From Blastocladiella emersonii ATCC 22665 (taxonomy: Eukaryota > Fungi > Blastocladiomycota), in NCBI GenBank assembly GCA_025594325.1, contig JANHCV010000010.1, positions 372,001 to 436,000 of the forward strand: 64,000 nt of DNA, written 5' to 3'. A program made the position numbers and the translations under genes. The notes beneath the pieces were generated by a model, which did no database searches, was not told the DNA's origin, and saw only the letters and a program-made list of their open reading frames with translations. The stretch's first letter is position 1. Each line of letters opens with the position of its first letter. This document shows, piece after piece, positions 1-64,000 of the stretch.

Positions 1-174
1 ACTCGTTCCGCTCGCCGTCGGTCCGTCACGTCCGCTCCCACAGCTCCGCCGCTCCCCACTGCTCGTTACTCTTTTCATGTAACACCCGCCAAAGTCCATG
101 CATCGCGCCCGAAACCACCTGCAACCACCACCCGAGTAACCGCCACCACCCACACCGCCAACCCGCCCCGCACT

Positions 175-1863
<1,689 letters not shown>

Positions 1864-2369
1864 GGAGGGGACGGTGTGATGGAACGCGTGTACATACCAA
1901 GGCTTTTGTTGTAAAACGGCTGGTTCGAGGTCTGAGCGCGTCGTAAACGATCCATGCCCGAAGTCGAAGGCGAGGCAAGGAGTGATGGCCGAAAACGCGT
2001 CGATCTCACGCACGGGATGCTGCGTGACGCGGTTTCCCTCCCAACCCTGCGCGCGCGAACGATTCGAGCGGCAGCGCTGCACCGAGTTCATGCTCTCCAA
2101 CCCGCCATGTAACTGCAACAAGCACCTCGAAACACCCCGCACAATCTTTGCCATGAATTGCATTATGCACTCGCACTAGCGGCTACGCACGCCTTGCACT
2201 TTGTTCCGAACGGGCCACAGGGCTCTCGGTACATGAAGTGATAAGCGTGCTGTCTTGCAACGTATGTCACCTGCGCGTCAGTCCCTTGGCTCAGTTTCTC
2301 GTCCGTTCGCTGACGCGAGGCGGAGTCTAGATCAACCGTCGCAACCTCGAGGATCGTTGTCATGTCTAC

Positions 2370-2950
2370 TTCCGTTGCAATCGCGCACCCGGACAACGAC
2401 CGTCGGTGCAACCTCTCACCCAGCTACCAAATGAAGCCGGTGGTTTCCGTAGTACGAGCCCGGTTTGAAATGCGACTGCTTTCCATGGCGAAATTCGTTC
2501 CTTCTGCGGATGTAACTCGATCAACGTGCCGCGCAGCTGTGTTAGACTTGGCCGTATTCCCCCGGGTGGTGTGAATCAGCGTGACATTATCTGGTGTGAT
2601 GCTTCGGTCCATCGACATCATGTTTGACAGCATCGATCGTCCGAGACTATGACCCGCATCGAAAACATTCCACGACTTTATCCCTCGCAATCACTCGTTC
2701 TCTTGGCACATCGCCCATGCGACATTTTCTTCGAAAGCGTGTTCGACCCCTTCTCAGTCACGGTCCGCGATCCCGCGCACGCGTCGGCTCCGTGCTTGCA
2801 TCTTCTCGCGCGCGACGTGCACCGCCATTGACGACCACCGCGGGTGCCTGCCCGCCTCTCTCACCCGTTTGCGCGCTCGCCCTGATAACCCGGGCGGGAG
2901 GAAAGGGCACCGCGGCGTTTCGTCAAAGTCCAGTGTTCTCGCCGCGCTCA
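2370..2950 (+). pseudogene. Highly decayed remnant of a family-A LRR gene
   Basis: 2396-2416 encodes TTVGATS, identical in protein to 27334-27314 (minus) of LRR gene A1. Downstream LRR-like words LDLAVFPRVV and GCLPASLTRL..DNPGG occur among stops and frameshifts. Confidence 0.45.
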
Positions 2951-2963
2951 AATGACTCGTGCT

Positions 2964-3428
2964 AGCACCGCGCCATCCGGGCGCGTGTGCGGGGTCGCGG
3001 ATCGCTCTGGTTTCGTTGGTTTCGTTGGCTCTCCACTGAATAGAACGCTCAACTGCTCAAACCCTCCACTGCTTCAGGCGTACGGCCCGATGCGTGCGGC
3101 TTGAGCAGCCAGTAAGCCGCGTCGCATTTCAGGGCCACGTGTGTGGCGCGGCGCGTCGAAGCGACACTAATCAAGCGCCGCACCGTCGGGCGACGGACCG
3201 GTCGATTGCAGATAGAGGAGCTGTTGCAGCTGTCATCGTCACGCGAGCTTAGAGCATGGCTGGATCCTACGTTGCCCGCGTGCTCGGGAGATCATGCAAC
3301 GGGTTGAGCACATAGTACAACGAGCCGCGGTCGGCCGCCGGCCCGCCGCGGCGAGCATCCCGTGGCACATCCCGAGCAAGAATACGCGGGACACGCTGCG
3401 CGCGCGCAACGCCGCCCGGTTGAGTCTT
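2964..3428 (-). repeat. Inverted, internally deleted duplicate of 25931-27224 (separase 3' coding fragment plus downstream flank)
   Basis: 3127-3158 is an exact 32-bp reverse complement of 27012-27043. 3299-3319 is an exact 21-bp reverse complement of 26045-26065. The minus strand translates AALRARSVSRVFLLGMCHGMLAAAG versus separase AALRGRSVSRVFSLEMLHGMLAAAG. Confidence 0.92.
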
Positions 3429-3703
3429 AAAGCGATTTCGGAGCTTCGGCGAGGAGGCAGGCTTGAAGGCTCACGATGAGCTACTGCCGCCTCCGCTAGC
3501 CGCTCCGGGACGCGTTGCGCTACACACGGCACCGCGTCGACCCTCTCGCGCTTTGACTCGCCGAAGGCGTCCGCGTGAACCTCAACGTCGCCGTTCACGC
3601 GCCCGCGAGAGGCAGTGCAAGCCCAACCAACAAGCGCCGAGTGTAACAGGAACAGCATGTATACCAACTCCCCTCCACCCACTCTGCGCGGCCTCCAACT
3701 CAC

Positions 3704-6700
3704 TCAATGCAGCCGCCCGACCTCCTCCACGAGCTTCTCGATATACTCGGCCTCGATCCGCGGGTCGTTCTCCCCGCGCGGTCCCACATTCCGGGCGACC
3801 GCCGCAAGCACCGCGGCGCGGTCCTCGGGCCCGAGATCGAGGTACTTCTCCACGAGATCCCCGTCGACGGCGCCGTGCATGGCGACGACCTTGCGCGGGT
3901 TATGGAACTGGCGCCACACCCCATACTCGAGCCCGCCGACGGGCGGCGCGCGGTCCGCGAGGTACGCGGCGAGCACTTCCTGGAGGGCGAGGAGCGCGGT
4001 AAAGTCGGCGTTGCGCGGGACCGTGGCGACGACGCCGAGGTGCCCGTGGACGCTGGCCGAGACGAACAGCGGGGTCACGGCGGCCGCCTCGCCGCCGTTC
4101 GCGGCCGCGGAGGTCGGCGGCGGGCGGATGCTCCCGCGGCGGAACCGGTTGACGAACTCGCCGAGATGCAGCTCCGAGGGGATCTCGAGTCGGCGTCGGC
4201 GCGCCTCGTCGTCGGCGGGCGTGGCGCCGGGCTCGACGGGCTCGCCGGCGCCGACGCGGCGCGCGACGTACACGTTGTGCTCGGCGTCAGCCGCCAACAC
4301 GTGGTCGTCGTCGACGGTGGCGATGGCCGTGACCCACGACGGCGCCGGGTCCTTGGCGACGAGCTCGAGCGAGCGTTTCGCCGCGTTGAAGAGCAGGATC
4401 GTGACCGACTTCATCAGGTCGCCGACCACCACGTAGTCGCCGCGCGACTCGAGGAACAGCGCGATGATGAACCCGGGGTGCGAGCACACGGGCTTGAGCT
4501 CGCGCGGGTGCAGCTGGTGCCCGGTCTCCTCCCCACCGGCACTGGCGCCACCGCCGTCCACCTCGAACACGTGCACGCGGTTGTTGATCCCGGCCGCGAT
4601 CCGGCCGTCGGGCAGCTGCGCGAACGAGTACACGGCGCCCTTGACGGTAGTGGCCGAGACAAGGCGGAGGGACCGGTCGGGCGCGACGCGGAACATGAGG
4701 ACGCGGCCGCGGCGCGGCTCCTCCTCGCCGGGGACAACGTACGCGGTACCGACGGCGACCACCGAGTTCTCGGTGTCGAGCAGCGGGACGGCGAGGAGCG
4801 ACAGCGCCTGGGGCGACTCGCTGCGGTCGAGGGCGAACTGGGCGACGACGTCGAGCGAAGCGTCGTCAAACAGCTTGATGAAGGCCTCCTCGTCGGGCGT
4901 GCCGGGTGCTGCCGCTGCGGCTGCGCTCTGGGTGAACATGGCGGTCTCGTCGAGCCGCTCGATGGCGACGGCGAGCGTGCGCGAGGCCGCGTGGTGCGCG
5001 ATGCGGCGCGGCATCTCGCCGTTGAGGTGGTGCGTGGTGATGTGCAGGTTCTCGATCGGGTCCATGGTCCCGAGCGTCAGCCCGTCGTCGGCCGCCACCA
5101 GCAGCGCGTCGCCGCCAAACGCCTCGGACTCGAACGAGCACACGTCCGTTGTCGGCTAGATGTGGGGTAAACGGTCAGTTCTGGGTTCCCAAACGACTCT
5201 CGTAGAGATAGCGTACCGGTAGGTTGACGTTCGAGTACATGAGCTTGCCCGACATACTCGCATGCAGGACGATCGGGTGGTCGCATGACCCGAACACGAG
5301 CGTCTGCCCCGCGCGGCGGAACCGGGCGAGCCGGAGCGGTTTAGTCCCGACAGCATGCACGCGGGCCGACGCCGGGTCGATCGCCTTGCGGTCCACGCTC
5401 ACGTCGAACGAGACGAGCGACCCGTCACCGCGTCCACACAGGAGGAACGCGACAGCCGCCGCCGCAGGCCCCGCCGCCCCCGCGGCCGACTGCACGTCCC
5501 ACTTGGCGAACGCGAGCGACCGCGCCTCGTACTCGTCGAGGGCGAGCTTGACGACGGGCGTCCACGCGGGCCACGCAAACACGAGGACGGCGCGGTCCCA
5601 CGTCGCGACGGCCGCGAGCCCGAGTTCGGCGTGCACGTCGATGCACGCGATGTCGGCGGAGAGCGGGACCGATTTCTCGACGGGGTTGGCCGGGTCGAGG
5701 TTGAGGTCGACGACCGTCGATTTCAGGGCAACGACCGTGTGCGTCGCGCCCGACGCCGGGTCGGTCACGATGCGCGCGTCGAGGACGGGCTCGTTCTCGG
5801 GAGCGGCCCACGCCGAGACGGACTGCGCGGCCGCGAGGTCTCCCTCGCCCGCGGCGTACATGGCGGCGCCGCGCGCCGTGACCTGGACGACGTGCCCGTT
5901 ATCCCCAACCGCCGCGAGGGCGAGCGTCGCGGCATCCTCGACGAGCGGTCCGGCGTGTTCGACCTGGTCGAGGTCGTCGCCGCGGAGCGCGAGGAAGACG
6001 GTCTGCGTAGTCCCAATCGACAGCGCAACCAGGGCACCCTCACCCACGCGGCACGCGAGGACGCGGGCGAGCGCGGGCAGCTCGATCTTGACGAGGGGCG
6101 AGATCTCGATGCCGTGGCGGATGACGCGGAGCGAGCCGTTGTGGAACGCGCCCGAGCACGTCACGAGCTGTCCCGCGCCGGCCTGGCCGGGCGAGTCCAT
6201 GATGACAAAGTCGGAGACGGGGCCGATGTTCGGGAACGCGCGGACCGTCTCGATGCTGCGTCCGTCCGCGTCGGGCTTTTGGAGCAGGCGGACGAGCGCC
6301 GAATCCCCAAAGTGCGAGCCGAGGTACGCGTACCCGCCGTCGAGGTACGTGAGGGTGGTGCAGGTGGTGGTGTTGCCGAGAAAGTAGGCGCCGAGCTGCG
6401 CCGGACCCCCAGCGGCGGCGGGCCGCTTGATGGACAGCAGCGTGTAGTTGCCGGTCACATCTCCCACGAGGATCCGCGAGTCGTCGTTATCGACGGGCGA
6501 GTACGTCTTGACGAGCGAGTCGCGCGGGAGCGTGATCTGGGCGGGCGGCGCGGCGAGCGGGGACGCCTTGGCGAAGTGGAGGACGGCGCGGTGGGCGAAG
6601 ACGAGGAACCCGCCGTACCGGTCGTGGAGCGGGACGAGGAGGTGGGCGGACGCGGGCACCGTGACCTGCTTGATCGGGCCGGCCGCGAGCTCCTTGTCGC

Positions 6701-7448
6701 GGAGTGACACGGTGTAGGTGCGGACGTGGCGGGTGCCCTTGGCGTCCTGGAACAAGACCGCAAAGGCGTCGGTGTCGTCGCGCAGCGCCGCGAGCGAGAG
6801 CACGTGCTGCTCGGGCATGCGGATGGTGAAGGGCTCGGGGAGCTCCTCGGCGACGCTGTTGGCGGCAGTCGCGGTGCGTTTCCCCTGCGAGCGCGTCGAC
6901 AGAGTGGGCGCGGCGGACACCCCCGAACCGGCGCGGCGCGGGTTGCCCGAGTCGTCGAGCGGCACGATCTTGAGCATGCCCTGGTACAGGAGCAGGCCGA
7001 GGAAGCGCGCCTTGGGGTCAACGAAGCAGAGGGGCGCGTCTTCGATGGGCCGGCCGGCGCGCTCGGCGAGGGACCCGGCTTGCTCGGTCACGAACCGCGC
7101 GTGCGTCGCGTCCCAGCTGAGGATCGCGTACTGGAACCGCTCGGTGCAGATGAACAGGCAGTCGGTGCTGCGCTTCTACACTCCCGATCGAAGGGTCAGT
7201 AAGGGCGGGCGCGGTAGGGAAGCGAGCGGACAACGCACGCTCGACCGGTACAGCTCGAGCAGCGTGAGGCGGCCGTACAGGCGCTCGGCGTGCATGAGCT
7301 CGAGGCCGTGGGTGCCGAGGCGGTAGATCTCGAGCGACGAGCACTTGGCGACGACCAGGTTGATGTCGTGCGGGCCCGTGAAGCAGCCCTTGCGCGAGTG
7401 CGTGACCGACGACGGCGGGAAGGCCGTGACGAAGAGCGGGTTGACCAT
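3704..7448 (-). CDS. DDB1: DNA damage-binding protein 1 (CUL4 adaptor), 3 exons, ~1206 aa
   Basis: Exons 7448-7239, 7175-5217, 5155-3704. Motifs TAFPPSSVTHS, GLLLYQGMLKIVP, YLGSHFGDSALV, CSGAFHNGSLRVIRHG, VVGDLMKSV, HLGEFVNRFRRGS, VDGDLVEKYLDL. Confidence 0.95.
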
Positions 7449-7543
7449 GGCGTTGCGTTGCTGATACTTTTCTTATTGATTCATGGGAAGCGGGTTGGGG
7501 CGGGGGAGAGAGGGAGGGAGGACGGGCGCGTCGAAGCGAAGTG

Positions 7544-7549
7544 ACGCGT
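7544..7549. promoter_or_regulatory. MCB-like ACGCGT site upstream of DDB1
   Basis: ACGCGT about 95 bp upstream of the DDB1 ATG in a 188-bp intergenic gap. A 6-mer is common in GC-rich DNA, so support is weak. Confidence 0.25.
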
Positions 7550-7636
7550 TCGCCCAAACTGTCGCGATCGGCCGTTTGCTGACGATTCCCACACGTGCCC
7601 CTCGCATGCCCACATCACCCGCTATATCACCAACTC

Positions 7637-10171
7637 TTACAACACGACGTGCTGCGCGTACAGCAGCCGGCGGACGGTATCGTACTCGCGGCAGACGGGT
7701 CCGTGGAGCGCGAGGTCGCCGTTGGCCGTCTTGTACACGGCGATCTTGTCGTTGACCACGAGCACGCCGCGCTCGAACCGCGCGTCGAGGGCGTGCGCGT
7801 CGAGGACCGCCTTGAACTCGGCGAGCCGCACGGTCCCGATCACGACGGCCGGGTGTCGCCGCGCCGCGGTATCGTCGACCACGTCGAGGACGGCGACCGA
7901 CGACGTCGCGCCGCCCCCACCACCCGCGGCGGGCGCAATCGCTGCAGACGACGCGGCAGGCCGCACGACCGCCGTGACCGCGCCAATCTCGTGCTTGCCG
8001 TACCGGTGCATGGTGATCCCCGTGAACAGCGCGTCCGTGAGCTTGACGTGGGCGACGAGGTTGGTCGCCGACAGCGCGACCGCGTCGCCGACCTTGGGCG
8101 CGTGGACTGCCGCAACGGCATCGCCACCCGCGGTCGCCGTGACCGTCGCCGCCTCGTCCGTGTTCAGCTCGGCGAGGGCGTCCGTGATCCGGCCGACGGC
8201 GCCGTCGGTATCCGCGTCGCTGGCGCCCGTGAAGGCGATGGCGCGCGCGTGGACGAGCGAGAGGATGTTCGCCAGCGCGTCGGCGTCCGAGAGCCCGGCG
8301 AAATCGACGACGCGCGCGCGCACATTCACACGCACGGTGACGGTCCGGGTCACGTCCTTGGTCGGCGCCGCGTCCTCGCTATCGACATCCATCAACTCCT
8401 CGGCCTCGGCGACAACGCGCCCGGTCCCGTCGCGCTCAGCGGCCGCGGCCTCGGCGCGTTTCCGGGCGGCAGCCTCGCGCTCGCGCTCCATGCGGTCCGC
8501 GTCCGTCAGGTAGTGGTCCTGCTTGACGACCTCGCCGTACTCGTCGAACCGCCGCCGGTGCTCGGCGAACGGGAACCGCGCCCGTGGGTTGCCGCGCACG
8601 TACGCGTCGTAGCCGGCGAACTGGACCACGGCCGCGGCGGCCGCGTCCTTTTTCAACTTTTTCACGGCAGCCGCCGCCGTCGCCTCCTCGGACCCCTCGG
8701 CGCCGTCAGCTGCCGCAGCAGCAGCCGCGGCCTTGCGCTTCCGCGCGGCCCTACGCTCGCGCGCCGCGTCGTCGTCCTCGTCGTCGTCTTCATCCGACAA
8801 GTCGGCCTCGATGATCGACTTGTTCTGCGCCGCGAGCTCGGCCGCGACACGCGCCTCGCGCTCGCGCTGGGTGTCGCGGGCGGCGAGGTACCGCTTGAGC
8901 TCGTCGCCCTCGAGCGGTTCGCGGGCGTACTCGCGCACCTCGACGTCCGTCACGACGTCGACGATCTCCTCGAGGCTTGGGCTCGCGCGCTTGACCTCGT
9001 CGTAGATAGCGCGCGCGAGCGTCGCCTCGCGCGGTCGGCCGGGCAAGAGGACGAGGTGGCGCGGCGCGTTGGCGTGGTCGAGGAACACCTGGCGCGAGAA
9101 CCCGAGGTCCAGGTCCTCGTCGGACGCGAGCACGAGCTTCGGGTCGGGGTGTTTCCGGAGATCGTCCCACGAGGCCGCGAGCTTGACGTACGTGAAATCG
9201 AACGGCTGGACGCGGGACTGGGAAAACGCCTGGGTGAGCTGCTTCGCGTACCACTCGAGCATGCCGCGCGCCGAGTGCATGACGCGCGGCGCCGTGTGCG
9301 AGAGGACGACGATCGGGTACGAGATGCCGTCGTGCTTCCACCGCTCCTCGAGGACGTGCGCGAGCTCGAGCACGCGCGACGCCGTATCGACCGGGATCAC
9401 GACGTTGCCGCCGGTTTTCAGCGTGTCGAGCGCCGAGTGGACCAGGGCGTCGTCGCGCGTCTTGATCGAGGTGCCGGGCGGGGTGCGGCAGCCGGCGATC
9501 AGGAGCGAGGGCCGCGCGAGCGCCGGGAGCACCGAGTTGCCGCCCTGGAACAGCTCGGTCGGCGACAGGTGCGTGTCGCGGCGGTGGTTGATGTCCATGG
9601 CGTAGACGACCTCCTCGGACGCGTTCTTGATCTTCCAGATGGTCCCGCCGACCGAGTGGCCCGCCGAGAAGGCCGTGATGAGCGTGCCCTGCGCCTTGCC
9701 TATACCAGCGCGCGGTTAGCTTGACGCGGGAGGAGGCAAATGTCCACGAAACGCACCAGCGAGCCCGACGGGCTGCGAGTACCTGAGCAGCGTGACGCGG
9801 TTGAACGCGACATCCACGTCCCTCCTCGTAAACGCCGCGTACCCGGACTTCATCTTCCGCGTCATGAGCGCGTCATGGACCGTATGCCGTGCCATGGTCT
9901 GGACGGGGAACGTGGCGTAGACGGGGCACGTCAGGCCGAGCTTGGCGGCGGCGTAGGCGAGCCCGCCGCAGTGGCGCAGCGACCCGTGCGAGAGGAGCAC
10001 GCAGTCAATGTCCGAGGCGTGCTTCTCGAGCTCGCTCAGGTCGGCCGGGTCGAGGTCGCCCGTCCACCCGCAGTCGAGCAGGATCTTGGCGTCGTCGAGC
10101 TCCAGCAGGCCGCACACGCCGCGCTCGGACCGCGCGCCCGACAGCGGGATGAACCGGATGTAGCTGGTCAT
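7637..10171 (-). CDS. CPSF2: Cleavage and polyadenylation specificity factor 100 kDa subunit (Cft2), 2 exons, ~825 aa
   Basis: Exons 10171-9757 and 9699-7637. MTSYIRFIPLSGA..LLELDDAKILLDCGW, AGHSVGGTIWKIK, YAMDINHRRDTHL, GNVVIPVDTASRVLEL, VDFAGLSD; metallo-beta-lactamase/beta-CASP layout. Confidence 0.94.
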
Positions 10172-10429
10172 TGCATCGAGTGTATCGGGGGGTGGATTCG
10201 TTGCAAGAAGGGGTCGGTGTGGTTGAAGGGAGGGGTGATCGACGTCGCGTCGTTCGGGCCGTGGCGACCACCGCGACCACCGACCTCCTTCGCCCTTCGG
10301 CCACCGACCACCACCCGAGGATGCGCAAGGAATCACGGAATCACTATTCAACGAGAGGGGAGAGAGAATGGGAGGGAGAGACAAAAGAGAGGGAACATAA
10401 ATAAACGCCGGCCGTCGTCCACGGACACG

Positions 10430-13400
10430 CTACCCGTCCGCCGCCGGCCCCGCCGTCGCCGACGACGGCGCAGATGCCGCAGCAGCGACCGCGACGCCCG
10501 AGAACGGTCCGGCGGCCTGCAACCGTCCACCGACGACAGGCCCGACCTCGGCAAGCGGCACATTGGGCGCGATGTCGGCGAACACGGACTCGGCGGGCGT
10601 CCTTGCGAACTCGTCGCTGTCGAACGCGACGCCGACCGTCGCGATGAGCGCGCGGCGCTTCTCCATAAGCTGGACGACCGCGTCGGGGAACGGCGGCAGG
10701 CCGACGGGCGGTGCGCCGAGCCCACTCGCGACCTCGGCTGCGGCCACCGCATCAGCGGGCAGCGTGCCGGACCCGGACGCGGTATCGTCGACGGTGCCCG
10801 ACCGGCTGCGGTCCTTCTTCTTGGACTTTTTCGGCGGCGGCTTGGTCGTGTACCGCGCGGTGAAGGCCTTTTCGAGCGCGCGGTCCGTCTCGTCGAGGAT
10901 CGCGCGGTACTCCTGGTACGCGAGCCGTTTGCGGGCGAGCTCGAGGACGCGCGCGCGGCGTGCCCGGTTCACGGCCATCTGGGCGCGGAGCGCGCGTTGC
11001 GCGGCGCGCAGCGTCTCGGCGACCGGGTCGTCGTCGCCGCTGCCCGTAGGGAGCTCCTACAGTCAAGGTGCGAGCGTCAGAATTGTCGCGTGGTAAGGAT
11101 AAGAGTGGAAACCGCACCTCGTCATGCAACACGCCGATGGCGCGCAACTCGCCCTTGAGCCGGTTCTCGAGCGACTCGACCTCGCCGTTGGCCACGATCC
11201 GGGCGAAGATCCCGCCGCGGACCACCGCCCCGCCCGCCCCGCTCTCCTCCTCCCCCGCGGCGGGCGCGAGCTGGAGCTGCGGGACATCCACGACGCCGTC
11301 GACATCCATCATCACCCCACCGCTCCCACCATCATCCCCGTCCTCGCCACCCTCTTCATCACTCAGATCATCCTCGCCATCCGAATCCACCCCTGCTGCC
11401 GCTGCCGCTGCCGCCGCCGCGGCCCCCGCCGCCATGGGCCACGGGTCGGGGAGGAGACACGCGAGGAGCCGTTCCGCGAGCGGCGGCGCGCGCCCGGGCG
11501 TCGTGGCCCACGGGTACCGCGCGCTGACGGGTGCGGCGGCGGGCGCCGTGGCGTCGCCGCCGGCGGGCCGCGTGTGCATCCGGTCGAACGCGAGCGCGGC
11601 GTCCGCTACCGATGGATCCGGGCGCGCCGAGAGCCCGAGGGCGCCCGCGGCGATCGCGGCCGTGGTCTGCAGCGCGACACCGGGCGGGGGCGGCGGGAGA
11701 GCGGGGAGGCCGGGCGGAGCGGGGGCGGGCGCCGAGGTGGCGGCGAAGGGGTTGCCGGGCGCGAGCGGGAGGGCGAGCGGGACCGCGGCCGCCGCGGCCG
11801 CGTCAGGGCCCAGCGCGGATCCGGGGCCGACCGCAGGCGTCGGCGGGTGCGTCGCGCCCGCCGCAGCCGGTGGCGGTGCGGGCGCGCCGAGCGGCGGCAC
11901 GATGAAGAAGCGCACATCTTCGGGCGCAATCACATCGTCCACCCCACCCGCACCCCCACCGTGCCGCAAGCTCGGGAGCGGCGGCGTCGGCTGCTGCTGC
12001 TCCCCCACCGCTTGCGGCGGGACGAGGGCAGCAAGATCGTCCTCGGCGATAGGCCGGAGCCACGGGTCCATGTACGCCCAGAACGTGGTCGCCAACGTCT
12101 GCTGCGCGTTCTTGGCCGCCGCGGCCGTCGCGCGCGAGTAGTCGTCGCCGCGCAGGGTCTCGGTGACGGGGAGCGCGTCGAAGGGCGGGAGAAAGTTGCG
12201 GTAGTAGTAGGCGCGGTCCGTGTACGTGACGCGGGTCTCGCCGCGGCGCACGGGCGGCGGGACCGGGGGGTTGGCGGCGGACGCGGTGGTGGCGGGATTG
12301 GCCGGCGCGGGCGAGGACGAGCGGGCGTCGCGAGCACCAGGCGCGGCGCCCGTCGCCTGCTTCTTGAGCAGGTTGCCCGCGGCGGATGAGGACGACGAGG
12401 AAGACGAACCGCGGTCGCGGCCCTGCTTGTCGTGGCGGCGCTTCTTCGGGTTGACGGGCCCCGCTGCTGTTGGCGGCGGTAGCGCGCCGGGGACCGCAGC
12501 GGACGCGGAGCCCGACGGCAGCGGGAACACGGGCGGCTGCGCTGCCGGTTGTGGCGGCAGTTGTGGTGGTGGCGCGTGGAACACGTCGGCGCTGCCGCCG
12601 GGGAACTTACCCGCGATCGGCCCCACCGACGCGGACGCGGATGATGCCGCGACAGCCGCAACCGCCGCCGCGGCTTTACGCGCGGCGGCAGCGTCGGGAC
12701 CCTCGAGCTTGATCTTGATCTTGGGCGGGGGCGGGGCGGCCGGGTGCTCGCCAGCACCGCCGACCTTTCGCCGCTTGGCGAGCGGTTCGGGGGTCGGCGG
12801 GAGGCCGCCCTCGCGCTTGATCCCGGACGGCGGGATGAGCGGCGGCGGCGGGAGGAGGTGCGTCTCGGGGCCCGCCGAGGTGGTGGCGGGTTCGGGCGGG
12901 CGTTTGCCGATGCCGATGGGCGCGGCGGAGTGCGGCGGGAAGGCCGAGGATGGTGGTGGAGGTTGTGGTGGAAGACCTAGATGTACGAGCGTGAGTCCAC
13001 GTCGTAGCGGCGGATCGCGCGTGAGAGGACGCGTACCAGAGCTCGGCGCTCCCCACTTACCCGCGGACGTCGGCCGCGCCGACGCGTGCACGTTGGGCGT
13101 GGCGGCGGACGAGGCCTCGGCCGAGGTGTTGGCGGTAGTCGACCCGAGGTCGGTGAGCGAGTCGCGCGACGAGTGGGCCGACGCTCCCGCGCACGCTCCC
13201 ACCACGACCTGCTCAACGACTCCCGGCGGACCCGGCGAAAACGGCCCCACCCCCGCCGCCCCACCCCTCGCGAGCGCGATCCACCGCTCGATCGCGCTAA
13301 TTTCGCGGTCCATGTCACCGGCGCGCGCAGTGGCGAGGGCGAGGAGGGCGGCCATCTCCTTGGCGAGGGCGTCGAGGCCGTCCTGGGCGGGGATGTGAGC

Positions 13401-13793
13401 GGGCTCGTCCTCGTCGTCGTCGGGCAGGTGCATGTGGAACAGGTACGAGGTCTGGGCGGCGGCCTGCGGCAGGAGGGCGCGGGCGGGCGCGGGCGGCAGG
13501 CCGGCGACGGTGCGCCAGTTGGCGACGGGGCCGAGGGATGGCGGTGGTGGTGGCGGGGCATGATGTCGCGCGGGCGAGCGGGACGGCGATCGTGGCGGGA
13601 CAGGGTGCGGCGGTGGTGGTGGTGGCGGGTCACCGGCGCTGCTACTGCCGCCGCCCGCGCCGACGACGACGCGCTGCAGTGGCGGGAGCGGCGGCTGCGG
13701 CGGGAGCGGCGGCAGTGGTGGCGGGACGGGCGGCGGGGGCGGCAGCGCGGACCCGTTTGCGTGGTCGGTGTGGTTGTTGCCGGCGGGCGTCAT
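10430..13793 (-). CDS. ADA3: SAGA/ADA complex subunit Ada3 (Ngg1) with long Pro/Ala-rich N-terminus, ~1080 aa
   Basis: Exons 13793-13037, 12976-11118, 11056-10430. Ada3-like TFWAYMDPWLRPI, LAERLLACL, LENRLKGELRAIGVL, DDPVAETLRAAQ, RLAYQEYRAILDETD. The start codon and first intron are inferred. Confidence 0.85.
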
Positions 13794-14565
13794 GATGATG
13801 GCGGACGCGCGGCGCACACGGTGACGCGAGACGAGCGTGCGAGACGCGCCGCGCAATCGCGTGAGCGGCGCGTGCGAGCTGGGGTGGTCGGCGGGTCCAA
13901 TCTGAGCGATCGGACTCGACTCGACGCGCTTTGCTGCGCGCTGCTCACGGGCACGGTGCGCCGCCGCACTTGGTGCGGGCGATGGCGAGAGGGCGGCGGT
14001 GGTGGTGCACGCTAGGTCGGCGATCGCCGAGCGGGTGCAGCCGGCCGCGAACACGTCGGTCGCGTTCGGCTTCTTTCACTCCTCCTCCTCTAGCCCAGCT
14101 CTCCTCGTCACGGAGATTTCCAGCGCCTGCGCGTGGGCGATGTCCGGCGCGCGCGCAAGGGTGGTGGTGGTGTGGTGTTGGGTTGGCCGGCAGCAGTCGG
14201 CGGCGGTTGTCGATGCGTGCGCTCCGTGGTCGGTGGCCGTTGCGGGGAAGGCGCGCGCCCTTGGTTTCGCTCCCATCCCGTTCGTTCGCGTGCCTGCTCA
14301 GACACTTCACTTTGACTCATCACCTGACTCTCCCTGCGCTGACCGGCCTGGCAGGCGCGGCGCGTGGGGGTCGCGTGCGGGCGCGATCCAAACGGCCGCG
14401 AGGGGCGTGGCAGCCGCCTCACCTGATGCCGGCCCGATCGCAACCCGGCATCGGCGCGCGTTGACCGCCGCCGCCACCACCATCCTCTTGTTCGGAGACG
14501 ACGACGACGTAGCAACGACGCCGCCGACTGCCGGCATCCCGCTGTTCCCGCCGCATACCGCCACC

Positions 14566-16025
14566 ATGTCGCGCCTCCTGTCCCGGCTGGGCTCGCTCGG
14601 CCTCCCGCGGCTCGCTGCCGCCGCCGCGCGCCCCGCCGTGTCGCCGGCGCTCGCGCGCCGCACCTACGCCCTCAACACGGTCGCCCACGTCAAGACCAAG
14701 ATCGACCCGCACGTCATCTCCGTGACCACCCCCATCACCGAAAAGTCGCTGTCGGAGCTCGCCGACGAGCCGCTGTACCTCGGTCCGTTTCCTCCCTCCT
14801 CGGGTACCGCGGGCCCACGCTGACGCGCGTCAACCGAATAGACGCCGAGACCGAGACCGAGGTCCGCGACTTCACCGTCAACTTCGGCCCGCAGCACCCT
14901 GCCGCGCACGGCGTGCTGCGCCTGATCCTCGAGCTGCGCGGCGAGCGCATCACGCGCGCCGACCCGCACATCGGCCTGCTGCACCGCGGCACCGAGAAGC
15001 TGATCGAGTACAAGACGTACCTGCAGGCGCTCCCCTATTTCGACCGCCTCGACTACTGCTCCATGATGTGCAACGAGCAGGCCTACTCGCTCGCCGTCGA
15101 GAAGCTGCTCAACGTGGACGTGCCGCTGCGCGCAAAGTACATCCGCACGCTGTTTGCCGAGATCACGCGCATCCAGAACCACATCATGGCCGTGACCACC
15201 CACGCCCTCGACGTCGGCGCCTTCACGCCCTTCCTCTACATGTTCGAGGAGCGCGAGCGCACCATGGAGTTCTACGAGCGCGTCTCGGGCGCCCGCATGC
15301 ACGCCGCGTACGTGCGCCCCGGCGGCGTCGCCCTCGACCTGCCCCTCGGCCTGCTGCAGGACATCCACACCTGGGCCAAGCAGTTTGGCTCGCGCATCGA
15401 CGACATGGAGGAGCTGCTCTCGGGCAACCGCATCTGGAAGAACCGTTTGATTGGCATCGGCACCGTCACCGCGGAGGAGGCCGTCACCCACGGCTTCTCG
15501 GGCGTCATGCTGCGCGGGTCCGGGTTCAAGTGGGACCTGCGCAAGGTGCAGCCGTACGACGCGTACGACCTGGTCGACTTTGACGTGCCCGTGGGCCGCA
15601 ACGGCGACTGCTACGACCGGTACCTGTGCCGCGTCGAGGAGATGCGCCAGTCGCTGCGCATCATCGACCAGTGCATCAACCAGATCCCCGAGGGCCCCGT
15701 CAAGGTCGACGACCACAAGATCGCGCCGCCGCGCCGCAACGACATGAAGGAGTCCATGGAGGCCCTCATTCACCACTTCAAGCTCTACTCGGAGGGGTAC
15801 TCGGTCCCGCCCGGCGAGACCTACACGGCCATCGAGGCGCCCAAGGGCGAGTTCGGCGTCTACCTCGTCTCGGACGGATCCAACAAGCCGTACCGCTGCA
15901 AGATCCGCGCCCCCGGGTTCGTCCACCTCTCGGCCTGCGACCTCATCGCCAAGGGCCACCAGATCGCGGACATGGTCGCTATCATTGGTACCTGTGATAT
16001 CGTGTTCGGCGAGGTCGACCGCTAA
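14566..16025 (+). CDS. NDUFS2: Complex I 49 kDa subunit (nuclear-encoded) with mitochondrial presequence, 2 exons, ~466 aa
   Basis: Exons 14566-14782 and 14842-16025. [55 protein letters not shown], terminal DIVFGEVDR; Arg/Ser/Leu-rich N-terminal targeting peptide. Confidence 0.97.
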
Positions 16026-16124
16026 GTCTCTTTCTTGTTCTTGTTCTTCCTACCACCACCCTACCCTGTTGTTTTCGTCATCAATGAAAGTTGCTCCCCG
16101 CTATATTCCTTATCGATACTACAG

Positions 16125-17098
16125 TTACATGACGTTGCAGTCGGGCGGCACGCCATCCTCACCACCATCGGCACCAAGCTCGGCCCCGCCCGCGAGCTCG
16201 CGCAGCAGCTCCGCTGGCGGCTGGCCGAGCTCCTGGATCTCGGTCATGAGCGCGACCACCTTCTTCGCGCCCTCGGGCTGCTCGTCCTCGCCCGCCTCGT
16301 AGACCGCCAAGATCTGCGCGATCAGGTCCTGCTGCTTCGTGTACTTGCGCATCTCCTCGGGCGTCAGCGTGTCCTTGTTCGCCGCCAGGTACGCCGGGTA
16401 CTTATCCGCGAGATCGCGCAGCGGCTCCTGCAGCAGGTCCTTGGACAGCAGCGACTCCATCATGCCCTCGAGCACCGACTCGAACTCGCCCGACTCGGTC
16501 AGCGACTCCATCTGCTTCATCATCTCGGCGACCAGCGAGTCCATGTCCTCGCCCCCCGCGCCCGGGGTGGTCTGGGAAGCGGACGCCGTCGCGTCGCTCT
16601 CCTCGAGCTTGGACATGGTCTGCTTGATCCGGTCCTGGAACGACTTGACGTCAGCTGCGGGCACGGTGGGCTGCTTCGCGGGCGCGGAACCAGACGCGGC
16701 GTTGCCGCCCTCCATGGCACGCAGCATCTCCTCCATGGCGCGGTGCATCGCCGACTCGTCGTCGTCGTCGGCGTCGCCGCCGGCGCCCGAGGCCACGTCG
16801 CCCATCAGATCCTCCATGCCCTTGGCCAGCTCGCGCACGAACGCGTCCTCGTCAAAGTCCACCTCGTCGGCGACGTCGGCGACGGTCGCATGGGCGGCGG
16901 CGGGCTTCGCAGCAGGCGCGGGAGCGGCGGCAGGGGTGGTCGCGAGACCCTCGAGAACGTCTACACGCAGACGGCGCGCGGAGGAGGGCGTCAGCGACAC
17001 GCCCACGGCGACGCGAGAGGGTCGGGAGCGCGCTTACCGTCGAGATCGTCGAGGTCCTCGTCGTCGTGCAGGTGCTTCGTGTCGGCAGTGGATGTCAT
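16125..17098 (-). CDS. PEX19: Peroxin 19, 2 exons, ~298 aa
   Basis: Exons 17098-17038 (DDEDLDDLD, GTAAGC donor) and 16960-16125. LLSKDLLQEPLRDLADKYP, MQ-like ELGQPPAEL, C-terminal CaaX box CNVM. Confidence 0.93.
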
Positions 17099-17359
17099 TG
17101 GAATACGTTGCAGAGTGGCGTTGATTGCGGGGAGAGGAGGAGAAGCGCGCGAGGCGGGACTTTGAAAAAGTTCGGATCGGCGAGGCGACGCGCCGACCAG
17201 CGCCGCCAACATCACGCTGCTGCCGACCCGACCTGATGGCATCACTGCGACTACGCCTCACTCTCTCGATCATCGATGAAGACATGAAGTGGAGCATGAA
17301 GCTAGCTAGCGAGCAACGTGTTACAGGAGAGCAGAGGGAGGGAGGGAAATGACAAGAGC

Positions 17360-19197
17360 TTAGTGCTTGGCCTTCTTGGGCGACGCTGCCGCCGCACCTC
17401 CGGCCGCGGCGCGCTTCGCGGGCGACCCGGGATGCTGCGCGTGGTACGCCTTCTCGTGCGCGGCCTGGGCGCGTCCCGAGGGGTCCTCGGAGCAGCCCCA
17501 GTCGAGGCGGGGCACCCAGCGGACGACCGAGTCGACGCACGCGCGCTGCGGGAAGTGGCGGTGGAAGATTTCGCGGTAGTAGTAGGCCTCGCGGGTCGTC
17601 GGCGTGTCGTGCGGGAACCGCACGGCGCGCGCGCGCCACTTCTCGTCGGACACGGCGCGCTCGGCGTGGTCGCGCAGCGTGTCGATCCAGCTGTAGCCGA
17701 CGCCGTCCGAGAACTGCTCCTTCTGCCGCCACAGAATGTCGTGCGGCAGGTACGGGTCGTTGGGCGTGTCAAAGGCCTTGCGCACCAGGTACTTTTCCAT
17801 GCGGCCGCCCTCGTCGAGCGCGCACCGCTTGTGGCGCGGGTCCGTGGTCATGGCCACGTCCAGGAACTCGCGGTCGAGGAAGGGGACGCGCGCCTCGAGC
17901 CCCCACGCCATGGTCGACTTGTTGGCGCGCAGGCAGTCGGCCGTGTGCAGGTTGGCGACGCGCGTCACGCACTCGGCGTGGAACTCCTGGTCCGACGGCG
18001 CCTGGTGGAAGTACAGGTACCCGCCAAACACCTCGTCGCTGCCCTCGCCCGACAGCACCATCTTGACCCCCATGGCCTTGATCTTGCGGCTCAGCAGGTA
18101 CATGGGCGTCGACGCCCGGATCGTCGTCACGTCGTACGTCTCGAGGTGGTAGATCACGTCCGCCAGCGCATCGAGACCCTCCTGCACCGTGAACGTGAAC
18201 CCGCGGTGCTTGGTCCCGATGAACTCGGCCACCCGCTCCGCCGCCGCCAGATCGGGCGAGCCCGGGAGCCCGATCGAGAACGAGTGCAGCACCGGCCACT
18301 CGGCCGCCGCCTGCACCGCCGCGTCCACGTCGTCACCCGTGGCGGAGGCCGGGGCGCGGCGAGTCACGCGCGCGGCAATGGAGGCGATGAGCGACGAGTC
18401 GAGGCCGCCCGACAGGAGCACGCCGTAGGGGACCTCGGTCATGAGGCGCTTCTTGACGGCGCGCTCGAGCGACTCGCGCAGCTTGACGAGGTCGTACTCG
18501 GCGCCCTGGTCCGACGGCACGACCTTGGGGTCCCACCACGACGGCGAGTAGTAGCGGGTGGTCTTGCCCGTGACCGACGAGTAGACGTGGCCGGGCGGGA
18601 ACGCGACGATGCGGTCGCAGTCCTCGTTGAGGGCCTTCATCTCCGAGGCCACCCACACGCTGCCGTCCTTGCCCGACCACCCCTGGTACAGCGTGGTGAT
18701 GCCGATCGGGTCGCGGGCCACCATGTACCGGTCGTTGCGCGCGTCGTACAGCACGAACGAGAACATGCCGTCGAGCAGGTGCACAAAGTCCTCGCCCAGC
18801 TCCTGGTACAGGTACATGATCACCTCGCAGTCCGACTCGGTCTGGAACTCGTACGAGCCCTTGAGCTGCTTGCGCAGCGCCTTGTGGTTGTAGATCTCGC
18901 CGTTCACGCACAGGATGATCGACTCGTCGGGCGTCGTCAGCGGCTGCGCGCCGGAGCCTGCGGGTGGGGAGGGGGATCGTGGTGAGTGGACGGGTTCGTG
19001 ATGACGAGCGAGGGTAGGAGATGCGTACCGAGACCAACAATCGCCAGGCGCTCGTGGCAGAAAAAGTTGCGCCCGACGCACTTGATGCCGCTCCAGTCCG
19101 GGCCGCGGTGCCGGATCTTCTTGGACAGCGTCAGCGCGCGGTCGCGGAACGCCTGCGTGTCGCCGCCGTGGCCAAAGACTGCGAAGATGCCACACAT
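17360..19197 (-). CDS. ASN1: Glutamine-hydrolysing asparagine synthetase, 2 exons, ~588 aa
   Basis: Exons 19197-19029 and 18957-17360. N-terminal MCGIF Ntn cysteine, [53 protein letters not shown]. Confidence 0.97.
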
Positions 19198-19422
19198 GGT
19201 TTCGTGGAGGGGTTCGATACGTGGGTGACGGTGGAGAGCGTGAGTCGAGGGTGCCGGGGGGAGCGCTCGCTTTACATAGGGCCCGAGTGACCAGCGAGCG
19301 ACCAGCGACCCGGTCCCGCCCGACAGGCTGCAGGCAGTGCGAGACACAGCGAAGCCGCAAACCAACCAGCCCTTCGTTCTCCGACGCGCGCGCCTGCGGC
19401 TTGACGCGTCCGTCACGCGTGC

Positions 19423-19437
19423 GAGTCACGTCACGTG
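19423..19437 (-). promoter_or_regulatory. TGACTC (Gcn4/CpcA-type) site next to CACGTG/TGACGT, ~230 bp upstream of asparagine synthetase
   Basis: The gene-sense strand reads CACGTGACGTGACTC. Asparagine synthetase is an established general-amino-acid-control target in fungi; function at this site is inferred. Confidence 0.4.
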
Positions 19438-20664
19438 CGCCATCCATCGCGTGGGCTGGCGCGGCTGGTGCCCGCGGGGACGCTAATTGCGCCCCGCTAA
19501 GCCACAATTTGATCTGGAACGTAAGAAACCCGAGAGGGGCCGCGCTGGCGCGCCGGCGCGCCGATTGGCCGGATCGCGGAGACGGGGATTTTCCGACGCG
19601 GGAGCTTGCGACGAGCGTGTATTCTTGAGCGCACGCGGGCGAGCGATACGCGCGCGTCGGTGGGAGATTGTTGTTGTTGTCCCCGGTGATACCGAAGCCG
19701 CGGCGGTGGTCGTTGTGAGTCGTAGTTGTTGTGGTGAGTCTTGGCCGGGGTGGGATCACACGGCGATGACCCATCGCGCTCAGCAGCCGCGGCAGCTCGA
19801 GGTCGGTGGTCATGGCCACGGTTGCGACCATGGCCATCGTTGAGGTCATCCAGGGTCGAGCGAGGCAGCATGGTCGAGTTGAGTAGCTAATGCGAGCAAG
19901 GAATAACCATGCTCTCCGAACTCCGTGAACCTCGCTCGACGGCTGCTGCCGCTCGGGACAAGAAGATCACAAGGCGGATCACCACCTGAAGATGGTGAGC
20001 TGGCCCGCAAGAGACGGAGGCTTCTCGTTTCGATCCGAAGGCACTATGCGGTTCAGAGTTTGATGATAGGAGTCAGCGAGATCGGCTGTCCATCGCCTCC
20101 GCACACAAGCGGCTGCGTCGCGATGAATGCGGCCCAACCTGCGCCTGAATGGGTTTAGCAACGGACCGCCGGTCGCAGCGCACGTCAAGGGATGCCGAAA
20201 CGCGGTACGCCACACCCGTGCGCCCGAAACGCGACGCGCCAAGGCATAGATCTCGAGACACCCACGTCACGTTGTGGATGTAGGAGCGGGCGAGTATAGT
20301 TGCGGGTGGGACACAGCTCCCGACCACCTCCGAACGGCTTGCAATGGAGCGCGCAGGCAGTAACTAGCCAGCTTCGCCGGTCTCGTTGCACCAACGGCGC
20401 TCAGGACCGCGTATGACCCGTTGTTCGCATCGGAACGAGTTAGGCAGCCATGATCAGTGTCTCGCGGCAAGTGCGAGACAAAGGGAAAAATCAGGTGACG
20501 CTTGGGATCGGCGTTTCACCAGCGTGGCGGCGCCGACGCATGCATTCTATGAACACTGGGTACGTGCGAGCATCGAGCCTTCCTCCCCGCTCCTTCCCGA
20601 TCACTTCCATGTAACTTGAACCTACACATCTTGCGCCTGCATCCCTCGGCCCCGCTTCGGCACC

Positions 20665-23600
20665 ATGGATATCGTTGCGATTGCCGTCCGCCTCGCCGAC
20701 CCGGCCAAGGCGACGCCGAAAGTTGTCGCCGAGCTGCGCGAGTGGCTCGGCCGCACTTTCCGCTCGTCGCCGCCGTCTGCGCTTCGCCCATCAGCTTCGC
20801 CATCACCCTTTGCGCTACCCTCTCGGCCACGCGACGTGGAAGTCCTCGCCGCGGCCCGCGTGGTCCTTGCGTGCGGCAGGGCCATGTCCGCTCTTTTGGA
20901 ATCCTCCGCCCCCGACACCTCAACCGAGGCCACGGCCGCGCGGCGAGAATGCGCTGCTCGTATCCTCGACGCCTACACGGCCACCACCAGTGCCCTCGCC
21001 GGCTGCTCGCTGCCCGAACTCGAGATCGAAAAGCGCATGTCCGCCGTCGTTACACATTTCGTCAATGCCGAACTCGTTCCTGCAACGGCTCAGCTTACAG
21101 CAATCGATGCCCTCAAGCTCCGCCTAGAGCGCTCCGTCGCCGTCGCCAACAGCCTCGCGCAGCTGTCGACGAGCCCATGGCTGCTAGTGCCAGTGCCAGG
21201 CGTCGTGCCCTCGAACGGCCTCGTGCGCCTCGTCACCGACTACTACACCACTCGGCTGTGCTGGCTGGCCCTCCACATTCACGTCGACGAAACACTTGCC
21301 TTGGCCGCCGACCAACTCGATGCGGCGCCTTCAGGCCGCGGCGGGCCCAACTGGTGGCTGCGCAAGCTCGCGCGGACACACGGCGCCGAGGCCGCTCGCA
21401 TGCAGCGGCTGATGTGGACCAAACTTCTACTTGAACTCGCATCCACGGGTCCTGTCGCTCTGTGGGTCGTCGGTTGGTTCGCACTGAGCGAGGAACCGCT
21501 CGCCAGCGTATGCGCGACGCTCGCCCGGCTCCGCGTACCGCCATCGCCGCTACTGGCCGCCGCGGAGCTGCTCGAGCAGCACTCGCAGTTTGATCAAGAT
21601 CGGCTCGCAGTCGTGTCGCTCGTCGTCGACTGGCTGTTCGCCGCCGAGTCGGCCGACGGCAGCAGCGCATCGCCCGATGGCGTCCTGCCGTGGCTCGTCG
21701 AGCAAGCACACGAGCTGCGGTCCAGAACCGACTCGCCGTGCCCCGTCCAGCTCGCCATCCGCATCGCCGTCGCTCACGGGGCGCTCGTCGCCGGCAACGG
21801 GTCCCTCACGCGCGACGCGACGCTCGCCATGAGTCACGTCCTCGACCTTCTCCACGAGTATAACCAGATCGAGCAGGCCGACTCGACGGGCAAGGTCAAG
21901 ATGCGGCTCACCCAGCCGCAGCTCACCACGCTTGTGCGCGCCGGGTGCCGCTACGTCCAGGCCGCGACCCGCTTAACGGACGCGTTCGACCCCGCAAACG
22001 CGTGTGACGATATCGTCGCCGAGCCGCTCGTCGTCATCCACGACTCGATCTCGCTGTTCGTCGCTCGCTTGTTCCCGTACCTCGCCGTGTCGCCCATCGT
22101 CGGCCAGTCGCTCTTTGAGTGGATCATGTACCTCGTGCAGCTCCTCGACTCGCTGCGCAGCGACCGCGGAAAGTTTGCGCCCGACCTCGCCCTCGTCCAC
22201 GACAACATCGCGACCGCCTTCAAGGTGTGCCGCCATTCCGCCGCCGACTCGCCGCTGTTCGGCTGCCTGCTCCGCGTCAGCGCCGTCGCCCACAACCTCG
22301 CCCTGCGCCTGTTCGACCAAGTCGACGTCACCGCGCCCGAAGAACAGACCTCGCTCGACGGCGTCATCCGCGAGTGGGCCAAGGACCGCGAGGCCGCGCT
22401 CGCTGGCGCCATTGCCATCGGCAAGGTCGCCGTCCACGCCCTCGCGGCGTACCTCGAGCGGCAACCACCCAGCGCCGCGTTCGCTCACCGCGTGACGCTC
22501 GCGCGCCGCTACGAGTTCCTCGCCACCGCCTTCGCCGCCCGCGACGCGCTCGCTGGGCAGCCGGCGTACGGCCACGCGTGGCGCGAGGTGATGGCCCGCG
22601 CCGTCACGGTGCTCGTGGAGGGCCGCGCGTGGACCGAGCTCGCTGCGCTCATCGCGCGCAACGTGCGGCGCCAGCTCGCGTCGTGCGCGACTTCGGTCGC
22701 GTCAGCGGTCGAGTCCACGCCGTCGCCGAAATACACGCCGCTGTGCTTGCTCGTCCGCTCGCACTGTGTGTTTGCTCTGGAATGGCGCGTGCTCCTCGCG
22801 GCTCAGTGGACGGGTATCGCTCGTCTCGTGCTCCAGCAGTGGGAGGCCATCACGCCGCAGACGGGACTGCACCGTGCACACGTCCTGCTCGCGCAGGTCG
22901 CCCAGCGGCGCGGGGTCGAGTGCCAGCTGGATGTTACGACGGCCATCAACATGTTGCTCGAGCCGGTACGCGAGCCATTTGCCATCACTTGGACGATCCA
23001 CAGCTCACCATCATGCTCTCCCGTCTCGTAGCGCGCGAACAACAGCCCCGACGAAATCCTGCGCACCGAGCTCCTCGCCCTCGCGTACTGCTACCACGCG
23101 TTCGCGCAGGGCGACGCGACGCACCTGACCACAGCCTTCGAGCTGTACGAGCGCGCCGCCCGCGAGAAGTCGCTGATCCTGCCCGACGACACGCGGTGGC
23201 ACCTGCTCAAGCTCGAGCGCGTCCTCGACGGCCGGTCCATGCACTCGCACCTGGTCCAGCTGTACCAGATCCTGCTCCTGCTTGAGCACGGCGCCGAGCG
23301 CGGCAACGTGCTCGTCCGGTTCGCGCTCGCCTACCTCGCGCTAGGCCACGTCGACCACGCTGGCAAGTGCCTCGCCACGGCGTCATCGTACCTCTCCCAA
23401 GACCGCCGCCGTGGCGCGTGGTCCGCGGCCTACGCCATGTACCTCGTCGCCATCGGAAACACGGCCAAGGCCGCCACGTATCTCGACCAATCCGGCGGCG
23501 GCCACGACGCTCCCGTGGCTGATCCCACGACCGCTCTTCTCGGCCGTCTCGCGCGCATCCAGCTGCACGAGGCCGAGGGCCACGGCACCGATGCGCTTCT

Positions 23601-26600
23601 CCTCGCCCTCGAAACCGAGAAACTCGCCGAGCGCGCCAGCGGCGTCCCCTGGTCGCTGAGACTCGAGATCATCGCCCGCGTCGCCGCGCTGTTCTGCACC
23701 ATGGGTTTTTGGCGCGACGCCAGAGAGTACTCGGACATAGGCGGCCGCGCTGCACGCGAGTCCGGGAACGCAACCATGCATTACCGGTTCGCCACGATCC
23801 AGGCCACCATCGCCATGTACCGCCGCTCGCTCGACGACGTCCGCCGCCTGCTCGAGCCGTGTCCTGTCTCGGCTGCGTCGACAACATCAACGTCGAGTCG
23901 GCCTCACGGGCTCGCGTGCAGTGACAGCGCGGTGCACCTTGACCTCGACAGCGACGATCAACCCGCGGTGGCTGCGGCGGGGCTCGGGATCAAGGAGAAC
24001 GTGACGCGGCTGCTCATCCTGGGCGACGCGGCGCTGCTCGACGCGGGGGTCGACATCGTCAGCGGCAGCCGCCCGCGTCCGATCCCCGGCGAGACCGGCC
24101 CCATCGACACCGCAAGCGAGCGGATTCGGGCCGCGCAGTCGCTGCTCGAGCGGCTCAGGGCGCCGCGCCACGTCGCCGACCTGTTCGCCGCCGACCAACG
24201 CCGGCACCACTCGCCGCGACTGCAGCGGTTTCTGCACGCCGGCCCTGCGCAGCAATCGGCAACAGCGTCGACGCCATCCCAGCCCGCTAACGCGCAACAG
24301 CAGTCCCGCCAGCTCGTTCCATTGGAGGCCGACCTCGTCCGCGCTCGCGCGAGCCTGCTGTTCGCGCAGCGCAGGCGAGGAAGCGAGGTCGAGCGCATCC
24401 TCATCGCCGCCTTCGGCACGCTCAACCTCAGCGGCCCGCTGTACCCTCGTTTCGTGCACGACGCGACCGCCATCAGTTTCGCCATCCTCAAGCCGCACCT
24501 AGCGCAGGTTGACGAGCTCGCGCTGCTCAACGAATCGGTCCTGCTCCTCGACGCGACCGAGACTCGCCCAACGCGGAACGCGCGCGCGGCCCTCGACACT
24601 CGACACGCCACGCGGGTCCAGATGTGCCGCGTGCACCTCGAACAGTGCATCACGCGCGTGGCCGGCGTCGCGCACCCCCGCGAGCTCGCGCAGATGGCGC
24701 ACATGCTGCTTCACGCGCACACAATTGACCTGGTCGTCGGCGGCTCCGCGCAGGCGGACCAGGGTGCGCCTGGCGATGTGGCGACGGTGGGGACGACGTG
24801 GTCGATCCGCGAGCTGCTTGAGTCGGCGTGCCACGGCGCCACAACGCGCCGCATGGCACGCATTCTTGCGCCCAATGCGGGTGCGCCGCGGCCGCGGACT
24901 GCGGAGCGCGCCACCGTGTCTGCCCAGTCTCCAGCCGCCGCCGTGTCGTTCATGGCCGCGATGCGCGAGACTCCCGTGGCGCAGCGACGTTCGCAGTCCG
25001 GCGCCCCGGCCGCGACCCCTTCGCGTACCACGCCGCGCGATCAGGGCCCGATCGAGGAGGACATGCTGCACCTGGAGCTCGGGCACAAGGACAGCGAGGA
25101 CAACGGTCACCTGCGCGAGTCTGGCGCCGCCGTCGACCCGCGCGTTCCCAGCACCTGGACCGTGTGCCAGCTCGCCGTCGATCCCGCGCGCGACGTCCTG
25201 TACCTGTCGGTGACCCGCGGCCCGCACCACGCCGCGCTGCGGCTCTCCCTGCTTCGGACCATATCGCGCGTCGAGTCGTTGGGCAGCGACCCACCCTCGT
25301 TCGCAGCGGTACGCGCGCGCCTCGACGCCGTTGTGACCAATAGCACTACGATGCTCCGCGGCGAGTACAAATCGCGCGACGCCAAGTACCGGTGGCGCGA
25401 GGAGCGGCGCGCGCTCGACTCCAAGCTGTTCCAGGTCCTCGCGACGGTTGACCAGAGCTGGCTCGGGTGCTTCCGCGGCATGGTTGGCGGCGCCGGCGCG
25501 CAGGTCCCGCGCGAGGCGGTCCGCGACTTTGCGCGCAACCTCGCTGCGTTTGTCGAGCCCGCGCGGCAGCCTGGCGCCAGCGAGCTCGTCGTGCCTGTGC
25601 TCGTGATCGAGGCGTGGCTCGCGCTCGTCCTCGTCCCCGTCGTGCCGAACCCACTTGTCGTCGGATCGAGCAAGCCCAGCGCGACGTCGCTGACCGTCGA
25701 CGATCTCGAGGACATGGCGTACTTCATCCTCGAAGAATGCGCGCGCCAGGGCTTCGGCGTCGCGACCAACGACCTCACCACCGCCGACGACGTCGACTTT
25801 GACCCGCTCATCGAGTTTCTCAAGGCCGAGCTGCGCACGCTGCGCCAACGGTACGGTCGAGCCGTCGCTGCTGGTTCGGGCGACCACGCGATCTTGATCC
25901 TCGACGCGCACCTGCACGCGTTCCCGTGGGAGTCGACCGCGGCGCTGCGCGGACGTAGTGTGTCCCGCGTGTTTTCGCTCGAGATGCTCCACGGCATGCT
26001 CGCCGCGGCGGGGAACAGCGCGCTGGCGGCGGACCGCGACTCGGTGTACTATGTGCTCAACCCGTCGCATGATCTCCCGACCACGCAGGCCACGTTCGAG
26101 CCGATCTTACGGTATGCTTTCGTGCACTCGGCGAGTTTACGTCGCGGAGTACTGACCCGATGTACGCACGCGTAGCTCCGAGTCCACCTGGCACGGCACC
26201 ATCGGCGCGCCGCCGCCCTCCGCGACCGACTTCGCCTCCTCAATGGCCGCGCACGACGTGTTCCTGTACTTTGGCCACGGCGGCGGCGAAGCGCTGTGCC
26301 GGCCCAAGCAGCTCGTCGAACACCTGCTCTCGCGCAACTCGCTGACGCGCGACGACCGCGGCCGCGCGCCCGTCGCCGCGATCCTCATGGGCTGCTCGAG
26401 CGGCAAGCTTGACGCGCCCGGCGTCTTCGACCCGATCGGCACGCCCGTGTACTACTTGATTGCCATGGCCGCGTCGCGCGGCGGGTGCGTCGTCGCCAAC
26501 CTGTGGGACGTGACGGACCGCGACATTGACCGGTTCACAGTCTCGATGCTCCGCCGCTGGGGCCTGTTCCACGCGGGCAAGCAGGCGGACGAGTTTGGGT

Positions 26601-26812
26601 TTGGGCTCGCCGACGCGTGGTATCTCCCCGCAGTCGATCTTGACGATGCTGGCGAGGCGCCGGTGCCGCGCAGTCTCGTGGAGGCCGACGTGGACGTCCC
26701 ACTGCCCATGGCCGTGGCCGCGGCGCGCGACGACTGCCAGCTCCCGTTCCTGATTGGCGCGGCACCGGTCGTGTACGGCGTTCCCGTGCGTCTCACATTA
26801 AAGAACCGCTGA
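20665..26812 (+). CDS. ESP1: Separase (C50 caspase-like protease), 3 exons, ~2005 aa
   Basis: Exons 20665-22965, 23032-26111, 26176-26812 with phases compatible. C-terminal LILDAHLHAFPWES, YYVLNPSHDL, catalytic YFGHGGG and LMGCSSG, VANLWDVTDRDID. The N-terminal helical region is weakly recognisable and may hide further in-frame introns. Confidence 0.92.
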
Positions 26813-27172
26813 ACGAAGTATACATATCGTCAATGTGATGAGATGACATGATAGTGCTCAGGTTTCATTGGTATCTGTCGCGTAGCCAACTCACTGAGCG
26901 GCCCAACGCTGGGCTCCAGAAGGCTGGGTCAGGCACCAAGATCGCGTGAAACCGCCATCTGCAATCGCTCGGTGCATCGCCTAAAGGCGCGACAGTTGAT
27001 GACTGTCGCTGCGACGCGCCGCGCCACACACGTGGCCCTGAAACGCGATGCGACTTACTGGCTGCTCGAACCGCATGCTTCGCACCGTTCGCCCGAAGCA
27101 ATGACGGGTTAAGCAACTAAGCATGCCGTACGTGGAGAATCAACGAGTATCCGACGAAAGCGCCGGTTGGCC

Positions 27173-27838
27173 CTAAACCAGAGCGATCCGCGAACCCGCG
27201 CACGCGCCCAAATGGCGCGTTGCTGTTGCTGGGCCACGGGGAAGGTCATGTCGCACGTGGTCAGGTTGAGAGTCTCGGATACGCTGGCTGGGATGAGCCA
27301 AAGCCGCTGCGAGCGAGGTTGCACCAACCGTGGTCACTCGATTCATCGAGACATCCACAGAAGTGTCTATGCCAGCGGATATGCGGTTGGTCAGGCGAGA
27401 AATCAGCTTGTCGCCTCGGTCCCGCATTGCCAGACTGGCTGACGCAATGAAGCCCCTTCCAGCGCCATGAAAGTGAACCTGCGTCAAAGCGTCCATGAAC
27501 TCGCGACCGCCAACGAGAGCTGAGCGTCGCCACCAGTCGAGAACGTCATAGTGCTTGACGCGGCTGTTTGAAATCGCGTCAAAGTCAAACTCGAGCGGCT
27601 TCCCCGACCGCTGCCACGCCAGCAGCACGTTGACGCAGCCCTTCAGGCTCGCCTCGTTCATTGAAAACGACGTGGCGTGGTCCACGATAGCGCGGCGGAC
27701 CCGCGGCGAGTCCTTGGCGAGTAGCACGCAGACCAGCTGGTGCATCCCGCGAAAGTCGTCGGGGTCGAGCAAGCGCACAGCATGGGCCAGGATCTGATCC
27801 AAGATGTCCGGGACAGATAGTTGCACCAAGTTATTCAT
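27173..27838 (-). pseudogene. LRR family-A copy A1: N-terminal module intact, frameshifted and truncated after the first LRR
   Basis: MNNLVQLSVPDILDQILAHAVRL..KHYDVLDWWRRS aligns with the copies at 32436 and 34009. The frame shifts near 27275 (the other frame gives ETLNLTTCDMTFPV) and homology ends near 27225. Confidence 0.85.
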
Positions 27839-27989
27839 GAGTTTACATTAACGGACATGAGCTGCGGCGGTTGGAAATTCACGCGTGAGCGACGTGGATG
27901 GCACGATATCATGTTCATGGTTGTGAATCTGTGTGGGAGCTACGACGCGAAAATGGCGAGTTTCGCTGAACTAAGCTCGGTCCTCCAAA

Positions 27990-28325
27990 GCTCGAAGGGC
28001 CGAAGTGACGGCGGCAGGTCGCATCGACGCCGAGAACCAATTTCGAGAGATCGAGTGTGTTGAGCGATGACGGTTGGATGCGGAAGATGCGGCCGGGGTC
28101 GACGCACCCGAGCTGCGGGTTTTGAAGGGTCGCCGTGACGTGGGAAGAGCTTGAGCTGGGCTTGACCGTTGATCGGCCTATCCTCTTCAACCCAGTTGAA
28201 GCCGAGCATTGAGAGCGACTTGATTTCGAGGGCTCGCAGCCGGAGAAATTTGATCATGAGAAGCACCAGGTCGCAGACTACAAACTGGACGTTGCTGATC
28301 TGCTGGTTGGAGGTCCGCCAGGGCA
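27990..28325 (-). pseudogene. LRR family-A internal fragment A2
   Basis: VCDL..IKSLSMLGFNWVEEDRPINGQAQLKLFP and, after a frameshift, LQNPQLGCVDPGRIF match the LGMNWIEEGMPIDG..GRVDPGRVF segment of A3 and A4. Confidence 0.8.
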
Positions 28326-28651
28326 CTAACAATCTCGTTCGCGCGCAATTATCATTTTCGGCAATCACCGACACTGGATCAGATTTATTACGCCCGCGCT
28401 CGTCCTATACCAGGACGATGCTCTCCCGCTTGATGAAATCACATGAGTTGAAGGGAGGCAACGTATCTAGTATCATAACCTGCACTGGTCAAACCTTCGT
28501 GGCCAACGACAACGGAACGCGGCCCGTCACGATCGTCGCCGTCCCGCACGGACTGCAACTCTCCACCTGTTGGTTTGCCTTTATATTTGCTTGATCCAAT
28601 GCTGCACAATTCTCGGCGACCCGCTGGCAGCAAGCAACCTTGCTTGTTGAG

Positions 28652-28672
28652 ACGCGTTCCGAAATCATGTGA
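28652..28672 (+). promoter_or_regulatory. Bipartite element ACGCGT-N6-ATCATGTGA upstream of the forkhead gene
   Basis: ACGCGT TCCGAA ATCATGTGA, ending 108 bp before ATG 28780. The same element occurs at 36231, 37846, 58606 and 60762. Confidence 0.7.
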
Positions 28673-28779
28673 GCTGCACGTGGGCTTGAGACGGTCGCAT
28701 TTCCGCCTGCCGCTCAGGGCGCAGTGACCGTTCGGCTCGAGTACTCAATGATCTCAGTGCACGTACACGACGTAAACAA

Positions 28780-30760
28780 ATGGAACTTGATGCATTAGAC
28801 TCGGATCACCTTTCTCTTGCTTATTCCGAGGCCCAGTTAGCGCAGGGAGGTGTTTGTGTTGAAGGTCCTGGTTCGCCGCTCTTGCCGGACTGCAACTCTC
28901 CCCCCGCTGGATTCGCTCGGTCTGAATCTCCGCCGGCCGGCTTTTCGCTGGATCCGACACCGTTGAACCTCTCGCGTGCTCCAACTTCGGATCAGACGGA
29001 CTCGGACCCTCTCCCAAACTTAGGTTGCAAACATGCGCAGACTTTCGAAAACTACGACGCGCGAGCCGCTTGCTATGCTCCAAACCCTGCTCCGCCGCTT
29101 CCGTCGTCTACCACGCGGGGCTTTTCGCCAGCAGTGCCTCCGCCGCACATGCTTACACCGCCGTCATCCGCTCTGCCCTATCACTCTGCTGCTTATTTGC
29201 CGCCTACACTTGCGCCGTACTCGTCGGGCGTTTGGCACGCGCCGATTGACGGGCTCCCCGCGTCGTACTCGACCTATGTGGCATCTCGCCTCTCAAGAGC
29301 GTACGCTGGCGCTTTCGCGCCGTTCACTCACACGCCAGCCTTCAACGGCTTCTCGATGTCGGCTCCAGTCGCACCACCGCAATCGCTGCAGCCGCCCTCG
29401 ACTCGGGCTACACTTTCGGATGTGCCTCCGCCGCAGCCCCAAGCGGCTCCTTAGGAGCCGACATCGCTGCCGTCCCTTGGATCACCAAGCGGAGCTGCGC
29501 AGGCCGGCCCTAAGGTTGTCGAGGCCAAGAAACGGCCCCGCGTGACGAAGAAGAAGCTTGAGTCGCGACAAGTTGTTCAGTCGGCTGTTGATCCCACAAC
29601 TGGGGAAACATACACCCGACCGCTCTTTACTTACAGTCAACTGATCTGCCTTGCAATCCATTCGACGCCCGATCGGAAGATGCTGTTGGCGGATATCTAC
29701 GCGTACATTATGGAACGCTTTCCGTTCTATCGCGTTATTGATCGAGTCCCTTGGCAGGTACGGGCAAGAGTTCCCTCCTTCCTCGCTCGTGGTGATGCCA
29801 GACTAATACCAACCTGTCTCTTTTGTCCATGTAGAATGCTGTCCGACACAATCTTTCAATTGGTTCTGGATTCTCGCGGGTCAAGCGCCCAGTGACCATG
29901 GAAAGGACGGGGAAAGGCGACTACTGGACCGCTTCCGAGGACTTTTCGAAGCGCGTCTTCCGCAATTGTCCCGATTACACTTCGCTCGAGACTTTGACTG
30001 CTTCACTTGCAGAGGCCACTGCGTCACCCACTGCCGCGTCGCCCACCGCCGCGCCGCTCACCGCCAAAGCTGCCATCGCCATGGCTCGGCAGCGTGGGCG
30101 CGCGCCGTACAACACAACCGAGCTCATTTGTGCCGCTCTCGCTTCCACGCCTGACCGCAAAATGACCGCTGCTCAAATTCGAATGTGGGCTCAGCGCGAG
30201 TACGAGTTCTATCGCCGCAAGGACAGCTCACGCTTGCAGGTATGTCCGCCCGCGGATTCTTGGCCGCTGGCGCATGCCTCCATGCTAACCGCGCGGCTCT
30301 TCGTGTGTAGGGTGCCATTAGCAACAAACTCAGCCATCACCATAGCTTCACTTGGGTTCAGCGCGACGCAACTGCCGATCGCGACAACAGGTCGCGCGGC
30401 TACCTCTGGACGGCGAGTGATACCTTTATTCGAGAGACGCTCGCCCGCAGAGTCTGGCAAGGCCCAGCCCCGCTGTCGACTGCGACTTCGAACCTGCCAG
30501 CCGCGACGCATGGCGGCGGCAGCGGCGATTCGAATGGTTCCCCTCCGGCGGACTCGGACACCGAATCCGGCTCCGAATCGGATACACTCGTCAAGCTTGT
30601 TGCACGCAAGCGGCGGCGGGTCGATGGCTTGTATTCCGACCAGTCTGGCGACGAAAGCGCGGGCGTGGAAGATCCTGTGGGCTGGGATGGCCGCGAATCG
30701 GCGGCACCGAGCCCCGCCTTGTCAAACTCGGCGGATTCTCCTGTTTCGTCGGATCGATAG
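28780..30760 (+). pseudogene. Tandem double-forkhead (winged-helix) transcription factor gene with one in-frame TAG (pseudogene, or stop removed by splicing or read-through)
   Basis: FH1: RPLFTYSQLICLAIHSTPDRKMLLADIYAYIMERFPFYR..WQ|intron 29758-29834|NAVRHNLS..GKGDYWT. FH2: RAPYNTTELICAALASTPDRKMTAAQI..LQ|intron 30240-30310|GAISNKLS..RGYLWT. Final stop 30758-30760; internal TAG 29452-29454 is in frame with both flanks. Confidence 0.8.
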
Positions 30761-31154
30761 CTGGTTTGAGCATAAATACGATCCTGTTATTGTTACGTTG
30801 GATGCACAGTGATTGAATTGAGAAGCGAGGCGCCGAGCCAGCGTCAATCGACGCGAAGAGTCCAGTTGGCGAGTAAGCACACGACGGACGCGTCGCGATA
30901 TCCCGTTTATGGCGCTCGCGAGGGCGCGCTCGCGTCGCTCGCTCTCTGTTCACAAGCAACTCTCGCAAATGATGGGTGGAACTAACTTAGCGTGGTGGTC
31001 AAAGCTGGATCCCTGGATGATTTTCGCGGTCGAATAGGGCGTTCGTTACCTTTTCCTTTTGCGCGCACGACTCTTTTGAATGTTGTTAACGTAAGCGTCG
31101 ACGCGTAATAATATAATAGGGGTCATGTCGCGTAGAAAACGCGTAATACTCGTC

Positions 31155-32436
31155 TCACAGCGCCAGGACGGCAGGCGTCGACGGATTCTCCTCGATCAGT
31201 TTGTCGCGATCCGCATGCGGCAGGCCCTCGAGATGAAGCTCGACCAGCGATGACGGGATGCAGCCAAGGACAACTCGAGCACCGATCGCTGTTGCAGCCA
31301 CGCTGGAGATATGTAACCGGACCAGGCGCGTGGATGGGAGGACGTGAGCGAGTTTGGCGAGACCTTCGTCACGGAGCGGATTGCCGCTCACGTGCAAGTG
31401 CTCGAGACGCGGAAGGTGGCGGCAGATTGTCTCCATGTCGGCAGAGCGGGTGAGGCAAGATCTCATGCTCAAGATCTTGAGCAAATGCGGGAGCGCCGGC
31501 GCAAGAATGGAGAGCTGCTCGGAATCAAGGGTGCACGCGTCGAGGCAGAGTGACCGCAGGGTTGTGGGAAAATGGGCAGCCAAGCGGCGAGCGGCGTCGA
31601 CGCTGAAGACCGTGTACGTAAGGCCGATTGATTCCAGTGCAGGCGGAAGAAGAGCGAAAATGCGACCGGGGTCGGCTCGCCCAAAATGAGGGCGTTGCAT
31701 TGTCAGGGTTTCAAGGTTGCGCGGAAACACTTCGAGCTGGTCCAAGCCGTTGATTGGCATATCTTCCTCGACCCAGTTGAGGCCTCGCCAGCGACTTGAT
31801 GGTTCGTGAGTCGTAGAGCTTGAGCAATTGGATTGTCGGGAAGATCAAGTTGCACGCGGTCAGGATGAGAGAGGCAATGCGCTGTCGCGGGTGCACTAGG
31901 GCTACTGCAAGCGCACCCGCACCAGTTGCCGTCACTCGATTCGCGGAGACATCCACAGCACTGATTGTACCGGTGGAGATTAAGTCAGTCAGTCGAAAAA
32001 TCAGCGTGTCGCCTTGGTCCCGCGAAGCCATCTCGGCAGCTGAGACAAAGCCCTGCCCAGCGCCAAGAAAATGAACCCGTGCCATAAGGTCCGTGGGGTC
32101 GCGGTCGGCCAAAAGTCCCGAGCGCCGCCACCAGTCAAAGACGTCGTAGTGCTTGACGCGGCTGTTCGAGATCGCGTCAAAGTCAAAGTCGAGCGGCTTG
32201 CCCGACCGCTGACACATCTGCAGCACATTGATGCGGCCCGTCAGGCTCGCCTCGTTCATTGAAATCGACGTGGTGTGGTCGAAGATAACGCGGCGGACCC
32301 GCGGCGAGTCCTTGGCGAGCATGACGCGCGCGTCGCTGAGCATGCGCTCGATGTCGTCAGGATCTTCAAGCCGCACGTCGTGCGCCAAAATCCGATCGAA
32401 AATGTCTGGGACAGCTAGTTGCGCCAAGTTATTCAT
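31155..32436 (-). pseudogene. LRR family-A copy A3, full length except one 2-nt deletion
   Basis: The ORF from ATG 32436 (MNNLAQLAVPDIFDRIL) shifts frame near 31785 (CTG GCG A GGC CTC AAC TGG, versus CTC ACG CTT GGC ATG AAC TGG in A4) into the 31155-31760 LRR ORF. Confidence 0.88.
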
Positions 32437-32722
32437 GGGTTGCATGAGAAGGGTTCGGTCGGTTCGCAGAGGTAGCGATGAAGGCGAGCGCCACTGGTCA
32501 CGATGAGCGCAAACGCGACCCTGAAACGCGACGCGCGCGCCGCCAGCAAACCGACCGTGTAACTTTCGCAACGCTCGCGAGCGCAGCTCTCGTTAAGCAC
32601 CTTAACGAGTGTGACTGGGCCCAAAGTCTGATGTCATGAGCGACATGGGCCGCGTGGCGCAACGCGTCTTGAGCAGGGTGCATCAATCAGAGTGTATTAC
32701 GGGCAAACCGACTGTTCTTTCA

Positions 32723-34009
32723 TCACAGACTCACTCCAAAGCGGACCACCAGCTTCAGCTGGCTCACCACTGCCCGATCAGCAAGCGGTAAATACTTGAG
32801 CTCGAGCTCGGTGAGCGACGGCGGAGCGCAGTCAAGGACAGCGCGAGCACCGATCTTGCTGGCACCAACGGCAGAAAGATACAAGCGAACCAGGACCGTG
32901 GCCGGGAGATACTCGGTAAGCTTGGCGAGGCCCATGTCGCCAAGCGGATTGCCAGACAGGACAAGGATTTCGAGTCGCGGCGGGAGGTGGCGGCAGAGCG
33001 TGTCCATTTCGCCAAGGCGAAGGTGGCAGGACATCAGATTCATAGTCCTGAGCGTGTGCGGGAGCCGCGGCGCGAGAATATCGAGTTTCCCGGCGCCAAG
33101 GTCAGTTTTAACGAGTTGAAGGGACCAAAGGGACGGCGGCAGGTGCGCCGCCAAGCGGCGAGTTGCAGCAACGCTCAACATTGTGCGCGGAAGCTCGAGC
33201 CAGGTGAGAGTGGGTGGAAGGAGTGCAAACACGCGGCCGGGGTCGACTCGCCCAAATTGCATGCCTTCGAGTGAGAGGCGCTGGAGGTTGTGCGGGAACA
33301 AATCGAGCTGATCCAGGCCATCGATCGGCATACCCTCCTCGATCCAGTTCATGCCAAGCGTGAGCGCTTTGATGGTCGGTGATATGTAGAGCTGAAGGGA
33401 CTGGAGCACCGGAAAGGTCAAGTCGCACGCGGCCAGCTGAAGGTAGGTGACCCGTTGGCCAGGGTGCGATAGGGCAGCTTTAAGCGCGTTTGCACCGATC
33501 GCGGTTACTCGATGCTTCGTGACGTTCACAACGGAGATTTTCCCGGCGCATATGTTATCGACCTGACCTAGAATGAGCGCATCGCCTTGGTCCCGCGACG
33601 CCCGTTCGGCGGCTGAGACAGGCCCTCGTCCAACACCAAGAAAATGGACCCGAATCATGGGCTCGGTAAGGTTACGATCGGCAACAAGTCCTGACCGTCG
33701 CCATCAGTTGACGACGCCGTAGTGCTTGACTGGGCTCGTCGCGATCGCATCCCAGTCAAACTCGAGCGACTTGCCTGACTTCGCCCACATCCGGAGCACA
33801 TGGACGTGACCCGCCAGGCTCGCTTCAGTCGTGGAAATCGACGTGACATGGTCAACGAGTGCGCGGTGGACCCGCGGCGAGTCCTTGGCGAGCCTGACGC
33901 GAGCGTAGCTGAGCATGCCCTCAATGTCGTCGGGATCCTCTAACCACACGGCGTGCGCCAGAATCCGATCGAAAATGTCCGGGAGAGATAGTTGCGCAAA
34001 GTTATTCAT
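32723..34009 (-). pseudogene. LRR family-A copy A4, full length except one nonsense codon
   Basis: ATG 34009 is in frame with the 32723-33658 LRR ORF. A single TGA at 33706-33704 stands where A1 and A3 have Trp (KHYGVVN*WRRSG versus KHYDVFDWWRRSG). Confidence 0.9.
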
Positions 34010-34181
34010 GGGTTGCATGAGCGGGCGGTTCGCTCGCTCGCAGAGGACGAAGATCATGAGGCGACGACGAGTTCAACGCGGGCCACCCCCGACGGAGCGC
34101 CTGACGGAGGCGTGCCGCCAGACTTGGCCCCCTGGCGGCTTCTCACCGCTCTCGCTCGCAATGCAAAGCTGATGCAAAACC

Positions 34182-36037
34182 ATGCTTGACAAACTTTATG
34201 TGCCGGCAATCATCGAGCGGATCTTGGTCCACGCCGTGAAGCTTCACGACAAGGACCGGGCCAAGCGCCACCTCACCCCGAACGAGAACGGCCGCGAGCG
34301 CGTGCGAACGCTCATGCAATACGCCCGCGTGATGCCGCGCGCTCTCATTCCCGGCATCGAGCGGGCGATCCTGCTCCACGCACCCTTGCTTTCGCTGGAC
34401 AGGGCGACCGAGGACGGCAAGGTCGCCGTGCTTGCTCAATGGGCCGCTCACGGCCTTCCCCTCAAGTGCTCTTCCGAAGCGCTCGAATCGGCCATCACGG
34501 GGCGCATGGTGGACGTCGTCGAGTGGTGGCGCAACATGGGCGGAATCGACGACGTGGTTCCGGAGCTCGAGGACTGGCTGCTTGAATCGTTCGGACATAG
34601 CGACTACTTCACCGCTGTTCGTGTCGCACTTGGCCTGGATATCATGTCTACGAGGGCCAGCCTGGAGGTATAGCCGAGTTTGTGGTACGTCGTTTCTGAC
34701 CGACACCCACACGTGTTCCGTATATCAAACTAACCCAAACCGGAACCGGGACGCATAAGGTCGCAAGCCGTGCAACGCTATTGATCACGCCGTTGACGAG
34801 CAATACGACGCCATTGCGAACGGCCTCACCGACAAGATTTCCATGACGCACGAGCCCATCTCGATCCACGGCCTCCAGCGTCTCAACGCCGCCATGGCCA
34901 GCCCGTCGCAGAAACTCAAGGAGCTTCGCCTTTGGGGCTGCACCATCGACATTCCGCGACTCACCACACTCCGCGTCCCCGAGTCGGTGGTCAAGGTGAC
35001 CGTCGGCGGCTTTTGGTTGGGCGGCATCGGCCTATCGTCTCTCAAAAAATGCAGCGGGATTCGTTGGCCCTCGCAACTCAAGTCGCTTTCGCTTGCGGAC
35101 GCGAACCTCAACGGATCCACCGCCACTGACTTGTTTTTTTCACCGACTTCCTCCTTCGCTGCACTCGCTGTCGCTTCACAACTGCGGTCTCAACGGCGTA
35201 ACCTTGATCCAAGTTGTCAAAGTGCTTCCACCGACCCTCGAGGCCTTCGACCTGCGCAAGAACCGAATCAACGCTGCCGCGCTTGCAAACGCTGGCGCTT
35301 TGCTTCCTCCGTCGCTCCAGGTTCTTGATCTGAGCAACAACGCGTATCTCTCGGATGGGCGGTCGAATGTGACTTGGACTTTCCCAGCATCGCTCGAGGA
35401 GCTCAACCTGCTTGGCACCAAGCTCGGCACCCTTGGTACGCAAGCCATCGCGACAGCCCTTCCTCGGTCGCTCAAAAAGCTCTTGATGTCGGAAAGCGAC
35501 CTCGACCCAGAGGAGGCCGCAACTATCTTCGCCTCTCTCCCGCCCTCGCTCACCAAGCTCTACATCACCAACTGCCCGATTTACGACAAGGCCGCCGCCG
35601 CGCTGGCCCGCGCGCTCCCCCAAAAGCTCGAGGAGTTTGTCTTCTACTGGTCCAAGCTCACGGCTCTGCAGACGGCTGGGTTTCTGCGCCGCTTGCCGCC
35701 CACGCTGCACACGCTCGACCTTGGCGGGGCCGTGCTTGGTACTTCGGGCACTCGCCTTCTCATTAAGAATATGCCGAAGCGCCTTCAGGTCCTGAAGCTG
35801 CGCTCCGCGGAATTCGACGACGCGTGCGCCGGTTTCCTTGCCCGCAGCCTCCCGCGCACGCTGACGTGGCTCGACCTCCCAATGAACAAGATCACGTCGG
35901 TCGGTGCCCTCTTGATCACGTCCAAGGCGCCGCTGAAGCTGACTCGGCTCTCGTTCTGCGAGAACGGGATCCCGCCGAGTGCTCAGCCAGCGATTCGTGC
36001 CGCCACCCCAGCTACCCTCACCGACCATACTTTCTGA
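34182..36037 (+). pseudogene. LRR family-B copy B1, one intron and a +1 frameshift in a T7 run
   Basis: Exon 34182-34667 (YVPAIIERILVHAV..VVEWWR), probable intron 34668-34767 (weak GTATAG donor, CTAAC branch, AAG acceptor), then LRRs. T7 at 35134-35140 breaks DLFF|HRLPPSL; T6 would give an intact gene. Confidence 0.8.
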
Positions 36038-36230
36038 TCGTTGTTTTGTATTTCATTTTTCCCTGGCTCCAATGGCTCGGAGTTCTTGTTGTTCCAATAT
36101 ATTATGATGATTCGCTTCCACCTAATCATGAATGAGTAATCCCTTACTGGTGCGAGGTCTCGTACAAAGTAGCCAGTGAAAGAGCAAGGTTCTGCATGGG
36201 CATCAGCCAAAACTACATGGAGGCAATTTT

Positions 36231-36251
36231 ACGCGTCGCGTTATCATGTGA
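36231..36251 (+). promoter_or_regulatory. Bipartite element upstream of LRR gene B2
   Basis: ACGCGT CGCGTT ATCATGTGA, ending 132 bp before ATG 36383. Confidence 0.75.
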
Positions 36252-36382
36252 CAGCCACATGATGCCGGGCCTGCTCCCTGCCGCGCGCCCGCGCCGCGAG
36301 CAGCAACTGCGGTGCAGGCTACGTCCTCTTGCTCCCGCTCAGGCACCATCGACGTAAACCTATGAAAAGCTGATGCAACGTC

Positions 36383-37594
36383 ATGTTCGGTCCAATCCAC
36401 GTACCCGAGGTGCTTGAGCGAATCCTCGTCGATGCCATTGCACTCTGCGACCCAGACGACGCGTCGGCTCTCGTCCAAATTGCGCGCGTGGTGCCGCGGT
36501 CGCTCGCTCCGCACGTCGAGCGCGCCCTCCTGCAGCATGCGTCGCATCTCTCGCTTGAAGCAGCCACTGCGCGTGGTAGAGTGGATATACTTGATCGCTG
36601 GGCTGCGCATGGCCTTCCGCTTCAGTGGTCCGTCGAGGCCTTGCAAGCGGCAGTCGACTCGCGACACCTCGCCTGTTTGGAATGGTGGCGCGACTCAAAT
36701 ACGCTTGACGAAGCGGATCCGGAGCTTGTGGACTGGCTGGAGGAGCACCCGTCAAACGACGAGGACGATTTTGACCCCGTTCGTGTAATTCTTGGTCTCG
36801 GTATTTAAGCTTACGAGCCTGAAGATGAAAATGGCACTGCTCCGCCTGCTCCGGTACGTGCGATCCGTTGGTAGTGTCGAATGAAGCATTTCTGACAAAC
36901 ACAAAACCATGGCTCGCCGGGACGTGATGCATGAAACGCACTCAAAGCAATCGCAGCAGGTCGCCTCTCCCACCTTCGATACCATGGAATGAACATTTCG
37001 CTCGCCAGTATTCGCTTGCTCAACGGAGCAATGGTGAGCCCAATGCAGGCGCTCCGCACCGTGGACCTGTATGGGTCGACAATCGATTTGGTTCGCCTGC
37101 GCGCAGTTCGGTTTCCAGACACGGTGACAACTATTTCGCTTGGGCAACTATGCCTTGGGGTCGCGGCCGAGGGTCACGCATTGGAACCTGTCAACTGGCC
37201 TGCTTCGCTCTCGACGCTGGCCATCATTCACGCCGAGCTCCCGGTGCGTACCGCAACTTGTCTCCTTGCTGAGCTTCCCGAGGGCTTGACTTCCTTGAAT
37301 CTGTCCTCGTGCGGAATCTCCGACAACAATGTGGTGCAGATCGCGTCGTGCTTCCCGCGCGGACTCAAGCGACTTGTCCTTCGGGACAATTTCCTGACTG
37401 GGCGCGGAATCAGCGAGCTAGACCTGACCACGAACGAGATCACCGATTCTGTCGCCCAGACTTTGGCTAAGAACCTCCCGCTAAAATTGACGCATCTAGA
37501 CTTGCTCGAGAATCGAGTGAACAAGGCGGGATACACGAAGATTCGCATTGCGGCGTTGCAGCGGCGCCAAATGCTCACAATTGATGAAGTGTAA
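36383..37594 (+). pseudogene. LRR family-B copy B2 with multiple lesions
   Basis: HVPEVLERILVDAI..LEWWR module; TAA at 36806-36808; GTACGT donor at 36854 with no obvious acceptor; TGA at 36932-36934; short LRR part with an apparent internal deletion near 37410. Confidence 0.82.
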
Positions 37595-37845
37595 GCCGAG
37601 TTTGTATTCTAATGAACGCTCCCGGGAACTCGTTTTGCTGTGATAAATTTCTCGCTGTCTTTTCTCCAGTATTTTGTCTCAGGAAGCGGGCACTGGCTCG
37701 AGTTTGGGCCGTGCACGCGGAAGGCACAAGCGCAACGCGCAGCAGAGCGTGAGCCTTTGAGGATTTGAAGAACATGGTCCATGAGGTGCGTGTCAATCGA
37801 GGTGCACTAAACTAAACGCTTACCGAAACGCGCGTAAAGTGGCTC

Positions 37846-37866
37846 ACGCGTCGCGATATCATGTGA
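37846..37866 (+). promoter_or_regulatory. Bipartite element upstream of LRR gene B3
   Basis: ACGCGT CGCGAT ATCATGTGA, ending 109 bp before ATG 37975. Confidence 0.75.
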
Positions 37867-37974
37867 ATTTCACGTGAGGATCAGCCCTGTCGGCCTGCGA
37901 GACGGCCGCGTGGCGCGGCGAGTTTGAGTTTGCTCCCTCGCTCTTTGTACCTCACCTCGCAGAACAAATTACTC

Positions 37975-39737
37975 ATGGAAACTACATGCAATGGTCTCGG
38001 ACACCGCTTTGTCCCCGCCATCTTCGAGCGGATTCTTGTTTATGCTGTCGAGCTGAGCGACCAGGCTGACGTCGCGGCGCTGATGCAGTACTCGCGCGTC
38101 ATTCAACACAATCTCGTTCCCGGAGTTCAGCGCGTCATTCTTAAACATGCACCGAGTCTTTCCCTCTTCTCGGCAACCTGCGAGGGCCGAGTCGCTGTGC
38201 TTGAGCGGTGGGCTGCGCTTGGGTTGCCCCTCCAGCTCACCGACGCAATGACTGCGCTGCAAAAGGCGGCGGAAATCCGTTCCCTTTCCACTTTCGAGTT
38301 TTGGCGGGATACGGGCGCCCTGGCATCCGAGCTGCGCGACTTTTTCGAATGCCCAGAAACTCTCGTTATAATCAAGGTAACCGGTATCATGATGGGCTCT
38401 AGCGAAGTACGTGGCTTTGTTCATTCATTCGAGGACAGAGGACTAACGCAGGCAGCAAACGCACTTGATTCAAGGCCTCGGGCTTGGACGTTGAAGGTGC
38501 CCGCTTCCAAACCTTGCTTAACGACGTGTCGGAGGGAAAGCTCTCCGATTTGATTTTGCGCAAGCAGCGGCTGCGTCTAAATAGCATTCGTCGCCTTGGC
38601 GAAGCAATGGCAAGCCCGAACCAAGCCCTCCGTACCGTCGACTTGGACGGGACCACCCTCGACGTTCGGCGCCTCCAAGCGCTTCACTTCCCCGATACGT
38701 TGACAAGTGTCACGCTCGGCGAGCTCTGGCTCGATACTCGATCCTTTGACGCGTCCCCTGGTCCTATTTCTTGGCCGTCGTCCCTCGAATCGCTTTCAAT
38801 CTCCCGTACCGCTATCCCTACCTCACGCGAAGCGAACTTTCTTTTCAGCCGGCTCCCCGATGGCCTCAAATCGCTCAAAGTCTCCTCCTGCAGCTTGGAA
38901 AGCGAGGCAGCGAAGGATATAGCGTTTCTGCTTCCCCAGCGGCTGGAGCAGCTCAACCTTCAAGGAAGCCGCGTTAGCGAACTTGACGTCTATATCATCC
39001 TGGATCAACTCCCGTCTTCGCTGCGCATACTCGATCTCCGTAGCGCTCCAAACGGCAACGATTATTCATCCTTGGTGTCGTTTTGGCCTTTCCCACCGTC
39101 CCTGACGGAGCTCCGACTCTCTCACCTCAACACCCGTGTCAGCGACCTCACATCGTCGCTTCCGCCGACTCTTCGCGTCCTCGAAGTGTCAAATTCGGAA
39201 CTATCCGCGCCCGACTTGTCCGAGGTCTTCCAATCACTTCCACCAACCTTGCGCGTGCTCGATGTGACGGGTACGGACTTTAACCTGGTCCGCCCACGCG
39301 TGGAGTGGCAGCCATTCACCTTTTCCGCCGACTTGGAACGGCTCACCATGTCCGGTTGCCGCCTTCTCCCGTATTCCTTGACGCACTTTATCCCATGTCT
39401 TCCGACCTCGCTCCGCTTGCTTGACTTGAGCGATTGCCAAGTGACCACGACCGGCGCAAAAGTGCTCGCCCAGCATATGCCGCCGAACCTGGAAATCCTT
39501 GTGCTCGGACGCGCTGAGCTAAGTGACGGCGACGTTGCCCTCCTCGCACCGTGCCTCCCAAATACTCTTATAGCCCTCGACTTGGGCGAAAACGCCATCA
39601 CAGATGACTGCGCGGGCATCCTGGCCTCGCACTTGCCACCCGCGTCGTTGCCCTACCTTGACCTGACCGATACTCATGTGTCCGACCTGGGTCTCGACCA
39701 AATTTTTGGAGCTCTTCAGATTGCGGACACCTCGTGA
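37975..39737 (+). CDS. F-box-like/ankyrin-like/RNI-type LRR protein B3, apparently intact, 2 exons, ~564 aa
   Basis: Exons 37975-38406 and 38475-39737 (GTACGT donor, GACTAAC branch, AAG acceptor, phase 0). FVPAIFERILVYAV..FEFWR, then about 12 LPxxLxxLxL repeats. The start codon is uncertain. Confidence 0.82.
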
Positions 39738-39932
39738 GCAGCACACAGTTCGCGTCGCCCTCACAAACGTCTCCGAGCTCTACGCGAATCGCCTCGCTGT
39801 CAAGTCGATACGATCAATACACTCACATTGATCTTGTTTTTGCATTCATTGACAGGGGGTGATATTACAGTACGCTAGAGAGGGGAACGAACACGAGAGG
39901 GTAAAACGACAGCAACGTAGCGCTCGCCGGGC

Positions 39933-42073
39933 TCAGATCCCGGATGGTCCGTCGCGGTGCGGCTCGAAGCCGAGGCGATGGAACGTGTCGATCTCCTCGT
40001 CGAGGAACTGGTACCGGGCGCGCGGGTTGAGCTCCATCTCCTCGAGCTTCTTGACGACGGGCGTCGGGTTGTTGCCGATGCCCTTGAGCTCGGCGATGAG
40101 CGAGGCCGCGTAGTTGTGGAAGTCGAGGTCGCGCTGCAGCTCCTCGTCCATGGCCTGCAGGTGCTCCTTCTTGCGCGTCTGCTTGGCCACGGCCGCGACG
40201 TGGTTGTGGTCCGACTAAGCGCGGTGAACGAGGGTGAGTGAGCGTGGCCTCGGATGATAGTCGGACGAGAGGGAAGACGTACAATCTCCTTGCGGTACAC
40301 GTTGCCAAAGTCGCGCTGGATCTTCTTGAGGCGGTCCTTGCGGCGGCCGGCCGACTGCATGGCGGAGCGGGCCACCTCCTCGTTCTTCTTGCGGATCTCG
40401 GCGGCCTCGAGTCTCTCGAGCATCTTCTGGTGCTCCTTCTCGGCAATGTTGCGGTGCATGGCGTCGACGCAGCTCTGCATGTCGTCCTTGCGCTTCTCGG
40501 CCTCGGCGCGCAGCCGCGCCTCGAGCTCGCCCTCGTGCGCGTGCTCGATCTTGGCCAGCAGCTCGTCGCGCTCGCGCAGACACTCCTGCTGCACGGGCAC
40601 CTGGAGCGACCCGACGTACTCGTTGCGCGCGATCCGAGAGCTACGCGCGAACACGAGGTCAGTGGTCGAGCTCGTCGCGACGCGCCACCACGCGAGCGAA
40701 GCGACGTACCGGATCAGCGCGACCTCGGCGGCTTTGCGCTTGCGGGCGATACTCTCCTTGATGTGGATGATCTCGGCGTTGATGCGCTCGAGCTCCGAGT
40801 CCTCCTTGGTCGCTTGCACATCGCGGACCTGGCGGTCGGCGACGGCCCAGTCGAGGACGGCGACAAGTTCCTTGGTCTGGTCCTGCTTCTTCTTGGCGCG
40901 GGCGGCCTCCATCTCGCGGAGCTCCTCGGCGGCGCGCTCGGACGCGCGGGCAAACCACTCGCGCAGCTCGGCCCGCTCGCGCGCTTGCTCGGCGCGGCGC
41001 GCCTCGGACATGTGGCGGTTCTGCGCCGCCGTGTCGAGCATCATCTGCTTACACCGCCGCTGCATCTCGGCGGCCTCGGCGTCGGCGGCGGCGAGCCGCG
41101 CGAGCTCCTCGGCGAGCTCTTCCTGGGACTGCTGTGCTTGGAGGGCCTGTTCGGCCCTTTTATAGTCCAGCTGCGCCTTGCGTTCCTACACGTGGGCAAA
41201 CAGGGGAGTCAGTCATCCGCTCAGACTCGACAGAATGCCAAAAGAACCGTACCTTGAGCACCTGGGTGATGAGGGCCTGCGAGTTGAGCTGGCGGACGCG
41301 CGCGTCCTCGAGGTACTGCATCTTCTTGGCGCGCTCGACCATGGCCTGGCGCTCGGCAGCCTTGACGACGGCCCAGTCCTTGTCCATCTGCTGGCGCTGC
41401 TCCTCGGCGATACGCGACTTTTCCTGCTGCGCCGCGAGCCGGATCTTGCGCTGCCCGGCAATCGTGTTGTTCCACTTGGCAACCATGGCCACCGACTGCT
41501 CGTGCAGGCGCTCCTTCTACACTCGCACGGCAGGTTAGCTCGATGATCACACAAGAAGACGATCCCAGTCAACGGACCTCCTTGACGAGCTCCGTGTGCC
41601 GCTTGTAGTCGGGCTGGAACGCGGCGGCGGCGGGCGCGGACCGGGCGTCGTCGACCGACTGCTTGAGGCGGACGAAATCGGAGAAGGGCATGGTGGTGGT
41701 GCCGTGGGTCCCGGCGTTCCCGGCGATCAGGCCCGCGGGCGCGCCCGACTTGGTCAGCGTCGACGGCAGCCCGTTGCCCGCGGCCGCGGCGGCTGCGTTG
41801 GCGTCGCCCGGGTGCAGCGGGTCGAGCCCGTTCTTGCGCAGGCCGCGCTGTTGCTGCTGCGCGGCCTTGAGCAGGTGCAAGGGGACGCCTACACGCGGGT
41901 CGGTGGTGTGAGTGAGCGCGGCCGGGGTGGGTGTGGGTGAGCGACGCACCCGTGTAGTAGCCCGGGACGGGCAGCGAGCGCGTCGACTTGGACTGGTTGG
42001 TCGGCGTCAGCTTGGACGGGCTCGACAGGCCCGGCACCGAGTTGGTGGGGATGGCCACGTGCGAGGCGGACAT
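39933..42073 (-). CDS. CFAP210: Axonemal coiled-coil (TPH-type) protein, CFAP210/CCDC173-like, 6 exons, ~604 aa
   Basis: Exons 42073-41950, 41888-41578, 41516-41253, 41185-40710, 40640-40283, 40214-39933, all with consensus splice sites. KWNNTIAG..AKKMQYLEDARVRQLNSQALITQVLKERKAQL and C-terminal DTFHRLGF recall CFAP210 (recognised from memory, not searched). Confidence 0.75.
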
Positions 42074-43074
42074 GGTGGCGGCGGCGTCGGACGGGCGGCG
42101 AGGGTGCGGGTGGGGATCGTGGAGTCGATGCGTGGTGATGATGTCGTAATCAGGTTCGGCAGCGACGGTGGCGGTACATGGGTTGATGGTTCGGAGGAGA
42201 GCAGGTCGTAGTAGTAGTAGTAGCCGAGAGTCTAGTTGAGCAGACGAGTATACATGGGGGACTCGCACAGCGTCAGCATGACGGCGCGGCGTCGGCGCGG
42301 GCGAAAGAGGAGACGGGTGAGGCGGACCGACTGGTGCAGGACGGCGGCGTGATCGGTCGTGGCGCGGCCGGCGGCGAAAGGTCGGTGGTGGTGCCCGGTC
42401 AGTCGGTCGCGGGGTGGGCGAGTATCACACACGCGGAGGGACTCGGGTGCAGCCGGTCGATGGGGTGCGATCGAGGAGGCAATGGGCCACAGTGACGGGG
42501 GTGTCGGTGCAGCGGCGTCCAGGAGAGCGCAAGGAGTAGTTGTTGCTTGCGTTGCAAGGGGTGGTGACGGGGGGTGGGTATCCGTTACTACGGTTCGGTT
42601 TTCGAAAGAGGGGAGGAGGTTCGGCCGAGGGAGGTGGGTCACCCGCGGCGAGACGAGGCGAGGAGGGAGATATCAGGTGGTGGTGCTCGGGCGGTGATAA
42701 AAAAATAATCGTTCGAGCGAGCGAGCGGGGCAAGGGCCAGACCGAGCCGTCTCTCCCGCCCCGCGGCGGGCCCAGTGAGTCGTCGTTGCGCAGGACCGGA
42801 TCATGGTGTTGCACCAACTTATTATGCGCCAAGAGGGGGACATTGTGCGCCACATGGGAGCGCTTTTCGCGCCCCGCTGGAATGAGCCCACAGCGAAGCA
42901 TCCTCGCGTCTGGCACCGGTCACGTTTCGCGTTTTCGATACAATTTGCGCGGACACGAGCCGTGGTTCACGCAATGTCTCGCACCCGTGGTTTGCGAGCG
43001 AGTTGAGCGGGCGCGACGCGTCGTTCAGCCGCGCGTGCGTGTGGCGCGCGGCCCGCAAACGCGTCTCACGGCGG

Positions 43075-43095
43075 TCACATGATATCGAAACGCGA
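43075..43095 (-). promoter_or_regulatory. Near-perfect bipartite element (TCGCGT-N6-ATCATGTGA) ~1 kb upstream of CFAP210
   Basis: Minus strand TCGCGT TTCGAT ATCATGTGA; one mismatch to the island consensus. Confidence 0.5.
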
Positions 43096-43234
43096 GACGA
43101 AACATCGACGCGTCACGATGACTCGCGCCGAGACAGCTGCAAAATCCAATCAAGTCACATTCTAGCTAGGTCTAGTCTCGTCTAACTCGGCGCACTCTGG
43201 TATTACAAAACCACCACTTCGATCAGCCCAGCCC

Positions 43235-44041
43235 TTAGTGCTGGCGTCCCGCCGCGGACGACGTCGTCGAGACCACGGCCTCAGCGAGCGCGTCGAGCCC
43301 GCCACGCAGCGGCGCCGCTGCCGCCCGCTGCTGTTGCTGGATCTGCCAGTCGCGCGCCCCAGCGCCGCTGATCTCCTTGAGCACGGCGTTCTCAGCGGCG
43401 AGTTCGCGGTTGCGCATGCGCAGCGCCGCGGCCTCGCGCTGCAGCTCGGCCATCTCGTTGTGCGCGGCGCGCAGCATGTTGGTGAGCTGCGCAACGTGTT
43501 CCTTCTTCTTCTGCCGGCACGCCTTGGCCGCGAGCCGGTTCTTGATCAGCCGCTTGGTCTTCTTGTCCGCGATCAGGTCAAAGTCCGGGTACTCGCGCCC
43601 CAGCGCCTCGTCGACCGACGCGTACGGGAAGCTCGCGGGGCCGGGACCCGAGCTGCTGTGGCTGCTGTGGCTGCTGCTGTGCGAGTCGAGCTCGTCCTCA
43701 AAGATGACGGGCGGGCGAGGTACGGCAGCGGCGGGGAGCGCGGCGGTGGCCGGAGTTGGAATGGAGCTGGCGGACCGGTGCGACGCCGCGATGGCCGCGA
43801 GGACTGACGCGGCCTCGGCCTCGGTCGCCGTCACCGCGCCGCCCACCGCCAGCGCCGGCGCGCCGCTGAGCCGGAGGTCCGTGGCCGAGTCGCCGCGCGG
43901 CCGCGGCGATAGCCCGAGCCCGAGGCCGAGATCCGACGCCCGGCGCCGCTTCGCCGCGGGCATGTCGAGGTGCGACAGCGCGGCCGAGGCCGATCGCGTC
44001 GATGCACGGTGGTAGGTGATATCGGTGGTGGCGAAGGGCAT
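43235..44041 (-). CDS. bZIP transcription factor (CREB/ATF-like), 268 aa
   Basis: Basic region KKTKRLIKNRLAAKACRQKKKEHVAQL followed by a Leu heptad zipper; single ORF. Confidence 0.85.
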   Translation of the reverse strand: MPFATTDITYHRASTRSASAALSHLDMPAAKRRRASDLGLGLGLSPRPRGDSATDLRLSGAPALAVGGAVTATEAEAASVLAAIAASHRSASSIPTPATAALPAAAVPRPPVIFEDELDSHSSSHSSHSSSGPGPASFPYASVDEALGREYPDFDLIADKKTKRLIKNRLAAKACRQKKKEHVAQLTNMLRAAHNEMAELQREAAALRMRNRELAAENAVLKEISGAGARDWQIQQQQRAAAAPLRGGLDALAEAVVSTTSSAAGRQH

Positions 44042-44469
44042 CTTGTCGGTCGTCTAGGTCGTCGGTTTACATGCAGTCGGTGCAAGGAGCCCGGATCAGG
44101 GGTAGAGAAGCGGGTCATGACGCAGTGGCCCGCGCCGGCCAGCGTCAACAGGCTGGGCGCGTGTGGGAGACATGTCGGGTGGCGGGGGGCAGTTTGCACG
44201 TAGTATTTTCAGTCGACCGCTCGTCGACATCACGCCGCCGCCAGCGCCGGGACCGACCATGCGGGCGGGCGGACTGGGGACACGGCAGGTGCGGGAGCGT
44301 CTGGGGGACGGCGGTCGCGGTGGTGGCGGCAGTGCTCGTCGCGTCGCGCCGTCGTGGGCGACACGGCGGCGCGCGTGTCCAATTTGGTCGCTGATCGCTT
44401 CGCTCATCACCTTGTCGTCGCGTCACGCAGTGTACTAGAACATGATCATGTATTCCAACCCACCCTCGC

Positions 44470-46926
44470 TTACCTCCGACTCCGCGCCTCACTTCCTCGC
44501 GGCGACCCCGCCCCACTCGCGCCCGTCGCGTACGCGCGCTGGTCGCCAAACGACGCCGACCTCGCCATCGCCGCTGCGGCCGCCGCCCCACCCGCTCCCG
44601 CCGAGGCCATGTTCGACGACGACGACGCGCGGGTGAACGGCGACGCGTTGGGCGTGCGCAGCAGGTCGCGGTCCGACGGCACCGGCGGCGACGTCCACGG
44701 CGGCGTCACGGGGGCTGCCGGGTAGCCGTACGCAGCGTGCGCTGGCGGCGGCGGGGGAGGATGAGGGTAGTGGAGTGGCGGAGGCGGGGCGAATGGGTGC
44801 GATATCAGGCCGCCCGTGATCGAGTCCGCGGTCGTTGAATCGAACGACGCGCGGCGCGAGGTGTGTGACCGGCCGTACCCGTCACCGCCGTTGCGGGACG
44901 GGTCGGCGGCGGGAATGCCTGCTGCGGCGACGACTGTGGGCCGCGCGGGGCGGGATGTACCGGTGCTGGTGCTGGTGCTGGTGCTGCTCGCCGCCGTCGA
45001 GCGCAGCGGGGGACGACGTGGTGGCGTCGCGGTGACGGGAGCATGCGCGCCGCCGTCGTCGGACGAGTCGGGCTGGCGGTGCTGCCGGCGGCGGCGGGGA
45101 CCTGCGCGGGCGGGCGACGCCGGGTCGTCCTCGTCCTCCTCGTCGTCGTCGTGTGTCTCCGAGTCGAGCTCGTCGTCGCCGATGTGGCCCGTCTCAACCG
45201 GACCCTGCTGCTTGGTCTCGCCCGCATCCCCTCCCGCCGCGACCGTCGCCTCGGGCTCAGCGGGCTTGGGCGACGGCACACCGGGCAGCGGGATCGTGAT
45301 AAACGCGGGCTCGACGATCCCCGCGGTGATCTGGTTCTGGAGCGCCATCGTGATCAGGTCCGCGATCTTGGGCACGTCGCGGAGCTTGGTGCGGGACCCG
45401 AGGAGCGACGAGATGCGGAAGTCGAGCTTGTACCCCTGGAGCAGCGACACGGTGAGCGCGGGCGGCAGCCCGTCGACGCCCGGGTGGAACTCCATGGCGA
45501 CGGTGCCGCGCAGCTGCGTGACCTCGAGGACCAGGTGCACGGGGAGCGCGGCGAACTGGGTCTTGGGCCAGTTGAGGACGAGCTGGGTGTCGAAGCCGAT
45601 CTCGATGAAGGCCGGTTTCGCGTCCTCGGTCCCGGAAGAACCGGGAGCGCGCCGGTCCGCGGCGTCGTCGGCGTCTAGGTTCAGCTTGAGCGGGACCGTC
45701 GTCGGCGTCGTGCTGCCTGCCGCAGCGGCCGCGGCGGGCGCGTTGACGGACGACAGCGGGATGTTGGTCGGGCGCGGCGACCCGGACCGGCCGCTGGCGT
45801 GTGTCGTCGAGATCTTGCGCTGGCGCAGCGAGCCCGGGCGCGTCGAGCTGGACGAGGTAGAGGAAGCGGCGGCGGCAGCGGCGGCGTTGGACTGGGCCTG
45901 CGCCTGCGCCTGAGCCTGAGCCTGCGACACGAGTGAGGCGCGTTTCGCGACGTCGGTCAGGCTCTCGAACTCGATTTCGAGCTCGATGCGCTACGGGGAG
46001 AGATCAGTGATGGCCCGAGGTAGAGAGTAGGTGAGGAAGCGTATGTACCCAGCGCTCATTCATGGCCGAGTTGCTCGACCCGGACCGCGACGAGCGCGCC
46101 GTGTTGCGGCTGCTGGGCTGCGGCGGGTCCATGCGGCACGGGCGCAGGCGGGCGCGGCGGAACAGCGGGAACTGGTCATTTTGGCCGAGCGAGAAGTCGG
46201 AGACGGTGATCCGGTCCTACAATCTCAAACGAGTGAGTACACGGGTCGGCGATCCCACGAGCGGGTACGGCGTACGACAAAGGCGGGCAACGACTTGTTG
46301 ATGATCGCCTGCAGGACATCAACCTTGAGCCACTCCATGAATCGCGCGTCGGAGCGGTAGTTGGAGATGATCTCGGACAGGAGAAAGTTGGCGAAGGCGA
46401 GCGACTCGCCCTCGACCTGCGGGCCGGCCGAGGGGTCCGATACCGCGGCGGCCGCTGCCACTGCCGCAGCAGCAGCCGCGGCCGCAGAGCTCGACCCCGT
46501 GCCCGTGCCGAGGAGCAGCTGGTCAATGGCCGCCGCAAGCGGCTCGTTGGACAGCATCTGGCGGTGCAGGAGGATGAGCGTCGACAGGGGCAGCGGGAGG
46601 AGCGGGCCGGTCCCGCCTCCGCCACTGCCGCGCGCGGCGCCCGAGGCCGAGCCCGAAGCGGATGACGGAGCGCCGTTGGCGCCGTACGTCGACGCGGTCC
46701 GCGTGCGGCGGCGGTAGAGCAGGTGCTTGGACGGCGACTTGGGCGAGTGGAACAGCAGCATGCGCGCGGCGACGAGCGCGCACGCCACGGTCAGGAAGAT
46801 GCCGAGCAGCAGGCCGCGCACGAACTGCGCCGTCGCCTGCGACGCGATCAGGTACACCAGGTCGTTGCCGGGCGCCGCGACGGTGTCGGCCGCGGCGCTG
46901 GCGGCGGCCGAGGATGCGGCGGACAT
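44470..46926 (-). CDS. MMM1: ERMES subunit Mmm1 (ER-anchored SMP-domain protein), ~779 aa
   Basis: Exons 46926-46276, 46216-46049, 45990-44470. TM segment FVRGLLLG, ESLAFANFLL, DTQLVLNWP..ALPV, LDFRISSLLGSRTKLRDVPKIADL. A further short 3' intron (44473-44435) is possible. Confidence 0.9.
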
Positions 46927-47174
46927 GTGGTTCAGTTACAAGTGTCGTTGTGCCCGGTGTGGGCGAGATGCATGGTGTGCCGATCGGCCGTGTGGAGGAG
47001 CGGGAGAGGACGAGCAGGGACAACATCGCCAGCGTGGCACGTCGGCGCCGACCGACCCAGCCGACCCGGCCGACCCGAAGCCGCTCCCGCTCTGCTCTCC
47101 TCCACTCGGATTGCTCAGCAAAACCAGCTGCCATGAATTGCTCTCCCCGCAACGACCCGACCCGCAAGTGAACC
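46927..47174. promoter_or_regulatory. 248-bp bidirectional promoter shared by MMM1 and MDM34, with two mirror-image uORFs
   Basis: Divergent ATGs at 46926 and 47175; uORFs at 46973-46932 (minus) and 47133-47171 (plus). Confidence 0.75.
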
Positions 47175-49580
47175 ATGGCCTTTGTCTTCGAGTGGCCGCG
47201 GTTCTCGCCCGACTTCTACGCGTCGGCGGCGCGCGAGCTGACGGCGGCGCTGAACACGGGCGAGAAGCCGCCCAACATCGCGAGCGACATTGTGGTGACG
47301 GAGCTGGACCTGGGCACGGTCGCGCCGCTGCTCGACATCCTGGAGCTGGTCGAGCTGACGGCCGACAAGTTCCGCGGCATCTTCCGCCTGACGTACGCGG
47401 GCGACGCCTACATCACGCTGCAGACGAGCGTGCAGGCGAACCCGATCGTCGACGGGCAGAGCCTGAGCGTCGGCGGCGCGCTCGCGGGCACCATGGGCAT
47501 GCCCGCCATGGTCGCCGCCAACGCGCCGCTCATCGTCCCGCTGCAGCTCAAGATCGCCAACCTCAAGCTGCTCGGCATCGCGTCGCTCGTCGTCGACCGC
47601 CACCGCGGCATCACGCTCGCTTTCAAGAACGACCCGCTCGACAGCGTCCAGGTCAACTCGACGTTCGATCACATGGCGACCATCCGCCGGTTCCTGCAGT
47701 CCGAGATCGAGAAGCTGCTCAAGAAGCTGTTCAAGGAGGACCTCCCCGCGCTCGTCCATTCGGCCTCGCTGCGCTTCTTTGACTCGCAGCGCGCATCGGC
47801 AAGGCACCCGCATCCGCCATCCCAACCCACCGACGCCACCGCGTCCCCCGACCACGACCACGTCCGCCGCGCCAGCGCGCCCGCCGGCTGGCTGTCGCGG
47901 TCGGGGCAGGTCATGACCGAGGAGCCGCTCGAGCTCGAGCGCGACGAGCTCGTCCGCCTCGCGCGCGCCATCCACGAACCGCCGTCCCTGCGCGCACCGT
48001 CCGCGGGCACCGGGCTGTCGCGCTTCTTCACGCGCCGCGCCTCGTCCACGTCCGTCACGGCGGCGGGGGCGGCCGCAGCGAAAGCGCCGCGCACGGGACT
48101 CGCCAAGGCCATTGACTCGGACTCCGACTCGGAGCGCTCGGGCACCCCGCGGAAGACCGCCGCGCGGTCACGGCAGGCGAGCACGGATGTCGCGCCGCCG
48201 TCCGACGACGGGTCGAACGCGGGTCCGTTGCCGCCGACCACGCCGCCGCCGCCAGTACCCCCGTCGGTTCCCGCGCCGCAGCCGCCCGTCGACCCGCGGC
48301 TCGACCCGGGCAGTCTGCTCGGCGCGCTCGGTCTGCTGTGGCCAGGCAACCTGCTCGACCCGCCCGCCTCCCCCACCTCCGAATCCCCCACAACGCGGCG
48401 CGGCCCCGCACGTGTGCACCGGTTCAACTCAAAGTACTACGAGCGACACAAACGCCCGGCCTCGTCGCTGTACTCGTCGCCGTCCGTCGTCTCGCTGTCG
48501 TCGACGTACTCGCTGCCGGCCGCGCTCCCGTCGCACTTCCGGTCCGGGTCCGCATCCCACCAAACGCACCTCCCGCCGCCGCCCATGAGCGTCGCCGGCG
48601 GGGGTGCCGGGGGCCACGCCCCGCCGCACGGGCTCATGCGCAGCCACTCGCACTCGTTTGGCAGCGGGAACGCGTTCAGCGATTTTTCGGGCCCGCCGAG
48701 CTATAACGGGACGCCGCTCGTGTCGCCGACGGGTTTGCCGCCCGATTCTTCGAGGAACGGTGGCGGGCTCCCGCGCGCGCGCAGCTCGAGCAGCACGGGC
48801 CTGCGGCGCGCGAACAGTAGCACCACCGCTGGCTCGGGCGGCGCGAGCACCGGCAGCGGGCACAGCTTTGCGGGCCCGCCGACGCCAACACGCAGCAACG
48901 GCGGCGGCATGGCGCGGCGCAACCAGGGAAACACGAGCGGGTCGCTCGACCCGTCCGACAACTACATCGCAGCGCAGCTGGCGAACCTGTACAGCGCCAA
49001 CCAGTCGCTGTCCCCGTTCTCGCGCCCGCACGAGCACTCGACGTTCCGGTCGATCCCGAAGACGCTGCGCAAGAACGGCAGCGGGACGCTGGGTGCCGAG
49101 TCGGCACCGGTCTCGCCGCACCCGTTCGGCGGTGGGGACGCCGGGTTCGCGTCGGCGTCGTCGCACCACGGGCACGGGCACGGCGCGGGCGGGAGCGACT
49201 TCTCGGTCCCGACGCTGTCGCGCGCCAACTCGGCCACGGGCGTCGGTGGCAGCGGTCCCGCATCCACGGTCGACGCGCGGTACCTCGCGTCGCGCGCGGG
49301 CCGTCGCGGCCGCCGCGCCGTCCGCAAGCGCGTGTTCGTCGTCGACCTGCGCCCGCCGCCGCCGCCGCCCCCGCCAGAGGCGGAGCCCGAGACCGAGTCG
49401 GGCGCGAGCTCCGTGTACGACGCGCACTCGGACGATGAGTGGGGCTCGGATGCATATGACGGCGGCGACGAACGAGGGCACGGGATGCTCCTCCCGTCGT
49501 CGTCGGTCAGCCAGGCCGGCGGGAGCCCCCGGACCAGCCCGCTCGTGCGGCCTGCGGCGCCGCCGTCGTTCGCGTTCTGA
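47175..49580 (+). CDS. MDM34: ERMES subunit Mdm34, intronless, 801 aa
   Basis: MAFVFEW..LTAALNTGEKPPNIASDIVVTELDLGTVAP..KFRGIFRLTYAGDAYITLQTSVQANP..GITLAFKNDPL is the Mdm34 SMP N-terminus; low-complexity tail. Confidence 0.93.
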   Translation: MAFVFEWPRFSPDFYASAARELTAALNTGEKPPNIASDIVVTELDLGTVAPLLDILELVELTADKFRGIFRLTYAGDAYITLQTSVQANPIVDGQSLSVGGALAGTMGMPAMVAANAPLIVPLQLKIANLKLLGIASLVVDRHRGITLAFKNDPLDSVQVNSTFDHMATIRRFLQSEIEKLLKKLFKEDLPALVHSASLRFFDSQRASARHPHPPSQPTDATASPDHDHVRRASAPAGWLSRSGQVMTEEPLELERDELVRLARAIHEPPSLRAPSAGTGLSRFFTRRASSTSVTAAGAAAAKAPRTGLAKAIDSDSDSERSGTPRKTAARSRQASTDVAPPSDDGSNAGPLPPTTPPPPVPPSVPAPQPPVDPRLDPGSLLGALGLLWPGNLLDPPASPTSESPTTRRGPARVHRFNSKYYERHKRPASSLYSSPSVVSLSSTYSLPAALPSHFRSGSASHQTHLPPPPMSVAGGGAGGHAPPHGLMRSHSHSFGSGNAFSDFSGPPSYNGTPLVSPTGLPPDSSRNGGGLPRARSSSSTGLRRANSSTTAGSGGASTGSGHSFAGPPTPTRSNGGGMARRNQGNTSGSLDPSDNYIAAQLANLYSANQSLSPFSRPHEHSTFRSIPKTLRKNGSGTLGAESAPVSPHPFGGGDAGFASASSHHGHGHGAGGSDFSVPTLSRANSATGVGGSGPASTVDARYLASRAGRRGRRAVRKRVFVVDLRPPPPPPPPEAEPETESGASSVYDAHSDDEWGSDAYDGGDERGHGMLLPSSSVSQAGGSPRTSPLVRPAAPPSFAF

Positions 49581-50192
49581 GACGGACGTGAGAGGGAGAG
49601 AATATATAGATGGTAGAGGAAGCACCCGTGTTCTCGTGAGCGACGGCCGCTGCGTCGGCCGCTGCGGAGGTCGATGGTCGGCGCGGCGCGGTGCACGCGC
49701 CGGGTGATGTGATTTCGCGCGCGGTCGGGTGGCGGCGGCGTTCCGCCCCCCACACATCGCTCGCCGCCGTCCGCACTCCCTCCTCCCTCCCCTTCCCCCG
49801 CACACACGCACGCACTCGTCGATCCTGCTGCAACGCGCGAGCAGTGCATCGGCGACCACGTAACTCTTGTCTCGCGGCAACCCGGACCGCCACCGTCGAC
49901 GTCGACGTGTCTCGCGCCTTCCCAGCACGCGTGCCGACGACGACTGTTCTTCGGGCACCTGCGGGTTCATTTGCGACGACGACGCGTCTCGTCTCGAAGG
50001 TGCGGCTCACGCGCGCGGTCGCGCCGGCTCGAGTGCCGAGTCGGGGCTCTGTGGCGTTGTTGCGGACGCTGACGACGTCGGCGACGCGCGACGTGTTGGT
50101 TGTATAATAGTCTGCCCTCCCTCTCCTTCATCAACAACGACCTGAGCAGCAGCAGCAACGCCATCGACTAGATCCGACCGACTACCTCCACC

Positions 50193-53100
50193 ATGGTACG
50201 CCCGCCCCCGCCCCATCCGTCGCACCAGCAACCCGCTCACCCACCGCCACCACCAGGACCCGTCCAACGCGGCCCGCATCGCCGAGATCCACCGCAAGCT
50301 GGCCGTCGAGGAGGCCATGCGGTCGGGCGCCGAGGCCATGCGCGCCAAGCTGACGGACCGCAACGCGCTCGCCCAGTGCGAGGCCACGCTCGACGAGTCG
50401 GCCAAGCGCATCGCCTTCCTGCAGGCCCAGCTCGACCGCCTGCACCTCTCGGGGTCCGCGTCCTCGAGCACCCAGTCGCTCGGCGCCCTCGGCGCGCTCC
50501 CCGGCGGCGCTATGCCGTCCGACCAGCAGCATCAACATCTCGACGCGCCGCCCGGAGCGCACGCGGCGAGTAACCTCTCGACCTCGTCGTCGATGCGCGA
50601 CTTCCCCGCCACCATGTCCGCCCCGACGCTCGTGTGCGGGCCCGACGACCACCCGCACCTTTCGTCGCAGGCCTCGGGCACCGCGACCCCGCCCCATTCG
50701 CCTTCCGCGATCCCCGTCGCCGTCGCGGTCCCCGTGCACGGCTCGTCCGAGTCGCTCAACGCGGCCGGCTCCGGGTCGGGCGGCGGCGGGAGCAGCCACC
50801 ACGCGGGCCCGCTCGCCGGCAGTGGCGCGCGGAGCATCCACCCGACCACCTTCGCCGCGGCGTCGGCGGCCGCGGCCGCGGGGGGCTCTTCCGCGTCGAC
50901 CACGTCGACCTCGGGCAGCAGCGGCGGTCTCTTCTCGTACTTCAAGAAATCGATGCGGTCGAAATCCGCGTCGTCGATCCACGGGCTCGCCGACCCGCGC
51001 GGCCCGCTCGCGCAGCAGCTGCCGGGCACTTTGGGGGAGTTGCTCCTGTCGGGCCCGCCGCCCGTCAGCTCGCTCCCGCCCAACGACGACCCCGCGGCAT
51101 CGAACCTCGACCTGTCGCGCGCCGGCGTCGCGCTGTCGACGGCCCAGATCTCCAACAAGATGCGCGACCTGACGTACAAGCTCGAGGTCGCTGCCAAGGG
51201 CGGGCACACGGGCAGTATGCCGGCCGCGGGCAACTCGGCGTCGGCGTCGTCGGTCCGCTCGTGGGCTGCCGCGTTCGGCGGTGGTGGTGGGACGCAGACG
51301 GCGGGTGCGGCCGCGGCGGCGGCTGACGGGCACGCTGCGGCGGCGACGGCGGCGGCAAGTGCGGCGCCCACAGACCCCGCCAGCATCGACCCGGCCGTCC
51401 ACATCGACGCGCTCAAGCGCGCGCTCAACAAGTACTCGGGCCTGTACGTGCCCGACCCGTCGGCCACGCTGTCGGCGGTTGCGGGCGGCACCGGCACCGA
51501 GCCCACGTCCCCCACCGGCGATCTCCCGCCGCCGCCGCCGGGCCTCCCCGGTTTCGCCCCCGCGACGCCGCTCGGCACGCTGACGGGCCCGCCGCCCATG
51601 GTGTCGACGATCCCGCGGCGCGCGCAGCCGAAGCACGCGGGCGAGCTGGCGATCCACCTGGTCGCGGCGCGGGTCCCGCCGTCCGTCAAGAACGCGCTGT
51701 CGCGGTCGCGCGCCGACCACTACATGGCGGTGGTCCAGGTCGACGGCGTCGTTAAGGGCCGGTCGCGCGCGTTCAAGGCGCCCAAGGACAAGTCCGGCAG
51801 CGCCACCGAGATCCCGTTCAACGAGGTGTTCACGGTCGCGCTCGCCGATAAGGCGGCCGAGGTCGAGGTCGTCCTCGTCGAGGCCGATAAACACGGCGTT
51901 GCCAAGATGGTCGATGGGATGCTCTGGTTCCGTCTCGCGGATGTCGTCGCGGCCATCGAGGCCAATGGCGGGACGGGGGCCACCGAGTCGGGCGAGGTGT
52001 CGGGCTGGTTTGACCTCGACCCCGTCGGCGCGGTCCTCGTGCGCGCGCAGTTCACGACGGCGGCGCGGCCGCGCAAACCCTCGCGGCTCGGGCGGCAGGG
52101 CGCGGTGCGCAAGAAGAAGGTCGAGGCGACGCGCAACGGGCACCGGTTCGTGCTCGCGCAGTACGCCAACATCGTCAAGTGCGCGCTGTGCTCCGAGTTC
52201 ATCGGGGTCTCGTCGTGCTATGCGTGCGAGGCGTGCGCCTTCTCGTGCCACAAGAAGTGTGCGCCGCGCGTCCTCACGCGGTGTTTCGCGGCCAACCCCG
52301 CCGGCGCCACGCCGGGCGAGGAGGACGAGGACGAGGAACCCCTGCCCCACAACATCCCGCACCGGTTCACGGCCCACACTAACCTCAAGGCCAACTGGTG
52401 CTGCCACTGCGGGCACCTCGTCCCGCTCGGCCGCGGCAACGTCAAGTGCGGCGAGTGCGACCTCGTCGCCCACAAGGGCTGCTCCATGCTCGTCCCCAAC
52501 TTCTGCGGCCTGTCCATGAAGCGCGCCAACAAGATGATCCACGAAATCAAGCTCGCCAAGGACATGCGCGCCGCCAACGCCATCCGCATCGCCCAGCGCG
52601 CCCAGCAGATGCAGGAGCACCAGGCCGCCGTCGTCTCGGCCGCGGGCGCTGCCGGCGTGGGTGTCCCCGAGCACGTCGCCGCCGCCGCTACCGCGGATAC
52701 GGCCGCCGGTGACGAGCCGCCCGCGGCGCCCGACGGTCTCCTCCCGCCGCCGCCCACCATGATCCCCGTCGCCGTGCCGTCGGTCGGCAAGGCGCAGGTC
52801 GACGTCGACGGCGCCGCCGCCATCAAGCCCGCGCCGGTCGGCGTCGTGGTCGACCGCCAGGTGCCCGTGGTCGTGGAGCGGCAGGACCTGGCGCCGCCGC
52901 CGGGGGCCATCGGCAAGGGCGTGTCGCTGGACGATTTCGTGTTCCTGGCGGTGCTCGGCAAGGGCAACTTCGGCAAGGTGATGCTCGCCGAGGAGAAGCA
53001 CAGCCGCAAGCTGTACGCGATCAAGGTGCTGAAAAAGGATTTCGTGATCGAGAACGACGAGGTCGAGTCGACGCGGTCCGAGAAGCGCATCTTCCAGGCG

Positions 53101-53928
53101 GCCAACGCGTCGCGGCACCCGTTCCTCATCAACCTGTACGCGACGCTGCAGACCAAGACGCGGCTGTACTTTGTCATGGAGTACGTGTCGGGCGGCGACC
53201 TGATGCTGCACATCCAGCGCGAGCAGTTTTCGGAGCGGCGCGCCAAGTTCTACGCGTGCGAAGTGCTCCTCGCGCTCGAGTTCTTCCACAAGCACCAGAT
53301 CGTGTACCGCGACCTCAAGCTCGACAACATCATGCTGTCGCTCGACGGGCACATCAAGCTCGCCGACTACGGCCTGTGCAAGGAGAACATGGCGTACGGC
53401 GCCACCACCAACACCTTCTGCGGGACCCCCGAGTTCATGGCCCCCGAGATCCTCTTCGAGCAGAACTACGGCCGCGCCGTCGACTGGTGGGCGTTCGGCG
53501 TCCTCGTCTACGAGATGATCTGCGGCCAGTCGCCCTTCCGCGGCGACGACGAGGAGGAGATCTTCGAGGCCATCCTGCACGACGAGGTCCTCTACCCGAT
53601 CACCATGTCCCGCGACGCCGTCGCCCTGTGCCAGGGGCTGCTCACGAAAGACCCGCGCCGCCGCCTCGGCGCAGGGCCCGCCGACGCCGACGAGATCAAG
53701 CGCCACCCGTTCTTCCGCGGCGTCGACTGGGACGCCCTCCTCGCCAAGCGCATCGCCCCGCCCTTCGTCCCGCGCATCACGGGCGCCAAGGACGTGTCCA
53801 ACTTTGACGAGGAGTTCACCCGCGAGCCGCCGGTGCTGACCCCGATCCACACGGTCCTCGACGACGCCGAGCAGCTCGAGTTTGCGGGCTTCTCGTACGT
53901 CGCCGACTGGGTCAACGAGGTGCGCTGA
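50193..53928 (+). CDS. PKC1: Fungal protein kinase C (HR1-C2-C1-C1-kinase), ~1224 aa; first coding exon is only the ATG
   Basis: Exons 50193-50195 and 50257-53928 (GTACGC..CAG intron). Pseudosubstrate RLGRQGAVRKKK, two C1 zinc fingers, VLGKGNFGKVML, YRDLKLDN, TFCGTPEFMAPE, NFDEEFT, FAGFSY. Confidence 0.96.
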
Positions 53929-54132
53929 GGTGCGCGCGGTGGGGGTATTTTGGTTCACTTAGTCTTCCTTTCTGTTTTGCTACCAACTACGATCGATACA
54001 CACGAATATCTTCTACGCAACGTGGTTTCTCTCGCCACGAGTGAGGATCGGCGCGATGCGAGGAGGTGAGAGGCGGCCGTGACGCGAGCGGGGAGGCAGG
54101 GCGGGAAGTTCGGTGCGGCCGCGCGAACGCAG

Positions 54133-54405
54133 CCGTTCGCGGACATGACGTGCCGCCGCGTGGGCCCCGCACACAGCCGACGGCGCTGATGAAGTCCCTG
54201 AGCGCGTCATGATCTCGCCGCCAGAGAACCGTTGCGAGAGATCCCTTCGCGAGGATCGACGCGAAGTGCGGAGATGCGTCACGGCCGTGATGCGAGCAGT
54301 CCGCGGCGACCGCATACGCTACTGTTCGCGGACACGACTCTCAGCGTGGGCCCCGCTGATGCGAGCAGGCACTCGTCGGCGGTGATGAAGTCCCTGACCG
54401 CGCCG
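54133..54405. repeat. Degenerate tandem duplication (~190-200 bp period)
   Basis: Blocks GTTCGCGGACAYGAC, GCGTGGGCCCCGC and GGCGSTGATGAAGTCCCTGASCGCG each occur twice in the same order. Confidence 0.6.
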
Positions 54406-55003
54406 CGAGGCCAGGGTCGAGTTCGTTGCAAGCACTCCCTGGACGATTCTGGTGCAAGAACCCAGGGAGTAGAACGCCTGCGCGCTGCCCAAGGTGCGCG
54501 CCCACGCTGACACTCCTGATCTCGTTGAGTTCTACAGACGACGACTGCAACAGGGTAGCTGTAGCTCGTCGGCCGCGAGTGCTCGCCTGTGAGGACCAAG
54601 TGCGACAGAACGCGCTCCAAGGTCGACGGCCGTGACCGAGCTCGTTGCACGAACTGGTCAACCGGCTGGGCTGGCGCTCGCCATGCTGCTTTCGACCATG
54701 ATCGGTATCCGATGAGCAGCGCGGCGCGCTCGGATCAGATCCGCGTTGCTCGCGTAAGCGGAGAGAAGCCACGCGTGAGACGGAGCGCGAGACGCGTCGC
54801 GATATCGCGTGGATTGGGGAGCCGCAGACACGTGCGTCACAGGAAGCGGCCGGAACAAAACGGCGCCGATCGATTCGCTCGTTCGCCGCGCGCCGTGTGT
54901 TTCACGCGTCTGCCCGCTGCCCGGCGCGCGTATAAAACCTGCCCGCGCCCCCGACGCCCGGTCCCCGCTCCCGCCGTGAGTCTGTATCTCGTCGATCAAC
55001 ACC

Positions 55004-55864
55004 ATGTGTACGCTCATGTTACCACGCATCAACAACTGCCACGGCCACGGGGCTCACGGACGACGACGACGGCGATCATGTAGCGTCCCTCATCCGCAAG
55101 CCCGCCCCCGCCTTCAAGGCCCCCGCCGTCCTGCCCTCTGGCGAGATCAAGGAGGTTACCCTCGCCGACTACAAGGGTACGCTGCCGCTGCGCGTCACGC
55201 TCGACGCGTTGCAGCACCGCCGCTGGTGAGCGACGCGTCGGGCTGCTCTTCCTCGAGGACCCGGGCTCACGCACATCCCGTACCTCGTACCACTAGGCAA
55301 GTGGGTCGTGCTCCTCTTCTACCCCCTCGACTTCACCTTCGTGGTACGCCTCGCTCGCTCGCTCCGTGCTCGCAACGCGGCGCCTGACCGAGCTCCTCGC
55401 TCGTCGACCCCTAGTGCCCCACCGAGCTGATCGCCTTCAGCGAGGCCGTCGAGCAGTTCAAGGCCATCAACGCCGAGGTCCTCGGCGTGTCGTGCGACTC
55501 CGAGTACTCGCATCTCGCCTGGGCCAACACCCCGCGCAAGCAGGGCGGCCTCGGCCCCAACTTCAAGCTCACGCTCGTCGCCGACCGCTCGCGCGAGATG
55601 GCCCGCGCCTACGGCTGCCTCCTCGAGGCTGACGGCCACCCGCTGCGCGGCACCTACATCATCGGCCCCGACGGCGTCGTCCACTCGATCACGGTCAACG
55701 ACACGCCTGTCGGCCGTTCGGTGACCGAAACGAAGCGCATCATCGAGGCTTTCCAGTACGTGGAGAAGTTTGGGGAGGCGTGCCCTGTCAATTTCGTTCC
55801 TGGGGCAGCTACCATCAAGGCCGATCCCAAGGGCGCCAAGGAGTACTTTGAGAAGAACAACTAA
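55004..55864 (+). CDS. TSA1: Typical 2-Cys peroxiredoxin, 4 exons, ~197 aa
   Basis: Exons 55004-55007, 55084-55176, 55297-55343, 55415-55864 give [44 protein letters not shown]. Confidence 0.93.
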
Positions 55865-55996
55865 GTTCGCGGTTTGTCGTCCCTTCCCCATGTTTGGAGC
55901 GCTGATTCGAGCAGAGTAAGAGATCCTCATTTTTCTTGACTGTCTTCTATCTGTGATGATGCCGGAAGAGAGAATTTGCCGTGCCGGGTCAAGGTG

Positions 55997-56177
55997 GCCA
56001 TGGGCATGGCCATGGCCACGCTTAGTTCACCGCGGTCATGCTTTGTTCAGGTCAGTGAAGCTATTAATTAGGACAAATCGACATTTAACTAGGAGCTATA
56101 GTTGTTTAAACTCAAGTATTTGAAGAGCTAAGAACTTGACCGTGGCGGGTGATCGTGGTCACGGCCATGGCCACGGC
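55997..56177. mobile_element. Possible MITE-like element: imperfect ~45-bp inverted ends around an AT-rich core
   Basis: Left GCCATGGGCATGGCCATGGCCACG..CCGCGGTCATG versus reverse-complemented right GCCGTGGCCATGGCCGTGACCACG..CCACGGTCAAG. No target-site duplication found, and the (ATGGCC)n repeat is self-complementary. Confidence 0.35.
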
Positions 56178-56193
56178 ACCCTCGCGACTCCCC

Positions 56194-56254
56194 AGTTGTT
56201 CTTCTCGAAGTACTCCTTCGACTTCTCGGGATCGGGGATGATGGTAGCGTTCCC
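56194..56254 (-). pseudogene. Inverted fragment of a peroxiredoxin C-terminus
   Basis: Minus strand GNATIIPDPEKSKEYFEKNN versus the adjacent gene's GAATIKADPKGAKEYFEKNN (55802-55862); 48/61 nt identical by hand alignment. Confidence 0.85.
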
Positions 56255-56678
56255 ATGACCGGGCGATAAGCAAAATCAGTACCAAAACGCCGAGATGGCG
56301 TCAATACTGATCAATGATGGCCGCGTCGCCTGGCAAATAGAACATGGCAAGATCCGCGCCGTCCGCCACCCCTCGATCGCGTCCTGACAACGAGCCACGC
56401 ATTCTACGTGCAAGGTCTCCTAATTAAATAGAAAGATTGTCACAGGCAGTAATGAAGCCGAACATTTCCGACCCTAACAGGACCCGCGGCGAGGGAGGGA
56501 CGCTACCGATCTGCACACGTAACACGCTCATCCCAATTGTCAAGCTGGCGACGGTGCGAGTGTTTGCCGTCGCGGCAAGCGTCACTCAACTCGAAGCGCA
56601 CTTCGCACCTTCGCACGCCATGTCATTCTTTTTCTCGCTAATGTTGCGTCCTGCGTGTAATCGCGCACACAGGGACGC

Positions 56679-56720
56679 CCGTGGCCATGGCCGCCTGATG
56701 GACCACGGCCATGGCCACGG
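56679..56720. repeat. Perfect 15-bp inverted repeat with 12-nt spacer
   Basis: CCGTGGCCATGGCCG-N12-CGGCCATGGCCACGG; the right arm is identical to 56162-56176. Confidence 0.8.
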
Positions 56721-56839
56721 TGAAGCTTGAGTCACACGGCCGCGCCACTGTGTTCACACCCACTGGCTACGAAAAGTTCAAGGTAATCGTGTATTTCACT
56801 CGCTTCACCTTCGCCGTGACACTGCCTTGTCGATCCTGG

Positions 56840-58477
56840 TTACTCGGGCGCTGACAAAGGCGCCATGATATGGCTGATTTGCTCTGGAGTCTTCCCAACC
56901 CATGTTCTGTTGCCTCGCGACATGGTGATAGACGTGAGGCCCTGCGGCAAGTGGCCGGCCAGGATGCGCGCTCCAACGCTTGTGAACTCATTCGTGGAAG
57001 CGTCCAATCGAATCAAAGATGTTGGAAGCGCTGGCGCGAGGACGACAATCGCTGCATCGTTGAGGTTCGTGGAACCAACCCGCAAGCATTCAAGTCGCGG
57101 GGGCATGTTTTGCGCCAGTAGCTTAGCACCCTCCGATCCCAGGTCGCACCAGGTGAGGTCGAGATGTGTAAGAGTCCGAGGAAGTCGCGGAACCAACTCC
57201 AAGGCGCCCAGACGCGGGATCTTGCTCACGCCGAAGCTCAACAGAGTGAGGTGTTGGGGGAGCTCGCAGGCAAGCTCGCTAGCGGCTTCGTCCGTAACCA
57301 CGCTAAATTGGAGCGTGAGATTGCGTAGTGAAAAGGGCGCATTGCTGAGCGCATTCAAAATTTGAGGAGTCAGCTCGCTTGCTGTAACGTCCAGCGAAAC
57401 AAGGGAGCGCGGAAGCTCAACAAATGGCTCGCGAGCAGAACTGGTGGTAGTGGTTGAGATCTGTTCGGCTCCGGTCCTCGCGCAAGCAGTGATATGGCCA
57501 ATCGATAAGTGTTCGAGCGAGCTCGGAAGTCGCGCGACAGTAGAAGCGAAGCCTTCACTCGTCAAATCGCTGCCCTCTATGTCCAACCGCTGCAGCTGCG
57601 AAGGTAGAAATCGGACAAGCGAACAAAAGTCTCGATCGCTGAGCGAGCAATTCCACAGGGTCAGCGTCCGAAGCGTGTCGGGAAGTTCCCCGAGGAGAAG
57701 ATCAAGTGCACTCGTCAGGTTTCCCGAGGAGAAAGCGAGCGATTCCAGACCAGACGGCCACTGCATGATGGTGAGTGGGACAGACATGAGCACTGGAGAG
57801 AGAGTAAACCAGTGCGCATCGATCTCAGCTTCGCGCAATGACCCTGGAAACCGCATAGCGAGAAATCGAGGAAGATCGATCGTGCAGTATCCGACGGTAA
57901 CCGACCGAAGTGACTGGAAGGGGTGAGCCATGGCAGCGTTGAGCGCATCGACCCCGGCCATCGAAATAGGTTGCTCATCAAGATTGAGTTCAACGAGGGT
58001 ACCGGCAGCAATGTCGGTGCATAGCTCGTTGACGCCCTCGTCCACGGCGAGCAATGGACTTTCGTCGTCATTGTAGGGGTGTACTCCAAGTGCGATGTAG
58101 ACATGTGATGTGACCTCGCGCGCATCCAACCACGGCTTGATTTCGTTGGCATTGAGCGAGCCCGTTGTGCGCCACCATTCGAGGGCCTCGAGACGGCGGG
58201 AAGCGATAGCGAACTCCAAGGAGTCCAGCGAGCAGGTGAGCGGAACACCAAGCGACAACCACTTGTTCAAGATGAACACGTCGCCACGTTCCGTCGCCGC
58301 ATCGAGAGAGAGGTGGTAAGCGTGCATCAAGAGTGCACGCTCGACGCGCGGGGCTAGAGATCGCGGCAGCACCCGCGCACAGTGGAGAAAGCTGGCAGCA
58401 TCCGTGGACTTGATTCGCTCAATCGCATAAACAAGAATCCGCTCGATCACCTCGGGAACATGCATAGCCTGGAACAT
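56840..58477 (-). CDS. F-box-like/ankyrin-like/RNI-type LRR protein B4, intact, intronless, 545 aa
   Basis: HVPEVIERILVYAI..LSLDAATERGDVFILNKW..LEALEWWR, followed by LPxxLxxLxL repeats. Confidence 0.88.
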   Translation of the reverse strand: MFQAMHVPEVIERILVYAIERIKSTDAASFLHCARVLPRSLAPRVERALLMHAYHLSLDAATERGDVFILNKWLSLGVPLTCSLDSLEFAIASRRLEALEWWRTTGSLNANEIKPWLDAREVTSHVYIALGVHPYNDDESPLLAVDEGVNELCTDIAAGTLVELNLDEQPISMAGVDALNAAMAHPFQSLRSVTVGYCTIDLPRFLAMRFPGSLREAEIDAHWFTLSPVLMSVPLTIMQWPSGLESLAFSSGNLTSALDLLLGELPDTLRTLTLWNCSLSDRDFCSLVRFLPSQLQRLDIEGSDLTSEGFASTVARLPSSLEHLSIGHITACARTGAEQISTTTTSSAREPFVELPRSLVSLDVTASELTPQILNALSNAPFSLRNLTLQFSVVTDEAASELACELPQHLTLLSFGVSKIPRLGALELVPRLPRTLTHLDLTWCDLGSEGAKLLAQNMPPRLECLRVGSTNLNDAAIVVLAPALPTSLIRLDASTNEFTSVGARILAGHLPQGLTSITMSRGNRTWVGKTPEQISHIMAPLSAPE

Positions 58478-58605
58478 TTTGCATGGAGTTTACGTTGTGT
58501 TGGCGAACAGGTTTGATTGCTGCTGCGGAGAGGTGAGCAGCGGATGGCGAAGGCGAGCATCGGCAGGCAGCGTGGCGTTCGCGAGGCCCCCGCGTGGCCG
58601 CCGCA

Positions 58606-58626
58606 TCACATGATTGATCGACGCGT
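58606..58626 (-). promoter_or_regulatory. Bipartite element upstream of LRR gene B4
   Basis: Minus strand ACGCGT CGATCA ATCATGTGA, ending 129 bp before ATG 58477. Confidence 0.75.
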
Positions 58627-58971
58627 CTCCGATGCTCACCTTCGCGCGATATGCGGGTGCGCTGCGGATGACACCCTGCCGACGCATTGCGCGTTCAGAT
58701 TTTACAATAGGAAGCGCGGTCCTGCACTGTTGCGGGAAGACATCTTGCGCGTCGTTCACACAAGCGACGTGACGGTTCAATACGAATGTTCACCGCTTCT
58801 CACAGCGATCCGAGTGAGTTCCACCCTTAAGGCAGGATCTCTGAATGTAGGTTAGTGGAGGTTTGCGACGACGAAATTGTATTATGGACGCAGATAGGGA
58901 TATCCGCTTGATAGCGGCGATCGGGCAACGAGTTTGACAGGTTGGACATCAACGAGAACTGAGGCTCGTAA

Positions 58972-60633
58972 TTATTGCACTTGACGCAAGCGCGCAGCCG
59001 CCACTTCAAGCGCGGTTATGCCAACACGCGTTATTTCGTTGCGCTCAACAACAAGGCTCGTGAGAGATCTGGGAAGATGCTTGGCGAGGAAAAAAGCGCC
59101 AGCGTCCGTGATCTTGTTCTTGCACAAGTCTAGGCTGATGAGCGTGCCAGGAAGCGCTGGCGCGAGGGCAATCATGGCCGCGTCGTCGAGATTTGTGACG
59201 TAGAGATACAATTCCTGAAGCCGATGGGGCATGTACAGGGCGAGCATCTTGGCACCCTCGAAGCCAAGATTCGTGGAGGAGAGATCAAGGTAGGAAAGCG
59301 AAGGAGGAAGCCGTGGGATGAGGACCATAGTGCTCGAACGTGTAAGCTTACAGCCGCGGACGTCAAAGCGGGCGAGTTCGCGGGGAAGCACACTGGCAAG
59401 TTCGGCTATCGCGTCATATGGCGCATTCTTGGCCGGATTGCCCCAGATGGTAACGTCCTTGAGTGAAGGTCGAGGGAAGTTGCCAAGAGTGCAAAACAGT
59501 TGGCGTGTCAGCTCGACCCTTGAGACTGAGAGTGAATTGAGATTCATCGGAAGCGGACCCGATCCTTGGGCTTGCACAGGGTGGACCGGACTAGCTAAGG
59601 CAGCTGTCGGCGTGATTTCTGCCCCAGCGCGTAAGCCGCGTCGGTTTGCCACGCGACTAAACGAGATCCTTTTGAGCGAGGCTGGGAGAAGTGGTACAAT
59701 TGCAACAAAGCCAGCGCTGGTCACATCATTTTCGTCGAGTTCGAGCTCCAGAAGACACGTGGGCAGGGCTCGCACAAGTTTGTAAACGTCATGGTCGGTA
59801 AGGGCGCAGTTATTGACAGTGAGTGACTCGAGCATCGTGGGAAAGCCTTGTAAGAGGTATGTGACAGCAGCTGGTAACACAGCGGAGGTAAGCATGAGCG
59901 ATTTGAGGCCCGGTGGCCAGGCCATGGGCATTAGATGGGACTGTTGCGCCGGGAGGCTACCCAGCCAGTACGTCTCGAAGGTTGCGGAGTGCAGGGACGG
60001 TGGAAGCCGAGGGGCAAGCAAACGAGCAAGGTCAATCGTGGAGGCGTCGAACCGAATTGAGCGCAAAGCCTGTGCAGGGCTTGCCATGGCAGCGTTGAGC
60101 GCTTCGATTCCAGCCATCGAGACACGCATGCCCATCATTTCGACCTCCACGGTGCTACCATCGGCAATTTTAGCGCATAACTCGGCAATCCCCACGTCGA
60201 CAGCGAGACCGTCGGAAGCTAAACCTGAAGGCACGCCGAGGGTGACATAGGCATCGGTATGGTCCTCGTCGCGGCCCTCTAGCCACAGCTTGAGCTCGTC
60301 GACGTCAAGTGAGCCCGTCGCGCGCCACCACTCGAGAGTTTCGAGATGTCGCTCATCGACTGCAGCTGCTAGGGCTTCAAAGGAGCATTTGAGCGGGACT
60401 CCTAGTGCTGCCCATTTGTTGAGCACGACCAGGTCGCCACGCGCGGTCGCTGCGTCAAGAGAGAGATGTGCGGCGTGCTGTAGAAGTGCTCCCTCGACTC
60501 GCCGGGAAGCAGCCCGCAGCATCACTCGCGCATACTGCAAGAGCCCGGCAGCGTCGGCCGGGTCGCCGTGTTGACGGATGGCATAAACAAGAACTCGCTC
60601 ACACAAGTGAGGTAGATGCATGGCATGGATCAT
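58972..60633 (-). CDS. F-box-like/ankyrin-like/RNI-type LRR protein B5, intact, intronless, 553 aa
   Basis: HLPHLCERVLVYAI..LSLDAATARGDLVVLNKW..LETLEWWR plus LRRs; collinear with B4. Confidence 0.88.
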   Translation of the reverse strand: MIHAMHLPHLCERVLVYAIRQHGDPADAAGLLQYARVMLRAASRRVEGALLQHAAHLSLDAATARGDLVVLNKWAALGVPLKCSFEALAAAVDERHLETLEWWRATGSLDVDELKLWLEGRDEDHTDAYVTLGVPSGLASDGLAVDVGIAELCAKIADGSTVEVEMMGMRVSMAGIEALNAAMASPAQALRSIRFDASTIDLARLLAPRLPPSLHSATFETYWLGSLPAQQSHLMPMAWPPGLKSLMLTSAVLPAAVTYLLQGFPTMLESLTVNNCALTDHDVYKLVRALPTCLLELELDENDVTSAGFVAIVPLLPASLKRISFSRVANRRGLRAGAEITPTAALASPVHPVQAQGSGPLPMNLNSLSVSRVELTRQLFCTLGNFPRPSLKDVTIWGNPAKNAPYDAIAELASVLPRELARFDVRGCKLTRSSTMVLIPRLPPSLSYLDLSSTNLGFEGAKMLALYMPHRLQELYLYVTNLDDAAMIALAPALPGTLISLDLCKNKITDAGAFFLAKHLPRSLTSLVVERNEITRVGITALEVAAARLRQVQ

Positions 60634-60761
60634 TTTGCATTGAGTTTAGGGTGCGTCCACTTGCGGTATTCTGGGAAGTGCGAAGAGTGGCGGTCTGTCG
60701 GAGGACGGTGACTGACGGGGCGGCGAAAGCGAACGCCACAAACGTGGCTGTCGCCCTTGCA

Positions 60762-60782
60762 TCACATGATAGATCGACGCGT
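60762..60782 (-). promoter_or_regulatory. Bipartite element upstream of LRR gene B5
   Basis: Minus strand ACGCGT CGATCT ATCATGTGA, ending 129 bp before ATG 60633, the same distance as in B4. Confidence 0.75.
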
Positions 60783-61199
60783 CTCGCGCCTCGACACAAT
60801 TGCCAGTACCTCCATTGCCAGTACCTCCACCACTCACTCCGTTCGGGTGTCAACTGTGCGGGGCTTTGCCCAAGTGCCCTCTCGCCGCGATCACACGGCA
60901 CTCCAGGCGCGTCGTGGACGCGCGATGCAAGGAACTGCATGATTTGTGAACTGAGAGACACGGAACTCGCTTCAGATGTAGTGCAGACTGAGATCATGCT
61001 TCTGACTCGCATTACTCAAAGGGGCTCGAAAGGAAGAGTCGCGACGCGTCAGAACCACGCGTTGGGGCCATCACAACACGCCTTCTTCGCGCTTTTGTGC
61101 GTCTTCCTGCTCTTGAGGTGGATCAAGTCGACTACGGACGTGGCGGAGATAGCTGAAGGTCGCTGAACGCATCGTTGTTCAAGTTGCGGGAGCGACTCC

Positions 61200-62620
61200 T
61201 TGTGCAGCGAGTTGCGATCAAGCGCGCACAAACACGAACTGGCTCTAGTGATGGTGGCTTTGATCGAGCGCTAGCGCGACTTGATTGTGGGCGCTGATTA
61301 CTCTCAACATCGCCTCAATGCAGCATACGCGCACGTAGCGCGCATCGCCAGCGCGCTCGAGGCAACTGAGATCGGATTTCTGACAGACGCGTCAAAGCGA
61401 GCCACTCGCTCACAGCAGCATGCTGATATTCTCAATGAGCCGAAAAGGAAGTAGTCGGCGATCGTGAACTAATAACAGAATGTATCATGCACAACGAATG
61501 CACGCGAAGACTCGATCTCTACTAACGCATCGATCTTCCGCCAAGAAAGCACTCAACGATGATGGCGTTCGCGTCGCACGCTATGATCCAGCTTGAAAGC
61601 TCGAGCGAGCTCGCCTCCTTTGGCGCGGAACAACAGAGCTCGGATGAAGCGGATCTATGGTGGAAGGATCGCGAAAGGTCGACGCGAGTTACGGTGCCAC
61701 GGGATGTCGTTGACAGCGACACGAGACACTCTAGCGCAGATGGATGGATATCGTGTACGTCTTGATGCGCGCATGAGCGGAGCGCTTTGTCTCGCTCTTG
61801 TTCGCCTGATGAAAGTTGCTGACGGAGCGATCCTCATCGTCGTGCGAAACCCCGGAGAACGTGAGGATTGTCAAAATTGTACTGACGCACGCCCGTCGGT
61901 GGAAAGCTAGCATCAACGGTTCCAACCGCGGTCGCGACGGTTTGCTCAGCCGACTTTCTCTCGCCTCCAGTTGCTCGGCAGACCTCGACAAGGAGTTTTT
62001 AGTGAATCGATAACACGTTTCGCCGCTGTGCAGGTAGCAGGGGTCGAGGTAAGAAGCGGCCAGCAGCGCAGCAGATGAGCCGCGCGTGATTGCGCTGGAG
62101 CAAAGCCAGATGTGCGCTTCGCTCGTGATGAAATTCGCATCCCACGCCACCGAAACAGAGATACCGCGTAACCGCTCTTCGCGAGGGTTTAAGCGACTTC
62201 GTTGCACAACCCTCGCTTGGCACGACGTCCCTTGGCAAGTGAACAGGACGCGAGGGGTCGCCGGGCGGGCACAACGGCGGTATAGTGGCAGCAACGGCGG
62301 TCAAGAAAAACGAGTTTTTCGACACAAGGGGAAGAACTAGAACACAAATAGCGTATCCTTTAAGCGTGCGTCACCACGGGAAACAAGGCACTGAAAGGCC
62401 CAGGTACCGTGAAAGCGTCCCACAACACGCTGCTCCACTCGGCGAGCTCGCCTAAGCAGCACTTGTGCAATAGCAAGAGCAGAGTGCAAAAGCGGTGCCA
62501 GCGGAACACTCAAGTCAACGGCCGAGTCGAGCACAGCACGTCGCCGTGCGAGCGCCAACCAAAGGCGCCGAGGTGGGACAGGACCGGCGTGTCGTCGATT
62601 TCATGATTTATGGAATCCAT
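61200..62620 (-). pseudogene. Heavily decayed LRR family copy B6
   Basis: Start context ACTCTATGCAATG at 62620 resembles B3; IAQVLLRRARRVEQRVV resembles ARVMLRAASRRVEGAL of B5; LRR-like VTRVDLSRS..SELCCSAPK near 61650; many stops. Confidence 0.6.
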
Positions 62621-62776
62621 TGCATAGAGTAAATGAGCCTCATTAAATAAGGAGAGCAAACGGGAGGGGAGCGGAGCGGAAGCGAGAGCGAAGCGAAGTG
62701 GCGCAACGCGACACGGGGAGTGATGTCATTGGGAGCAACGTGACCAGCGTTGCCACGAAATCGCGGTCACTATAGC

Positions 62777-62837
62777 TTGGGCAAAGCCCCGCACCACTCA
62801 CTCCGGTCGGGTGTCAACTGTGCGGGGCTTTGCCCAA
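62777..62837. repeat. Perfect 18-bp hairpin stem with 25-nt loop
   Basis: TTGGGCAAAGCCCCGCAC (62777-62794) and GTGCGGGGCTTTGCCCAA (62820-62837). Confidence 0.85.
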
Positions 62838-63096
62838 AAGCCCTCTCGCCACGATCACCTGGCATTGGAGACGCGTTAATTGACGTGGGCTGCAAGGAAC
62901 TGCATGGTTTATGGACTGAGAGACACGGAACTCGTTTCAGGTGTAGCGCTGTCTGAGATCGTGCTTCGGATCTGTCGTATGTAGAGGGGCGTGAGTGAAA
63001 GAGTCGCAACGCGTCAGAACCGCGCGTTGGGGCCGTCACCGCACGTCTCCTTCTCGCTTCTGCTCGCCTTCCTGCTCATGGGCTAGATCAAGTCGG

Positions 63097-64000
63097 TTAC
63101 GGATGGGGCGGCGCAAGCTGGAGGCCTCCGGGCGGATCGCCTTTCCATCCTGTGCAGCGACTCCTTGTGCAGCGAACTGCGCTCACGCGCGCACAAACGC
63201 GGCCAGCCACGATTTGGTGATGGTCCTCTTGATGGAGCCCTGGCGCGCCTTGGTTGTGCGCGCCGAGTACCTTGTAAAGCGCCTCACTGCAGCATACGCG
63301 CACGTAGCGAGTAGCTCTAGCGCGCTCAAGGCAACTGAGATCTAGCGCGCTCAAGGCAACTGAAATCAGATTTGCGACGGACGCGTCAAGGTGAGCCGCT
63401 CGCTCACAACAGCATGCTGGTATTCTCGGCAAGCCGATATGGAAGTAGTTGGCAATCTTGAACGAAGGGCATGAACAAACTAAGCACAACGAATGCGCCC
63501 GGCGACTCGATATCGACCAACGCGTTGGTTTTCCGCCAAGAAAGCACCTAAGGACGATGGAGTTCGCGTCGCACGCTATGATCCAGATTGAGGCCTTGAG
63601 CGAGCTCGATTTCTTGGGCACGGAACAAGAGAGCTCGGATGAAGCGGACCTACGGTGGAAGGATCGCGAAGGATTGACGTCCGTTACGCTGCCAGGAAGG
63701 TATGTGACTAGTGCGAGCAAGTTGGCGCCCGAGAGTGCACAGCAGCTGACATTGAGGTATTGGAGGGTCGCGGAAAGATATTTGGCCATCGTTATCGCCG
63801 CTTCAGGATGAAACTGGTTCGAGGAAATGTCCAGGCTCTGGAGCGCCGGCGGAAAGAAAACTGCTGCTTTGACAAGCTCACAAGCAGGTGAGCGGAAAGT
63901 TAGGCTGCGCTGCTGTGCGCCTCTCGCGGCGGAAAGCGGCGGGCGAGGCATCATCAACTTGTCAAGGTTCGTGATGCGATCGCCGCTAAAATCGAGCTTT
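63097..64000 (-). pseudogene. LRR gene 3' portion B7 (decayed; continues beyond the window)
   Basis: FPPALQSLDISSNQF..YLSATLQYLNVSCCAL..YLPGSVTDVN are LRR units; the distal part is degenerate and paralogous to B6. Confidence 0.65.

What the first reader, a model, noticed from the sequence alone, without database searches (positions are those of the whole stretch)
27173..39737. Accessory island of F-box-like/ankyrin-like/LRR genes in birth-and-death turnover
Seen: seven copies of two subfamilies (A1-A4 minus, B1-B3 plus) in 12.6 kb of lower-GC DNA between core genes; only B3 looks intact. All share an N-terminal (V/L)PxIxERIL helix, an SLxxAxxxGxVxVLxxW..LEWWR segment and RNI-like LPxxLxxLxL repeats. 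Known: Dikarya NLRs generally lack LRRs, and clustered, fast-turnover LRR arrays are typical of immune receptors and effectors. Inference: a lineage-specific surveillance or SCF-adaptor family; I know no described function for this architecture.
Basis: partly seen in the sequence, partly recalled or inferred. Interest (0 to 1): 0.75.

Follow-up and report, generated by a model that had tools for sequence, protein, structure and literature searches.

The report
Decaying ankyrin-LRR adaptor gene cluster
This stretch of the water fungus Blastocladiella emersonii holds seven mostly broken tandem copies of a very large, undescribed gene family whose proteins join a conserved helical/ankyrin head to a variable leucine-rich-repeat tail; they look like protein-binding adaptors, but neither a true F-box nor an immune role could be shown.

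Summary
Window 27.2-39.7 kb is a lower-GC island (55-61% against 65-75%) between separase and a coiled-coil gene. It carries four A-type copies on the minus strand and three B-type copies on the plus strand of one paralog family, plus an unrelated double-forkhead gene. Only B3 is full-length, if a 68-nt intron is spliced out. B2 is open but short, B1 is frameshifted, A3 has one in-frame stop, A2 is frameshifted, and A1 and A4 are remnants.

The genome is B. emersonii ATCC 22665, a blastoclad, not Dikarya. It holds at least 150 copies of the N-terminal module. Two intact intronless members lie at 56.8-60.6 kb of the window.

The protein has three parts:
- a three-helix head carrying an LPxEIxxRIL motif;
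- two to three divergent ankyrin repeats, homologous to chytrid and giant-virus ankyrin arrays;
- about 14 ribonuclease-inhibitor-type LRRs.

The head is the most conserved part, and the concave LRR face is the most variable (omega 0.4-0.9 against 0.2-0.3 elsewhere). F-box identity failed both Pfam models, and the profile-profile and fold tests gave no significant match; only weak leads remain. There is no NOD or signalling domain.

The scan has reported this family before on other DNA of the same genome. The most likely reading is a set of modular binding adaptors evolving by birth and death.

The parts
27173..27843 (-). A1: truncated copy with the N-terminal module and the first LRRs only. 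It ends against the 3' side of the separase gene.
   Evidence: ORF of 221 aa; blastn 69% to A3 over 27229-27843; tblastn to B5 residues 7-204
27899..28374 (-). A4: LRR-only remnant of a further A copy. It is frameshifted and has no N-module.
   Evidence: repeat D5 28139-28203; blastn 71% to A3 33024-33144; overlapping ORFs in two frames
28780..30812 (+). Embedded unrelated gene with two partial forkhead domains. It is not a family member and is absent from the sister array.
   Evidence: Pfam Forkhead E 1.8e-11 and 3.5e-6; no match in C2:576-592 kb
31155..32436 (-). A2: complete-length A copy broken by one frameshift near 31785-31795, with a short LRR tail.
   Evidence: tblastn frames -2 then -3; junction read in three frames against A3; weak LRR_6
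32723..34009 (-). A3: A copy in one frame with a single in-frame TGA at 33704-33706, at the first W of the conserved WWR motif.
   Evidence: tblastn in a single frame, 34000-32795; stop context; one search reports 1 TGA
34182..36037 (+). B1: annotated as H9P43_007606 (412 aa). It has an intron at the module/LRR junction (34621-34759 in the public model) and a frameshift at the T7 run 35134-35140.
   Evidence: P0019 is 100% identical over 34182-34622; frames 1 then 2 overlap at 35117-35148; LRR_6 48 bits
36383..37594 (+). B2: open if an intron of about 165 nt (36783 to 36947-36959) is removed. It is short, lacking about 100 residues of the LRR region.
   Evidence: tblastn B5 1-309, then 417-552; intron enumeration
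37975..39737 (+). B3: the only full-length open copy of the island, about 565 aa if the intron 38407-38474 (GTACGT...CTAAC...AG) is removed.
   Evidence: LRR_6 53 bits on the 417-aa LRR exon
56840..58477 (-). B4: intact intronless member, 545 aa, in the second low-GC island.
   Evidence: single ORF; 45% identical to B5
58972..60633 (-). B5: intact intronless member, 553 aa, used as the reference for structure and searches.
   Evidence: single ORF; AlphaFold2 pLDDT 85.8, pTM 0.82
63097..63957 (-). A further LRR-bearing ORF of the second island; the array continues beyond the window end.
   Evidence: weak LRR_6; N-module match at C2:436039-436608 just outside the window

Best explanation
The island is a worn tandem array of a Blastocladiella-specific branch of a larger blastoclad family. 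Each gene encodes a soluble protein with no signal peptide or membrane segment, built from three parts. Residues about 5-55 form a three-helix head, the most conserved part. Residues about 56-135 form two to three divergent ankyrin repeats. The rest is a horseshoe of about 14 ribonuclease-inhibitor-type LRRs whose concave beta-strand 'x' positions are the most variable sites.

The most likely mode of action (inferred) is a modular adaptor. The invariant head/ankyrin module would dock every paralog onto one common cellular partner. The diversified LRR face would bind a different protein target in each paralog. The common partner is unknown; Skp1 or an SCF-type ligase is the leading candidate but is unproven.

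The family grows by tandem and segmental duplication and decays by frameshifts, stops and truncation. In this island only one to two of the seven copies can still encode a protein.
For: Family size and identity:
- At least 150 N-module matches (550 candidates) and at least 100 LRR matches in the 32.65-Mb genome.

Architecture:
- The AlphaFold2 model of B5 has pLDDT 85.8, with helices 7-20, 28-36 and 40-53, ankyrin-like helix pairs over 59-132, and 14 strands over 163-528.
- The LRR part matches ribonuclease inhibitor at Z 26.4 with 382 residues aligned. Pfam LRR_6 scores 48-53 bits against a cut-off of 23.4.
- The N-domain matches ankyrin domains at Z 5.2-6.5 over residues 54-140.
- Profile positions 55-110 match multi-repeat Ank_4 proteins of chytrids and a giant-virus MAG at E down to 4.6e-62.

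Conservation pattern:
- Column entropy is 1.27 for the head, 1.33 for the LRR scaffold, 1.76 for other LRR positions and 2.72 for the concave x positions.
- Omega is 0.38-0.87 at concave positions against 0.17-0.31 elsewhere.
- Overall omega of 0.2-0.35 shows that the intact members are constrained genes.

Modularity:
- The same head precedes pure ankyrin arrays in B. emersonii, B. britannica and Allomyces javanicus.

Birth and death:
- B1, B2, B3 and the A type each pair with a positional counterpart in a sister array at C2:576-590 kb, with support 98/91, 85/81, 100/99 and 100/99.
- The lesions of each copy are listed under parts.
Against:
- Omega never exceeds 1, so the variable face could reflect relaxed constraint rather than diversification.
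- GC3 of 0.60-0.69 against 0.83-0.87 in core genes suggests low expression.
- Nine of ten intact ORFs are absent, as such, from the public protein set, so their status as expressed genes is unverified.
- The head may be only an N-terminal cap of the ankyrin stack: several ankyrin domains superpose on residues 4-140 as a whole, at rmsd 5-6.7 A.
Confidence: 0.55

Rival explanations
1. The head is a true, highly divergent F-box. The family would then be a set of more than 150 SCF substrate receptors (F-box-ANK-LRR) that hand targets bound by the LRR to Skp1-Cul1 for ubiquitination.
For: - The LPxEIxxRIL helix followed by D..L...V..R is in the register of the F-box consensus. hhalign finds that register, with P 0.054 over 39 columns and P 0.0034 over the 12-column first helix using a more diverse head alignment.
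- The ESM Atlas nearest named clusters for residues 1-57 are all F-box clusters, with scores 0.76-0.84.
- Three helices are predicted at the N-terminus.
- The genome has three Skp1-like loci.
- The pattern of a conserved head and a variable binding tail matches the expanded F-box families of nematodes and plants (own knowledge).
Against: - Pfam F-box-like and F-box find 38 and 27 canonical F-boxes in this genome, but none at any family head (head positions).
- No F-box hit at E up to 10 in 25 heads.
- The hhalign probabilities are 1% and 9%.
- No F-box protein appears among the Foldseek or VIA matches of the N-domain, and the FBXL17 alignment covers the LRR only.
- The head-alignment profile (A5, which also carried columns from three full-length sequences) hits no solved F-box protein at E up to 10.
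- Atlas scores under 0.9 are stated to be leads only.
Confidence: 0.3
2. The family is a NOD-less innate-immunity or non-self surveillance repertoire. Each LRR would recognise a pathogen or viral protein, for example from the giant viruses of zoosporic fungi, with the head signalling or sequestering.
For: - Large tandem arrays with many pseudogenes.
- Variation concentrated on the concave LRR face.
- Placement in accessory-like low-GC islands.
- The ankyrin unit is shared with a giant-virus metagenome protein.
Against: - No signalling, death or nucleotide-binding domain: head, ankyrin repeats and LRR account for the whole protein.
- Omega stays below 1.
- The paralogs are old (dS 0.3 to above 1).
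- There are no expression or infection data.
- The island holds no viral or transposon hallmark genes.
Confidence: 0.2
3. The array is largely non-functional repeat DNA: a selfishly amplified or virus-derived gene family that is mostly dead, with the open copies surviving by chance.
For: - Five of the seven island copies are broken.
- GC3 is low.
- Most intact ORFs are not in the public annotation as such.
- The Pfam FNIP repeat model, whose repeats are common in Dictyostelium and giant viruses (own knowledge), gives above-cut-off to borderline hits.
Against: - Intact members spread over many contigs show omega 0.2-0.35 in both domains. Many single ORFs of 540-650 aa persist despite dS above 1, which is not expected without selection.
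- No transposon or viral genes lie in the island.
- The head is shared with Allomyces, so the family is old in the host lineage.
Confidence: 0.1

Closest known systems
Expanded F-box substrate-receptor families (FBXL proteins; the nematode FBXA and plant F-box-LRR expansions)
   Same: A short conserved N-terminal helical module is followed by a variable protein-binding repeat domain. Hundreds of tandemly arrayed paralogs include many pseudogenes, and variation is concentrated in the binding domain. The head shares the LPxE(I/L)xxxIL motif.
   Different: The head fails both Pfam F-box models and the profile-profile test. It is about 7 residues longer between helix 1 and helix 2 and lacks the conserved Trp. 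An ankyrin segment sits between head and LRR. Skp1 binding is untested.
Ribonuclease inhibitor / NLR-type (RNI-like, LRR_6) LRR domains
   Same: The fold is the same 28-29-residue alpha/beta LRR horseshoe (Z 26.4 to 2bex_B; NLRP and NOD2 LRRs are also among the top matches), with variable residues on the concave sheet.
   Different: There is no NACHT/NB-ARC or effector domain, and sequence identity is only 15-23%. A disordered insert (residues 330-357 in B5) interrupts the horseshoe.
Chytrid / blastoclad / giant-virus 'WW' ankyrin arrays (Pfam Ank_4)
   Same: The A..G..hL..W / L..LEWWR two-repeat unit of the N-module is homologous (profile E down to 4.6e-62). In Blastocladiella and Allomyces the same three-helix head precedes such arrays.
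   Different: Here only one unit (two to three repeats) is kept, and the rest of the array is replaced by LRRs. The units themselves fall below Pfam's Ank_4 cut-off.
Legionella AnkB (F-box + ankyrin) and ASB proteins (ankyrin + SOCS box)
   Same: A small E3-docking box is joined to ankyrin repeats. The AnkB ankyrin domain superposes on residues 57-136 (Z 5.6).
   Different: The AnkB F-box was not co-aligned with the head. The ASB box is C-terminal. Neither protein carries LRRs.

Membership tests
F-box (PF00646 / PF12937) | Match to the family profile above the curated cut-off | tested here: not met
   No F-box hit at E up to 1-10 in 10 + 25 family sequences. Whole-genome scans find 38 (PF12937) and 27 (PF00646) canonical F-boxes, none at a family head.
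F-box (PF00646 / PF12937) | Profile-profile homology to bona fide F-boxes | tested here: inconclusive
   hhalign of the head alignment against 20 F-boxes from this genome: probability 1%, P 0.054 over 39 columns in the expected register. With a more diverse head alignment: probability 9%, P 0.0034, but only the 12-column LPxEIxxRIL helix aligns.
F-box (PF00646 / PF12937) | Three-helix F-box fold | tested here: inconclusive
   Three helices are predicted (7-20, 28-36, 40-53). No F-box protein appears among the Foldseek or VIA matches, which are filled by ankyrin domains.
F-box (PF00646 / PF12937) | Binding to Skp1 | not testable with these tools
   No complex prediction is available. Three Skp1-like loci exist in the genome.
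Ankyrin repeat (Ank_4, PF13637) | Match to the family profile above the curated cut-off | tested here: not met
   Best E 0.15-0.17, in 2 of 25 members.
Ankyrin repeat (Ank_4, PF13637) | Homology to proteins that do pass the Ank_4 cut-off | tested here: met
   N-domain profile positions 55-110 match 5-10 tandem units in proteins with Ank_4 at 62-92 bits (cut-off 22.7), with E 4.6e-62 to 1e-27.
Ankyrin repeat (Ank_4, PF13637) | Ankyrin helix-loop-helix stack | tested here: met
   VIA: 40 or more of the top 50 rows are ankyrin domains, Z 5.2-6.5, rmsd 3-4 A over about 80 residues (54-140). The Z values are modest for helical repeats.
RNI-like LRR (LRR_6, PF13516) | Profile match above cut-off and alpha/beta horseshoe fold | tested here: met
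   LRR_6 scores 48.4 and 53.2 bits against 23.4 for B1 and B3. Ribonuclease inhibitor matches at Z 26.4, 382 aligned, with Foldseek E 1e-12.
NLR / STAND immune receptors | Central NACHT or NB-ARC nucleotide-binding domain | tested here: not met
   No such Pfam hit. The 553-aa model is fully accounted for by the head, the ankyrin repeats and the LRR.
FNIP repeat (PF05725) | Profile match above cut-off, distinct from generic LRR | tested here: inconclusive
   31.8 bits (B1) and 21.0 bits (B3) against a cut-off of 21, overlapping stronger LRR_6 matches.

The most novel reading that the evidence does not exclude
The three-helix head is a previously unrecognised, F-box-derived Skp1-docking module. 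If so, B. emersonii carries a cryptic repertoire of 150-500 SCF substrate receptors, mostly missing from its annotation. Their LRR faces would diversify to tag foreign or selfish proteins (giant-virus or parasite factors) for degradation. That would be a ubiquitin-based surveillance system in an early-diverging fungus, parallel to the nematode and plant F-box expansions.
Probability: 0.25. Interest if true: 0.7.

Novelty: new variant of a known kind. Interest (0 to 1): 0.45.

Why it matters
Zoosporic fungi are poorly annotated. Here a family of at least 150 genes, possibly several per cent of the gene count, is almost invisible in the public protein set: 9 of 10 intact ORFs tested are not present as such. 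The family joins a conserved docking head to a diversifying LRR face. If the head docks to an E3 ligase or another common effector, this would be the largest adaptor repertoire known in fungi and a candidate for LRR-based recognition outside the NLR framework. Even if not, it shows how much lineage-specific repeat-protein biology is hidden in blastoclads, and it flags the low-GC3 islands as accessory compartments of this genome. This particular island adds little function of its own, because most of its copies are dead.

Tried and rejected
- **Word-based protein searches.** Searches with B5, whole and restricted to residues 1-140, found only three and one B. emersonii proteins. They are too insensitive to define the taxonomic range.
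- **Promoter element.** ACGCGTCGCG(A/T)TATC lies upstream of B2 and B3. It has 110 copies in the genome against 0 for the control, but none in 20 other family loci with their upstream DNA. It was therefore rejected as a family-wide promoter element.
- **Mobile-element or viral cargo.** The island has no transposon or viral hallmark genes, so this was rejected.
- **Simple segmental duplicate of the sister array.** The gene order B1-B2-B3 is shared, but the A copies and the forkhead gene differ.
- **Head profile against PDB sequences.** No F-box was found. Alignment A5 carried extra columns from three full-length sequences, and its only hit was an LRR.
- **Spliced models.** The joined B1-B3 models were examined only as junction peptides in a script. 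The joined proteins were not sent to any search; the exons were searched apart by reference.


Full report
**What is there**

Window 27.2-39.7 kb is a lower-GC island, 0.55-0.62 against 0.65-0.75 in the flanks. It lies between the 3' end of a separase gene (Peptidase_C50) and a coiled-coil gene.

DNA repeat families link three minus-strand copies at 63-83% identity and three plus-strand copies at lower identity. tblastn with an intact paralog hits every copy at E 1e-15 to 1e-51. The C-terminal ORFs carry RNI-type LRRs: LRR_6 scores 48-53 bits for B1 and B3 and is weaker for the A copies. The N-terminal ORFs have no Pfam hit.

**State of each copy**

| Copy | Coordinates | State |
|---|---|---|
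| A1 | 27173-27843, minus | N-module and the first LRRs, then cut off |
| A4 | 27899-28374, minus | Frameshifted LRR remnant of another copy |
| A2 | 31155-32436, minus | One frameshift near 31.79 kb |
| A3 | 32723-34009, minus | One frame, with a single TGA at 33704-33706, at the first W of the conserved WWR motif |
| B1 | 34182-36037, plus | Junction intron plus a frameshift at the T7 run 35134-35140 |
| B2 | 36383-37594, plus | Open if spliced, but lacks about 100 LRR residues |
| B3 | 37975-39737, plus | Full-length (about 565 aa) if the 68-nt GTACGT...CTAAC...AG intron 38407-38474 is removed |

- The public annotation (H9P43_007606, P0019) bridges the B1 frameshift with extra introns.
- The introns are inferred from sequence only. 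The joined models were not sent to any search; the exons were searched apart.
- A gene with two partial forkhead domains (28780-30812) sits inside the island and is unrelated to the family.
- Outside the given coordinates, a second low-GC island holds two intact intronless members: B4 at 56840-58477 and B5 at 58972-60633, both on the minus strand. It also holds a further LRR ORF at 63097-63957.

**Organism and family size**

- Contig C2 is 1,735,363 bases long, exactly the contig length of the NCBI proteins of Blastocladiella emersonii ATCC 22665. One of those proteins is 100% identical to B1 exon 1.
- The genome paper (PMC9730499) describes 21 HiFi contigs and does not mention ankyrin, leucine-rich or F-box proteins.
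- The genome holds at least 150 N-module matches, all at E below 1e-9, from 550 candidates. It holds at least 100 LRR matches, and many single ORFs of 540-650 aa.
- Of ten intact ORFs tested, only one is present as such in the 15-billion-protein collection. The family is therefore largely missing from, or mis-modelled in, the annotation.

**Architecture**

An AlphaFold2 model of B5, built with 19 paralogs, has pLDDT 85.8 and pTM 0.82. It shows:
- three helices at 7-20, 28-36 and 40-53;
- ankyrin-like helix pairs over 59-132;
- 14 LRR strands over 163-528;
- a disordered insert at 330-357.

The LRR part superposes on ribonuclease inhibitor at Z 26.4 with 382 residues aligned (Foldseek E 1e-12).

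The N-domain folded alone (pLDDT 86.4) has no significant Foldseek match. In the VIA search it matches ankyrin domains over residues 54-140, at Z 5.2-6.5.

A profile of the N-domain was searched against 1.84 billion representatives and found 2360 proteins. Most match positions 55-110 five to ten times. These are Ank_4 proteins of chytrids (Zopfochytrium, Cladochytrium), of metagenomes and of a giant-virus MAG. That segment is therefore a genuine, divergent two-repeat ankyrin unit.

The head (positions 1-55) was found only in B. emersonii, B. britannica, Allomyces javanicus and one metagenome protein. Outside B. emersonii it precedes ankyrin arrays, not LRRs. Among the 150 listed hits, head plus LRR was seen only in B. 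emersonii; deeper hits could not be inspected.

**Is the head an F-box?**

Evidence against:
- Pfam finds no F-box in 35 family sequences.
- The same Pfam models find 38 and 27 canonical F-boxes in this genome, none at a family head.
- No F-box protein appears in any fold list, and FBXL17 aligns through its LRR only.
- The head-alignment profile (A5, which also carried columns from three full-length sequences) hits no solved F-box protein.

Weak evidence for:
- hhalign of the head against 20 F-boxes from this genome gives P 0.054 in the expected register. With a more diverse head alignment it gives P 0.0034, but only for the 12-column LPxEIxxRIL helix.
- The ESM Atlas places residues 1-57 nearest to F-box clusters, at 0.76-0.84. 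The tool rates such scores as leads only.
- Three Skp1-like loci exist in the genome.

Verdict: there is an F-box-like motif, but membership is not shown. I put about 0.3 on a true divergent F-box.

**Selection and history**

- Pairwise Nei-Gojobori omega is 0.2-0.35 in both domains for intact members, so these are constrained genes.
- Using the modelled strands, the concave LxxLxLxx 'x' positions have a column entropy of 2.72 bits. This compares with 1.33 for the LRR scaffold, 1.76 for other LRR positions and 1.27 for the head.
- Omega at the concave positions is 0.38-0.87, against 0.17-0.31 elsewhere. It is elevated but never above 1.
- Family GC3 is 0.60-0.69 (mean 0.66) against 0.83-0.87 in the flanking core genes.
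- A sister array at C2:576-590 kb (GC 0.575) carries counterparts in the same order. In a tree of the N-modules, B1, B2, B3 and the A copies each pair with a sister-array gene, with support 98/91, 85/81, 100/99 and 100/99.
- An array that already contained the four types was therefore duplicated as a block. Afterwards it gained copies (the A copies here, B3 there) and lost others. This is birth-and-death evolution, but on an old time scale (dS 0.3 to above 1).

**Interpretation**

The best-supported reading is a family of soluble modular adaptors. A conserved head/ankyrin module would dock to a common partner, and a diversified LRR face would bind different targets. The architecture, the conservation pattern and the evolutionary dynamics are shown. 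The adaptor function and the partner are inferred.

An SCF-receptor role and an immune-surveillance role remain possible and are not mutually exclusive. A purely junk or viral origin is unlikely, given the purifying selection, the presence of the head in Allomyces and the absence of mobile-element genes in the island.

**Relation to earlier work of this scan**

Follow-ups on other windows of the same genome reached the same description and also left the F-box and immunity questions open (s1-076345, s1-076332, s1-269499, s1-292515). This window adds:
- the sister-array synteny;
- the site-class omega values;
- the GC3 contrast;
- the taxonomic split between head-plus-ankyrin-array proteins (Blastocladiella, Allomyces) and head-plus-LRR proteins (B. 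emersonii only, so far);
- the annotation gap.

**Limits**

- No complex prediction was available.
- The head was not folded alone.
- Copy counts are lower bounds.

Noticed in passing
window 30888-30902, 36231-36245, 37846-37860, 54792-54806 (variant at 28652-28683): The 15-mer ACGCGTCGCG(A/T)TATC occurs 4 times in the window, all on the plus strand. The exact ...GATATC form occurs 110 times in the genome, against 0 for the reversed control. Its flanks are not conserved, so it is a discrete element and not part of a longer repeat. It lies 130-150 nt upstream of B2 and B3 but is absent from 20 other family loci.
   Followed up: partly
window 28780-30812 (+): A gene with two partial forkhead domains (each matching only the first half of the Pfam model) is embedded in the LRR island. 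Its GC3 is low (0.52-0.64), and it has no counterpart in the sister array.
   Followed up: partly
G000 C2:576000-590100 (L046, L047): A sister array 175 kb downstream carries B1-, B2-, A- and two B3-type copies in the same order as the window's island. It also has low GC (0.575), and several copies contain stops.
   Followed up: partly
L009 and L011 (G000 C15:2554000-2561000): Two neighbouring paralogs share a nearly identical head (N-domain dS 0.16) but are highly diverged in the LRR (dS 1.8). This suggests gene conversion or recombination confined to the head module.
   Followed up: no
G000 C15:2012492-2012704, C1:792512-792658, C1:3199651-3199794: Three Skp1-like loci are present in the genome, two of them in unusually long ORFs (227-237 aa).
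   Followed up: no
window 56840-60633 and nine other loci (L001-L018): Nine of ten intact 545-603-aa family ORFs are not present as such in the public protein collection. One (L004) appears to be annotated as a 313-aa model (P0001). The family is under-annotated.
   Followed up: partly
P0068, P0072 (B. emersonii proteins H9P43_000246, H9P43_004864): The same head+ankyrin module is annotated in front of a SART-1 domain and of a TEX47 domain. These may be real fusions or merged gene models.
   Followed up: no

Follow-up and report, generated by a model that had tools for sequence, protein, structure and literature searches.

We identified a two-part motif of 21 bases, ACGCGT-N6-ATCATGTGA, that is probably a proximal promoter element in Blastocladiella emersonii ATCC 22665 (GCA_025594325.1), made of two near-palindromic sites placed exactly 6 nt apart and in a single orientation. 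A pattern scan of both strands of the 64-kb stretch of DNA analysed here (64,000 nt, hereafter the window) returned five exact matches, whereas none was expected and none was found in 100 dinucleotide shuffles. The six occurrences of ATCATGTGA in the window all fall within a motif site (the five exact ones and one with a single mismatch). The ACGCGT hexamer alone is little informative, since it occurs 63 times in the 64-kb window.

The five exact copies lie ahead of genes. The one at 28652-28672 (plus strand, ACGCGT-TCCGAA-ATCATGTGA) is followed after 107 nt by the ATG of a double-forkhead gene (28780). Two others on the same strand precede LRR genes: the copy at 36231-36251 (spacer CGCGTT) is 131 nt ahead of the ATG of B2 (36383) and the copy at 37846-37866 (spacer CGCGAT) 108 nt ahead of that of B3 (37975). 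The remaining two, on the minus strand at 58606-58626 (spacer CGATCA) and 60762-60782 (spacer CGATCT), are each separated by 128 nt from the start of an intact LRR gene, respectively B4 (56840-58477, ATG at 58477) and B5 (58972-60633, ATG at 60633). An earlier note on this DNA had placed all five in sense orientation, ending 108-132 bp before an ATG, and this agrees with our count of 107-131 nt between the last base of the motif and the first ATG of the long ORF. We also recovered the one-mismatch copy that it reported at 43075-43095, on the minus strand, where TCGCGT replaces ACGCGT (TCGCGT-TTCGAT-ATCATGTGA). This copy is in a GC-rich intergenic stretch between the stop of a bZIP gene (43235) and an annotated gene of 604 aa with its start codon some 1 kb further downstream, and its target gene is uncertain. 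Its surroundings are dense in ACGCGT and GCGAGAC words. The mismatch scan of the window found no copies with two mismatches to the exact motif.

Two variant copies in the window, both on the plus strand, complete the picture. The first (54792-54812, ACGCGT-CGCGAT-ATCGCGTGG) is in the promoter of a peroxiredoxin gene, is identical over 23 bases to the one that precedes the LRR gene P0011 (L008:9870), and is followed 118 nt downstream by a TATAAAA (54931-54937). The second (13844-13864, ACGCGC-CGCGCA-ATCGCGTGA, preceded by GCGAG) is in a GC-rich intergenic region and is the weakest member of the pooled set.

We extended the search to 173 kb from other loci of the same assembly, for a total of 237 kb scanned. 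These loci were picked for their LRR paralogs, which makes the sample biased, and the locus that corresponds to the window itself (L004) was excluded from the pooled counts. They contain 10 further copies or close variants (L002:9848, L002:12196, L003:2943, L003:19440, L005:18723, L007:7445, L007:16126, L008:67, L008:7826, and L008:9870), so that the motif and its close variants are present on at least four contigs besides that of the window. The pooled consensus of 18 copies is GAG-ACGCGT-CGnnnW-ATC-RY-GTGA. The first half is ACGCGT in 14 of the 18, the others being TCGCGT, ATGCGT, and ACGCGC (twice), and GAG precedes it in 3 of the 5 exact copies and in 15 of the 18 copies of the wider set. 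The second half contains CATGTG or CACGTG in 13 copies and, in the 5 others, CGCGTG or CCCGTG, which lack the CA and are thus not of the CANNTG type; these include the P0011 copy, which is at the position typical of the family. The invariant bases of this half are ATC..GTG(A), around a centre that reads AT, AC, GC, or CC. A route of CpG decay, from CGCGTG to CACGTG and then CATGTG, could link these variants, and the data fit alternatives equally well.

The distance between the two half-sites is rigid. When spacers of 0-30 nt were scanned in the window, the spacer of 6 was the only one found, and in the 237 kb the pattern ACGCGT-Nn-ATCNNGTGA was found at N6 in 12 of 12 strict copies, always with the same relative orientation of the two distinct half-sites, and never at the 15 other spacings (N0-5 and N7-15). 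A scan of the kind that the earlier note had proposed for the whole genome gives, over these 237 kb, N6 as the sole spacing among N0-15. A stricter pattern has 11 occurrences versus none in 200 shuffles, and ACGCGT-N8-CAYRTG is found 5 times in the window when 0.1 are expected. The previous description of a spacer that varies but always measures 6 nt is right as regards its length; its sequence, however, is constrained, with CG at the start in 4 of the 5 exact copies and A or T as the last base.

Orientation and distance to gene starts are also constrained. The five exact copies and those of the wider set are always in sense orientation, and for 13 of 18 the start of a long ORF, or of a gene's leading ORF, is found 91-132 nt downstream. 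ORFs of 150 aa or more begin in this interval for 10 of 18 copies on the sense strand and for 0 of 18 on the antisense strand, compared with 8% of random positions (P ~3e-7, a value inflated by the relatedness of the copies, many of which precede paralogs and are not independent). Shorter first ORFs are found at +103 to +131 in three more copies. Four copies (43095 in the window, L003:2943, L005:18723, and L007:7445) are not followed by a convincing gene in the expected interval.

Other features recur between the motif and the start codon. A second E-box, CACGTG, lies 4 nt past the forkhead copy (28677-28682, plus strand), and the same arrangement is found at 36256-36261 (CACATG), at 37871-37876 (CACGTG), and at L005:18723. 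A start-proximal block, CGACGTAAAC, is located 2 nt ahead of the forkhead ATG (28768-28777, plus strand), and also upstream of B2 (36350-36359) and B4 (58488-58497, minus strand); the GTAAAC core of this 10-mer starts 93-112 nt past the end of the motif in 8 genes. The sense strand carries a pyrimidine-rich tract 40-100 nt after the start of the motif, and B4, B5, and B7 have an out-of-frame upstream ATG beside the main one (ATGCAAAATG). Both this tract and the GTAAAC block are downstream of the motif, which suggests that transcription would start after it.

Most genes behind the motif belong to one fast-diverging LRR/ankyrin-like superfamily, which appears to be specific to Blastocladiella emersonii: the matches to the N-terminus that we looked up, by word-based and by full HMMER searches, all come from this one strain. 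Some family members (B1, the A copies, and the L006 pair) do not carry the motif. Many of its members are absent from the annotation of the public assembly. The tandem of intact LRR_6 genes B4 and B5 (56840-60633, minus strand), whose proteins are 46% identical, is an example: exact look-up of the two proteins returned no record, and neither is recorded as an annotated gene. Introns or lesions break up the ORFs of B2 and B3, and the forkhead gene has an in-frame stop, so that some bearers may be recent pseudogenes. For four family members, Pfam detects no F-box or ankyrin domain in the first 150 residues, even at an E of 5, and an ankyrin-like fold is suggested by language-model features alone; an F-box identity for the family proteins was therefore dropped. 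Past L005:18723 there is a stretch that resembles a tRNA but that ARAGORN did not confirm.

The LRR paralogs that follow the motif have diverged extensively. Their proteins are 42-56% identical, and their four-fold synonymous sites agree at a rate of 0.16-0.40, around the 0.28 expected at random, which means that these sites are saturated. The flanks of the motif do not align either, in line with the earlier report that they diverge: the mean z over 272 comparisons is 0.4, a single pair exceeds z 4, and there is no similarity past ~24 nt. Since the synonymous sites are saturated and the adjoining DNA is unalignable, the comparison indicates that the motif is kept by purifying selection. The element put forward in the note is thus real, with rigid spacing and fixed orientation, and its conservation goes beyond what ancestry alone would leave.

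The forkhead gene was previously thought to carry a copy that shared ancestry could not explain. This view probably has to be revised. The gene (28780-30812, plus strand) has a first forkhead domain that becomes continuous once a 77-nt intron (29758-29834) is removed, and its in-frame TAG is at 29452-29454. Its whole 5' module has the layout of the LRR family at the same offsets, comprising the motif itself, another E-box after 4 nt, and CGACGTAAAC-N2-ATG 95 nt past the motif, and its start reads ATGGAA..ATGCA, like that of B3. Because this layout matches, the forkhead promoter probably shares ancestry with those of the LRR family. We had considered the GTAAAC block as proof of this descent, but dropped it when an unrelated FtsJ gene (L006:13372) was found to have the block as well. 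The ancestry is therefore only probable, and the block may be an element that occurs more widely near gene starts.

The membership of most bearers in one superfamily of paralogs, from which the forkhead 5' module also looks derived, would fit a motif that is an inherited remnant, i.e., the slowest-decaying piece of a duplicated promoter, perhaps gene-converted and without function. We regard this as very unlikely. With synonymous identity at the random level and unalignable flanks, it is not credible that 15 bases should have survived neutrally in 5 copies, and 14 of the 15 in several others. Spacers and flanks differ between copies, whereas gene conversion would homogenise them, and the block of 23 identical nt in the promoter of the unrelated peroxiredoxin gene would be left unexplained. 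It is even harder to believe that the copies are pieces of a transposon end or dispersed repeat (such as the terminal repeat of some small mobile element), scattered in low-GC islands with no role in gene control. They do cluster in regions of lower GC (0.56-0.62) rich in unannotated or broken genes, a Harbinger-type Myb_DNA-bind_3 gene adjoins L007:7445, and an inverted repeat adjoins L003:2943. However, similarity ends at ~24 nt, so that the copies are not part of the longer dispersed repeat against which the note had cautioned, their orientation and distance to start codons are constant, some are in GC-rich core promoters, and the genes are not flanked by paired inverted copies or target duplications.

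Two other readings accept a function for the motif and change its nature. If transcription started upstream, the AUG within ATCATGTGA, immediately followed by UGA, would form a minimal upstream ORF in the RNA leader, able to throttle translation. Eleven of the 18 copies contain ATGTGA, and the out-of-frame ATG that the family keeps beside the main one would be consistent with such control. An AUG-stop is nonetheless not common to all functional copies: paralogs have, at this position, copies with ATCGCGTGA, ATCACGTGA, or ATCCCGTGA, without ATG, and B6 reads ATGTGG, without a stop. As neither the ACGCGT half nor the rigid spacing would be explained, and the tract and block described above place the putative transcription start after the motif, this role in translation is highly improbable. 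Somewhat less remote, while still unlikely, is the reading of both halves by a single factor, a CG-1 (CAMTA-type) or similar dimer on CGCG/CGTG, the E-box likeness being coincidental. CG-1 domains are reported to bind CGCG and CGTG cores (consensus VCGCGB and MCGTGT; PMC4890006), and variant copies have such cores in both halves, with CGTG retained in the non-E-box variants ATCGCGTGA and ATCCCGTGA and in ATCACGTGA. The commonest form, ATCATGTGA, has instead TGTG.

We thus favour a promoter element, which can be compared with several known systems. In fungi, the MluI cell-cycle box (MCB) is read by MBF (Mbp1/Res-Swi6/Cdc10, of the KilA-N/APSES type). The first half of our motif is the same hexamer, ACGCGT, known as an MBF binding site (PMC4862756). 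Here, though, the conserved word is longer (GAG-ACGCGT-CG) and is tied, with a single spacing and orientation, to a second site, and the genes that follow encode LRR, forkhead, and peroxiredoxin proteins and are not known G1/S genes. For the second half, the comparison is with the E-box type TCACGTGA or RTCACRTG, read by bHLH-zipper factors of the Cbf1, USF, TFE/MITF, and SREBP class. ATCAYGTGA matches RTCACRTG save for a C-to-T in the commonest form, and several copies have a further CACGTG or CACATG 4 nt on. Yet E-box readers require a CA that the CGCGTG and CCCGTG copies do not have, and the varying centre of this half makes it a poor fit to a strict E-box reader. In the composite elements of yeast Mcm1-Fkh2 and Cbf1-Met4-Met31/32, and of animal Sox-Oct, the fixed spacing stems from bound proteins that contact each other directly. 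Our motif resembles them, at the level of sequence, in having two different sites at one spacing and orientation. Our literature search found no description of a rigidly spaced pairing of ACGCGT with an E-box, and nothing relevant on this motif or on any Blastocladiella promoter motif; to our knowledge, almost nothing is known of the promoter logic of zoosporic, early-branching fungi.

The proposed promoter element would work as follows. Its two short half-sites, (G)ACGCGT(C) and (A)TCAYGTGA, stand 91-132 nt upstream of the start codon and ~100 nt upstream of the start-proximal CAACGTAAAC block, with the pyrimidine-rich tract of the sense strand between motif and start. Given the rigid spacing and orientation, one complex, or two dimers in direct contact, may read both halves and activate or gate transcription from the downstream start; that the motif acts on transcription is what we infer from its sequence context. 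The readers are a matter of speculation: an MBF-type KilA-N or a CG-1-type protein might bind the CGCG half and a bHLH-zipper of the Cbf1/USF/TFE type the TCAYGTGA half. As part of the 5' module of the superfamily, the motif would have been carried along through many duplications, preserved by purifying selection while its surroundings were randomised. The forkhead gene would bear this same module, and close variants would serve at least one unrelated core gene, the peroxiredoxin.

The regulon was first proposed to be confined to an island. Our data do not agree with this, because the peroxiredoxin promoter (54792), a GC-rich core promoter, has a variant with 23 identical bases; a second site in the window (13844) is likewise in GC-rich DNA, and other copies are on at least four other contigs. 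The motif is a concrete and testable cis-element, with one spacing, one orientation, and a fixed position, that has survived a divergence that erased the neighbouring sequence. It provides a handle on the transcription factors that control a large gene family with fast turnover, and could help to build defined promoters in an organism poor in genetic tools. Blastocladiella emersonii is a water mould-like fungus. It is conceivable, if rather doubtful, that rigidly spaced modules of ACGCGT and E-box-like sites form a genome-wide grammar, in which a dedicated factor pair or complex would switch together hundreds of mostly lineage-specific genes of the low-GC islands, for instance at one stage between zoospore and sporangium. 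Such a grammar would amount to a large, major regulon undescribed in any fungus; otherwise, this is an ordinary family-specific promoter motif. Besides the module ACGCGT-N6-ATCRYGTGA, there is a second type, ACGCGT-TGCGCCACT-CACRTGAC, and GCGAGAC often accompanies both.

The two-part element, ACGCGT followed after six bases by ATCATGTGA, has exactly five matches in the window and none across 100 dinucleotide shuffles. They lie at 28652 (+), 36231 (+), 37846 (+), 58606-58626 (-), and 60762-60782 (-), and a pattern scan combined with the ORF starts recovered all the coordinates, strands, spacer length, and ATG distances that an earlier note had read from the sequence alone. Allowing two mismatches adds a single copy, TCGCGT at 43075-43095 (-), which differs at one base. 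All six occurrences of the word ATCATGTGA in the 64 kb fall within motif sites, and ACGCGT by itself is seen 63 times; no spacer other than six joins the two in the window. The looser pattern ACGCGT-N8-CAYRTG occurs five times, for 0.1 expected. The motif copies are within two stretches of lower GC (0.56-0.61, relative to 0.65-0.75 in the genome). The one-mismatch copy sits inside a dense cluster at 43016-43113 (-), just past the stop of a bZIP gene, with four copies of ACGCGT together with GAGAC/GCGAGAC words; the arrangement suggests a small internal duplication (ACGCGTCGAT .. TCGCGTTTCGAT).

By protein searches and exact look-ups, the window maps to contig JANHCV010000010.1 of Blastocladiella emersonii ATCC 22665 (assembly GCA_025594325.1). 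We fetched eight further loci of the assembly (173 kb on seven contigs, cited as locus:position) via paralogs of B5, one of the LRR-family genes of the window, a choice that biases the sample toward this family. Exact copies were found at L003:2943 (+), L003:19440 (-), and L005:18723 (-), and one-mismatch copies at L002:9848 (+), L002:12196 (+), L007:7445 (+, ATCACGTGA), and L007:16126 (+, ACGCGC). Those at L008:67, L008:7826, and L008:9870 depart from the motif solely at the central dinucleotide of its second half (ATCGCGTGA or ATCCCGTGA). A relaxed pattern also matches in GC-rich parts of the window, at 54792 (+) and 13844 (+). The 18 pooled copies give the consensus g.GAG ACGCGT CG..(a/t)(a/t) ATC(A/G/C)(T/C)GTGA, and show no conservation beyond it. 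Across all 237 kb taken together, the 12 matches to ACGCGT-Nn-ATCNNGTGA have n=6, and n=0-5 and 7-15 give none. A stricter pattern has 11 occurrences, versus none in 200 shuffles. A decayed form, GACGCGA-CTGGAT-ATCACGTCT-N4-CAC(A/G)TG, is associated with two more family genes (L008:2270-2300 and 4770-4800), where the spacing and the second E-box are kept and GTGA is lost.

The proteins of the B paralogs are 42-56% identical. At four-fold synonymous sites of identical residues, third-position identity is 0.16-0.40 versus 0.28 expected from composition; neutral sites are therefore randomised, and by this measure the paralogs are old. The coding 5' ends of these genes align strongly. In almost all pairs, neither the 300 nt preceding the motif nor the interval of about 115 nt between motif and ATG aligns better than shuffles, and in a multiple alignment the motif is the sole long run of invariant columns. 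A neutral leftover of common descent is ruled out by the 15 specified bases that stayed intact in five copies amid this randomised sequence, and gene conversion should have homogenised spacers and flanks, both of which differ among copies. The copies might also have belonged to a longer dispersed repeat, which the earlier note regarded as fatal to its proposal; however, 272 comparisons of the flanks (150 nt on the upstream side, 74 nt on the downstream side) gave a mean z of 0.4 with one pair above 4, hence the motif is not the tip of such a repeat. Comparison of the copies shows a 24-nt element under purifying selection, in which the internal spacing never varies, the orientation is fixed, and the position ahead of gene starts is constrained.

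In 10 of the 18 copies, the sense strand has an ATG 91-132 nt past the motif that opens an ORF of 150 residues or more; the opposite strand has one in no copy, and random positions give 8%. Shorter first ORFs start at +103 to +131 in three more copies (B2, the annotated start of the LRR paralog P0011, and L003:19440). Eight genes have a GTAAAC-type block within CAACGTAAAC that begins 93-112 nt past the motif; the sense strand between the two is pyrimidine-rich. A TATAAAA box lies 118 nt past the end of the motif in the peroxiredoxin gene, and the first ATG follows the box by 73 nt. Taken together, the ORF position, block, pyrimidine tract, and TATA box fit an upstream promoter element about 70-150 nt before the presumed transcription start, and we infer that it acts on transcription initiation.

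The CAACGTAAAC block, separated from the first ATG by 2-3 nt, is found at 28768-28777, 36350-36359, and 58488-58497 (-) in the window, and likewise at L002:12311, L008:177, 2400, 4895, and 9988, L009:9970, and L006:13372. Its bearers are many LRR-family genes and one unrelated gene (FtsJ, L006:13372), and it may act as an element of the core promoter or leader close to the start. GTAAAC(A), its core, is also the consensus of forkhead factors, and the copy of the forkhead gene itself reads GTAAACA. B4, B5, and B7 have a common start context, ATGCAAAATG (58475-58484 (-), 60631-60640 (-), and L002:12324-12333), kept in spite of saturated divergence, in which an upstream ATG 7 nt ahead of the main one opens, in another frame, an ORF of 13-21 codons overlapping the main start; the context of B6 is ATGCAACATG. 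An identical 46-nt stretch (CCACGTAAACttcATG...) surrounds the start codons at L009:9970 (+) and L009:16544 (-) in inverted orientation, which we read as a probable recent inverted duplication of an LRR gene, the second gene being putative.

Motif-bearing LRR relatives comprise B2-B7, P0011, and two unannotated ORFs (L008:195-1487 and L008:7965-8975). An ankyrin (Ank_4) protein at L007:16238-17632, weakly similar to the latter ORF, was counted in the same superfamily. B4 to B7 are intact ORFs of 545-603 residues, including B4 (56840-58477, 545 residues) and B5 (58972-60633, 553 residues), both with LRR_6 repeats; B2 and B3 are their relatives with interrupted ORFs. In the annotation of the public assembly, B2, B3, B7, and the forkhead gene (28780-39737; L002:12331-14019) have no gene call and B6 has only a 313-residue model, and a protein look-up returned no record for B4 and B5 (56840-60633). 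Family members without the motif have other arrangements of ACGCGT, E-box, and GCGAGAC words. In L001, the two LRR genes arranged in tandem (29-31% identity with B5) have ACGCGT-N10-CACGTG about 140-160 nt before the ATG (9862-9883 and 11976-11997), a distinct but likewise conserved arrangement, and the L006 pair of GC-rich members has none of the three words.

Outside the family, the bearers are the forkhead gene, the peroxiredoxin gene, and an unannotated multi-frame ORF set (L003:16937-19316); four copies have no clear target (window 43095, L003:2943, L005:18723, and L007:7445). The peroxiredoxin and P0011 copies have 23 consecutive bases in common, an identity that, as judged from the sequences, cannot be chance and provides the best evidence for use outside the family. 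Among these loci, a biased sample drawn via LRR paralogs, this class of motif turns up on more than one contig and also at genes that do not belong to the LRR family. Hence, the regulon confined to the island that had been proposed is too narrow, with copies on other contigs, in the peroxiredoxin promoter, and at a few other genes. After its TATA box, the peroxiredoxin gene has a GTGAGT...TAG interval (54978-55083) that looks like a 5' leader intron.

The ORFs at 28780-30812 encode two forkhead domains. Removal of a 77-nt GT..AG intron (29758-29834) restores the first domain, joining PWQ to NAVRHNLS, and an in-frame TAG upstream of it (29452-29454) remains, leaving the gene as assembled interrupted once. 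Shared ancestry alone had been thought not to explain its motif copy, an argument that does not hold: feature by feature, the 5' region agrees with the family module. It has GAG ahead of the motif, a second E-box 4 nt past it as in B2 and B3, and CGACGTAAAC-N2-ATG at the family-typical offset, with a 10-mer identical to that of B2 (by our own estimate, a match with no more than one mismatch within 30 nt has a chance of about 1e-3). Its start, ATGGAA...ATGCA...CTCGGA, aligns with that of B3 at equal distance from the motif. Probably, the forkhead ORF gained a promoter and leader of the family type, or was duplicated together with them, inside this birth-and-death island; we say only probably because the unrelated gene at L006:13372 also has the CAACGTAAAC block.

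Cbf1-type bHLH-zippers bind RTCACRTG, which the second half of the motif, ATCAYGTGA, resembles. Variation in this half is limited to the central dinucleotide (AT in 12 copies, GC in 4, AC and CC in 1 each), so the invariant contacts are ATC and GTG(A), and 13 of the 18 copies would suit a strict E-box reader. In yeasts, ACGCGT is the MBF site (PMC4862756), and CG-1 factors read CGCG/CGTG cores (PMC4890006). MBF-type, CG-1, or Cbf1-type proteins as readers of the motif are speculative candidates. Since no spacing variant exists among the copies, the arrangement argues for direct contact between such readers, or for a single complex. The motif is real and under selection, and very probably a promoter module for one lineage-specific superfamily of genes, with use by a few other genes as well. 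A literature search found no published description of it. As an element of a familiar kind, it is of moderate interest unless a genome-wide grammar is confirmed.

A second rigid motif, ACGCGT-TGCGCCACT-CACRTGAC, is conserved over about 25 nt, spacer included, with flanks that do not align. It was found at L001:14306 (-), L003:4215 (+), L005:9553 (+), L007:18880 (+), and, as a TCCGCC variant, L009:13879 (+); the LRR gene P0010 in L007 has a decayed copy about 190 nt upstream. In L003, an inverted repeat of about 125 nt (3171-3294 and 4067-4180; 53-nt cores, 98% and 79% complementary) surrounds about 770 nt, with an exact copy of the first motif 208 nt to its left and one of the second type 35 nt to its right.
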